Origin: Limisphaerales bacterium
Lineage (GTDB): Bacteria; Verrucomicrobiota; Verrucomicrobiia; Limisphaerales; SIBE01
Assembly: GCA_044225505.1 (NCBI GenBank)
Contig: JBGAIN010000044.1
Location: 1-48,202 of the forward strand
Reading direction: 5' to 3'
DNA length: 48,202 nt
The translations under genes were made by a program, and so were the position numbers. A model generated the notes under the pieces. That model did no database searches, was not told where the DNA came from, and saw nothing but the letters and a program-made list of their open reading frames with translations. Position 1 is the stretch's first letter, and every line of letters starts with the position of its first letter. Positions 1 to 48,202 of the stretch are shown here, in pieces.

Positions 1-101
1 GGAATCACGGAAGTCCTGTGTTATGGAACGGCGGTGTTTGTCGAAGTGGCAGCGCCGGGCGAGCGGACGTAAATTCCCGACTATTCAGTGAGACTCGTAC
101 T

Positions 102-839
102 ATGGCTGGACATAGCAAATGGGCAAAGGTGAAGCACTTCAAAGGTGCGCTCGATGCCAAGCGTGGTCGCATCTTTTCGAAGTTGTCCAAGGAGATCACG
201 ATTGCAGCGCGTCAGGGCGGAGCCGATCCCGACATGAATCCGCGCTTGCGCATGGTCCTGCTGAAGTGTCGGAGTGCGAACATGCCGTCCGACAACATCG
301 AACGAGCCATTAAACGTGGCGCGGGCGGGGGGGAAGGCGCGAACCTGGAAGAACTTACCTACGAGGTATACGGTCCGAACGGTGTCGCCATGTTGGTGGA
401 ACTAAATACGGACAATCGAAATCGGACGGCGGCAGAGATTCGAAGCATCTTAACAAAGAATGGCGGTTCGATGGCCAGCTCGGGCGCGGTCACTCGGTTG
501 TTTCAGAAAAAAGGGCAGATGATCGTTGCGCGCGAATTGGCAGGAGAAGATCAGTTGATGGAATTGGCTTTGGAGGCCGGCGCCGAGGATTTTCGCGCTG
601 AGCCAGAGGGATACGAAATTTTGACGGATCCGGCTCATTTCGAAACTGTGCATAAAAAGATGGAAGAGACCGGGATCAAATTTGCCGCAGCACAGGTGAC
701 GCCATTGCCCATGCTCACAGTCCAGGTCGTAGAGCCTACCGCCGTAGCCGCTGTTTCCCGGTTGATCGAATTGCTGGAAGAGCACGAAGACGTTAAAGAA
801 GTCTACACGAACGCGGAATTTGCCGACAACGCGACGTGA
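102..839 (+). CDS. yebC: YebC/PmpR family protein
   Basis: MAGHSKW...K N-terminus, NPRLR, NMPxDNIERAI, YEVYGPNG, TDNRNRT, C-terminal EDVKEVYTN. Start moved from 18 to ATG at 102. Confidence 0.95.
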   Translation: MAGHSKWAKVKHFKGALDAKRGRIFSKLSKEITIAARQGGADPDMNPRLRMVLLKCRSANMPSDNIERAIKRGAGGGEGANLEELTYEVYGPNGVAMLVELNTDNRNRTAAEIRSILTKNGGSMASSGAVTRLFQKKGQMIVARELAGEDQLMELALEAGAEDFRAEPEGYEILTDPAHFETVHKKMEETGIKFAAAQVTPLPMLTVQVVEPTAVAAVSRLIELLEEHEDVKEVYTNAEFADNAT

Positions 840-1021
840 ACACGGGGAATCTGTGCGAATGCCCTGAGAGCGACGCGTGGCGTTGGCCTGGCGGATCTCT
901 GGGTGCTTCCAACGCTGGATGCCGCCTCTGGTCGGCTCGCCCGGTTGATCGACTCGGTTATAGACAACGTTCTCGCGGACGTCGCATCGTCGCTATAGGC
1001 TGAAACCCAACCTTGCCCAGC

Positions 1022-3760
1022 ATGGCCGCGCTTTACGACTCGTTTGCCGCAAAGTTGTTGAAGCGTTTGGCGGGATGGGTCATCGCCTATCCCTGGCTTT
1101 TTAGCTACCCGCAGCTCGCGCTGCTTGCACTCTCCATTGTCTACACCGTTCGACACCTCGAGTTCGATAGCAGCCGCAATAACCTGGTCGGATCCGATAA
1201 GAAGTACCATCAAAACTATCTTCGCTACAAAGACGAATTCTCCGGAGAAGATGACTTGGTCGTCGTGGCGGAGAGCGAAGACAAAGAGAAAAACCGACAG
1301 TACGTTGAGCGACTAGGAAAACGACTTGAGGCAGAAACCAATCTCTTCACTGACACGTTCTACAAAGGCGATCTCAAAATGATGGGGCGGAAGGCCCTGC
1401 TCTTTCTCCCCGAAGATACACTGGCTGATTTGCAGAAAACTCTGAAAGAGTATCGCCCTTTTCTTCAAACCTTTGCGACGGCGACCAATCTCAATTCACT
1501 CTTCCGCCTGGTGAACTATCAGTTTCGGACGGCGAAGCGAGAGCAAAACGAAAGCACGGATTCTCTGGTCAAAGCGTTGCCCGCGTTAACCCGGATTGTC
1601 TCGCAAGCCTCGCAATCTTTGAACCGGCCTGGAACGTCGCCCTCCCCTGGCATTACCGCGCTTTTCAACGCCGAAGAGGAAGCTGAGCAGCAGCAATATA
1701 TCACATTCGCGCAAGGCCGAATCTATCTGGTTTCGTCGCGTGCCGTAAATCAACAGGGGGAGAAGGCGGTGGATCGGCTCCGCGAGTTGGCGCACGAAAC
1801 AGAAGCAGAAGTGCCCGGAGTTAACATTGGCATCACAGGTGAGCCAGTGCTGGAATTCGACGAAATGCGGCAGTCGCAGCGCGACTCGACCGTCGCGACG
1901 GTCGTGTCGCTCGTGCTCTGCGCGTTGATCTTCGTCTACGGTTACCGGGAAACCGGAAGGCCGATCAAAGCCACATTTTGTTTGATCGTCGGGCTGGGCT
2001 ATACGCTGGGCTATACGACGCTCACGGTCGGGCATCTAAATATTTTGACCGTTACCTTTCTCCCGATGCTGATCGGGCTCGCTATCGATTTCGGCGTGCA
2101 TCTCATCACGCGCTACGAGGAAGAACTGCGAACGGGAAAAGGAGAGCGCGAAGCCCTCGAGATAGCGATGGTTAACACTGGGCTCGGCATCTTTACAGGG
2201 TGCTTTACGACAGCGGGCGCGTTTTTCGCAATGAGTTTGACCAACTTCAAAGGCATTCAGGAGATGGGCGTGATCACAGGTGGCGGAATGCTCATCTGCT
2301 TGATTCCCATGATGACCCTGCTTCCTGTGCTCCTTTTGCGCGGCCACCAAAATGTGATGGATCGGCAACCGGCCACCGGCGTCGATCGCCGCGCGCGGCT
2401 GGAACAGACGTGGTTGCAGCGACCCGCCCTCGTTGTGGGAATAACCGCAGGGCTTTGTGGCTTGAGCTTGCTCGAATTCCGAAACGTCTATTTCGATTAT
2501 AACCTGCTGAATATGCAGTCGCGCGATTTGCCAGCGGTCGAGACGGAAAAGAAGCTGATCGATTCTGCGTCTAAATCGGTGCTATTCGGTGCGGTGGTGG
2601 CCGAGACTCTGCCGCAAGCTGCGGCCCTCGAATCCAAAATTACGAATCTCATTACAGTGGCGAGCATTGACTCAATGACGCCCTTCTTAAGTGGCGATCA
2701 AACGCGCAAGCTCGCACTCATCGAAGGCGTCAAGGAAGATGTTCAATCGATTCACTTCGCCGAAGCTGATCGCGGTCCGGTCAAAATCTCTGAATTGAGT
2801 CAGACGCTGCAGTATACCCAAGGCTATTTAGGCTTGGCTGCCGCCGAAACTACCAAAGCGGGTGAAAACGCGCTGAGCGAGCAGTTACGCTCCCTGCGCG
2901 CTGCTATCGGTGACCTTCGCCAACGCCTGGCCAACGGCCAGCCAAAGATCGTGGAACCTCGCCTCACCTCGTTCCAGGCGGCTTTGTTCGGGGATGTACA
3001 CGAAACCTTTGATACCCTTAAGCACCAGGATAATCGCTCCGGTTTGCAGATCGACGATTTGCCGATGCCCCTGCGAAACCGGTTCATTGGCAAAACCGGA
3101 AAGTACGTGCTGCAGGTGTATCCAAAGTCAAACGTTTGGGAACGGGCCAATCAAGAAGCGTTCGTGAGAGACCTTCGAACGGTCGATCCCAACGCGACCG
3201 GAACGCCGGTGCAACTCTACGAATACACTACCCTGCTAAAAGAGAGCTATCAGATGGCCGCCTGGTACGCTCTGGCAGCGATCGCGATCCTCGTCTTGAT
3301 CCACTTTCGGACGATCTCCAGCGTCATCCTCGCGCTGTTGCCCGTTGCCGTGGGAACCACCTGGACGGTCGGGCTAATGGGCTTACTTGGGATCCCTTTC
3401 AACCCGGCAAATATCATGATTCTACCGCTCGTCATAGGAATCGGCGTGACGAACGGAATTCACATCTTGAATCGGTTTGCGGAAGAACAAAACCCGAGCA
3501 TCCTGTCGAAGAGCACCGGGAAGGCGGTCCTTGTGTCGGCGCTGACAACAATTGCAGGATTTGGCAGTCTGATCCCAGCGAAACACCAAGGGATCGCGAG
3601 CTTGGGGATCGTGATGTCGATCGGGGTTGGAGGGTGCATGTTGGCGGCCCTGACTTTCCTGCCGGCCCTGTTGAACTTGTTGATGGAACGCGGTTGGAAA
3701 ATGAAAAAACCCAGTGGCGACAATGCACGATCGACACTGGGTCGGGAGGAACCGAGGTAA
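1022..3760 (+). CDS. MMPL/RND family transporter, HpnN (hopanoid transporter)-like
   Basis: Two RND halves, each TM + large periplasmic domain + 5 TMs; motifs GITGEPVL, IGLAIDFGVH, TGTPVQ, IGIGVTNGIH, SALTTIAGFGSL. Start either TTG 1013 or ATG 1022. Confidence 0.85.
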   Translation: MAALYDSFAAKLLKRLAGWVIAYPWLFSYPQLALLALSIVYTVRHLEFDSSRNNLVGSDKKYHQNYLRYKDEFSGEDDLVVVAESEDKEKNRQYVERLGKRLEAETNLFTDTFYKGDLKMMGRKALLFLPEDTLADLQKTLKEYRPFLQTFATATNLNSLFRLVNYQFRTAKREQNESTDSLVKALPALTRIVSQASQSLNRPGTSPSPGITALFNAEEEAEQQQYITFAQGRIYLVSSRAVNQQGEKAVDRLRELAHETEAEVPGVNIGITGEPVLEFDEMRQSQRDSTVATVVSLVLCALIFVYGYRETGRPIKATFCLIVGLGYTLGYTTLTVGHLNILTVTFLPMLIGLAIDFGVHLITRYEEELRTGKGEREALEIAMVNTGLGIFTGCFTTAGAFFAMSLTNFKGIQEMGVITGGGMLICLIPMMTLLPVLLLRGHQNVMDRQPATGVDRRARLEQTWLQRPALVVGITAGLCGLSLLEFRNVYFDYNLLNMQSRDLPAVETEKKLIDSASKSVLFGAVVAETLPQAAALESKITNLITVASIDSMTPFLSGDQTRKLALIEGVKEDVQSIHFAEADRGPVKISELSQTLQYTQGYLGLAAAETTKAGENALSEQLRSLRAAIGDLRQRLANGQPKIVEPRLTSFQAALFGDVHETFDTLKHQDNRSGLQIDDLPMPLRNRFIGKTGKYVLQVYPKSNVWERANQEAFVRDLRTVDPNATGTPVQLYEYTTLLKESYQMAAWYALAAIAILVLIHFRTISSVILALLPVAVGTTWTVGLMGLLGIPFNPANIMILPLVIGIGVTNGIHILNRFAEEQNPSILSKSTGKAVLVSALTTIAGFGSLIPAKHQGIASLGIVMSIGVGGCMLAALTFLPALLNLLMERGWKMKKPSGDNARSTLGREEPR

Positions 3761-3767
3761 AAACCTC
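3704..3767 (-). ncRNA. Candidate small RNA (~64 nt) with CCUCC single-stranded region, antisense to the 3' end of the MMPL gene
   Basis: Minus strand reads GAGGU-UUUU-ACCUC hairpin, then GGUUCCUCCCG, then ACCCAGUG...CACUGGGU stem + U6. Its 5' end falls 12 nt after a sigma54-like -12 box. Confidence 0.5.
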
Positions 3768-3777
3768 AAGTACGAAC

Positions 3778-3793
3778 AGAAAATATCGTGCCA
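3778..3793 (-). promoter_or_regulatory. sigma54-like promoter (-24/-12)
   Basis: TGGCACGATATTTTCT on minus strand: perfect -24 box, with TC instead of GC at -12 at canonical GG-N10 spacing. Confidence 0.5.
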
Positions 3794-4016
3794 GAACCTA
3801 AAGTCAAACCGAAAATGGATAAAAAGGGCAAAAATGGGCGTGGAAGGCGGCTTACAGCCAAATCTCTAACGTTATCGTAACTCGTCGTCTCGTGGAAAAT
3901 AATGGCTTTCTCCAAATATGGACAGGTCGCTGGCCCGTTTTGCTGGCGCTTTTGGCCATTGCGAATCCGCTGAAATATCTCCGTTAGCCCATCGAACCAT
4001 GCTCAAATCGGGTGGC

Positions 4017-5504
4017 ATGCAATTCCGAGTCATCTTAGTCAGTTGCCTGATTTCCATGGCAATGACCTTAGGGGCGCTCGCCGAAGAGTTAAACGATTTC
4101 GGGCCGGCTTATGATCACTTTTCGCTCACGTTAGAAAAAGGGGCTCGGACGGAGGCGGTGGGGCCCTTTTACAATGCTCAACGATCGGAAACAGAAGTGA
4201 CGTGGGCGGTCCCGCCTCTCTTCTCGAGCCGGCGCGACTCGGTGACGGATTTCTTTGAGTTCGACTTCGCTTACCCGCTCGTTACCTATGACCGGTTCGG
4301 GCTGGATTATCGGATCCAATTCTTGCAGTGGTTCAACTATTCGGGCGGGTCTACCATGGACGAAACGGCCAAACGCCGCCTGACACTCTTTCCCTTCTAC
4401 TTTCATCAACGGTCCAGCGACACGAATCAGAACTATACAGCCGTGGTGCCTTTCTACGGGCACCTGGTAAATCGATTTTTCAGGGACGAAATCTCCTTTG
4501 TCATGATGCCAGCGTATGTCCAGACGCGGAAAAAGGACGTAGTGACGGAGAACTATCTCGCGCCGTTCTTCCACGTGCGCCACGGCGAGGGACTGCGCGG
4601 TTGGCAATTCTGGCCTTTGGTTGGGCGCGAACACAAGAGCGTAACGACTCGAACAAATCAATACGATGAAGTGGAAACAATCGGCGGACATGACAAGACG
4701 TTTATCTTCTGGCCGTTTTTCATCCACAATGACCTGGGCCTCGGGACGACCAATGTGCAGACCCAGCGCCTCTCCCTGCCGTTCTATAGCGCTCAGCGTT
4801 CCCCTCTCAGGGATACCACCAGTTACCTTTGGCCTTTGGGATTCACCTACACGGTGGATCGTGAACGAAAATACCGCGAGTGGGCGGCGCCATGGCCCTT
4901 TATCGATTTTGCGCGCGGCGAAGGCAAAACCCTGAACCGGATTTGGCCGTTCTTCAGTCGTGGCAAGACGCCAACCCTGGAGAGTGACTTTTATTTATGG
5001 CCGATTTACCGCTATTCGCATTTCGTTGCGGAACCGCTCGACCGGGAGCGAACCCGGATTCTTCTCTTTCTCTATTCTCATGTGGTGGAACGTAATAGTG
5101 GAACTGAAACCGCCATGGAGCGAACCGATCTATGGCCGTTTTTCACCTCCCGGAAAGATCACAACGGCAACCGACGGCTGCAGGTGTTGTCTATCGTGGA
5201 ACCGTTACTGCCCGGGAGTACAGGGGTCCAACGCAACTACTCGCCCCTTTGGTCGATTTGGCGTTCCGAAAGCAACGCCAAGACCGGTGCGAACAGTCAG
5301 TCAGTACTTTGGAACCTCTATCGGCGCGAGAGTTCACCCGAGTCTAAAAAGTGCTCGCTCTTGTTTGGCCTTTTCCATTATCAATCCGGACCAGAAGGGC
5401 AACGTTGGCGCCTATTCTATATTCCCTTCGGCAAGAAGAAGGAGGGTGAAACGACCGTGCCAACGGCGCGCGTAACTGGTTCATATGTTCCAGAATATCG
5501 GTGA
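4017..5504 (+). CDS. Uncharacterised secreted protein with ~20 aromatic (L/F)(W/Y)P(F/L)(F/Y) repeats; probable outer-membrane/periplasmic beta protein
   Basis: Signal-peptide-like MQFRVILVSCLISMAMTLGALA. Repeated motifs VGPFY, LFPFY, FWPLV, FWPFF, PWPFI, IWPFF, LWPIY, LWPFF. 3' end overlaps mlaE by 20 bp. Start uncertain (3918/3999/4017). Confidence 0.8.
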   Translation: MQFRVILVSCLISMAMTLGALAEELNDFGPAYDHFSLTLEKGARTEAVGPFYNAQRSETEVTWAVPPLFSSRRDSVTDFFEFDFAYPLVTYDRFGLDYRIQFLQWFNYSGGSTMDETAKRRLTLFPFYFHQRSSDTNQNYTAVVPFYGHLVNRFFRDEISFVMMPAYVQTRKKDVVTENYLAPFFHVRHGEGLRGWQFWPLVGREHKSVTTRTNQYDEVETIGGHDKTFIFWPFFIHNDLGLGTTNVQTQRLSLPFYSAQRSPLRDTTSYLWPLGFTYTVDRERKYREWAAPWPFIDFARGEGKTLNRIWPFFSRGKTPTLESDFYLWPIYRYSHFVAEPLDRERTRILLFLYSHVVERNSGTETAMERTDLWPFFTSRKDHNGNRRLQVLSIVEPLLPGSTGVQRNYSPLWSIWRSESNAKTGANSQSVLWNLYRRESSPESKKCSLLFGLFHYQSGPEGQRWRLFYIPFGKKKEGETTVPTARVTGSYVPEYR

Positions 5505-6228
5505 GATGATAATGCTGTTTTGGCGGACGCTCCAGGCGTTGCCGAAAGCATGGCGTCAGCGCGCGAAAGTGCTCGAGCAATTGTTCGAGATCGGAAACGC
5601 GAGCTTGCTGATGGCCTGCATTCTGTCTTTGTTTATTGGGGGGGTCATCGCTCTTCAAACAGGTCCTGTTCTGGCGGAACGTGGTTTGGCCAGCTCCATT
5701 GGCGGACTAGTCGGGCTCTCCATGTGCAAGGAGTTAGCCCCAGTGATGATGGCCGTCTTGATCGCCGGGCGCATCGGCTCTGCGATGTCTGCGGAGATCG
5801 GGTCCATGCGCGTTTACCAGGAGATCGACGCATTGCGGACGATGAACATCAGCCATATCGATTACTTGGTCATGCCCCGGCTTTTGGCGATCAGCTGCGC
5901 AATGCCCGTGCTCGTGATCTTCTCAATTCTGGTCGGCTGGGTGGGCGGAGCCATCGTCTCGCGGGTGAATCACGACGTGGCGATCTCGTTTCAAGCTTTC
6001 TTCAGCAACCTGCGCCAGGTTGTCGACGTAAACGATGTCTTGAATGGCATGATCAAGAGCTTTGTATTTGCGGTCGTGATCGGGGTCGTCTCGTGCCATC
6101 AAGGTCTTCAAACCATTGGCGGCCCGCGCGGTATCGGCCGATCTGTCACCAAAGCGGTGGTGAATTCGATCGTTATAATCCTAATCCTAGACTATTTCCT
6201 GACGCGATTTCTGCTCTACTTTGACTGA
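5485..6228 (+). CDS. mlaE: MlaE family lipid ABC transporter permease
   Basis: KELAPVMMAVLIAGRIGSAMSAEIGSMRVYQEIDALRTM, PR, G..GIGRSVTKAVV. Confidence 0.93.
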   Translation: MFQNIGEMIMLFWRTLQALPKAWRQRAKVLEQLFEIGNASLLMACILSLFIGGVIALQTGPVLAERGLASSIGGLVGLSMCKELAPVMMAVLIAGRIGSAMSAEIGSMRVYQEIDALRTMNISHIDYLVMPRLLAISCAMPVLVIFSILVGWVGGAIVSRVNHDVAISFQAFFSNLRQVVDVNDVLNGMIKSFVFAVVIGVVSCHQGLQTIGGPRGIGRSVTKAVVNSIVIILILDYFLTRFLLYFD

Positions 6229-6992
6229 TGGACGACCGTCTTCCCAGTTTAACGGGCGTCAGTGTCCAAGTGCGTGGCCTACGCAAGAGCTTTAACCGGC
6301 AGCTAGTGCTTCAAGGCATCGACTTGGACGTCGCCCCGGGAGAAATGTTCGTTCTCATGGGCCCGAGCGGCAGCGGAAAAACGATTCTCTTAAAGCACAT
6401 CATAGGTTTAGAAACGGCCGATGCCGGGGAAATCCTGATTAATGGAGAATCGATCGGGCTAGGAACATTGGGACAGAAATATCGATTGGCGATGGTATTT
6501 CAATCGGGAGCCCTGCTTAACTCGCTGACGGTTGGAGAAAACGTCGGACTTTACCTCCGCGAGCACCGACTCCGGAGCGAACGTGAGATCGAGCGTATTG
6601 TTGCGGACAAATTAGCGTCGGTTGGCCTGAAGGGGCTTGAGGCGAGGTATCCTAGTGAGCTTTCGGGCGGAATGAAGAAACGGGTGGCGCTGGCCCGGGC
6701 GTTAGTCATCGAACCGCAGCTCATATTGTTTGATGAGCCAACCAGCGAATTGGACCCATTAATGGCTGTGACGATCGGAGAGGAGATCTTGGGATTGCGC
6801 GACCGCATTCATGTGACTTCGATGGTGGTCACCCATGACCGCGATTTGGCATTCGGCATCGCCGATCGAATCGCGATCATTAACGACGGGAAGATTCTGG
6901 CGGTTGGGACGCCAGCCCAAATTCGAGCGCATCCCGAGCCTTTGATTCAAAAGTTTCTGACTGTCGAACTTCATAATTCACGTCAACCATGA
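6228..6992 (+). CDS. mlaF: MlaF family ABC ATP-binding protein
   Basis: Walker A GPSGSGKT, FQSGALLNSLTV, ELSGGMKKRVALARAL, FDEPTSELDP, VTHD. Translationally coupled to mlaE and mlaD. Confidence 0.92.
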   Translation: MDDRLPSLTGVSVQVRGLRKSFNRQLVLQGIDLDVAPGEMFVLMGPSGSGKTILLKHIIGLETADAGEILINGESIGLGTLGQKYRLAMVFQSGALLNSLTVGENVGLYLREHRLRSEREIERIVADKLASVGLKGLEARYPSELSGGMKKRVALARALVIEPQLILFDEPTSELDPLMAVTIGEEILGLRDRIHVTSMVVTHDRDLAFGIADRIAIINDGKILAVGTPAQIRAHPEPLIQKFLTVELHNSRQP

Positions 6993-7960
6993 GAAACACC
7001 TTGGAAACCCGTCTGGGCATCTTCTTCGCCCTGGCTTTTGTGGCTGCAATTATCATCTTCGAGATGGTTGGAGGGCTGGACGTCTTCAAAAGCGGTCATC
7101 GGTTTCGCGCGCGATTTGCCAGCGTGCAAGAGCTTAAGGTGGGCGATCCAGTGCGTATGGCAGGGGTTGATGTGGGCCGGGTCGAAAAGATCGACTTCGC
7201 TGAAACCAAGGTCGAAGTCACGATGAAAGTGCAAGAACGAGCCAAAGTGCGCACCGATAGCAAGGCAAGCATCCGCTTTGTCGGATTGATGGGGCAGAAT
7301 TACATCGCCCTGGACTTTGGAACTGCGCGGGCGCCGGCGGCAACGCCTGACACCTTGCTCGAGAGTGTTGAACAGCCTGATTTGAGCACAATTCTCTCGA
7401 AGTTGGACAATGTGGCCACGGGTGTTGAAGGGCTGACTAAGAGCTTTGCTGGCGACAATATCAACAATCTGCTGGGACCCTTTACGGACTTTTTAAAAGA
7501 AAACAACCCGCGCCTGACCGCGATCCTGGGCAATCTTCAAACGATCTCTTCGCAGATAGCTCAAGGGCATGGGACCGTAGGAAAACTGATCAACGATGAT
7601 CAACTTTATAACTTGGCTGTAAATGCGGTGACCAATCTCAACAGCACGGCCGACGAACTCAAACTAACAATCTCTCAAGCACACGGGATCGTCGACCAAG
7701 TCAATCAAGGACAGGGGACGCTGGGGCGACTGGCTAAGGACGATTCGCTTTTCCGCGAGACGACTAACGCTATGACTAACTTGCGAGAGATCTTTCAGAA
7801 GATTAACCAGGGCCAAGGTTCGGTCGGCAAGCTCGTCAACGACGAGACCCTTTATAAGAATGCCCGGATGACTCTGCAGAAAGTCGACAAAGCCACGGAG
7901 GGCCTGGAAGATCAAGGGCCGCTCAGCGTGCTTGGAATTGCTGTGGGAAGTCTATTCTGA
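6989..7960 (+). CDS. mlaD: MlaD/MCE domain protein with long helical tail
   Basis: N-terminal TM, MCE motif LKVGDPVRMAGVDVGRV...GLMGQNYIAL, then three G(H/Q)G(T/S)(V/L)G(K/R)L..D..L(Y/F) repeats. Confidence 0.92.
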   Translation: MRNTLETRLGIFFALAFVAAIIIFEMVGGLDVFKSGHRFRARFASVQELKVGDPVRMAGVDVGRVEKIDFAETKVEVTMKVQERAKVRTDSKASIRFVGLMGQNYIALDFGTARAPAATPDTLLESVEQPDLSTILSKLDNVATGVEGLTKSFAGDNINNLLGPFTDFLKENNPRLTAILGNLQTISSQIAQGHGTVGKLINDDQLYNLAVNAVTNLNSTADELKLTISQAHGIVDQVNQGQGTLGRLAKDDSLFRETTNAMTNLREIFQKINQGQGSVGKLVNDETLYKNARMTLQKVDKATEGLEDQGPLSVLGIAVGSLF

Positions 7961-8005
7961 GGTATTTCTACGGGCCATAACTCCGGCTCAAGACCGAAAG
8001 AAACC

Positions 8006-9049
8006 TTATCCAGGTCGAGACTCTGCCAGATCCGCAAGCTTTCGCGCGGCCTTGCCGCTGTCAATCAATTCAGCGGCCAAATCCCAGCCGTCGAGAACCG
8101 TCTTCGTCCGGCCAGCGATAAACAGTGCCGCTCCGGCGTTAAGCAAAACAGCGTCTCGCTTTGGGCCACGTTCATCACCTTTTAATAGACGGCGGATCGT
8201 CGTGGCGTTCATCTCTCGATCGCCTCCCGCTAAATCTTCGAGGCGTGCCGGGCCAAGGCTAAATTGCTCCAAGGCCGTTCGACTCACGGTAAAGGCGCGA
8301 TCCTGGTAAAATTCGGCGATGGTGTTTTCACCGAGAATAGAGAGTTCGTCCAATCCTCCTTTGGCAGTCTGGCCGCAGACCACCATCCCTCGCCGGGCGC
8401 CTAAGGACTGCAGAACGCGCCCGATGGGTTCGCATAAGTCCGGTGCTGGAACGCCGACCAGTTGGACGGTGGGTCGAGCTGGGTTGAGTAGGGGGCCAAG
8501 GATGTTAAAGACCGTGCGCTGACCTCGCTCGGCACACAGCTTCCGGGCTGGAACGATATGGCGAAAGCTAGGATGATACCGTGGGGCAAAGAAAAACGCG
8601 AAATGGTGTTCGCGCAACGATTTGGCCGCTTGATCGGGAGTCAGATCGATCGGCACGTTCAGACTTTCCAGGACGTCCGCACTTCCTGATTGCGACGTAA
8701 TAGCTCGGTTCCCATGTTTTGCGACTCGGACCCCCGCGGACGACACAATCAACGCGACGGTGGTTGAGATGTTGAAGGTATTGAGACGATCGCCACCCGT
8801 GCCACAAACGTCTAGAAGTTCCTCCGTTGCAGGCAATTCGAAGGGCGGTCGCAGTGCCCTATCCCGCAGTTCTCGCGCAAAACCAGCGATTTCTTCGATG
8901 GTCTCCCCCTTTTTTGCCAGCGCCGTCAGGAACTCTGCCTTCGCCTCGACAGAAACACTCTCCTCAATCAAAGCGCGAACGGCATCGGCGATTTTCGCGG
9001 GCGAGAGAGAGACCGATCTCTGGAGTTCTGTCGTTAGACTGGTTAACAC
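8006..9049 (-). CDS. trpD: Anthranilate phosphoribosyltransferase
   Basis: DVCGTGGD, FNIST, KHGNRAITSQSGSADVLE, RTVFNILGPLLNP, LDELS. Confidence 0.95.
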   Translation of the reverse strand: MLTSLTTELQRSVSLSPAKIADAVRALIEESVSVEAKAEFLTALAKKGETIEEIAGFARELRDRALRPPFELPATEELLDVCGTGGDRLNTFNISTTVALIVSSAGVRVAKHGNRAITSQSGSADVLESLNVPIDLTPDQAAKSLREHHFAFFFAPRYHPSFRHIVPARKLCAERGQRTVFNILGPLLNPARPTVQLVGVPAPDLCEPIGRVLQSLGARRGMVVCGQTAKGGLDELSILGENTIAEFYQDRAFTVSRTALEQFSLGPARLEDLAGGDREMNATTIRRLLKGDERGPKRDAVLLNAGAALFIAGRTKTVLDGWDLAAELIDSGKAARKLADLAESRPG

Positions 9050-9392
9050 AGGCTGTGAATCTAATCGGCCGTCGCGAGACCGTCGAGGGGCGAATCGTCA
9101 GTGTGCGGTAAGGCGACTGTAATCGAGGCAAGACTCACAGAAGGGCTGGAATCTGAAATTGCAGAGAGGCCCGACAGCTGAAGTGAAGCGCGTGCTTGAG
9201 TAGCAAGTGTGGCGTGAGACATGACGAAACCGTGAGGAATTGCCCCGGGATAGATCTAATCAACGTCGCGTTTTGAAATGAATTGCCTGCGGCCTAGGAA
9301 GTTGCTAAAGGACTAAGCTCTGGTGCTGTAGGCGGCATAACAACGGAATTTGAAACAAAACCCTGCCATAGGTGTCTTTGCCTTGGACGAAG

Positions 9393-9408
9393 TGGCACCT
9401 GCGCTTCT
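9393..9408 (+). promoter_or_regulatory. sigma54-like promoter upstream of VTC-domain gene
   Basis: TGGCACCTGCGCTTCT: -24 TGGCAC and a TC variant at -12, 46 bp before ATG 9454. Confidence 0.4.
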
Positions 9409-9453
9409 GGACTCATTGAGGGTTTGCTCAGAGAGCGAACCGACTGGTTGAAC

Positions 9454-10200
9454 ATGAATATACCGGATTTGGCGTCCGTCACTGAAAAACGGGACGCAGC
9501 GTACGAAATTAAGTTCGTGCTCCCTTCGACGTTGGCTGCGGCGGCCTTAGACTGGGCGCGAATTCACCTTTCGCCCGATCCTCACGCTGAGGTAGGGCAG
9601 GGCGACGGTTACCACGTCAACAGCTTATACTTTGATACGCCGAAACTCGACGTCTACCACCGAAAAGGATCCTACGGCAAAGCAAAATACCGGATTCGAC
9701 GGTATGGATCGGAGCAGAGCATTTTTCTTGAGCGCAAGCTCAAATCCCGAGGTTTGGTAAGCAAACGCCGCACGCGCGTCCCGGATTGGGAGTTACCACG
9801 CCTAGCTTTACCGGAACTGGAGCCCGAATGGGTTGGGTATTGGTTTCGCCGCCGCCTCAGCGCCAGGCAGTTGCTCCCCCAGTGTCAAATTCGTTACGAA
9901 CGTGTGGCGCGCCTGGGAATGAGCCCGACGGGAGTGATTCGATTCACGATTGACCGCAACGTGCGAGGGTTTCGGAGTGATGAGTATAACGTCCATGATT
10001 CCGGAGAATGGATTCCTCTGCTGCCGGATCGATGTATTCTCGAACTGAAATTCCGGCAGGAAATGCCCCATCTGTTCAAGAGCTTTATCGAGCAGCTAGC
10101 CTTGACCCCGAAGCGACAAGTAGCGAGGCTCCGCCTCGAAATGGCCACGTCTCTCCGGAAATGCTTGCAAATCAATCCGCGAGTTTCTCCATGGAGATGA
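9454..10200 (+). CDS. VTC (polyphosphate polymerase)/CYTH-like domain protein; C-terminus apparently frameshifted
   Basis: YEIKF, VNSLYFDT, KYRIRRYG, FLERKLK, KRR, YERVA, RFTIDR, ILELKF. The family's terminal SKY motif is absent. Confidence 0.85.
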   Translation: MNIPDLASVTEKRDAAYEIKFVLPSTLAAAALDWARIHLSPDPHAEVGQGDGYHVNSLYFDTPKLDVYHRKGSYGKAKYRIRRYGSEQSIFLERKLKSRGLVSKRRTRVPDWELPRLALPELEPEWVGYWFRRRLSARQLLPQCQIRYERVARLGMSPTGVIRFTIDRNVRGFRSDEYNVHDSGEWIPLLPDRCILELKFRQEMPHLFKSFIEQLALTPKRQVARLRLEMATSLRKCLQINPRVSPWR

Positions 10201-10222
10201 ACGGAACGCAGCGCGACGTCTA

Positions 10223-10897
10223 ATGCCGCCCTGGCTGCAACAAAGCATCAGTAATCAGGGGCATGCCCCGCCGCTGGAGCTGGTCTGGAGGATTGGCATC
10301 GCCTTCGTCTTCGGTTGTGTGGTCGCCTTGGTCTATCGCGGCACCCACCGTCGAGACCCGATCACGCCAACTTTTCCGCGCACGCTCGTCCTGCTTTCGA
10401 TCCTGATCGCCATGGTGACATCCGTGATTGGTGATAATGTCGCCCGCGCTTTCAGTTTGGTAGGCGCTCTTTCGATCGTTCGTTTTCGAACTGTGGTGCG
10501 GGACACGCAAGATACCGCGTTCGTTATTTTTGCGGTTATTGTGGGAATGGCGGCTGGGGCAAATCACCTTTGGGTCGCTATCATCGGGATTGCCATCGTC
10601 GCTTTGGCGATATTCATTTTGCGCCCTCGAGGCCAGGCGAATATTTGGACGGAGGACGAGTGCAACCTCTCGGTGCGCGTCAGCTCTGGAAAGGATCCAG
10701 AACAGTTGGTGGAGCCGAGCTTTCGAAAACACCTACAGCAGTTTCAGATTCTGGCAGTGGAGACGGCGAAACAAGGAACCGCTTTGGAGCTGACCTACCG
10801 AATTCGCTTTCGCAAGTCTGCCGCACCGCTGCAACTCGTCGGTGAACTGAGCCGGATTGAAGGTATTCAGAATGTTGAAGTCCACCGCGAAGAGTAG
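10223..10897 (+). CDS. DUF4956 family membrane protein (MgtC-like TM + ACT-like C-terminus)
   Basis: VIGDNVARAFSLVGALSIVRFRT signature; typical partner of VTC-domain genes. Confidence 0.9.
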   Translation: MPPWLQQSISNQGHAPPLELVWRIGIAFVFGCVVALVYRGTHRRDPITPTFPRTLVLLSILIAMVTSVIGDNVARAFSLVGALSIVRFRTVVRDTQDTAFVIFAVIVGMAAGANHLWVAIIGIAIVALAIFILRPRGQANIWTEDECNLSVRVSSGKDPEQLVEPSFRKHLQQFQILAVETAKQGTALELTYRIRFRKSAAPLQLVGELSRIEGIQNVEVHREE

Positions 10898-10935
10898 TTC
10901 ACGGCGATACGGATCAAGTCTCACCGATCGGTTGG

Positions 10936-11490
10936 TCAACTCCCAAGGCCAGATCTAAAAAGTTCCTGAGCTCTTTCGTAGTCCTCCAGCGTATTGACGT
11001 TGAACGCAATCTCGCCTCGGCCGTCTGGGACGGGGACGTGGGAAATCGTCAACGCTCTGGCGAGAGCGCGAATGGAAAGATCTTGGTTTTCGAGTTGGGC
11101 GGCGACGATCGGCAGAACTCGAGTTCGTATCAGAAAGGGAAAACCCACGGCCGCCACACCCGAAAAAACCGCGTCCGTTGCTGGACTTAGCATTCCGATA
11201 ATCTGCTGCAGATGTGTTCCGGTCACGAAGGGCATGTCGCAAGTCAAAAACAGCACAGCGTCTCCCCGGGTCGTCTGTAGGCCCGTGTAAACGCCGCCCA
11301 ATGGGCCGCAGCGAGGCACGAGATCGCGGCGGATCACGCGGGAAGGCAGATTCGCCGCCCGGGCCGCGTCGCGAATCCGGGATAGAAATGACCGACCTCC
11401 TAAACGCAAGCGTGCTTTGTCCCGGCCCATTCGGGAACTCAGCCCGCCTGCGAGAATACATGCTTCTACGGCTAGCAAGGCTGCCGTCAC
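10936..11490 (-). CDS. mobA: Molybdenum cofactor guanylyltransferase
   Basis: LAGGLSSRMGRDKA, GPLGG, CDMPF, FNVNTLEDY. Confidence 0.9.
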   Translation of the reverse strand: MTAALLAVEACILAGGLSSRMGRDKARLRLGGRSFLSRIRDAARAANLPSRVIRRDLVPRCGPLGGVYTGLQTTRGDAVLFLTCDMPFVTGTHLQQIIGMLSPATDAVFSGVAAVGFPFLIRTRVLPIVAAQLENQDLSIRALARALTISHVPVPDGRGEIAFNVNTLEDYERAQELFRSGLGS

Positions 11491-12911
11491 GGTCGCAGCT
11501 TACGTTCGAGAATCTCGCCGACCAGGTTCGGATTAGCTTTGCCTTTGCTCAACTTCATCACTTGGCCTTTAAGGAAATTCAATGCCGCGATCTTGCCGGT
11601 GCGGAAATCCTCGGCGCTCTTCGGGTTGGCGGCAATGGCTTGATCACACAGCGCATCGATTGCCCCCGAGTCGCTGACCTGGGCCAAACCTTTCTGTTCG
11701 ACCAGAGACTTCGGGGTTGCACCCGTGGTGAACATTTCGGAGAAAACGTCCTGGGCGATTCTGGAGCTAATGACCCCGCTGCTGACCAATTCCAGGAGTT
11801 CGAGCAGCGATGCCGGTGAAAAGCGCAAGTCCGCAAGTGTGGTCTGGGTCTCCGCGAGCTTGGCCCGTAGATTATTGATTACCCAGTTCGCTAGCGCTTT
11901 CGGGTGCTTAGTCTGACTGGCAATTCCCTCGAAATACCTTCCCAAAGGCACATCCCAGACAAAAGTTTGCGCGTCCGCAGCGGGCAACTGATACTCTTGC
12001 ATGAGCCGCCGTTTCCGGTCCAGTGGCAGTTCTACCACTCGCCGTTCCACCTCTGCCAACCAGTCTGGTGTAGGGCAGAAAGCCATCAGATCCGGATCAG
12101 GCAAATAGCGATAATCATGGGCAAATTCTTTGGTCCGCATCTCTTCCGTGATGTTGCCGACGTCATCCCAGCGGCGGGTCGATTGAACGAGCTTTCCTCC
12201 AGACTCCAAGGTGCGAATCTGCCGCGGAATCTCATACTCCAGCGCTTTGCGGACTCCGCTGAAACTGTTCATATTCTTGATCTCAATTTTGGCGCCTAAC
12301 TCAGTTGCGCCTTTGGGTCGGACGCTCACATTCACATCACAGCGCACCATGCCCTTCTCCATATCGCAGTCGCTGATACCGCCGTAGATAAGGATATCCT
12401 TCAGCGCCGTAAGATACTCGTAGGCCATGTCAGCACTCCGGATGTCTGGCTCGGAGACAATCTCCAAGAGCGGCACGCCTGCCCGATTGAAATCTACGCC
12501 GCTTTGACGCTCGAAGTGAAAGTTTTTGGCAACATCTTCTTCCAGGTGCGCGCGCGTGATGCGAACTTTAGCCGAGCCCTCCCCGAATTCGAATTCGACG
12601 AACCCACCCCGCGTCGAGGGTTGATCGTACTGGGTAATTTGGTAGTTCTTCGGCATATCCGGATAGAAATAGTTCTTCCGCGCGAACTTAGCTTGGGAAG
12701 CAACCTCTCCGTGAAGCAATAACCCTGTGAGGGCGGTCAAACGAAGCGCTTCGTCGTTTGCGACTGGCAAGACACCTGGCAGGCCTAAGCAAACGGGACA
12801 AACGTGGCTATTGGGCGGGGCGCCAAACTCGTTCGCGCACCCGCACCACATCTTTGACTTCGTCTTTAACTGAACGTGCGTTTCCAGCCCTATGACCGCT
12901 TCATACTCCAT
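11487..12911 (-). CDS. gatB: Asp-tRNA(Asn)/Glu-tRNA(Gln) amidotransferase subunit B
   Basis: MEYEAVIGLETHVQL, CPVCLGLPG, RKNYFYPDMPKNYQITQ, HLEED, DFNRAGVPLLEIVSEPD, RCDVNVS, EIKNMNS, DYRY. True start is ATG 12911, not 13364. Confidence 0.97.
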   Translation of the reverse strand: MEYEAVIGLETHVQLKTKSKMWCGCANEFGAPPNSHVCPVCLGLPGVLPVANDEALRLTALTGLLLHGEVASQAKFARKNYFYPDMPKNYQITQYDQPSTRGGFVEFEFGEGSAKVRITRAHLEEDVAKNFHFERQSGVDFNRAGVPLLEIVSEPDIRSADMAYEYLTALKDILIYGGISDCDMEKGMVRCDVNVSVRPKGATELGAKIEIKNMNSFSGVRKALEYEIPRQIRTLESGGKLVQSTRRWDDVGNITEEMRTKEFAHDYRYLPDPDLMAFCPTPDWLAEVERRVVELPLDRKRRLMQEYQLPAADAQTFVWDVPLGRYFEGIASQTKHPKALANWVINNLRAKLAETQTTLADLRFSPASLLELLELVSSGVISSRIAQDVFSEMFTTGATPKSLVEQKGLAQVSDSGAIDALCDQAIAANPKSAEDFRTGKIAALNFLKGQVMKLSKGKANPNLVGEILERKLRP

Positions 12912-13047
12912 GCCCGGAATTTCTGCCACAGATTGCGAAGCATGGACATAGATTTTTTGCAACGTTCCTTGCTGGCTGCGGTCAAATCCGTTATGGATCC
13001 AGAACCCTCGCCTAGCTGTCGTTGAGCTGTAGGGACTGCCGCTTAAC

Positions 13048-15282
13048 ATGAAACTCCGGGACGCGCTCATCTTCCTCGTTGGCCTCGTCATGCTTGTTTT
13101 TGGAGCTCGTGCCCTGTCGCGACGGGCCCTGGAGGCAGAAAAACCGCCGTCTGAAATCCGGATGAACGAAGTTGCGTTCGATCCGGCAGGCTTAAGGGCA
13201 ACAGAAATGGAGGAAACCGGCGATCCGGTTGCCGGTGTCAAGAAACGCGCATCGAAGGTGCACGCCAAACTGACGACGCCCAAGGACTCTGGTCCTAAAG
13301 TCACGCACCAGCCACAACAACCGGCAACTGGGCAATCTGTGTTCATCACGGCCGACTTTCGCAATCACCCCTCTGCCGAAGCGTTGGAATTAGAATATCA
13401 GATCGTTGATCCCGGCCGTTATATCGCCCTTGCGGACTCAGCTTACGAAAAGCAATGGAGGAAGCTGCCCATGAACGATAAGGGGCAATCGGGAGATCAG
13501 GTTGGGGACGATCATATCTGGACGGCCCAAGTTCCGGCGGAGCTGCAAAAGCACCGTCGCCTGATGCGTTATCGCATTCGCTCTGTTGGCAGCCGAAAGC
13601 TCGTCGCACCGGGAGAGGATGATCCGCAGAAGAATTTCGCTTACTTTGTTTATGACGGTGTGCCTCCGTGGAAAGGCGCAATTAATCCCGGAGCGAGCGA
13701 GGCCAAATTGAGTCGTCCCGTCGTTTTTTCAAGCGAAGTGCTGCAGCGCGTTCCCGTTTACCATTTGATCAGCAGCAAGACTTCCGTGGAAAAGGCAACT
13801 TGGAAGGCCGAATGGCAAGGGGATCGACATGCCTATGCCTATACCGGAACGATGGTTTATGACGGTGTCGTCTACGATCATATCGGCTTCCGCGCGCGGG
13901 GTGGCTCCTGGCGCCATGCCATGGGCAAAAACATGTGGAAATTCAACTTTCTGCCGGGCCACCGTTTCGAAGCGAGGGACAATTACGGGAATCGCTATCG
14001 CACAAAGTGGGATAAACTCAACCTGGGGGCTTGCATCCAACAAGCGGATTACGGGATGCGAGGCGAACAGGGAATGTTCGAAGCTGTCGGATTCCGTTTG
14101 TTTGAACTAGCGGGTTTGGAAGCCTCTGCCACGCATTGGGTTCACTTCCGCATTATTGACCAGGACGCGGAGAGTCCAGCAGATCAATACCAGGGCGACT
14201 TTTGGGGTTTGTACTTAGCCGTCGAGAATCTGGATGAACATTTTCTCAAGGAACACCGATTGCCAGCGGGCAACCTATACAAGATGGAATTCGGGGCCAA
14301 AGTGGCGTTTAACGGAGATCCCAATGTCGTAAACGGGTCGGATGTCGCTGAGTTCCAAAAGGCGAGCGGGCGCCGACAGCTGCCCGATTCCTGGTGGACC
14401 GAAAACCTCGATCTGCCGCGGTATTACAACTATCGAGCCATCCTGGAGTGCATCCATCATTACGATATCGATTCCGGAAAGAATTACTTTTATTACCGCA
14501 ACCCGGAATCTCGCAAATGGGTCGTGCTGCCGTGGGACATAGATCTTAGTTGGGGAGATCACATGTTTGGCGGCGGTCACGAACCCTTCTACAGGGCGGG
14601 CATACTCTCTCGGCCTCAGTTCCGCCAGGAGTACCAGCAGCGTTTGGCCGAGCTGCGCGATTTGCTTTTCAACCCGGAGCAAGTTGGCCGATTGATCGAT
14701 GAGTATGCGGGTATCATCAGCGAACCTGGGGGAGCCCCATCGTTGGTGGACGCGGATCGGGCCAAATGGGATTATCATCCGGTCATGGCGTCCGCATATG
14801 TCATGGCCGAGAAGTCCGGCCAAGGGAGGTTTTATTTTGGAGATCCGGACAACACGTTCGGGGCGATGGTGCAGTATATGAAACGATTTGCCGCCGAGCG
14901 GGCTAAGTGGGTGGATCGCCAGCTTCTGCGCGGTTACGCTCCCCCTGCGTCCCCGACCGTCCGTGGACCGGAAAGCCTCCCACCTGGGCTTGAAATGATT
15001 GGAGTTCAGTCAACGCCTCCGTCCAACGTCACTCCAAAAGCGTACCAATGGCGGTTGGCTGATGTGACGCCACCTGGCACTCCAGGAACTAATCGGCGCC
15101 AACCGTGGCATTATGAGATTCAGGCCGTCTGGGAAACTGAAACACCGGAAGGCGCGGCCTCCATCCCTGGAAAGCTCCTTGTTCCTGGCCACGAATATCG
15201 CGTTCGATCGCGTCTCCAGGAAAGTGGAGGCACTTGGAGCCGATGGTCCAGCCCAGCGGTTATTAAGCCACCTCCGAAATGA
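13048..15282 (+). CDS. CotH kinase family secreted/membrane-anchored protein
   Basis: N-terminal hydrophobic segment; FRARGG, KNMWKFNF, GLYLAVEN, GNLYK, HYD...KNYF, LPWDIDLSWG. Confidence 0.88.
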   Translation: MKLRDALIFLVGLVMLVFGARALSRRALEAEKPPSEIRMNEVAFDPAGLRATEMEETGDPVAGVKKRASKVHAKLTTPKDSGPKVTHQPQQPATGQSVFITADFRNHPSAEALELEYQIVDPGRYIALADSAYEKQWRKLPMNDKGQSGDQVGDDHIWTAQVPAELQKHRRLMRYRIRSVGSRKLVAPGEDDPQKNFAYFVYDGVPPWKGAINPGASEAKLSRPVVFSSEVLQRVPVYHLISSKTSVEKATWKAEWQGDRHAYAYTGTMVYDGVVYDHIGFRARGGSWRHAMGKNMWKFNFLPGHRFEARDNYGNRYRTKWDKLNLGACIQQADYGMRGEQGMFEAVGFRLFELAGLEASATHWVHFRIIDQDAESPADQYQGDFWGLYLAVENLDEHFLKEHRLPAGNLYKMEFGAKVAFNGDPNVVNGSDVAEFQKASGRRQLPDSWWTENLDLPRYYNYRAILECIHHYDIDSGKNYFYYRNPESRKWVVLPWDIDLSWGDHMFGGGHEPFYRAGILSRPQFRQEYQQRLAELRDLLFNPEQVGRLIDEYAGIISEPGGAPSLVDADRAKWDYHPVMASAYVMAEKSGQGRFYFGDPDNTFGAMVQYMKRFAAERAKWVDRQLLRGYAPPASPTVRGPESLPPGLEMIGVQSTPPSNVTPKAYQWRLADVTPPGTPGTNRRQPWHYEIQAVWETETPEGAASIPGKLLVPGHEYRVRSRLQESGGTWSRWSSPAVIKPPPK

Positions 15283-15306
15283 GAGAATTCACCGCGTCTC
15301 GGGCTT

Positions 15307-15636
15307 CTAACTGATAGCGAGAAGAGAGACTCGCTCCCCTTGAGGCGTGCGGGCAACGCCTTGTGCGCGCGGATCCAAATAAGCCGACCCATCGACGTAA
15401 AACAAATATTGGTGATGCCCGTGACTCAACGGGATCTGAGTCATCCATGCGCCGTCCGGTTGACGCTTCATCGGATTCGCCGACGGTTCCCAGCCATTGA
15501 AATCGCCAATCACTGAAACCTGTTTAGCACCAGGGGCATGGCAAACGAAATTGATCGGCTTGGAGACACGTTTTGCCGAGTACCGATGCAGAGCGCTCCC
15601 TGGCCCGCGCTGTGGAAAATTACTCTCGTACGACAT
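15307..15636 (-). CDS. Small glycogen-binding (CBM48/isoamylase early-set) domain protein
   Basis: APGAKQVSVIGDFNGW...M...GAW...L..G.HQYLFYVDG...DP. Confidence 0.88.
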   Translation of the reverse strand: MSYESNFPQRGPGSALHRYSAKRVSKPINFVCHAPGAKQVSVIGDFNGWEPSANPMKRQPDGAWMTQIPLSHGHHQYLFYVDGSAYLDPRAQGVARTPQGERVSLLAIS

Positions 15637-15702
15637 TCGTCAAACCTTTTTCGCTGTTCTTCCTCGACGCCGTTCGATCGGAATCGTTTAGGCTATTAAA
15701 GA

Positions 15703-15718
15703 AGCACAATCAGTGCCT
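15703..15718 (-). promoter_or_regulatory. sigma54-like promoter upstream of CBM48 gene
   Basis: AGGCACTGATTGTGCT, exact GG-N10-GC, 67 bp before the start codon. Confidence 0.4.
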
Positions 15719-15771
15719 GCCAGCAAGCGGGTATCCCTACGTAGAGTTCAACTGGCCTAGCGTGAAGACCG

Positions 15772-16101
15772 TTAAGCTTTCGCCCCTTGGTTCCGCTTTA
15801 TCAAATGGAGATTCCTGAAATAAATAAACGAATTTGGCAGGTAAGCCAGAATGCCGACGGGATCCCGTTTAAATATGAAGTATAGGCACATGATCGCGCT
15901 GCCGAAGATGCTCCAGTACCAAAACGAAACCGGAATAACGCTCTCTCCCTTTTTTTCCGATGCCATCCACTGAATGAGAAAGCGCGTCGAGAAAACCGCA
16001 TTTCCGATCAGCCCCAGAAAGGTCAGATAGCTCCAATCCAGCCCCCACACGCGGTGTTCTTGCCCAATCCAGGTAACGGCCAACAATCCGGAGAAATCCA
16101 T
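15772..16101 (-). CDS. Lipid-A-disaccharide synthase N-terminal domain (LAB_N) small membrane protein
   Basis: G..G...F..RFLIQW.ASEKKGESVIP..FWY.S..G......YFI...DPV...Y.RNL signature. Confidence 0.9.
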   Translation of the reverse strand: MDFSGLLAVTWIGQEHRVWGLDWSYLTFLGLIGNAVFSTRFLIQWMASEKKGESVIPVSFWYWSIFGSAIMCLYFIFKRDPVGILAYLPNSFIYFRNLHLIKRNQGAKA

Positions 16102-16111
16102 AAGCGCTTAA

Positions 16112-16846
16112 CTAGTTGATTTTTTCTGTTACGGCGTAGCGAATGACCCGTTTCTTCATCCAGCGAACGGCTAGCAGGTCAGCGAACGATTTGAACAAAC
16201 GATTCCACACACCGTAATGGCTCTGGCCAGCAAAGCGCGGATTGTTCGTCACCGGAATCTCAGTCACCGTGAAGCCTTCCATCTTGATCAAGGTCGGCAG
16301 AAAGCGATGAGCCCCTTTGAAGAACTTGACCTCGGCAATGCACTCTCTGCGGAACGCACGATAGGTGCACCCAGCGTCGCTGATATTCTCGCCCGACAGC
16401 TTATTGCGAACCCAGTTGGCAATTCGCGACGAGGCGATTCTAACGAAGTTGTCTCCTTTGCCCCGAGTCTCGACGCGGGTGCCGCAAACACAGTCGTGAG
16501 TTTTTAGCGCTTCCAGAAACTTCGGCAAGTCGCGCGGGTCGTTCTGCAGATCGGCATCTAACGTGACAATGTATTTGCCGCGAGAGGCGCGCATCCCAGC
16601 CCAGCTGGCGCCAGATTCGCCACAGTTAAACTTGAGGCGTTGCACACGGAAGCGCTCATCGGCCAGGGCGATTTTCTTCAACACAGACCACGATTGGTCA
16701 CTGCTACAGTCATCTGTAATTACCACCTCATACGAGACTCCACTAGGCGCAAGCGCCGCTCGGATCGCCTCCGCGAGCTGCGGCAAATTCCCTTCCTCGT
16801 TATGACAAGGAATTACCAGACTGAGTTCAGGAGATTCCCGCATCAC
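16112..16846 (-). CDS. GT2 polyprenol-phosphate glycosyltransferase (ArnC/DPM1-like)
   Basis: VIPCHNEE, DDCSSD, LDADLQNDP.D, DAGC..RAFR, HRFLPTL, R.AGQSHYG. Confidence 0.9.
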   Translation of the reverse strand: MMRESPELSLVIPCHNEEGNLPQLAEAIRAALAPSGVSYEVVITDDCSSDQSWSVLKKIALADERFRVQRLKFNCGESGASWAGMRASRGKYIVTLDADLQNDPRDLPKFLEALKTHDCVCGTRVETRGKGDNFVRIASSRIANWVRNKLSGENISDAGCTYRAFRRECIAEVKFFKGAHRFLPTLIKMEGFTVTEIPVTNNPRFAGQSHYGVWNRLFKSFADLLAVRWMKKRVIRYAVTEKIN

Positions 16847-17931
16847 TTCTTCCCTTGAAATTCCGCAATGCAGTCACAGACATAGTCGACGTCTTCCAAA
16901 GCGAGTTCTCCGTAGATGGGGAGAGAAAGAATTTCGCCGACGGCAGCTTCGGTTTTGGGGAGCTTTGGGATATCGCGATACAGGTTAGTGATGGCCGGCT
17001 GTTGATGGTTGGCCACTGGGTAGTGAATTCCCGTCCCGATCCCGCGGTCCTGGAGGAATTTGGCCAGCGAGTCTCGCCGCGGCGTCCGGATCACATACAT
17101 GTGATAGACTGGCGTGGCCCAGGACTTCTCCGGCGGCGTAGCCACAATGCCCTGAAGTCGCTCGCTGTAGCGTGCCGCGACCTTTCTCCGGTGTGCGTTC
17201 AGTTCATCCAAATGCTTTAACCCGACCCGGCCAACGGCCGCCTGGATCTCATTGAAACGCAGGTTATAGCCGATCATTTCATGGGTATACTTGTCCCGCC
17301 GGCCGTGATTACGGAGTTTGCGGATGGTTTCGGCGATTTGGTCATCGTTCGTGCAAATGCATCCCCCATCCCCGAGCACCGTCAGGTTCTTTGAGGGGAA
17401 GAACGAAAACGCCCCCGCGATACCCATCGATCCAACGGTTTTACCAGCGTATTTCGCCCCTTGTGCCTGAGCGCAATCTTCCACTACCCAAAGGCGGTGC
17501 TTTTGCGCAATCTGAAAAACTCGGTCTAAGTTGGCAGGATGCCCATAGAGATGGACAGGCAGAATCCCCACGGTGCGCGGAGTGATGGCCGCTTCGATTT
17601 GATCCACGTCGAGGCAGTAGCTATCGTCGATATCTACAAAAATCGGTTTAGCCCCCCAATGAATCATCGGTTCAATGGAAGGAAAGGCCGTATGGGATGG
17701 GACGATGACTTCGTCGCCAGCCTTGAGGTTCATTGCCTGGTGCAGCATGTACACCCCCGCCGTCCACGAGGAGCAAAGGACCGCGTGCTTCGTGCCGGTA
17801 TGGGTCGCGAGCTCTTTCTCGAATTGCTCACATTCCTTGGCCAGGATGTACCACCCGGATTCCAGGGCTCGCACTGCGGCGGTCTTGAGTTCTTGATCGA
17901 GGAAGACTTTCGAAAGCGGGATTTTTCGCAT
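16843..17931 (-). CDS. DegT/DnrJ/EryC1/StrS family sugar aminotransferase
   Basis: PVHLYG, EDCAQAQGA, FSFFPSKNL (PLP lysine), GDGG, GYNLR, HYP. Confidence 0.93.
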   Translation of the reverse strand: MRKIPLSKVFLDQELKTAAVRALESGWYILAKECEQFEKELATHTGTKHAVLCSSWTAGVYMLHQAMNLKAGDEVIVPSHTAFPSIEPMIHWGAKPIFVDIDDSYCLDVDQIEAAITPRTVGILPVHLYGHPANLDRVFQIAQKHRLWVVEDCAQAQGAKYAGKTVGSMGIAGAFSFFPSKNLTVLGDGGCICTNDDQIAETIRKLRNHGRRDKYTHEMIGYNLRFNEIQAAVGRVGLKHLDELNAHRRKVAARYSERLQGIVATPPEKSWATPVYHMYVIRTPRRDSLAKFLQDRGIGTGIHYPVANHQQPAITNLYRDIPKLPKTEAAVGEILSLPIYGELALEDVDYVCDCIAEFQGKK

Positions 17932-18077
17932 AGATGTTTAAGTCTAAATTGTCGTTTGGCTTAAGATGCCCGGTCAGGGATCTTAGGATTCGCCGGTCGT
18001 GTTCGATAAGTTCACAGGCGGATCGGGCGTCGCGCGAGCGCCTGGGCACGGCTTACCCGGCAACCCCCAAGGCCACC

Positions 18078-19064
18078 CTAAGCGGAAAGCTCCACCGTCT
18101 GATGGGTGCGAGCAGATTCTAGCGCGGCTTCCAAAACGCGAACCGCCTCGCCGCCCGCCTGAGCATCAGCCAGCGGGGGTTGTCGGGTTTGGATCGAAGC
18201 CACGAACGCTCTCAGCTCAGCCTGGAGCGGTTCTTCAGGAGGAAATTCCAGCTGGCGCACATCACCTTCCACTGCCTTTACATCCCCTCCAGCCGGGAGA
18301 TGCTGGTTGCGATAGGTTTTAATCTTGTATTGTGCAACGTTAAAGTCGCACACGGCACTGAGTTGATCGCCGATGACCGTGATTTCCCGGAATTTCCCAG
18401 GCGTGTGGTAGCCCGTCTCAACCGTTGCCCAAACCGGGCCGCCTTTGCTCGGGTATTCCAGCACCAGAAGAGATTCATCATCCATACCTCTTCCCATGAA
18501 ATCATTCAGATGCGCTGTCACACGTTGTGGCGTCTGGCCGAGGAAATAGTTGAACAGATCTACGAAATGGATGGCGTCAGCGAACGTCACTCCCGAGTCG
18601 TTCCGCGGCCGTTTGAACCCGCTGAAATTCCCTCGAAGGATTTTGATCCGGCCAAATTGTCCTTCCTGAATGGCGGCGCGGAACCATTGCGAGGCGGGGT
18701 CAAATCGGAAAATATGGCCGACTTGGAGGATGCGCTGTTTCTCCCGGGCCATCTGCGCCAAGGCTTCGGCGTGTTTGGCTTCCAAGGTGATCGGTTTTTC
18801 AACAAACACATCTTTCCCGGCTTCCATGACCTCGCGGCAGAGCTCGAAATGCGACGGGGCGGGCGTCACGACGACAGCACCGTCCACCTTTGGCAGGAAA
18901 TCTCGGTAATTGGTGGAAAGGTGTTGGTCGTCCACTCCAGCGCTCCGGGCGGAATCCAGGCGTTTAGCGTCAAGCTCCGCGACGAAAAGTTCGATCGGCA
19001 ACGCTTTTAAGACTCGCAAATGGTTAGCGCCCCAACGGCCTATTCCTAGCAACAGAATCTTCAT
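18078..19064 (-). CDS. Gfo/Idh/MocA family NAD-dependent oxidoreductase
   Basis: GIGRWG Rossmann motif, VEKP, VGHIFRFDP, DAIHFVD. Confidence 0.92.
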   Translation of the reverse strand: MKILLLGIGRWGANHLRVLKALPIELFVAELDAKRLDSARSAGVDDQHLSTNYRDFLPKVDGAVVVTPAPSHFELCREVMEAGKDVFVEKPITLEAKHAEALAQMAREKQRILQVGHIFRFDPASQWFRAAIQEGQFGRIKILRGNFSGFKRPRNDSGVTFADAIHFVDLFNYFLGQTPQRVTAHLNDFMGRGMDDESLLVLEYPSKGGPVWATVETGYHTPGKFREITVIGDQLSAVCDFNVAQYKIKTYRNQHLPAGGDVKAVEGDVRQLEFPPEEPLQAELRAFVASIQTRQPPLADAQAGGEAVRVLEAALESARTHQTVELSA

Positions 19065-19204
19065 CTATGCGATTCGGCGATCGCCTGGCAAATTTGGCAG
19101 CCGACGAGCGCCGTTTATGATCGTCCAGCTTGCGCAGAATGATCCTCTTCGACAAGTCCTTTTACAGCTCCCTGCGGGTGCTCCCTTCGTTCACGACCGC
19201 TTCA

Positions 19205-19281
19205 GAACAGGATGAGACCCCTATGAGAACAGGATCGTGATCCTGGTCTCATAGGGGTCTCATCCTGTTCTCATAGGGTTC
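19205..19281. repeat. Dyad-symmetric array of 11-bp units (array A)
   Basis: GAACAGGATGA/GACCCCTATGA/GAACAGGATCG | TGATCCTGGTC/TCATAGGGGTC/TCATCCTGTTC/TCATAGGGTTC. Arms 19204-19236 and 19239-19271 differ by 1 mismatch. Confidence 0.9.
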
Positions 19282-19292
19282 TGATCGAATCC

Positions 19293-19378
19293 ATCCCGCT
19301 GAAACCCCGCTCAAATCCCAGTCCTATCCCACTCGTAAAGGGGGTATCACTGGGATTGGAGCGGGCTTTCATTGGGAT
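19293..19378. repeat. Dyad-symmetric array of 11-bp units (array B)
   Basis: ATCCCGCTGAA/ACCCCGCTCAA/ATCCCAGTCCT/ATCCCACTCGT, then inverted GTAAAGGGGGT/ATCACTGGGAT/TGGAGCGGGCT/TTCATTGGGAT. Confidence 0.8.
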
Positions 19379-19686
19379 CACTGATAGAGAATGCTGCGGT
19401 TCGTCTTCGACATTACCGCGCTCCGATTCGGGAGGAGTGCTCATTTACGGACCGCGGCTTTGTGCGAAGCACCAGACGCAGGATTCGGGAATTCGTAACG
19501 TATTCATCTGCGCTCGCTTCGGTCCATAAATCCTGCCGCTGGAGACATTTTGTCACCTGCGACAGAGGCATTGGGGCCGGTCCGTTCCCAAACCGTGCGT
19601 CAATTGCCCGGTTTGTTGCACATTCCGTCCACAGATTGGGGACAAACCCGCTCGTCCCGCCGCCCTATTGCTGGTTCTTTCACCAA

Positions 19687-19763
19687 AGACGGCCTCCAGA
19701 CTGCCTGCAAACAGCTTGCTCACAGCTTCGCGACGCTGTGACCACGCTGTCAGGAAGCCGTCA
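19687..19763. repeat. Dyad-symmetric array of 11-bp units (array C)
   Basis: AGACGGCCTCC/AGACTGCCTGC/AAACAGCTTGC/TCACAGCTTCG | CGACGCTGTGA/CCACGCTGTCA/GGAAGCCGTCA. Confidence 0.7.
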
Positions 19764-19834
19764 GCCCTGAATGACCGCGCAATCAGGCAAAAGACGACCC
19801 ATCCGAAACCGGCTGCCTTTGCGGGCGTCCAATG

Positions 19835-19945
19835 CCAAAGATCCAGAAGGCTGGAGCATTTCCAAGACGCTGGCGCGCAGGGACTAGTCCACTATGCTTC
19901 GCCAGATCTTGGAGTGCGGCGGCCTTCCAGCCTACCGCCGCTTTT
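19835..19945. repeat. Inverted pair of GGAG-type REP-like hairpins (BIME-like doublet)
   Basis: TTGGAGT-GCGGCGG...CCGCCGC-TTT at ~19909-19945, facing a degenerate copy on the other strand (TTGGAAATGCTCCAGCCTTCTGGATCTTT). Inner TCCAAGACGCTGGCG / CGCCAGATCTTGGA arms pair imperfectly. Confidence 0.65.
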
Positions 19946-20176
19946 CCGGAGATCCGCCGGGATCGAACACCACCTTTACCGACCTGCGCGGTTAAGCACC
20001 CCGGGCTCTGGCACTTTGGCCCGAACGAATCAACGCTCACCGCCGGTCGAATGTCTCACACTCAGAGACAATTTGTCGGCAATGTGTGCGACATTTCATG
20101 GGGAGTATCCGGACGCGATCAAGCACCATGCGCAATGCGGGACGGAGAGTCCGAAGATGCGGCAACTGCTGCTTAC

Positions 20177-20458
20177 CTAGTGTGGTGACCGCTAAGTCCT
20201 TGCACTTTCGCGGCGAGGGTTTTTGCGCGCCCGCAAGGCGCGAGCGAGGTGCAGACCCGTGCCGACAGGTCGGGATAACGAGCGAGGAACGCGGCGGGCG
20301 CGCGAAAGAACCGCCGCCCAAAGGGTTGCGCTGAAAATGGGTCCTGGCTTCGTTGCTCCTCGGTCAGAGAGCGCGGCGGCTATCCTCCGTCGTCGCGCCT
20401 CGCCAGGACCCATTTTGAGCGCAACGAAAGTATAAGGACTTAGCGGTCACCACACTAG
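20177..20458. mobile_element. MITE (282 bp, non-autonomous)
   Basis: 34-bp terminal inverted repeats CTAGTGTGGTGACCGCTAAGTCCTT(GC/AT)ACTTTCG at 20177-20210 and 20425-20458, 2 mismatches. CTAG/TA at both ends. Internal 24-bp inverted repeat (20325-20348/20402-20425). No transposase. Confidence 0.82.
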
Positions 20459-20506
20459 CTCGCTGAATCGCCGTAGAGGCCCCATGGGGGCTGATCTCAC
20501 TCACGT

Positions 20507-22675
20507 TCAATCAAGCCCTTTTTGAAACTGGAGCTCGTAGAGTCTCCGATAAAGGCCGTCTCGCTTCAAAAGCTCGGCGTGACGTCCGGTTTCAGCGATG
20601 CCCCCGTCTTGGAGCACGACGATCAGGTCCGCACTCTGGATCGTTGATAAGCGGTGGGCGATGCAGATGGTGGTGCGATGTTGCATCAGCTCGTCGAGAG
20701 CCGCTTGGATTGCCCGTTCCGATTCCGTGTCCAAAGCGCTCGTCGCTTCGTCCAGGATGAGGATAGGTGCGTTCTTTAAAATCGCGCGAGCAATCGCCAA
20801 TCGTTGCCGCTGCCCGCCAGAGAGGGCGATGCCTCTTTCCCCAACCACGGTTTCGTACCCGTTGGGTTTATCGACGATGAAGTCATGGGCGTAAGCGTGA
20901 CCGGCCGCGGCCATGATTTCTTTCATCTCTGCACCCGGTCGGCCCAACGCGATATTCATGGCGATCGTATCATTGAAGAGCACAGTCTCCTGAGTCACGA
21001 TGGCGATCTGTCGGCGCAGATCGGCCAGTGCGACGTCGCGAATGTCAACACCGCCAATGGTGATGGCTCCAGCTTGCGGATCGTAAAAACGCAGCAGCAA
21101 ATTGGTCAGTGTCGTCTTGCCTGAACCGCTGCTGCCGACCAACGCGACCATCTGTCCCGCGCGGACCGTCAGATTGATGTTGGTTAAGGCTGCTTTCTCG
21201 CCGTAGGAGAAATTCACCTGTTTGAATTCAATATCAGCGTGTTCCGCGCGGAGCGGCTTTGGACGTGTGGCTTCCGGGATGTTGGTTTTCGTCGCTAAGA
21301 TATTGAACGCGTATTGCGTGGCGGCGTCAGCCTGCTGAAGTTGATTATGCAACCGGATCAGCGCTTTGATCGGTTGGTACATCAGGAAGATGCTGCCGAT
21401 AAATGCAATCAGTCCTCCAGGGGTCGTGCGCGAGAACAACGCGATATACGCGAAAAAGCAGGCCACCGCGACCGCGCCGAAAAACTCCATCAACGGTCCG
21501 GGGATCTCCATGGAGCGGAGGATGCGCATGTAGTGGCTGACCGCAGCCCGAGATGTTTTGTCAAACTCCTCTATGACTTTGCCTTCCAGATTATAGGCTT
21601 TGACGATACGGAAGCCGGTGAAACTCTCGTGCATCATGCGTCCCATATCGGCGTACTTTTGATAAATCGCGACCGACGACTTTCGGACCTTCCGCGCGTA
21701 AACCACAAAGGGAACGAGTGTCACGGGAAAAATGAGCAGGGCTACGACGGTGAGGCGCGGCTGTTGCCAGAGTAGGAAAGTGGTCAAACCCGCGAGCGTT
21801 ACGGGCTCTTTGATCAAGACGACCATGGCTTGGCTGATGGGTTGGTGCAGCCCGTTCACCTCCGTTAAACGACTCATCAATTCGCCGGTGCTGACTCGGT
21901 TGAAGAAGCTGGCCGAAAGATCCATCAGGTGCGTAAACAACCGAGCTCTCAAATCGGCCACCGCTCTGACCGAGACCCAGTTCATCAGATAAACGTTGAG
22001 ATACGTGAAAAGGCCCCGCAAAAGCATGGCCACGGGGATGCTCGAGATCACGAGCACGACCAGCCAGGGCGAACGGTCGGCGCTTAAGCGTTCGATGGAG
22101 GAACGCCACTGCTCGATGGTCGGTGCCAGGAATCTGGGCAATAGCCGGGTAGGTTCGGACTTGATCATCCCTGGGAAAGCCGCCTCGAGGAACTCTATAT
22201 TCAGATGAACTTGGTCTGCCCCGCGCAGCCCCCCGGGCTGCTCTACGGGTTGGGGCGCTACCCGATGAAGACCGGCAAAGGCAGGCTGCGCCGCTAGCGA
22301 CTCCTTACGAATGACGCGATTGAGCTCTTCAATGCAGGCGGTCTGCTGCTCTTGAGCGGTCGACCTCGGATCCCTGAGGACTTGCTGCGGTCCAGGCAGA
22401 AACTGATTCCAGAGGAAAGCGGCCGCGGGTGCATTGGTATCTTGAAGCGCCTGAATGAGCGCTGGCAAGTTCTGAATATCGGTTGCCGCAAGCAAGGACA
22501 AGCCCTGCAACCGTTCGACCAGTGTGGGCGCCCCGGGTTGCGGAAATACCACTTCAAACACCATCTTGATGCTCCCCATTAATAAGGGGTTGGTCAGACC
22601 GGCCATGAAACCACACAGGATCCCGAGGACCAATCGTGTGCGATACGGCTTCGTCAGCCGTAGCACCGTTCTCAT
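20507..22675 (-). CDS. msbA: MsbA-like lipid A-core flippase/ABC exporter with large periplasmic insertion
   Basis: TMD + NBD: GSSGSGKT, LSGGQRQRLAIARAILKNAPILILDEATSALDTESE, IAHRLSTI; adjacent to GT9. Start ATG 22675 (alternative 22693). Confidence 0.8.
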   Translation of the reverse strand: MRTVLRLTKPYRTRLVLGILCGFMAGLTNPLLMGSIKMVFEVVFPQPGAPTLVERLQGLSLLAATDIQNLPALIQALQDTNAPAAAFLWNQFLPGPQQVLRDPRSTAQEQQTACIEELNRVIRKESLAAQPAFAGLHRVAPQPVEQPGGLRGADQVHLNIEFLEAAFPGMIKSEPTRLLPRFLAPTIEQWRSSIERLSADRSPWLVVLVISSIPVAMLLRGLFTYLNVYLMNWVSVRAVADLRARLFTHLMDLSASFFNRVSTGELMSRLTEVNGLHQPISQAMVVLIKEPVTLAGLTTFLLWQQPRLTVVALLIFPVTLVPFVVYARKVRKSSVAIYQKYADMGRMMHESFTGFRIVKAYNLEGKVIEEFDKTSRAAVSHYMRILRSMEIPGPLMEFFGAVAVACFFAYIALFSRTTPGGLIAFIGSIFLMYQPIKALIRLHNQLQQADAATQYAFNILATKTNIPEATRPKPLRAEHADIEFKQVNFSYGEKAALTNINLTVRAGQMVALVGSSGSGKTTLTNLLLRFYDPQAGAITIGGVDIRDVALADLRRQIAIVTQETVLFNDTIAMNIALGRPGAEMKEIMAAAGHAYAHDFIVDKPNGYETVVGERGIALSGGQRQRLAIARAILKNAPILILDEATSALDTESERAIQAALDELMQHRTTICIAHRLSTIQSADLIVVLQDGGIAETGRHAELLKRDGLYRRLYELQFQKGLD

Positions 22676-22792
22676 GAACGCAACTAGACGCACAACAGGA
22701 AGTGTGAGCCAACCGCAAGTCCTGGCGAGGATTTTCCTGAGACATCAGCGGGCGGCGCTCGACGGAGCGTTCTACGCCGCGCACTCCCGACC

Positions 22793-23875
22793 TCAACGCT
22801 GCCCAGTCACCAGGTTGGGACAGAGCACCGCGATTTCCCGCCAGACCGCATCCGCTGAGACTTGATCCAAACAGACCGGTGTTCCCGTGGCCTGACAGGG
22901 TTGAACCCGTTGGTTAACGCATTGGCACGAGGCGACGATGGAGCGGTGGTCTTCGCCTTTCGGCATCCATTCGCCGATGCCCTCGTAATCTCGGAAGATC
23001 GAGACGGTCTTGACGCCGAGGACTGCGGCCAGATGCAGAGCGCCCGAATCCGCTCCAATATGCAACTGACAACGCCCAAGGAGCGCGGCTAGTTGCGCGA
23101 GACTAAGACTGCCGGCAAATGGCAACACGCGTGGGTTGCGCACGACTTCGAAGAAGCGCTCCAAGCGGGCCTGTTCGCGCGGTTGGCGGCTGCCTGAAAC
23201 GACCAGCGAGGGAAGGTTCGGACATTGTAACAGATGTTGGGTAAGTTCAATCCAGCGTTCGAGTGGCCATTCTTTGAGTCCATGGCCTGCATTGATGGAG
23301 AGATGGATCGCTCCTGGCGGAACAGACTGTTCCGCCCAGCGGAGGGCGACCCCGGGTAACTGAATAGGATAACGTAGGCGCCCAAGTTGCAAGCCACACG
23401 CCGCCAGGACTTGCCGACGCTGTTCAGCGACATGCACCGTTCGGTCCACTCGAGGGATCCAATAGGGAATAAGCCAGGGATTGTAGAAATGGCGCCGGCC
23501 TCCGGCAAAGGCGACGCGCCAACGCGCCCCCGAGGCGAACGTCAAAAAGACGGTTCGATCCGTCCCGCTGAAATTAAAAGCAACGTCAAAGTGCTCGTTC
23601 CGCACCTGGCGGATCCAGCGCCATTGTTCGCGCCAGGAAGCGCCTTGGGGGGTGCGTTGCAGAGGCCAGGTTCGATCCACGGGAGTAGCCATCTGGAGAA
23701 ACTCGCTCCCAATGGATGCCGAAGCGACGTGAAGTTCGGCGCGGGGATAGTTGTCCTCAATTTCGCATAAGGCTGGCAGTAAATGGATAGAATCGCCAAG
23801 GTATCCAAGGTCAACGACAATTATTTTGCGCGCGTTGCGGGTCTCATTGTAAAAGTTTGCCAGCTCGAACGGCAT
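22793..23875 (-). CDS. GT9 family (heptosyltransferase-like) glycosyltransferase
   Basis: LGYLGD, KEWP, SLAQLAALL, IGADSGALHLAA. Confidence 0.9.
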   Translation of the reverse strand: MPFELANFYNETRNARKIIVVDLGYLGDSIHLLPALCEIEDNYPRAELHVASASIGSEFLQMATPVDRTWPLQRTPQGASWREQWRWIRQVRNEHFDVAFNFSGTDRTVFLTFASGARWRVAFAGGRRHFYNPWLIPYWIPRVDRTVHVAEQRRQVLAACGLQLGRLRYPIQLPGVALRWAEQSVPPGAIHLSINAGHGLKEWPLERWIELTQHLLQCPNLPSLVVSGSRQPREQARLERFFEVVRNPRVLPFAGSLSLAQLAALLGRCQLHIGADSGALHLAAVLGVKTVSIFRDYEGIGEWMPKGEDHRSIVASCQCVNQRVQPCQATGTPVCLDQVSADAVWREIAVLCPNLVTGQR

Positions 23876-23910
23876 GAACGCCTGTTAGCACGAAGCCCGT
23901 CCGTCCGACC

Positions 23911-24687
23911 ATGAAAAAGTTACCAATTTCGGTTTGCATGATCTCAGGTGCGGAGGCGCACCGGATCGAGCGGGCCTTGCAGAGCGTTGCAGACTGGACG
24001 GCCGAGATCGTGATTGTGCTCAATGCGGACGTCCAGGACGAGACCGAGGCGATTGCCAAGCGCTACGGTGCGATCGTGGCCCGAGAAACGTGGAAAGGCT
24101 TTGTTGGACAAAAAAACTCCGCGGCCGATCGAGCAGCGCAGCCATGGATTCTGGGGCTTGACGCGGATGAAGTCGTCCCCTTGGCTTTACAAGAGGAAAT
24201 TGCTCGGACTGTCACCAGCTCGGCTCAGCCGCAAACGCACGGAGCCTTTAGCTTTCCACGCTGCACCTACTATTGCGGCCGCTGGATTCGGCACGGAGAC
24301 TGGTACCCAGACCGGGTGACTCGGCTCTGGCGCAAGTCGGCCGCCCGCTGGGCGGGTATCGAACCGCATGCCTATTTGGACGTCCAGGGAGTTACCGGGC
24401 GCTTACACAGCGACCTGCACCATTTTAGCAATGAAAGCATCGACCGGCAGATTGCCAAGATCGCGCCCTATAGCGATTCCTTTGTGCAGCACTGTTTACA
24501 GCATCAGCGCAACGCCGGGGTGCTCGACTTAGCCATTCGACCGTGGTGGCGGTTCCTGCGCGCCTACATCTTTAAGCGCGGGTTTCTCGACGGCTGGCCC
24601 GGCTACTATATCGCGTGGTTGAGTGCCTTCTCTACGGTTACCCGCTATGCGAAAGTGCGCGAGGTCCATCTCGCTTCTCGATCATGA
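23911..24687 (+). CDS. GT2 glycosyltransferase (WaaE/KdtX-like LPS core)
   Basis: W.GF..QKN.A, WILGLDADE, GDWYPD...RL, F.R.YI.K.GFLDG..G. Confidence 0.88.
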   Translation: MKKLPISVCMISGAEAHRIERALQSVADWTAEIVIVLNADVQDETEAIAKRYGAIVARETWKGFVGQKNSAADRAAQPWILGLDADEVVPLALQEEIARTVTSSAQPQTHGAFSFPRCTYYCGRWIRHGDWYPDRVTRLWRKSAARWAGIEPHAYLDVQGVTGRLHSDLHHFSNESIDRQIAKIAPYSDSFVQHCLQHQRNAGVLDLAIRPWWRFLRAYIFKRGFLDGWPGYYIAWLSAFSTVTRYAKVREVHLASRS

Positions 24688-25487
24688 GCTCGACGGTCAA
24701 CGTGGCGCTCATCGTCAATACCTACAATCAGCCGGAGTATCTCGCGCGGGTATTGGAAAGCGTTGCTCGGCAAACCCGACTGCCGAGCGAGGTCATTGTC
24801 GCGGACGATGGGTCGACCGACGAAACGCGTCAGGTCTTTGCACGACATGGAAACTCGCACCCTTTCCGCGCCTCCCACATCTGGCAAGCAAAGCAGGGAT
24901 TCCGCCGCTCGCGCATTTTGAATCGAAGCATTGCGGCCGCCTCGGCCAATTACCTTGTCTTCCTCGACGGCGATTCGATTCCACACCCGCGGTTTGTGGA
25001 AGATCACGAGCGCTTGGCTGCGAACGGGGCTTTTGTGCAGGGCCACCGCGCCTTGATCGAGCAACGCGCGGCGACCTACTTTGGGTTGGGCAATTTTGGC
25101 AAGGATCGGTGGCGGGCTTTAGTCCAGGGGCAGCTCCGCGGTTGGAAGCACGCCTACCGTTGGCCGAAACCGCTTTGTCGAAACCGAACGGATTTGCGAG
25201 GGGTTCGGGGGTGTAACCTCGCGATATGGCGGGACGACTTGGTGCGTGTCAACGGATATAACGAAGCGTTCGTTGGGTGGGGACGCGAGGATTCCGAGTT
25301 GAGCTTACGATTGATGAACAGCGGAGTCCGACGGATCGACGTGCGCGGCTGGGCCATTTGCTATCACCTATGGCATCCACCCGTGGCCCGCGATGGATTG
25401 GCGACCAACGATCGTCTCCTCAGCGACGCGATCGCGGCTTCTGCCAAGACCTGCGATTTGGGATTGTCCCAATACCTGACCTCTTAG
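24684..25487 (+). CDS. GT2 glycosyltransferase with GT7C-like C-terminus
   Basis: TYNQP, VADDGS, GFRRS..LN, FLDGD, GCNLA, VNGYNE.F.GWGRED, HLWH. ATGA overlap with the upstream gene. Confidence 0.9.
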   Translation: MSSTVNVALIVNTYNQPEYLARVLESVARQTRLPSEVIVADDGSTDETRQVFARHGNSHPFRASHIWQAKQGFRRSRILNRSIAAASANYLVFLDGDSIPHPRFVEDHERLAANGAFVQGHRALIEQRAATYFGLGNFGKDRWRALVQGQLRGWKHAYRWPKPLCRNRTDLRGVRGCNLAIWRDDLVRVNGYNEAFVGWGREDSELSLRLMNSGVRRIDVRGWAICYHLWHPPVARDGLATNDRLLSDAIAASAKTCDLGLSQYLTS

Positions 25488-26055
25488 GCCGGAACCGTTC
25501 AGGCGCGCGAATGCTTAGGCGATACAATCGTGAAGTTTCATTCGTGGTAACGTCACGAACGGTCCCAAGCCGGTTGGTTGCGAACGGAACCGGATGATTC
25601 GCCCAAGTTTTTAACGGGTTCCACGTTACGGGCGGATTGAGGCTATCCGTAAACTGAACTTCGTAAATCCGATTGGCGATCTGCGGGAATGAGACTTCGG
25701 CAAAACCTGCACCAACGCTAATCGCTGGATTGAAGGGCGGTTGCGGATCCAGCGGGCTGCTTCGCAGCAGGTACTCACAGCGATTGGCAGCGCCGTCATT
25801 GTCCGGGTCTGCGTCCGGTTGAGCCTCAGGTGCACGTCGTGCGCCGGGCGGAGTCGCGATGGCAACCGGCTTCTCAAACGTCACGCCGGGGAACGCTTCG
25901 GTAAGCTGAGATCGAACCTGGTTGACATCGAGATCCTTGGGCAACCGCAAGGATGTGGTGGCGACACGTTGGAGCGTCGCCTTCGGTAAAACTGCGTCTG
26001 CGTGACACTGCAACGTCACAATTCCGAGCGCGATCACTGGAAAGATCACCCTCAT
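25420..26055 (-). pseudogene. Internally deleted remnant of a secreted PQQ/glucose-sorbosone dehydrogenase-like protein with C-terminal DxDxDG and sorting-type domain
   Basis: Signal peptide + RVATTSLRLP...AFPGVTFEKPVAIATPPG (start of a GSDH propeller) joined directly to DADPDNDG..N..EY...P.D and a YEVQ...W...LYRL terminal domain. Expected stop is out of frame (CC-TGA at 25499-25503). Confidence 0.55.
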
Positions 26056-26303
26056 TCTACCGCCTGGATTGTGGAAACGCTCTACAGATCCGCCTTTCTG
26101 AAGCGTCTGTCCCTACCTAGAAATGCTCTCGAGAGCGGATCGACCTTGGATTGGCATGTCGTGTACAACTCGGCTGAATTGTACAGAACGCACCGCGGCA
26201 CGGATTGAATATCGGGGTGGGCATCAATGAAGCCCCGGGGATCTCTGACGCTGCTCGGGAGCGCCAGGTTGGTTGTGATGGCTTTCGCCGTGCGCGCTTG
26301 CGG

Positions 26304-28004
26304 CTAATGTGGGCGATCTATCATCGCTCCGGAACGGAGCACATAATATGGTATCAAGTGTCTCTGGGTAACCGCCACTCGTTGGTTCGAGTCAAGCCAT
26401 TCCATGAAGTCACGCGCCCGCCATCGGCTGCTGGCATAGGCCGTTGGATCAAGTTTCTCGGGGAAGTGGGGCACAAGCGCTCGCTCCGTGCCGGCAAAAA
26501 CCAGCGGTGTCGTGCCGGCCAAGAGCGGAGTCTGCGCGTCGGCAGCCAGGGGAACCACCGTCAGTCTTCCCTCCGACAAGACGCGTATTTGCGCTTGGTA
26601 AGACGGGGACATGTTCAACGCGTAGACGCGCGTCCGTGTTCCTGGGTCCAAGTCGAGAGTTGCGACCAGCGCAGGGGCAGGAGATTGAGAAAACACCGGA
26701 CGCCAAAAAAACTCCACGCACCAGAAACATGCCAGTGGGAGCAACGCCAAGGCCAGCGTTAAGGCCCAATAAGCTTTCCGGCGCAGGATCATTCCTGCAG
26801 TCCCGCTTGCTGCAATCAAGAGCAGACCGCCAGCCGCCAGCCGCCCATGCGCAATGGCGCCAGCGACAAGCAGAAGCAGGCCTGCCAGACCGAGCACCAT
26901 CGCGGCGCTGGCGATAATCTTGATCGTCCAATCCCGGAATCGATCGACGGCTTCGTAACGCGCGAGCATGAGCGCCAGAAGAATAGAAAGAAACGGGTAA
27001 GCGACACTCATGTAGCGCGTCCGATGAGAGTCGCCAAAGATGAATGGCGTGACGATGAACAGGAACCAGCCCAGGAGAAACCAGCATTTCGAGCGATGTT
27101 CGTTCCAGGCGGCCGCACCCGTCCGGCGGTCAATCCAGAGCCCAAGTAGCAGCAAGGCTGACCAGGGCAAGAAGTGACGCAGCACTCCTGTCCCGTAAGC
27201 CCAAAGATTGCTCAGACTGTCGAGGAAGACATACGTCCGAATGTTTTCCGTGACTTGATCATAATAGAAACCGTCGATCAGGGCTTGGCCATGGAGCCAA
27301 AGCATGGCACCGAACCATGCTCCCGCGACGATCAATCCGAGGACCAGGGCTTTCCATTCGATCAAGTCTCGCAATCGTGTTTGGCGCCGGCGAAAGATCA
27401 GGCAGTAAACGAATGGGTACACCGCCACGCCGAGTCCAGGCAGGCCGCGCGTTTCCACCGCGAGCGCCGCTCCAATGTAAGCCAGGCCGTAGTCTCGCCA
27501 GGAAGGTTGGTCCGAGAAAATTAATTGCGCAAAACCCACAAGGCTCAGCAGCACAAACAGGCATAACAGAGCGTCGGGCGTCGAACGGAGTGAAATGGTC
27601 AAAAGCTGGACGTTGGAACCCATGATCAAAGCGGCTAGAGCCGCTTCTTTGGGACGTCCGAACAGCTTTAAGCAAAGTCGATAGGTCAGCGCGATCACTG
27701 AACAACCCGCGAGCATAAACACGATGCGCGAGCCCAGGAAGCTGACACCGAAGACGCTATATCCCGCCAGCACGGCCCAATACGGCAAAATCGGTTTCGC
27801 AAAGCGAAGCGCTCCGTTGGCGGCATACGGGGTGAGGTAGTCGCCGGTCTGGCTCATCCGAATCGCGGCGTCGGTATAGAAGCATTCATCCCCATGATAC
27901 TTCGCAATGCCCGGAAGCAAGCAGAGCAAGCTCAACGAAACGGCCAGCAGCAACCCACGAACCTGCCAGCGAGGATCTTCTAGAAATGGAAGTTTCAAGC
28001 CCAT
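26304..28004 (-). CDS. ArnT/GT39-like (PMT family) membrane glycosyltransferase
   Basis: DE.FY..AA..M...GDYLTP..NG..RF.KP.L.YW, SR, TPD, ~13 TMs. Start ATG 28004. Confidence 0.88.
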   Translation of the reverse strand: MGLKLPFLEDPRWQVRGLLLAVSLSLLCLLPGIAKYHGDECFYTDAAIRMSQTGDYLTPYAANGALRFAKPILPYWAVLAGYSVFGVSFLGSRIVFMLAGCSVIALTYRLCLKLFGRPKEAALAALIMGSNVQLLTISLRSTPDALLCLFVLLSLVGFAQLIFSDQPSWRDYGLAYIGAALAVETRGLPGLGVAVYPFVYCLIFRRRQTRLRDLIEWKALVLGLIVAGAWFGAMLWLHGQALIDGFYYDQVTENIRTYVFLDSLSNLWAYGTGVLRHFLPWSALLLLGLWIDRRTGAAAWNEHRSKCWFLLGWFLFIVTPFIFGDSHRTRYMSVAYPFLSILLALMLARYEAVDRFRDWTIKIIASAAMVLGLAGLLLLVAGAIAHGRLAAGGLLLIAASGTAGMILRRKAYWALTLALALLPLACFWCVEFFWRPVFSQSPAPALVATLDLDPGTRTRVYALNMSPSYQAQIRVLSEGRLTVVPLAADAQTPLLAGTTPLVFAGTERALVPHFPEKLDPTAYASSRWRARDFMEWLDSNQRVAVTQRHLIPYYVLRSGAMIDRPH

Positions 28005-28042
28005 GCTCAGGGACGCGCGACCGCGTCTCAAATGCGAGGTTG

Positions 28043-28915
28043 CTAGTCGCTCAGACAGCGGGGATGTCCGTTGCGGCGCCCTAGCCAATATCGCGGAGGT
28101 TCATAATGATTCTCTGCCGTGAACGGCTCGGTGAAGGATTCGCCGACAAGATCGGATCGGACAAAAAACGCGTTCGCACCGAACATTTCGCACCCTACCA
28201 GGGCGTAGCCAAGGGTTCGTCCCAGCTCTTCGTAGGCCTTGAGGCTAGCTCCAAAATGGGCGGTCCCATTCCAAACCTTTTCGGGATGGTAAGGCACCTT
28301 CCAATCCTGATTGGGCGGATATAAGGAGTTGTACTCGACAACGACCAGCCGCGCTCGAACGTTCGACAACGCTTGCCAGATATACCATGTGTTCCGGTCG
28401 ACATCGATCGAGAGCAGATCGGGCTCTAAACCTGCTTGGAGCTGTTCCACCGAGGCGGCGACGTTTTCCGCTGTGACCAGGGTTTGCTGCAGAGCGAGTT
28501 GCTTGGACTGGAGTTTTTCTCGGAAGGCATTTTGGATCCGTGAGATGGAATTCGCATCGGCTTCCAGCCAGCCGCCCCGCCAGCCTTGCATCAAAAGGTA
28601 GGTGGTGTTGTTCTCCATCCCGTCGCCAACGCCAATCTCCACGAAAGTCCGCGCAGGACTCCCGATCCGGCGAAAGATCTCCGCGATGACACCGTCCTCG
28701 CCATTTTGAGAGTAAACCTGGTGTTCAAAACGCTGCAGACGTCGGGGATCCTGGTAGCGAGGATTGTGCAACAGCTGTGAGGCAACGAACTGGTGTTGGA
28801 GCAGGGCGGTTTGGGCAGCCGCGGCGCTCTCCAAAGCAGCGAGCGATTCGCGCATGGCGAGCCACTCACGAATCACAGGGATCCGGCCCAGGAAACCTTT
28901 GCGTTTGGAACTCAT
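28043..28915 (-). CDS. FkbM-like SAM-dependent methyltransferase
   Basis: YSQNGEDG, FVEIGVGDG.ENNT, DLLSIDVDRN, VVEYN, GASL.A, NAFFV. Confidence 0.75.
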   Translation of the reverse strand: MSSKRKGFLGRIPVIREWLAMRESLAALESAAAAQTALLQHQFVASQLLHNPRYQDPRRLQRFEHQVYSQNGEDGVIAEIFRRIGSPARTFVEIGVGDGMENNTTYLLMQGWRGGWLEADANSISRIQNAFREKLQSKQLALQQTLVTAENVAASVEQLQAGLEPDLLSIDVDRNTWYIWQALSNVRARLVVVEYNSLYPPNQDWKVPYHPEKVWNGTAHFGASLKAYEELGRTLGYALVGCEMFGANAFFVRSDLVGESFTEPFTAENHYEPPRYWLGRRNGHPRCLSD

Positions 28916-28938
28916 GCGTTATCGGAGGGAGAGCATGC

Positions 28939-30044
28939 CTATTTGCGGCGGACCGTGCCAGTCCCAGTTTGTCGTCCCGCGAGCGCTCGTTCGTAGGCCG
29001 TCCGAGTCTGAGCAGCTGTGATCTTCCAGGAAAACGCCTCCGCTCGAGTCCGTCCGGCTCGACCCCAACTCCCCCGCGCGGGCACGTCGGTGAGAAGATG
29101 TTCCATGGCCTTGACGAATCCTGGCGTGTCGTCCGGCTCGACGTAGACCGCGGCCTCACCGCCAACCTCTGGCAAGCTGGCGCATCGGGTCGTAATGACT
29201 GGGCATCCAAACGACATCGCTTCCAGGACCGGCAAACCGAAACCCTCGTAACGGCTGGGATAAATCAAGGCGGCGGCTTCGGAATAAAACGCTGCCAAGC
29301 GATAGTCGTCGCCGCGCTCGGTGAGCACGCGGTCCTGAACGCCATTTTCGGCAAGCAGAAGCTGCTCCTCAAAGTTCAACGGTTCACCGCCGAAGCAGAC
29401 AAGCTTGACCGCTGCATGGCGTCGAGCCAGGTGGCTGAACGCTTCCAAAGCGCGCAAGCCGTTCTTGTAACCGCCAAATCCTCAGGGCGAGGCGCTGGCA
29501 GGGACGCGGCGAGAAGAATCACGGCGGTGCGACCGGTGACCTCGGAGACGTGAGCGAGCAGGTCTTGCTCGGTGTGGGACGAGATGCATATTGCCAGATC
29601 GGCCAACGCCAAGCCGCGTCGTTTCAGTGCTAGACTACGCTTCCGGGTCAGTTCGTCGCAGAGCACCTCGGCAATCATGTCAAACACCGTCAAACAGGTG
29701 GCATCGGCGCGCCGGGCAATCCAAGGGTCTACGTCATAGTGAGTAGAGTGGTAGATGATCGGTGAGCCACGGCGCCGGACCTGAGCGAAATCCCATCGCC
29801 GCCAGAACCGGCTGAGATGTGCCAAGGCTTTATTGATCCGTAAGTGGTCTCGGCGAAGCGAGCTGCGGACCGTGACATTGGCGGCCCGCCGCAGACTGGG
29901 CAGGTAAGCGTTACGCGTGATGCCGCCGAACACATGGCAGGGAATGCCACAAGCACCGAGCGCCTGGGCGAGTTCGGTAAAGTAGCGGGATATGCCGCCC
30001 TGCTCCTGGCCCATGAAAGTCTGTTCGTCAAAAAAGACGTGCAT
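28939..30044 (-). pseudogene. GT4 glycosyltransferase split by frameshift/deletion near 29475
   Basis: N-half (QEQGGISRYF...CISSHT..DL) in one frame; C-half (GGYKN...YPSRYEGFGLPVLEAM...SLPEVGG...FSW) in another. The intervening LYVG-type strand is missing. Confidence 0.85.
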
Positions 30045-30970
30045 CAGCCAGGGCTCCGAAGAGTCTCGTAGAATTGTTGTTCACGCTTCGAAAACTCGAG
30101 CACCAGAGACGCATGACGCGGCGCAAATGCGGCGACGTCATAATAGCAGCCCGGTCGCTGCGCCGCATAGGCGTTGAGTTGGTGGAGGATCGAGGGCTCA
30201 TTGACGGGAAACTGACCAACCCAAAACCCCAAATTATCATAAAAAAACACCTGGTCGTAACCCCACTGACTTAACCATGACCATCCGGCATTAGGATCCT
30301 GACCTGCCCCGGCTAAGAGCACGGGATCCTGCTCAAAAAAGAGGATGGGCTGAACTTGTTGAATCCAACTTCGCGCTCCGCGAAGCACGTGCCAGTCGTA
30401 TCCGTCCACATCCACTTTGAGCAGTTGGGCCGATCGGAATTGTGGATACTCTTCGATGATACTATCAAGGGTACGCATGCCAACAGTCGCGGAATCGACG
30501 GCGCGACTGACAACCTTGGCCGTCCCGCCCTCCGCGATCAGTTGGCCTTCCGACTGTCCGATGGAATCCGAAAGCATGGCGGCAACACACACGGCGCCCC
30601 GTAAATCCGCAGTGTTCTCGCGAAGGAGCGAGAAGTAGGCGGGGTTACCTTCAATCAATAAACAGGCATCCTCCGAGCTTACCCCCATGATCGCGAGTGA
30701 ATCGCCGATGTTAGCGCCGACATCCACCATCCGCAGCTGCCCTGCACTTTGGCGCAGCGCCGCCGCGAGTCGTTGAAGATTGGATGAGTAAGTCGGAAAC
30801 TCGCGCCGGTAAAAAGGCAATTGATGCGACAGGTTCACTCGCAGCGTGCGGCCGTTGAGCTCCCAGCGAACGAGCGGGTCCGAAAACCTCAAGAGCCAGC
30901 GGCGCAGGCGGCGACAAAGCCGACCCTTTTCACCCGAGGACAAGGCTCCATTGAAAATGGTCTGAAACAT
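30044..30970 (-). CDS. FkbM family methyltransferase
   Basis: VDVGANIGD, IEG, TLD, LLKVDVDGYD..VL.GA, P.LFFE. Confidence 0.88.
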   Translation of the reverse strand: MFQTIFNGALSSGEKGRLCRRLRRWLLRFSDPLVRWELNGRTLRVNLSHQLPFYRREFPTYSSNLQRLAAALRQSAGQLRMVDVGANIGDSLAIMGVSSEDACLLIEGNPAYFSLLRENTADLRGAVCVAAMLSDSIGQSEGQLIAEGGTAKVVSRAVDSATVGMRTLDSIIEEYPQFRSAQLLKVDVDGYDWHVLRGARSWIQQVQPILFFEQDPVLLAGAGQDPNAGWSWLSQWGYDQVFFYDNLGFWVGQFPVNEPSILHQLNAYAAQRPGCYYDVAAFAPRHASLVLEFSKREQQFYETLRSPG

Positions 30971-30982
30971 TTTACAGCGAAT

Positions 30983-31786
30983 TCAGCCCGGGGTTCGCGA
31001 GTTTTGTGCAGGAGTTGCCTGGGCGGCCAAAAGCCGCTGGTAGTCCGCATCGATGAGACTCGGCTTGGGACGGCGCCAATTGGTCCACTGGACATACCGG
31101 CGTTTGGTCGCTCGCCGAAACTGCGCTGGAGTGATCGATCGGGACGTCAGCAAGTGCAACTCTCCAGCGGAACAGAGATTGAGGTGGAAGCGTCGGGCGA
31201 GACATTCCAAGGCGTTGAGGCTGTAAAATGCGACATGCTGGCCGTGCTCCAGCCCATAGTACCACCAATGGCCGGGAGTGGGATTACTGGCGGGCATAAG
31301 TACTGTCGTAAACAAAATATTCGGCGCGTAACGAAGCATCTGCTCTACCTCTGCCGCGGGTTCCGTCAAGTGCTCGAAGACTTCAAACGCGGTCAGTAAT
31401 TCGTGGCGGCTTGGCTCTGCCTCAAATCCGCGCGCGAAGATGTTTTTGGCGAATTTGTCGGCCCAGCGAAAATCAAATCCGCCGTCGCGCATCAGCCGCA
31501 CGAACAATCCGGTGCCGCCGCCGTAATCGACAAAGGGGCCTGTTTCGTCGAAGAACTGCTTGAGCAATGCCTGGGTAATCGGAGCGAGCCGGAGATTGCG
31601 CGACACAGCGCCGACATCCAACCCGCTCAATGCTTCCTGGTAAGCCTCCGCCAGCCAGTAAGGCTTTTCCGTTTGGACAAAACCGCACGCTGCGCACCGA
31701 AAGTAATGCACCTTAAATCTGCCCAAGACCTGCGCCTGGCCAAACGGCGCTGCTTCCGATTCGCAAATGCCGCACGGAACTTTCAT
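30983..31786 (-). CDS. Class I SAM-dependent methyltransferase with N-terminal CxxC...CxxC
   Basis: CGIC...CAACG, DYGGGTG, FEVFEHL..P, WWYY..EHGQH. Start ATG 31786 overlaps the upstream stop. Confidence 0.87.
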   Translation of the reverse strand: MKVPCGICESEAAPFGQAQVLGRFKVHYFRCAACGFVQTEKPYWLAEAYQEALSGLDVGAVSRNLRLAPITQALLKQFFDETGPFVDYGGGTGLFVRLMRDGGFDFRWADKFAKNIFARGFEAEPSRHELLTAFEVFEHLTEPAAEVEQMLRYAPNILFTTVLMPASNPTPGHWWYYGLEHGQHVAFYSLNALECLARRFHLNLCSAGELHLLTSRSITPAQFRRATKRRYVQWTNWRRPKPSLIDADYQRLLAAQATPAQNSRTPG

Positions 31787-32832
31787 GACCGAGAGTAGAC
31801 TCCTGAGCTCACTTTCGGCTCCGAGCCGGCTTTGACGGTGGACCCGCTCGCCCGGGCTGCGGCCGCCTGCAGCGCCTGCTGCTTGAGTGTATGCAAGCGG
31901 CGCGCGCAAGCACTTCGCTGGTTGCGGACGGCCCACGCGTGCGGCCGCAAGCTCCAAGGCCAGCGCGCCTTCCGCAACCGATCGAATTCTTCTTTAGCGT
32001 CCATGTATCCGGTTAGCGCACTCTGAAACTCATCCCAGCGCGCTAGCTGCAGTTCCGCTTGCGTCATCGCGCCCTCCGCCAGCCATCCTTGGACGGCTGC
32101 TGCCAAGATGGCATCCGCGCGCGCAATGCCTGGACGAGGGCGATTCTCGGACTGTGAGGCCGCGGTGGGATGAAGCAAGAACGTGGAAAACGTTCCAGGC
32201 AGGACAGACCAGCGGCAACGCCCGGCCTGTCGCAGACTCCAGATCCCGTCTCCTGCCGTCCCAAATTCCGTGGGGAAGGGAACCTTGTGCAGGAGCTCCG
32301 TGCGGAAAAGGTTGCTGGCACAGCTGCCTGTCAGGGCTTGGCTGGCGTGCACCGCCGCAAATGCGAGCATTTCGATCGGGTCCATCAGCCGCGGTTTTTC
32401 GATCTGAAGGCTTTCGACCATGTCATCGATCGGCCACCGGACGGATACTAGCTCTCCATTCGGCTTGCGGAATGCCGGTTTGCTAATGACGACATCGCTC
32501 TTCTGAGAAAGGGCGCAGTCCAAGAGGGCTTCGATTCCTTCGCGAGTGATCGTGTCGCCGACGGTGGCAATGTAAGCGTGGGTCGTAGTCAACCGAGAGA
32601 GCCCTGCGTTCCAGGATTGATAGAGTCCCGGTGGATGAGAGTGCCACTGCCAGTTCAGATGAGCCAACCGTTGGTGCACAATCTCTTTCGTGCCGTCGGT
32701 CGAATCGCTGTCAATGACGATGATTTCGTCGGCAAGGTCCAGCCAGCGCGTGAGTGCCGCCAAGTGGTCCGGAAGCAGGGAAGCGGAATTACGCGTGGGG
32801 ATGAGCACGCCTAGCGAAGCCTGGCGCTTCAT
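31783..32832 (-). CDS. GT2 family glycosyltransferase
   Basis: LIPTRNS, IDSDSTDGT, GLYQSWN.G. Confidence 0.8.
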   Translation of the reverse strand: MKRQASLGVLIPTRNSASLLPDHLAALTRWLDLADEIIVIDSDSTDGTKEIVHQRLAHLNWQWHSHPPGLYQSWNAGLSRLTTTHAYIATVGDTITREGIEALLDCALSQKSDVVISKPAFRKPNGELVSVRWPIDDMVESLQIEKPRLMDPIEMLAFAAVHASQALTGSCASNLFRTELLHKVPFPTEFGTAGDGIWSLRQAGRCRWSVLPGTFSTFLLHPTAASQSENRPRPGIARADAILAAAVQGWLAEGAMTQAELQLARWDEFQSALTGYMDAKEEFDRLRKARWPWSLRPHAWAVRNQRSACARRLHTLKQQALQAAAARASGSTVKAGSEPKVSSGVYSRS

Positions 32833-33045
32833 ACACCCACTCCGTGACCACGCGCTTCACCTGTTCTCATGCCAGCCATTGTCGGAGCATGTTTCAAGTC
32901 GCCCCCACGGTTAGCAAGCAAAGAATGCGCCGCGCTCCGCTATCCGCATGGATTGACACCTGGCAAACGCCTCTCTACGGTGACGCGCATCGGCCAGGCC
33001 GTGCGCCAAGCGCGGACTTGGTTCGACTTGCGCTCAACCGAACTG

Positions 33046-34779
33046 ATGTCCGCATCGTCAACCTTGTCCAGTCCTCGCTCTGGGAATGCCACCACCGAAA
33101 CGTGGCGGGCTATCGCCGCTATTTTCCTGGTGGCCGGGTTGCTCTTTGGGATTCGCCTCGCCGGACCGCCGAACTTACTTGATCAGGACCAGGAGAATCC
33201 AGCGACCTACGTGCTGGATGCACTTAAGAATGGTAATTGGCTCTGTCAACGCGATCTGGCGGGGAATATCAGCTCGAAGCCACCGGTCTATACCTGGCTG
33301 GCTGCGCTGCCCAGTTGGCTAACCGGGCGGGTCAGCCTTTTTACGCTTTATCTGCCTGGAGCCCTGGCTCTCTTCGGGAGTGCGTCGCTCGTCTTCCTGT
33401 TGGGGCGGTCTCAGTTCACACCCCGCGCGGGCTTTCTGGGTGCCATGGGCTGTCTTATCTGCACGGCGGGAATGAAGGAGCTCGGTCTGGCGCGAACGGA
33501 CGGAGTCTTTGCTTTTAGCGTCACGTGCGGCGCCTTCTTGGCTTACCACGTCTGGACGGAACGACGAAGCTGGACTGGCTTCTGGCTGGTTGCAGCGATG
33601 GGAACATTGACGAAAGGCCCGCTTGCGTTGCTCCTAAGCGCCGCAGGGCTGCTGGCCGTATTCTGGGAGCGAGGGTCCGAGGAACGTCGACCTTTAAAAG
33701 GGTCGCATCTCCGCGGCGTCATGTTGTACTTGTTACTGACGGGTGGCTGGCTGGCGTTGGCTTGCTGGCAGCTCGGCTATCCCGTCCTGGATCGGCTCAT
33801 TCTGCGGGAACTGCTTTTCCACGCCGTGGAGGGAGAAAACAAGAAGCTGCCCGGCTCGTTAATCTACCTTTCGCCACTCTATTACTTGGCCCGAGCCGCT
33901 CCGTGGAGTGTGTTTGCGTATTACGGACTTTGGCGCATCTATCGCACTCCCTCCGCTGATTTGGGGGCGCGCCGCTTGGAACGCTTCCTGTTTTGCTGGT
34001 TTGGCGCGGGATTGCTCTTGTTCAGCATGTCCCCGCATCAACGCGGTGACCTACTTTGGCCAATCATGCCCGCAGCGGCTCTGATCGCGGGTCGCGAGAT
34101 CGACCGACTGCTCGATCGGTGGCCCAAAACCGCGGGCAATCGCTGGATCGTGGGTGGGCTGGCGCTGAGCATTGTCGTATTCGGATTCTATTTTGTTGGG
34201 GCAAGAGTCAAGAACCCGATGGTTCGGCAAACCATCGCCACCCGCGAGCTGGCTCGGGAGATCGAGCGGGTCGGCGGACGAGAATTCCCACTCTCGCACA
34301 CCGACAATCCTCCAGGTTTGCAGGTCTACCTGAACACCTATCGGCCGCCGATCACGTTGGAGCAAGCCGCGCAGCTGCTGGCAGGATCGAATCCCGTGTT
34401 TATCGCTGTCAATGATACGAATCGATTAACGGCCTTGTGCCAGTCGAACAACACTCCTTTCTTTACCCTCTTGGACGACCATGGCCCCGTCGGCAAACTG
34501 CGCACCCGGATCGTGAGCAATTCTCCCCGCATGGCTGCTCCGGCCGCAGCCGCGCTGGGCGTGGGTCCTTGGTCATTGCGAACGAGCCGTCGTTTGAACG
34601 TGGTGACGGACCAATTCATCGCGGTCTCGAACGCTGTGTCTGGAGACCTTCTAACCGTCACTCATTGGGGCACTGAATCGCGTTCGTTGAAGGTCACGTT
34701 GGAGGGGCTCGGAAACAAACGAACGTTGGTGCGCACATTGTCGCCCGGCGACTCGTGGCAGATTCCATCGAGTCCGTGA
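33046..34779 (+). CDS. ArnT/GT39-like membrane glycosyltransferase
   Basis: DQE....Y......GNW, KPP.Y.W, ARTD, LTKGP, multiple TMs, soluble C-terminal domain. Start ATG 33046. Confidence 0.82.
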   Translation: MSASSTLSSPRSGNATTETWRAIAAIFLVAGLLFGIRLAGPPNLLDQDQENPATYVLDALKNGNWLCQRDLAGNISSKPPVYTWLAALPSWLTGRVSLFTLYLPGALALFGSASLVFLLGRSQFTPRAGFLGAMGCLICTAGMKELGLARTDGVFAFSVTCGAFLAYHVWTERRSWTGFWLVAAMGTLTKGPLALLLSAAGLLAVFWERGSEERRPLKGSHLRGVMLYLLLTGGWLALACWQLGYPVLDRLILRELLFHAVEGENKKLPGSLIYLSPLYYLARAAPWSVFAYYGLWRIYRTPSADLGARRLERFLFCWFGAGLLLFSMSPHQRGDLLWPIMPAAALIAGREIDRLLDRWPKTAGNRWIVGGLALSIVVFGFYFVGARVKNPMVRQTIATRELAREIERVGGREFPLSHTDNPPGLQVYLNTYRPPITLEQAAQLLAGSNPVFIAVNDTNRLTALCQSNNTPFFTLLDDHGPVGKLRTRIVSNSPRMAAPAAAALGVGPWSLRTSRRLNVVTDQFIAVSNAVSGDLLTVTHWGTESRSLKVTLEGLGNKRTLVRTLSPGDSWQIPSSP

Positions 34780-34843
34780 TGCCCGCGCAGCGGCCTTGGA
34801 CTCGATCCCGCGCGGCAATCAGTCCGGGTTTCTCGGTCAAGCT

Positions 34844-36136
34844 TCAGACCTCGGCGTCCGCTCGGTAAAGCGTCTTCCTGGCGCTGCTGTACTTGAGCAG
34901 GCCCGCGTAGCGGCCCCAGGCCACCAGCGTTTGCAGAACGCGATGCGGCCGCTCATGAGGATAGAGCAACGTGATCTGACTGAGGAGGACTTCCTCTTCC
35001 AGTTCGTGGGTCTCGGACTGGTCGAGCATTCGGATAACCAGTCCGAAGAGCTGGACTTGCCGCAACTTGGCGTGCAGCAGTTCTTTTCGTGTATGAATGG
35101 CTGCAGCCGCGAAGCGTCTGCCCTCTCCAGTCAACTGGACGAGTTGTCCGGGGGTTTCGACCCAGCCGATCAACTCCGCGGCCTTCACGACCAAAAGCAT
35201 GTCCGTGAACTGTCGATCGATGTCTTGGGCTAATCGGAACAAATCCATGCGTCCACCCTTGCTCTCGATAATCTCCAAGAGACCCATGACCGATCCGATC
35301 GAGACGGGGGGTAGCGCCGGAATCGGGCCGGTCTGGTATGGAGCCAAGGCTGCTGGGGCCTGATCAGGCATGACGGCCTGAGTGATGACGGCATGGATTT
35401 CGTGGTTGAGCCGCTGGAATTTAGGGTCGTGTTCGTCGCGCGGGTAGGGCAGTGGGTTATCAATCACGGCGCGGAGCGTGGCTGGTTGCGGTCCCAGCAC
35501 CACGATGCGTGTGGCCATAAAGACCGCTTCACTGATGCTGTGGGTCACAATCAAGACGCTGTTTACCGGAGATTCTTTGCTTGTATATAGGTCGGTCACT
35601 TCGTTTCGGAGTGTCTCCGCCGTTAAGACGTCCAGCGCGCTGAAAGGCTCGTCCATGCACAAGAGTTCGGGTTCAACGACGAGGGCGCGGGCAATCCCAA
35701 CCCGTTGTTTCATGCCACCGGAAAGCTCTCGCGGATAGGCGTTCTCGAACCCGCCCAGACCAACCGCTCCTAAGGTTCGCCGAACGCGTGTGGCCCGTTG
35801 TTCGGCGGTGATGGGCAGGTTCGTTAGCCCCAGGGCAATGTTCTGTTCCACCGTCAGCCAGGGCAGGAGCGCAAAGTTCTGGAAGACCAGCGCTGCGGCA
35901 GGGTTGAGACCGGCCACGGTCTGCCCGCGAAAGCGAACCTCTCCGAGCGAGGGCGAGAGCAGCCCGATCAAGACTCGGAGGAGAGTGGACTTGCCGGATC
36001 CGGAAGGCCCGAGGATGGCCACGACCTCATTCTCGCGGATCTGTAGGTTGATATCATGGAGGATCTCCATGGTCCGCCCGTCGGCCAAGGCGAACGATTG
36101 GAAGATGTTCTTAGCTTCGAGCAGCAGCGTGGCCAT
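34844..36136 (-). CDS. NitT/TauT-type ABC ATP-binding protein with C-terminal AAA-associated domain
   Basis: [45 protein letters not shown]-terminal extension ending WGRYA.L..Y. Confidence 0.9.
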
Positions 36137-36139
36137 GGC

Positions 36140-37870
36140 TCAATTGCTCCCCAGAGTGTAATGCGATTCCGCGTGTCGGATGAGCGGCGCCCAGATCATT
36201 CGATTAAAACCGACCACAATGAATGCCATGACCCCCACAGCGGCCGCCAGCACATGGAATCGTCCCTGATCAGTGGCGTGGCTGATCAACGCTCCGAGCC
36301 CCACGGTGCTCAGCGTCTTTCCTTGGTATTTCATATACTCCGCCACGATACTGGCATTCCAAGCTCCTCCCATCGCTGTGATCCACCCGGTCAGCAACGA
36401 AGGAAAAAGCGCTGGCAAGATGAGCGTTCGCCAGCATTGCCACCGGGTCAGCCGATGGAGCCGGGTGACCTCCCAAAAATCACTGGGGATCGCGCTGGTT
36501 CCCGCCACGGCATTGAAGAGAATATACCACTGTGTGCCCAGTAGCAGGAGCAGAATGGAACCCATTCCCAGCCCGCCGCCGAGCGCCATCACGCCCGTGA
36601 TCACGAGCGGGAAGATCATCGGTGCCGGAAAGCTCGCTACGACCTGGATAATTGGTTGCAGGAGCCTGGCCCAACGCCGGTTCCGGCCGATGAACACCCC
36701 CGCTGGAATGGCCCATAGCGACGCAAGCACGACCGCGGCGAGAACCCGGCTAAGGGTAAGCGCGGCACTCACCGCGATCTCGCGCCAATCAGCGGCGGTC
36801 AGATCGTGCAGTAACCGTGTATACTTAATGACTCCGAAGCCGACTCCAATCCAAAGCAGTGCCACGCTGACTTGCCTCAGCCTTTTGCCTGAGGAACATC
36901 GAACGAGGAACCCTTCTGACCTCCGCTTCAAAGGCGCTGGAGGTGATCGACGCACGAGCGCGGCGCGGCTCCGCTGGAGGGTTGCGGCCACGGCCGCCCA
37001 GACCCGGGAACGCCGGACCAGTTGCCACCAGAGCGGAGTCGAGGCGGTGGACGCTTCGGCGTCAGGGCTGAAGCGCTGAGACCAGCTAACCAACGGCCGC
37101 CAAACGAGCTGATCCAGGATCAGGATGAGCACGATCATGCTTAAAACACCCAAACACTGCGCGGACACAGACCCTTTTTCGATGGCGAGGCTGACATAGG
37201 AACCTAGCCCCGGCAGCCGGAAGTCATGCTGGCCCAAGACAAACGCTTCCGTCACCGTGAGAAAGAACCAACCTCCGGCCATGGAGACCATGCTGTTCCA
37301 AACGAGCGAAGTTGCGGAGAACGCGAGTTCCAGGCGGAGGAACCGCTGCCACCACGTCAATTTCGCCAGGCGCGTCACAACTTCGAGATCGGTCGGGATC
37401 GCTTTGAGGGAGGCGTAAAATGCGAACGTCATATTCCAGACCTGCCCAGTGAAGATCATGAGCACGGAGGCGATTTCCAGACCGATGTTCTGGTGCGGAA
37501 AGAGGTGGACGAGGGCGAGAACGAAGCCGGGAAGGAACCCGAGCACGGGAATGCTCTGTAGAATATCTAAGACCGGCAGGAGGATACGATCCGCGCCACG
37601 GACCCGGGCGGCCACATAGCCGTAGGCCATGGTGAAGGCAAACGAGAGGCCGTACGCTAGGACTCCTCGAGTTAGACTGTAGAGCAGATAAAGCGGCAGG
37701 TATTGGGCTTCCAACCGAATATCGGGAGTGGGGTTCAAGGTCCCGGTCCATTCACGGGCGACCCTAATAATCCCATAAATAACCGCGCTGAGCGCCGCCA
37801 TGACCGTAAGATCGATCCATACGGCGCGCTGCGGTAGGTCTGAAAAATCCGGTTTGGCCAGCACGCTCAT
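36140..37870 (-). CDS. NitT/TauT-type ABC permease with duplicated TM module
   Basis: LDILQSIPVLGF, WNSMVSMAGGWFFL, LPGLGSY; second module QWYILFN, TG.ITA.GGAWNASIVAE. Confidence 0.9.
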   Translation of the reverse strand: MSVLAKPDFSDLPQRAVWIDLTVMAALSAVIYGIIRVAREWTGTLNPTPDIRLEAQYLPLYLLYSLTRGVLAYGLSFAFTMAYGYVAARVRGADRILLPVLDILQSIPVLGFLPGFVLALVHLFPHQNIGLEIASVLMIFTGQVWNMTFAFYASLKAIPTDLEVVTRLAKLTWWQRFLRLELAFSATSLVWNSMVSMAGGWFFLTVTEAFVLGQHDFRLPGLGSYVSLAIEKGSVSAQCLGVLSMIVLILILDQLVWRPLVSWSQRFSPDAEASTASTPLWWQLVRRSRVWAAVAATLQRSRAALVRRSPPAPLKRRSEGFLVRCSSGKRLRQVSVALLWIGVGFGVIKYTRLLHDLTAADWREIAVSAALTLSRVLAAVVLASLWAIPAGVFIGRNRRWARLLQPIIQVVASFPAPMIFPLVITGVMALGGGLGMGSILLLLLGTQWYILFNAVAGTSAIPSDFWEVTRLHRLTRWQCWRTLILPALFPSLLTGWITAMGGAWNASIVAEYMKYQGKTLSTVGLGALISHATDQGRFHVLAAAVGVMAFIVVGFNRMIWAPLIRHAESHYTLGSN

Positions 37871-37973
37871 CTTCTAAAGCTCCGCAATTGGCAGTTGCCT
37901 ACGCTAATTGGGCAACGCGCGCCAGGGAATTCCAGCGTTTGCTAACCCCCCTTTTCCCCGCTAATCTTTTTTT

Positions 37974-39161
37974 ATGCAGAACGAGTTCTCGGTGGTTAGT
38001 CATTGGCCTGGAAGCTTTGATGAGCTGGGTTTGCAGAAGTGGGCGGAAAAGGTTCGCGCCCAGTTAGAGGCACGCCGAGTCTCGTTGGGCCTGGTGTTTA
38101 TGGGGCCTCAGTTCTTTCCGTATGCGCCGCAAGTGCTCGAATTATTGCGAGTCCACGCGCAGATCCCGTTGCTGGTGGGCTGTTCGAGTGGAGCCCTGAT
38201 TGCGGGCAGTGAGGAAGTCGAGGATGACCCAGGCTTGGTGCTGGGCTTGTATGCATTCCCGGGCGCCGATCTGCATGCCTGCCGCATCTCACCGGCGCAG
38301 GTGGAGGAAAGCAATGGCCCGGGCTATTGGCATGCCGAAACGGGCGTCGGTCCCGATTCCGTGAACGGCTGGTTGGTGTTTGCCGACCCATTCAACATGG
38401 ATGCGGATGCCTGGCTCAAAGGCTGGAATGAAGCTTACCCCCGCCTCCCGATCCTGGGCGGTTTGGCCAGCGGCGATTCCAACGAGCAACGGACTCAAGT
38501 TTACCTCAACGGCGAGGTCAGTGATTCGGGCGGAGTCGCGATTGCCTTCCGCGGGGATGTGAAGATCGCCAGCGTCATCTCCCAAGGCTGCACACCGATT
38601 GGGGAGACCTGGACCATCACCAAGGCCGAACAAAACATTATTCACCAGATTGGCAATCGACCTGCCTACCAGGTCTTGCTCGAGACATTCAACCAGCTTT
38701 CGGCCGACGATCAGACCAAGACCCGCGGCAATCTGTTTATCGGGTTGGTTGTTAACGAGTATCTGGAGGAGTTCCACCGAGGTGACTTCCTGATCCGCAA
38801 CCTACTCGGCGCGGATCCGAAGTCTGGTTGCATCGCGGTGGGGGCATTGCCGCGCGCCGGACAGACGCTTCAGTTTCAGAGGCGGGACGCCCATGCCGCC
38901 ACGGAGGACATGACCGCGCTGTTGGATCGGACGCGAGAGCAGCTCGCCAGCAAGCCAATCTATGGGGGATGTTTATGCAGCTGCAACGGACGTGGGCATC
39001 GCCTGTTCGGCTACCGCAACCACGATGCTGCCATGGTCCAAGCGCGGTTCGGACCGCTCGGTCTCACGGGCTTTTTCTGCAACGGCGAGATCGGGCCAGT
39101 CGGCGAGAAGAATTTCCTTCATGGGTACACAGCCTCCCTGGCACTCTTCCTCAAACCATGA
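37974..39161 (+). CDS. FIST domain protein (NosP-like)
   Basis: GCSSG..I....EVE, ADPF, GGLASG, SQGC.PIG, SCNGRG, GFFCNGEIGP...FLHGYT. Confidence 0.9.
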   Translation: MQNEFSVVSHWPGSFDELGLQKWAEKVRAQLEARRVSLGLVFMGPQFFPYAPQVLELLRVHAQIPLLVGCSSGALIAGSEEVEDDPGLVLGLYAFPGADLHACRISPAQVEESNGPGYWHAETGVGPDSVNGWLVFADPFNMDADAWLKGWNEAYPRLPILGGLASGDSNEQRTQVYLNGEVSDSGGVAIAFRGDVKIASVISQGCTPIGETWTITKAEQNIIHQIGNRPAYQVLLETFNQLSADDQTKTRGNLFIGLVVNEYLEEFHRGDFLIRNLLGADPKSGCIAVGALPRAGQTLQFQRRDAHAATEDMTALLDRTREQLASKPIYGGCLCSCNGRGHRLFGYRNHDAAMVQARFGPLGLTGFFCNGEIGPVGEKNFLHGYTASLALFLKP

Positions 39162-39841
39162 GTCCGACTGACTTTATTCACTCCCCGAGTGCGCCGCTGG
39201 CCAGTCTGCCGGGAAATGTTCCATCTAGCTCCGCCCCTCCTGCCCCCCGACCAGAGCCCAGCTTGCTAATTCAGCCGGCCTCCTACTTCGAGGTCCTTGA
39301 CCTGAGTGCGCTCTTTCCCGCGCCGCAGCCGTTGGAAGTGGAACTCGGCAGCGGCGACGGCTCGTTTATCGTGCAGTACGCCAAGGCGCACCCGGACATG
39401 AATTTCCTCGGCGTCGAGCGCTTGCTTGGTCGGTTGCGTAAGATCGACCGGAAAGGACGCCGGCTTGGCCTGGTCAACCTGCGGGCCTTACGTGTGGAAG
39501 CGGGCTATTTCCTGGAATTCATGTTGCCCCCTCAGTCGGTCCGAGCGTTGCATATCTACTTTCCAGATCCGTGGCCGAAGCGGAAGCATCGTAAGAACCG
39601 GCTGATTAACGCACGCTTCACGGAATTGGCGTTACGCGTCTTGAACTCAGCGGGAATTGTCCATTTGCGCACCGACGACTCGGATTATTTCGGCCAGATG
39701 ACCGCCGTTTTTCGCGACAGCCCTGCCTTTCGCGAAGTGCAGCCCCCAGCCGAGTTGTCCGCAGTGGTGACGGACTTTGAGCGTGAGTTTCACGCTCGTG
39801 GAGTGCCAACGCTGAGCGCCTCATACCAACGGACGAGCTAA
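39158..39841 (+). CDS. trmB: tRNA (guanine-N7)-methyltransferase
   Basis: ELGSGDG, NFLGVE, FPDPWPKRKHRKNRL, RTD, TDFE. ATGA overlap with the FIST gene. Confidence 0.92.
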   Translation: MSPTDFIHSPSAPLASLPGNVPSSSAPPAPRPEPSLLIQPASYFEVLDLSALFPAPQPLEVELGSGDGSFIVQYAKAHPDMNFLGVERLLGRLRKIDRKGRRLGLVNLRALRVEAGYFLEFMLPPQSVRALHIYFPDPWPKRKHRKNRLINARFTELALRVLNSAGIVHLRTDDSDYFGQMTAVFRDSPAFREVQPPAELSAVVTDFEREFHARGVPTLSASYQRTS

Positions 39842-40137
39842 GCCTTGCCTTGAGTCAGTCCTGGAGGGACGCGGCGGAACTAGCCGGTCGCTCTCGCGTT
39901 GGGGGTAACTCGGATCCGAACTGCCGTCCGTCCTGGGCGGGCAGACAGCGAACAACGAGCGGCAGGAGACAATTTGTCACCGGAATCCCGTTGACCGCTA
40001 AAACACGCCTAACGCGTAGCGCGGCTCAGGCGAAATTGCCGCAAATGAGGAAGCGCACGTGCAGGATCAGGAGCATGAAAGCCCTCGAAGCGTGAGGTGA
40101 TTCCCACGATTGCGGCGCGAGAGACTATCCCGGAGCG

Positions 40138-40515
40138 CTAACTTTCGGAAGAGGGGCTCTCCCCTGCTCTGACGGTTAGTTCTACCAGCGTGATCCCAGG
40201 GTTCGCTCGGTTTAGGTCCCGGTCGCGACGCAGCCACGGATACCGGGCGAGCAAACCACGCGCCTCGAGCGCATCGGAAGAGAAACGTTCCCCGGGAACG
40301 ACCACGGTTGCTCGGCCTTCTTTGACCCGGAGTCGGAGAGACTTGCGAATACCTACACAGAGCGTGCCGCCTTCACCGCTCGAGCCGTATCCGTGAATGA
40401 CTTTGAGAACCCGAACTCCAGCTTGTCGGGCTGCTTCAAGATCTGCCAGCAAACGACGTCGGGCTTCCTCCAGAGAGGGAGAACCGCGTTCTAAGTTCAA
40501 CGTGCGCAGGCCCAT
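40138..40515 (-). CDS. Stand-alone Smr/MutS2 C-terminal domain protein
   Basis: LNLE.G.P.LEEA, VLKVIHGYGSSG.GG.L, N.GIT.V.L. Confidence 0.85.
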   Translation of the reverse strand: MGLRTLNLERGSPSLEEARRRLLADLEAARQAGVRVLKVIHGYGSSGEGGTLCVGIRKSLRLRVKEGRATVVVPGERFSSDALEARGLLARYPWLRRDRDLNRANPGITLVELTVRAGESPSSES

Positions 40516-40539
40516 CGTTCCGAAGGCACCTTTGCCAGT

Positions 40540-40974
40540 TCAAACGTCAATGACCGGGCCGCTTCCGCCAGGCGGCGGAGGGCGCGGATTTCGACCCCGC
40601 CGGATTTGAACCTTGGCTTCGCCCGTCCCGAGGATCAGGTTCGCCCCCATCGACACTATGCTGATGACCAGAGCTCCCCAGAAAGCTGCGCCGAAGCTGG
40701 CGACATGAAACGACTTGAGCAGTGAGCCAACGAAATAGAGAAGCAGCGCGTTGATTACGAGGATGAACAGCCCCAACGTCACCAGTAACAGGGGAAGTGC
40801 TAAAACAATCAGAATGGGTCTTAGGACAGCATTCAGCACTCCCAATAGCAGCGAAGCGAGAAATAAGCCGAGCGCCGTGTCGTAATCAATTCCAGGCACG
40901 ACATTGGACGCGATCAGAACGCCCAGCGTGGTGACCACCCATCGTTGCAGGAAAGCTTTGGTTTTAACGGACAT
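40540..40974 (-). CDS. 4-TMS 'phage holin family' (YvlD-like) membrane protein
   Basis: LG.LNA.LRP.L..L.LP....TLGLF.LVINA...F..AFWGAL..S. Confidence 0.85.
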   Translation of the reverse strand: MSVKTKAFLQRWVVTTLGVLIASNVVPGIDYDTALGLFLASLLLGVLNAVLRPILIVLALPLLLVTLGLFILVINALLLYFVGSLLKSFHVASFGAAFWGALVISIVSMGANLILGTGEAKVQIRRGRNPRPPPPGGSGPVIDV

Positions 40975-41032
40975 TCGTTCGGCTCCGGACGGCTCCTGGC
41001 GACTCAACCCCTGCTCCACCCCTCGCGCCGCC

Positions 41033-42010
41033 TCACCGAGGCCAGATCGCCAGCCATTCTGCGCTGGTCATGGCCTGCAATGCAACTCCGCTCAAGCAAG
41101 CTGGAATCAGGCAGAACCGTCCCGGCGTGAGCGTCACCGACCCGGAGGTGTGCCCGACGCGCAACTCGCCTCGGAGCATCCCTAGAATGCAGGGACCTGG
41201 CTCGCACAGTTCGGACCTGTGCCCAGCCTCCAACCGCCTCGCGTCCACTTGAAAAAGCGGATCATTGACCAACGGTCGGACGGCCCCGGAAGGCCCTTCG
41301 CGATACTCGCTGGCTATCAAACTCGGCTCGAAATCGGTGAAGTCAATCGATTCCAGCGAATCCGCCACGTGCAGTTGGCGCGGCTTGCCATCGGGTCCAA
41401 TCCGGTTCCAATCGAATACTCGGTAAGTGGTATCCGAGTTCTGCTGGATTTCGAAGATCGTGCAGCCCGCCCCGATCGCGTGGACTCGCCCGCTCGGAAC
41501 AAACATCGCATCCCCTGCGCGCACTGGAACTCGGTGGAAGCACTCTGCCACCGCCGCTGTGCGCAACTTCTCCTCAAACTCCTGGCGCGTCACACCGCGG
41601 CGTAACCCAACATACAGTTCTGCGCCCGGGTCCGCATCGGCCAGATACCACATCTCGGTCTTCGGATCTCCTCGCAATCGGTGCGCGACCGACTGTGGCG
41701 GGTGCACTTGCAACGAGAGTTTTTCCCGCGCGTCCAGGATCTTGATCAGAAGTGGAAACCGTCCGCCCACCGGGGCCACCGATCCAAGCAACTCCTGGCG
41801 GTGATCACGCAAGAGGGCCTCGAGTGTTTGGCCCGCGAGTGGGCCTTGATCGACGACGCTGACATCACCCGGTCGATCACTAATCTCCCAGGACTCCCCC
41901 ATCGGCAGCTGTGGGGGTAACGTCTTTTGATAAAGCCGCTCCAACGTCCGGCCTCCCCAAAGGCGTTCCTTGAAGATCGGGTGGAAGGTCAGCGGATAGA
42001 GCTTGGTCAC
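41033..42010 (-). CDS. manA: Type I mannose-6-phosphate isomerase
   Basis: WGG, GESWEIS, FPLLIKILDA...LSLQVHP, KTEMWY, G.VHAIG, EIQQNSDTTYR.FD, R.LH. Confidence 0.92.
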   Translation of the reverse strand: MTKLYPLTFHPIFKERLWGGRTLERLYQKTLPPQLPMGESWEISDRPGDVSVVDQGPLAGQTLEALLRDHRQELLGSVAPVGGRFPLLIKILDAREKLSLQVHPPQSVAHRLRGDPKTEMWYLADADPGAELYVGLRRGVTRQEFEEKLRTAAVAECFHRVPVRAGDAMFVPSGRVHAIGAGCTIFEIQQNSDTTYRVFDWNRIGPDGKPRQLHVADSLESIDFTDFEPSLIASEYREGPSGAVRPLVNDPLFQVDARRLEAGHRSELCEPGPCILGMLRGELRVGHTSGSVTLTPGRFCLIPACLSGVALQAMTSAEWLAIWPR

Positions 42011-43020
42011 GGCTCGCTCTCCAAGGTGGGTTGCGCTTGCGTTTGGGTTTTCAGTTCCTGCTTTTCCGCCACTCGACCGTAGGCGCGAAACTTGGCGTAA
42101 CGCGCTGCTAACCGCTCTGGAACCGGCATCGCGCGAACGGATTCCAGATGCTGCAAGAGGCTTTCTTTGAGGGCGGAGGCGGTCGCGGCGGGGTCATTGT
42201 GGGCGCCACCCAGGGGTTCCGGTATAATTTGATCCACGAGATTAAGGTCGAGGAGATCTTTGGCGGTGATTTTCAAGGCTACGGCTGCTTTGCTCGCCGC
42301 CGATCGATCTTTCCAAAGAATGGCCGCACAACCCTCCGGACTGATCACCGAGTAATAGGCGTTTTCCAGAATCAACACGCGGTCGGCCACGCCGATGCCC
42401 AAGGCCCCTCCCGATCCACCCTCGCCAATCACAATCGCAATGATGGGCACTTCCATGAGCATCATCTCGCGAAGGTTTACCGCGATCGCCTCGGCAATGT
42501 GACGTTCCTCAGCTCCGATCCCTGGGTAAGCACCGGCCGTGTCGATCAACGTCACGATCGGCAACCCGAATCGATCCGCGAGTTTCATTAGCCGCAATGC
42601 TTTTCGATAGCCTTCCGGGTGCGCCGATCCGAAGTTACGACGGATGTTTTCTTTGGTATCGCGGCCTTTTTGCGTGCCAATCACCATCACTTTCTGTCCG
42701 TCCAAATGGGCAAAACCACCCACCATCGCGTGGTCGTCTGAAAACAACCGGTCTCCGTGCAACTCAGAGAAATCGGTGAAAACCATCTGAATATAATCAA
42801 GCGTGAACGGGCGTTTCGGGTGGCGAGCCAGTTGAACGCGCTGCCAAGGCGTCAAATCGGAAAAGATGCGGCGCCGCTCCTCTTCGATCTTGGTCTCGAT
42901 TTGCTCAATTTCCACGCTTAGATTAATTCCCAACGAATGGGTTTCCCGGTGCCGACGCAAATCATCTAACTTGCGCTGCAACTCGAGAATCGGTTTTTCG
43001 AAGTCGAGGTAATGTTTCAT
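42007..43020 (-). CDS. accA: Acetyl-CoA carboxylase carboxyltransferase alpha
   Basis: LDFEKPI, ARHP.RP, ELHGDR, PEGYRKA.RLM, IDTAGAYPG, GEGGSGGAL, YSVISPEGCAAILW. Confidence 0.97.
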   Translation of the reverse strand: MKHYLDFEKPILELQRKLDDLRRHRETHSLGINLSVEIEQIETKIEEERRRIFSDLTPWQRVQLARHPKRPFTLDYIQMVFTDFSELHGDRLFSDDHAMVGGFAHLDGQKVMVIGTQKGRDTKENIRRNFGSAHPEGYRKALRLMKLADRFGLPIVTLIDTAGAYPGIGAEERHIAEAIAVNLREMMLMEVPIIAIVIGEGGSGGALGIGVADRVLILENAYYSVISPEGCAAILWKDRSAASKAAVALKITAKDLLDLNLVDQIIPEPLGGAHNDPAATASALKESLLQHLESVRAMPVPERLAARYAKFRAYGRVAEKQELKTQTQAQPTLESEP

Positions 43021-43184
43021 GGTTCAGGCAAACCTTCCGTCGCAGACAGTAGACCAGTCTAGGTTTGCGGAGAGCGATGCGCAATTGAGAATTCACGTTG
43101 TCAATCAGTGACTTACGCATCAAATCGGTCACTTGGCGACGTGGCGGGTCGTTGCCCCGGAGCTTTATCGCTCTCTCAGCGCGC

Positions 43185-43295
43185 AAAAAAAGAGCCAGCT
43201 TTCACTGGCTCCGGTGATGAGGCCTTTAACGCCCTCACCCAGGCGCTCAGAAGAGTAATAAGGCCAACTGTCTACCCGCTGTCCGAGCCTCATTA
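43185..43295 (-). ncRNA. Candidate small RNA ending in an Acido-Lenti-1-like double hairpin/terminator
   Basis: Minus strand: UAAUGAGGC...GCCUUAUUA stem, then GGUGAGGGC-GUUAAA-GGCCUCAUCACC, then GAGCCAG-UGAAAG-CUGGCUC + U7. Resemblance to Acido-Lenti-1 is from memory of the motif. Confidence 0.5.
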
Positions 43296-43481
43296 CAAGC
43301 AAGACCTCTGTGCCAACCCTTAGCGGACAGCGAAATGGCATTAACAGTAATTGGATTCCTGGATTGCCGGATTGTTCAATATGCGCCCACGCGAATGAGA
43401 GAAAAGTGGCGTTGAGCAGGAACGTGCGGTCGATCCGGCGTCGGACCAGCCTGCCGGACCGATCGTTGTTCACTCGTTTAA

Positions 43482-43568
43482 AACAGGGAATGTACACGTA
43501 GATAAAACGGATTTAACACGGAATGCATCCGAGTGATATCCGTGTTATATCCCTGTAATCTCCCTGTT
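43482..43568. repeat. Dyad-symmetric array of 11-bp units (array D)
   Basis: AACAGGGAATG/TACACGTAGAT/AAAACGGATTT/AACACGGAATG, then GCATCCGAGTG/ATATCCGTGTT/ATATCCCTGTA/ATCTCCCTGTT. Confidence 0.8.
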
Positions 43569-43674
43569 ATTATCGAGGAAAGCCCGAAACAACCGTTGCC
43601 GAATTCGGCATCGAATTGGATTGGACTCTCGCGCCCGTCGCTCCGGCCCTCGCCGACCACCGCCTTCTCGAAAC

Positions 43675-44376
43675 TTACTTGTTCACTCGAAAATTTGTGA
43701 TGTCGCAGTCGTTCATCACATATTCCTTCTGTTCCAAGCGCATCTTCCCCGCTCGCTTCGCCCCTGTCTCCCCCCCTGCGGCGACCAAGTCGTCAAAACC
43801 GATGATCTCCGCTCGGATAAAACCCTTCTGGAGATCGGAGTGAATAGCGCTGGCCGCTTCCCAGGCAGTGCACCCCCGGCGAATGAGCCAGGCGCGGTTT
43901 TCTTTGCCGCCCACCGTTAAGAAACAGATATGGCCACTTTGGTGGAGCAAGCGGAGCAGGAGCGCGTCCGGTTGTTCAAGGTCCGATGGAGCCGCGGCGA
44001 GCGTCGGCCGCAGGGTGAGAAGATTGTAGACGGCGGCCGTCTTCAGCTCTTCAGCGTCCAGCCCGGCCTGCCATGCAAACTCCTCCCGTTCCAATGTCGC
44101 TTTGAGCTTTTGGAGGACCGCGGCTTCCGCAGCCGCTGGGCTCCGACTCAACCGGGTTTCGACGAACTCCCAATCTTTCAGGATCAGGTCGGGCCGAATC
44201 TCAGCGGATACGAGGATGGCGTCGGCATCGGCGGCGTCTTGGTCGGGGACCAAATCGACTTGCACGTAGGTTTTCTTGTCGGCTGCGACAAGCTTATGAA
44301 CCTGATCGAGGCGCGGATCTTTGATGTTATACTTCCCGGGAGAGAGTCCAGCGATCCCGCAAAGGCTGATCTTCAT
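43675..44376 (-). CDS. Short YchF-like protein (DUF933/TGS C-terminus) lacking NTPase motifs
   Basis: DPRLD, LIL.D...VETRL, FLTVGGKENRAW....G.TA.EAA.AIHSDLQKGFIRAE, G.MRLE.KEY.M.D.D...FR. No GxxxxGKS or DIAG. Start ATG 44376. Confidence 0.85.
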   Translation of the reverse strand: MKISLCGIAGLSPGKYNIKDPRLDQVHKLVAADKKTYVQVDLVPDQDAADADAILVSAEIRPDLILKDWEFVETRLSRSPAAAEAAVLQKLKATLEREEFAWQAGLDAEELKTAAVYNLLTLRPTLAAAPSDLEQPDALLLRLLHQSGHICFLTVGGKENRAWLIRRGCTAWEAASAIHSDLQKGFIRAEIIGFDDLVAAGGETGAKRAGKMRLEQKEYVMNDCDITNFRVNK

Positions 44377-44448
44377 GTGGATAAGATTTTCTAGGAGAGT
44401 GATACACCGGCAGGGGGTGGGGGTGATAGTAAAATTCTCTCCAGCAGC

Positions 44449-44464
44449 TGGTTCGGTATTTGCT
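44449..44464 (+). promoter_or_regulatory. sigma54-like promoter upstream of the large repeat protein
   Basis: TGGTTCGGTATTTGCT, exact GG-N10-GC with TTGCT -12 box. Confidence 0.45.
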
Positions 44465-44531
44465 GTTGACGGGTCGCGAAGCGCGATCCAACATTTGTCC
44501 CTAGAAGCGGAAACCTTTGAATCTGATTGGC

Positions 44532-47500
44532 ATGAATCTCTGCAAACGGGCGTGGCCATTTTCCCAATGGTGCTTCGGCATTGGTGGCTTTTTCCCATTT
44601 TTGGTGCTCGCGAGCATGCTGGGGACCTTAAGCGGCCTCGGCCAAGCGACTGTTCTTTGGAAGGAAGGCTTTGAAGATGAAGACTTTTGGGATCGCTGGC
44701 ATGTCGAAGACGGGATCTGGGCTGTCGGAGTGCCCACCAGCGGTCCGGGCAAAGCCTTCGCTGGCGCCCGTGCTGCCGCGACCGTTTTGGACGGAGACTA
44801 TCCTCCCAACGCCGACGCCCGGTTGGTGCGAGACCGGGTTTTTATTGTCCCGCCGGCCTCGGAACACCCTCGCTTAAGGTTCTGGCACTGGTCGCGCCTC
44901 GCCACTGGGGACTCGCGGAGCTTGGAAGTTAAGGTGGGTAATGGTCCTTGGCAGCCGATCACGCCGGTCTCGGGCTGGAATGGTGAAGAGTGGTCACGAG
45001 CGCTGTTCGATCTGAGCCCATTCAGCGGGCAAGCTGTGCAGATCGCGTTTCATTTAACCTCGAATGGTGACGCGGACGTCGCCGCTGGATGGTACCTGGA
45101 CGAGGTCACCGTCGAGACCGGGCCAGTTGGCTCGGACCTTAGCAACTCGGTCGAGACTTTTGAAAATGGGCTGGGCAACTGGACCATTGATCATGGCACC
45201 TGGCAACTCGGCATTCCGACGGCAGGGCCGCGCCTGGCACATTCCGGGACCAATGTTGTCGGGACGTTGCTTGACCGGAATTATTCCCCTGGGTTGGACT
45301 CTCGTTTGATCAGTCCGGAATTCGTCGTGCCGTTGGCCTCCGAGAACCCGCGTTTGCGATTCTGGCATTGGTTCAGTGTTTGGCCGGGCGACATCGCGCG
45401 TGTGGAAATCAGCACGAGCGGCGGATCCTGGCAGGTGTTGTCCGCGCCGTTTGAATACAATGGAACGGTTTGGTCAAGGCCGCTCTTTGATCTCAAGCCG
45501 TTTGCTGGCCAGAGCGTTCAGATCGCCTTTCACTTTCAATCGAATCCAGACGAGAACATTGCCACGGGCTGGTACGTGGATGACGTGGTGGTGGAAACCG
45601 GACAAAACGCGTGGACGTCGAACGACCAACCGGAAGGATTCGAAGCCGGGCTCGGAAATTGGTCGATCGATAACGGCACATGGGAAATCGGGCGGCCGAC
45701 GTTTGGACCGACTGCACCCTACGCAGGCACGCAGTCCGCTGGGACGGTCTTGGATGGATCCTATGCGGCGAATGTGAATTCACGGCTGATCAGCCCGGAG
45801 TTTGCGATCCCCGCAGGAGCAGATCGACCTCGGCTCCGGTTTTGGCAATGGTTGCGGAACCAACCGGGCGATCCAGCAACTGTCGAGGTCCGGGTTGTCG
45901 GAGGAGAATGGAAAGCGTTAGCGGCGCCCTTTGTGGGCAATGATGGGACGTGGGCGCGGCCTTCTCTGGGGTTGGAGGGCTATATCGGACAGCGCATCCA
46001 GGTGGCCTTTCATTTCCAATCCAACGAGGATGCGAATGTTTCGGCGGGCTGGTTTATCGACGACGTGGTCATTGAAAGCGGCCCGAGCAAGTCGAACCTT
46101 ATCAATACGCCCGAAGGCTTTGAACTGGGCTTGAGAGATTGGGCCGTCGACAGCGGAACCTGGGAAATCGGCACGCCGGACACCTGGCCCGAAACCGTGT
46201 TTAGCGGTGCGAATTGCGCGGGCACAGTCCTGGCTGGCAATTACCTGCCGAAGGTCGACTCCCGCCTGATCAGCCCGGAGCTCACACTTCCGGCGGCACC
46301 CGAGAATCCGCGTCTCCGTTTTTGGCACTGGTTTAGCATCTGGCCGGGCGACACGGGGACGGTCGAGATCAGTGTTGCGAATGGGCCTTGGCAAGCGTTG
46401 ACGCGCGCCTACAGCGGGAGCGGGATCGTTTGGACGCGCCCTTCGTGTGATTTGCGGCCGTTCGCCGGGCAGAGTGTCCGGATTGCTTTCCACTTCCATT
46501 CGGATGATGACTCCAACGTGGGGCGGGGCTGGTACATCGATGAGGTGGTCGTGGAGACGGGTCCGAGCGACTTGGACACGTTCAACAAATCCGAGGGTTT
46601 TGAATCGGGTTTAGGCAATTGGTCGGTCGACAACGGCACTTGGGAAGCTGGCGTGGCGGCGTTCGGGCCAACGTCCGCGTTCAAAGGATCGAACTGCGCG
46701 ACCACGGTGCTCCGATTCGTCGATGGCGCATATGGGCCGAATACCGATTCGCGATTAATCAGTCCGGAATTCACGGTTCCATGCGCGGAGGCCGGCCCGC
46801 GATTGCGGTTCGCGCAATGGTATGACATTGCCCAAGGGGATGAAGGCTGGGTGGAAGTGCGGGCTCCGGGTGGAGAGTGGGAACAGGTCCTCGGCCCTGT
46901 CAATGGCGTGAGCCGCGAATGGACGACAGGGTTTTATGATTTGTCTCCCTATGCCGGACGCCGGGTGCAGGTGGCTTTTCATTTCCGCTCCAACGACGAC
47001 GCCTTGGCTGGGTCAGGCTGGGCCGTTGACGAAATCAAGGTCCAGGCGACCGTGTTGCAGGCGGTCGAACGCACCGCTGTGCCCGAAGGAAGCCTGTTCA
47101 CCTATTCCTTCGGAACACCCTGTCAAAACGTGCGCTTCACCTTGGGTCCGGGTAGCCCGCCCGGCGTGACGATCGATCCGACTCTCGGCATCCTGGTGTG
47201 GCTGCCTTCTGAAGATCAAGGGCCTGGCATTTACCCGGTGCAAGTTTGCGTTACGGATGTGGATCATCCCTTTAGCTCCATCGACTGCATCAACTTCGAA
47301 GTCACCGTCTTGGAGAGCAACAGCCCGCCCGAGGTCGATCCGTTAGCGCCTAAAATCATCAAAGAAGGCGTGCCCTTGGAGTTTACGGCGTCAGCATTTG
47401 ATCTGGATCGACCGGCGCAGAAACTGACCTACAGCTTGGAACAAGGAGCTCCCTTTGGCGCTACGATTGACCCTATCACCGGCCATTTCAGCTGGACGCC

Positions 47501-47849
47501 AAGCCCCACTCAGGCCACCTCGCAATGGACCATCACCGTGCGGGTCACCGATGATGGGACGCCTCCCAAGAGTTCCATCCAAACGTTCATGGCCAGCCCA
47601 GAAGGGCCCGTCTCCGAAGTCCGCTTGGAGGTCGCCCGATTGACACCGGAACTGATCACAATCTGCGTGGATGGCGGCACGACCGGGACGGTCTATACGC
47701 TCGAAACATCAACGAACCTTCAAACCCAGCCCACACCCACGGAATGGACCGTCCTGCAGACGATCTGGAAAGGCGATCAAAACTACTGTGAAACCACTCA
47801 TTCGACGGTCACGACAGCCCGATATTATCGGGTGCGTCGGGTGCAATGA
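44532..47849 (+). CDS. Large secreted protein: 5 x 160-aa beta-sandwich repeats (cleaved-adhesin/MAM-like), 2 putative Ig (He_PIG-like) domains, C-terminal sorting-type domain
   Basis: Repeat FExGLGNW.ID.GTW..G.P..GP...RLISPEF..P....PRLRFW.W...DL.PF.GQ.V.IAFHF.S......GWY.D.V. Ig motif G.TIDP.TG...W.P. C-terminus YTLETSTNL...W...YYRV. Confidence 0.85.
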   Translation: MNLCKRAWPFSQWCFGIGGFFPFLVLASMLGTLSGLGQATVLWKEGFEDEDFWDRWHVEDGIWAVGVPTSGPGKAFAGARAAATVLDGDYPPNADARLVRDRVFIVPPASEHPRLRFWHWSRLATGDSRSLEVKVGNGPWQPITPVSGWNGEEWSRALFDLSPFSGQAVQIAFHLTSNGDADVAAGWYLDEVTVETGPVGSDLSNSVETFENGLGNWTIDHGTWQLGIPTAGPRLAHSGTNVVGTLLDRNYSPGLDSRLISPEFVVPLASENPRLRFWHWFSVWPGDIARVEISTSGGSWQVLSAPFEYNGTVWSRPLFDLKPFAGQSVQIAFHFQSNPDENIATGWYVDDVVVETGQNAWTSNDQPEGFEAGLGNWSIDNGTWEIGRPTFGPTAPYAGTQSAGTVLDGSYAANVNSRLISPEFAIPAGADRPRLRFWQWLRNQPGDPATVEVRVVGGEWKALAAPFVGNDGTWARPSLGLEGYIGQRIQVAFHFQSNEDANVSAGWFIDDVVIESGPSKSNLINTPEGFELGLRDWAVDSGTWEIGTPDTWPETVFSGANCAGTVLAGNYLPKVDSRLISPELTLPAAPENPRLRFWHWFSIWPGDTGTVEISVANGPWQALTRAYSGSGIVWTRPSCDLRPFAGQSVRIAFHFHSDDDSNVGRGWYIDEVVVETGPSDLDTFNKSEGFESGLGNWSVDNGTWEAGVAAFGPTSAFKGSNCATTVLRFVDGAYGPNTDSRLISPEFTVPCAEAGPRLRFAQWYDIAQGDEGWVEVRAPGGEWEQVLGPVNGVSREWTTGFYDLSPYAGRRVQVAFHFRSNDDALAGSGWAVDEIKVQATVLQAVERTAVPEGSLFTYSFGTPCQNVRFTLGPGSPPGVTIDPTLGILVWLPSEDQGPGIYPVQVCVTDVDHPFSSIDCINFEVTVLESNSPPEVDPLAPKIIKEGVPLEFTASAFDLDRPAQKLTYSLEQGAPFGATIDPITGHFSWTPSPTQATSQWTITVRVTDDGTPPKSSIQTFMASPEGPVSEVRLEVARLTPELITICVDGGTTGTVYTLETSTNLQTQPTPTEWTVLQTIWKGDQNYCETTHSTVTTARYYRVRRVQ

Positions 47850-47870
47850 GAGAATTATGGACTTTCGCGC

Positions 47871-48202
47871 GTGAGTGGCTTGGCCAGGTGTTTTGAGGCA
47901 GCGTTCCGCTGCCGGAATCTGTGGAGAAACATCCGTGGTTGTTGGGACCGCCGGTCGGCCGCAGCCTTGATGGCAGCGTTGGCCAGCGGCGCCATCGAGC
48001 CGGCGACTTTCGCTCAAGGCTTGCAGGAAACATTTCCGAACGATCCTGTCTCGCAGGGACGGTTTACCCAGCGCGTTGCTGGCACAGAATCGGCCTTCAC
48101 CTTCAACCCGGCAACGCAAAACCTGACCTCTGTCCTCGACGTCGACGTCAGTCCGGCGACTTACCTCTCGTCGTCGTTCGCCGCTTTGACCGACCGCAGC
48201 GA
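47871..48202 (+). CDS. Partial hypothetical (probably secreted) protein running off the window end
   Basis: Frame is open from GTG 47871 to the end: ...AAALMAALASGAIEPATFAQGLQETFPNDPVSQGRF... Absent from the ORF track because there is no stop in the window. Confidence 0.55.
   Translation, partial: MSGLARCFEAAFRCRNLWRNIRGCWDRRSAAALMAALASGAIEPATFAQGLQETFPNDPVSQGRFTQRVAGTESAFTFNPATQNLTSVLDVDVSPATYLSSSFAALTDRS

Follow-up and report, generated by a model that had tools for sequence, protein, structure and literature searches.

Helically phased 11-bp arrays dispersed in a Limisphaerales genome and a small basic protein family that may read them

What are the four short intergenic elements of a 48,202-nt stretch of Limisphaerales DNA (hereafter, the window), in which degenerate 11-bp units converge on a centre of dyad symmetry and the unit differs from one element to the next? 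The original prediction offered binding platforms for a polymerising protein family, cruciforms, or a dispersed non-autonomous repeat class. All four elements are present where they had been placed, and both period and dyad are borne out by computation. In segments of 91-101 nt, identity is 0.49-0.57 at lag 11 and 0.42-0.61 at lag 22, compared with at most 0.36 at the other lags from 5 to 24, and the arms are complementary at 33/38 positions in element A, 33/48 in B, 25/40 in C and 35/50 in D. The locations held but the predicted length of 77-87 bp was too short, as outer units extend the arrays further. The features, none with an assigned strand, are the following.

19183..19292, no strand: dyad array of family A, units GAACCCTATGA / GAACAGGATGA, centre 19237/19238; cognate gene elsewhere, at G000:C220:16080
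19281..19390, no strand: dyad array of family B, AATCCCAGTCA type, centre 19335/19336; cognate gene at G000:C43:2279
19532..19662, no strand: Module P, a dispersed non-array repeat with internal hairpins, 51 BLAST matches, not 11-periodic
19676..19785, no strand: dyad array of family C, TCACAGCTTGC type, centre 19730/19731
43470..43580, no strand: dyad array of family D, TAACACGGATA type, centre 43525; cognate gene at G000:C63:49598

The array units are contiguous, in agreement with the suggestion that these elements are not CRISPRs, and no Rfam family, tRNA or tmRNA was detected in the window. The A and B arrays lie 98 bp apart, a distance that recurs on contig C251, and Module P immediately precedes a C array at 12 loci. 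A link to a four-helix-bundle/GxxExxY cassette was dropped: no such gene cluster lies near the arrays, and the literature searched held nothing relevant.

Such arrays do not occur at chance frequency. A scan of the 9.04-Mb assembly (G000) yielded 182 period-11 dyad matches, compared with 5 in one local trinucleotide shuffle, and periods 5-10 and 12-16 gave 0-25 matches vs 0-10 shuffled. Ten unit families take in 169 of the 182, a few matches of families G and H being plain tandem runs rather than dyads. Shared architecture with unshared sequence is therefore a property of the window but not of the genome, where each unit heads a family of 9-47 copies; family A, for example, has 15 dyad copies and, in a profile scan, 23 loci. 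A fifth outer unit, TCATTCG-like, with CG at -50 from the centre, is common to families A, D and E, and in-phase CG reaches -61 and -72 and, in D, also -83. In D, this signal fades outward, being present in 73, 37, 25 and 20 of 94 arms at -50, -61, -72 and -83, respectively, compared with ~6-9 off phase.

The candidate reader of the arrays is an uncharacterised protein of ~190 aa that combines a basic N-terminal domain with an Ig-like C-terminal domain. Of the 14 paralogues whose 5' end is intact, 12 are preceded by an array, each of one unit family; window families A, B and D have a paired paralogue, and no cognate gene for C was found in the fragmented G000 assembly. The two array-less paralogues are the acidic ones (pI 5.6-5.8 vs 7.7-10.0 for the others), and an array is found 100-320 bp upstream of every full-length basic paralogue, that of G appearing as a single unit before an assembly gap. 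Ten N-domain positions are Lys or Arg in at least 50% of 148 homologues. The structure is predicted with a pLDDT of 94, the N-domain consisting of a three-strand sheet and three helices. In fold searches, no structural match of this domain reached Z 5 (best Z 4.6); its matches, all weak, did not include a winged helix-turn-helix (wHTH), a fold that it may nonetheless have, and the list was topped by ANTAR RNA-binding domains (Z 4.2-4.6, rmsd 4.7-5.8). No HTH (HTH_17/MerR-like) or Y1_Tnp Pfam match was found among the 148 members, and the cognate protein had no sequence match in PDB, no viral fold match, no match in NCBIfam or PHROGs (best E 0.016 in the latter) and none in a phage and plasmid search with one acidic paralogue as the query. 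The N-domain bears a weak likeness to DUF6266 (PF19781) of Bacteroidota, which we treat only as a lead (E 0.0035 at best, in 2 of 148 members; atlas score 0.84); no G000 paralogue reached the Pfam cut-off, a result to which one of the scans adds little, as its control genomes gave no match either, and no paper naming this family was found in the literature searched. Overall, the family of the candidate reader comprises 4222 clusters at 50% identity, with E values up to 0.001.

Judging from the sequence comparisons, the protein clade predicts the array unit in the sister species. Scoring of the 7 orthologue or sister pairs in the tree against 10 family profiles puts the matching family first in 6 of them, unambiguously in 4. 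The D, E, J and G pairs score 35-53 bits; the A and B pairs (13.9 and 13.1) score no higher than some off-target comparisons (13.5, 17.9 and 20.0), tree support for the B pair is weak (90/59), and the I orthologue has no array. In the sister genome G002, the D orthologue is preceded by a base-shifted unit that has 141 strand matches in G002 and 2 in G000; at position 8, G is found in 358 of 376 units of G000 and T in 211 of 320 units of G002. At one fully syntenic site (C322 / L224), both species carry an array, each with its species-specific unit. Further afield, 11 is the best upstream period in 44 of 70 metagenome homologues and in 6 of 7 homologues from a distant family of the same class. 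Strong upstream 11-bp arrays were detected in 36 of the 70 (the other 34 being below the threshold) vs none of 350 shuffles, and in only 2 of 10 full-length Bacteroidota homologues. Given that the candidate paralogues pair one-to-one with units and co-vary with them across species, we infer binding, and the predicted platforms, on which DNA-binding proteins of one family but of differing specificity would polymerise, gain in credibility.

The arrays also appear to be mobile, spreading by copying. Of 39 D array sites in G002, only 3 correspond to a D array at the equivalent G000 position, and 36 have no counterpart. Among 41 genomes, D and E patterns of the G000 style were found in G000 only, although exact unit patterns under-count because G002 carries the base-shifted D family. 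Family M, with 163 strand matches in G002, has none in four relatives. The gene-side flank is shared to varying lengths by 8 M arms, three of which, with 181, 104 and 94 identical bases, include the start codon, so that some young copies carry uneven fragments of the gene's leader and 5' end. No intact gene for this family was found in the fragmented assemblies. In G000, dispersed copies sharing a flank with the gene-linked copy numbered 0/48 for D, 0/31 for E, 0/30 for F, 0/22 for A, 0/6 for J, 0/12 for H and 0/13 for L, so that the gene-fragment truncation series is confined to G002, a metagenome assembly.

The search for empty sites had mixed results. The spacer between a ychF-like gene and accA that holds the window D array is present in G002 without it, and of 43 M sites mapped to G000, the 2 with both flanks syntenic have no array; paralogous sites within G000, in contrast, are mosaics and duplications with no clean empty one. 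Reads mapped over the window D region gave no joint. Positions 19285-19415, with the B array, are swapped for 21 other letters in contigs of two runs, both of low depth (2.7 and 8.2), which may reflect exchange between composite copies. Neither a 3-8-bp target duplication nor a fixed end was found in D, E, A, B or M, a 2-bp signal being the internal CG. The arrays do not match MITEs, as there are no sharp terminal inverted repeats and no target-site duplications. The predicted dispersed non-autonomous repeat class is supported by the expansion of families in single lineages, by the turnover of sites and by the truncated copies linked to genes, and this reading and that of binding platforms hold together.

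We consider it somewhat probable that the arrays are docking rows for the small basic protein family and that gene-less copies spread by array-anchored copying. Each paralogue is predicted to polymerise on its own unit family, with one subunit per 11-bp unit. In its basal role, the protein would repress its own gene by forming a head-to-tail filament on a direct array, which presumably turned into a dyad in the Limisphaerales lineage studied, so that two filaments would meet at the centre. The filaments could spread weakly outward from the array over the phased CG, and the protein coat might keep the copies near the consensus and allow the segment to serve as a copying substrate. Because the cognate protein has no catalytic motif, we propose that the cutting and joining step would be supplied by a host or helper enzyme, a part that the Y1 transposases of the genome might play. 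More speculatively, and with some doubt on our part, the arrays might represent a new class of selfish DNA in which one small protein with a new fold covers a phased palindrome and promotes its copying; a dozen orthogonal protein-repeat codes would then coexist in one genome, each re-seeding the chromosome upon code drift. The preference of D for divergent spacers (24 of 46 sites, p=0.0013, vs 30% of spacer length, by crude gene calls) would not be expected if the arrays were purely selfish.

That preference is the kind of evidence expected if the proteins were domesticated regulators or chromosome organisers and the arrays were sites under selection, controlling promoter access or DNA bending. 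The retention of periodic invariant positions in old D copies (68% mean identity), of an array in both species at C322 / L224, and of orthologues of several paralogues across the genus, as seen in the tree, points in the same direction. We nevertheless find this account unlikely. It sits poorly with the 36 G002 D sites that lack a G000 counterpart, with the lack of positional bias in E (8/29, p=0.67) and with the genes adjoining the arrays, which are functionally unrelated; moreover, the protein family turned up in just 6 of the 40 relatives and 3 of the 300 genomes sampled from the phylum, and most orthologous cognate genes occupy differing neighbourhoods.

Alternatively, the protein itself could mobilise the arrays, as a small transposase-like enzyme of a new fold that coats the dyad, nicks at or close to it with Tyr72 as the nucleophile and copies it with ragged ends. 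Tyr72 is invariant in the 148 homologues, the copies have ragged ends and no target duplication, each repeat family has a single gene, as in RAYT/REP pairs, and these genes stand alone in shifting neighbourhoods, with no common partner among 29 neighbours scanned. However, a conserved His is missing from the homologues, as is any nuclease or recombinase motif; Tyr72, which the model places in a helix, may have a structural part; the C-domain is an ordinary Ig-like sandwich; and the direct-array unit of G007 was seen at its own gene only. An enzymatic role is quite improbable.

Could the elements instead be read by shape, as a DNA cruciform or an RNA hairpin, the 11-bp period being that of an A-form helix? 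The long dyads (74-84% complementarity), the strict period of 11 and the ANTAR domains leading the weak fold list would suit such a scheme, but the pairing itself does not. Own-arm complementarity is 0.647 in D and 0.604 in E vs 0.663 and 0.669 between copies, compensatory changes between arms show no excess, and wobble pairs are not enriched (0.161 vs 0.164; 0.178 vs 0.195). All 36 strong arrays of metagenome homologues are direct, with a single arm and no dyad, and family L is dispersed in one-armed form (14 loci vs 2 shuffled). The cruciform suggestion is thus not supported, reading by shape is very improbable, and nothing points to a structured ncRNA, compensatory arm changes and an Rfam match both being absent. 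The lack of arm covariation, wobble excess and target duplication, together with the outward-fading CG, fits a protein filament better than a hairpin. Finally, an unusual REP/REPIN class moved by the Y1 (RAYT-like) transposases of the genome, with the cognate protein as a passenger, is hardly credible: the genome has nine Y1_Tnp matches, the arrays sit in mosaics with other palindromic modules and target duplication is absent, but an array lies within 1.5 kb of only 1 of the 9 Y1 genes, the units co-vary with a non-Y1 protein, and the ~110-bp family consensuses carry no terminal GTAG or CGTC tag (as REPs are defined in PMC3733652), consistent with the earlier view that these are not REPs.

Docking rows for a polymerising protein, the reading that we prefer, have partial counterparts in known systems. 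The ParR protein of plasmid R1 has a ribbon-helix-helix fold, which the fold predicted here does not appear to be, and no partition NTPase (ParA, ParM or TubZ family) was found in the 29 neighbouring ORFs scanned, with three loci touching contig ends. In PMC2241845, R1 parC is described as 11-bp repeats bound cooperatively by small ParR, which autoregulates its own gene, with two direct sets of five around the promoter, a single site per plasmid and the ParM ATPase. To that extent, the present system resembles parC/ParR in the helical phasing of its ~11-bp repeats and in their place ahead of a small cognate gene, whereas the arrays described here are dyads at dozens of chromosomal sites with 10 or more specificities. 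Phage 186 Apl, which spreads on DNA without a sharp boundary (PMC7498355), and Streptomyces BldC (PMC5859096) likewise have repeats one helical turn apart in operators near the protein's own gene, and both polymerise head to tail on direct repeats with weak single-site specificity and strong cooperativity. The fading phased CG, a feature read from the DNA letters, would fit spreading of this type. In contrast to the wHTH proteins Apl and BldC, the cognate protein gives no HTH match in Pfam and carries an Ig-like domain as well; neither an integrase nor an att site was seen next to the genes, and the operators appear mobile and gene-less. REPs, according to PMC3733652, are tagged (GTAG or CGTC) hairpins of 20-40 bp with an HUH transposase. 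Like REP/REPIN-RAYT systems, the arrays are dispersed, species-specific intergenic palindromes with one cognate gene adjoining and no target duplication, but they are untagged 110-bp phased arrays that fade at the ends and show no pairing constraint, and an HUH motif is absent from their partner. No description of the array/protein system was found in the literature searched, from which subscription papers and supplements were outside the scope. Taken together, the protein-array system points to a kind of protein-DNA pairing that has apparently not been described.

These observations link a large and so far unstudied family of proteins with candidate DNA targets, one 11-mer per paralogue, that the genome sequence itself reveals. 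They offer many natural protein-site pairs from which a recognition code might be derived, in a fold of which no relative has been solved, and perhaps also orthogonal modules for coating DNA. They also suggest a route by which a gene's own operator could become a dispersed repeat that is replaced genome-wide upon specificity drift, and so bear on the origin and maintenance of bacterial intergenic repeat families.

All four phased, dyad-symmetric elements of the original prediction were found in the window as described. All are intergenic, three of them (families A, B and C) in the spacer between an oxidoreductase gene and an ABC transporter gene, and the fourth (family D) in the spacer between a ychF-like gene and accA. 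The named homologues of the window proteins come from Verrucomicrobiia and Opitutus, which makes a verrucomicrobial host probable. The arrays and neighboring elements are:

19237/19238, 19335/19336, 19730/19731 and 43525: centers of arrays A, B, C and D
19532-19662: module P, a dispersed repeat with hairpins and conserved stems, mostly without an array, also present upstream of the family I gene
19825-19952: dispersed module in the same intergenic mosaic (up to 32 loci), possibly REP-like
20044-20117: another dispersed module of this mosaic (up to 10 loci)
20177-20458: MITE-like element of 282 bp, bounded by 39-nt terminal inverted repeats and present in more than 20 copies (closest copies 94-98% identical), often adjoining arrays or module P
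43185-43345, minus strand: non-coding block upstream of accA with two hairpins and a U-run at its end, a candidate leader or small RNA; strongly conserved in the sister genome G002, unlike the remaining spacer; Rfam gave no match up to E 1; the D array is located upstream of the block, at a distance of about 125 bp
43675-44598, minus strand: ORF with a Pfam match to the C-terminal YchF domain only, not to the GTPase domain; G002 has a similar gene at this position

The arrays are real: the genome-wide scan for 11-bp periodicity with a dyad that had been proposed yielded 182 matches in the 9.04 Mb assembly (G000; GC 57%; the window is its contig C106) versus 5 in one local shuffle, and the other periods within 5-16 never gave more than 25. 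After 3 matches at contig ends were left out, 169 of the remaining 179 clustered into ten families (D, 47; E, 31; F, 29; A, 15; C, 13; B, 9; G, 7; H, 7; J, 6; I, 5), and a profile scan added a one-armed family, L, with 14 loci versus 2 in shuffled sequence. The mosaic of A, B, module P and C is repeated on contigs C63, C132, C149 and C251, with subsets at other places. D arrays favor divergent spacers (24 of 46), as might be expected of a host regulon or chromosome organizer, a reading that we nevertheless consider unlikely.

Binding of a protein to the arrays is in itself quite probable. Clustering of ORFs around the arrays revealed one seven-member cluster that adjoins arrays of six families and belongs to an uncharacterized family of basic paralogues of about 190 amino acids (partner proteins). 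The assembly contains 16 matches to this family (13 full-length, 2 cut by contig ends and 1 fragment), and 12 of the 14 genes with a 5' end have an array upstream, from families D, E, I (twice), F, B, J, A, H, K, L and G, the G pairing consisting of a single unit followed by an assembly gap. Comparison of the loci demonstrates the pairing of array families with paralogues; the two acidic paralogues lack an upstream array, and no cognate gene for family C was found in this genome. In the predicted structure (pLDDT 94, pTM 0.80), residues 94-191 fold into an Ig/FN3-like sandwich (Z about 10), and residues 1-93 into a three-strand sheet with three helices that had no structural match at Z of 5 or more among 48,161 chains, and none among viral models; a resemblance to DUF6266 counts as no more than a lead. 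In the N-domain, ten positions are mostly Lys or Arg, and Gly15 and Tyr72 are invariant across homologues. No conserved histidine was found, and it seems quite improbable that the partner protein itself catalyzes mobilization.

Several variants of the partner locus were observed. In three genomes, a conserved acidic paralogue that lacks an array lies downstream of a second paralogue (loci L002:768-1331, L006:834-1397, L017 and L028); the acidic protein could be a filament cap or antagonist. The N-terminal domain also occurs alone, in proteins of 98-101 amino acids (L054, L055, L057 and L058) that retain upstream 11-bp arrays, so that the Ig-like domain is dispensable for pairing. The family I gene is duplicated together with its array (L014 and L012, on G000 contigs C128 and C53, about 86% nucleotide identity); one copy could be foreign (assembly contamination, 4.7%). 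A period-9 dyad array of a different type lies near a paralogue cluster at L065:115 (G002 contig C53).

Each arm comprises an outer TCATTCG-like unit, common to A, D and E, and then four family units. The arrays end without a fixed boundary: of the 94 D arms, 73 have an in-phase CG at -50, 37 at -61, 25 at -72 and 20 at -83, and the signal reaches background at -94. No target duplication was found at the arrays. Arms of the same copy are no more complementary than arms of different copies (0.647 vs 0.663 for D, 0.604 vs 0.669 for E, 0.63 vs 0.64 for A), deviations common to both arms do not exceed expectation, and there is no enrichment of wobble pairs. These comparisons indicate that selection targets unit sequence and phase rather than arm pairing; the cruciform option raised originally is not borne out, and a hairpin read by its structure is very improbable.

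Site turnover is evident from genome comparison. Family M has 163 strand matches in G002 and none in G000, G001, G003 or G007; its arrays vary in units per arm, with a mean identity of 84%. G002 also carries a base-shifted D family (141 strand matches) whose unit precedes the G002 D orthologue, and the A-type unit of G001 occurs at 9 places in that genome. Among the G002 D sites listed, 40 were compared with G000: 39 had a nearby homologous gene, and for 3 of them G000 carries a D array at the corresponding position; of four fully syntenic sites, one had a D array in both genomes. Empty orthologous sites, which the original prediction had suggested seeking, include the window's own D site, empty in G002. 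At the window locus, a contig with unique flank from sequencing run X13 joins 19284 to 19416 via 21 other letters; run X6 has the identical joint, and an X14 contig retains B. The proximal flank is common to another arm in 21 of 85 M arms, and eight M arms share a gene-side leader over differing lengths, three reaching coding sequence (181, 104 and 94 identical bases). Such ragged pieces suggest that dispersed arrays can arise by copying of an array-plus-gene cassette, although the older G000 families show no comparable shared flank and the assemblies contain no intact M gene, both of which count against this origin. Orthologous partner genes are mostly in differing neighborhoods, and no common partner gene was found among 29 neighbors scanned. 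The dispersal resembles that of REP/RAYT (PMC3733652); among the 9 Y1 transposase genes, just one has an array nearby, and REP elements moved by a RAYT are a very unlikely explanation.

Co-variation of arrays and proteins emerges from cross-species comparison. For 6 of 7 orthologous or sister proteins in two congeners, paired from the tree, the best upstream score was that of the matching family profile; D, E, J and G were unambiguous (35-53 bits), A and B scored within the off-target range, and the I orthologue lacked an upstream array. Of 80 metagenomic loci, 70 had enough upstream DNA; 11 was the best period in 44 of these, and 36 had a strong array, in every case without a second arm, compared with 0 of 350 shuffled sequences. 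In a distant family of the same class, stand-alone N-domains included, 11 was the best period in 6 of 7 homologues; the signal was weak at most for five stand-alone N-domains of genome G026, and 2 of 10 Bacteroidota homologues had a strong 11-bp array.

The layout is similar to those of parC/ParR (PMC2241845), Apl (PMC7498355) and BldC (PMC5859096), but the system lacks one or more defining features of each of REP/RAYT, MITE and parC elements. For a winged HTH domain like that of Apl and BldC, Pfam gave no match in 148 family members and the structural hits included none, although the partner protein may still have one. No description of the array-protein system was found in the literature searched (main texts, including few subscription papers).

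The one-armed arrays of distant homologues point to a basal state with a direct array immediately upstream of the gene, an arrangement consistent with an autoregulatory operator by comparison with plasmid parC/ParR (PMC2241845) and phage 186 Apl (PMC7498355). The mechanism that we favor, with somewhat more confidence than doubt, is that each paralogue would coat the phased units of its own array family as a filament and repress its own gene; an enzyme of the host or of a helper would copy the dyad arrays into new spacers, and as long as they are bound these copies would stay near consensus.
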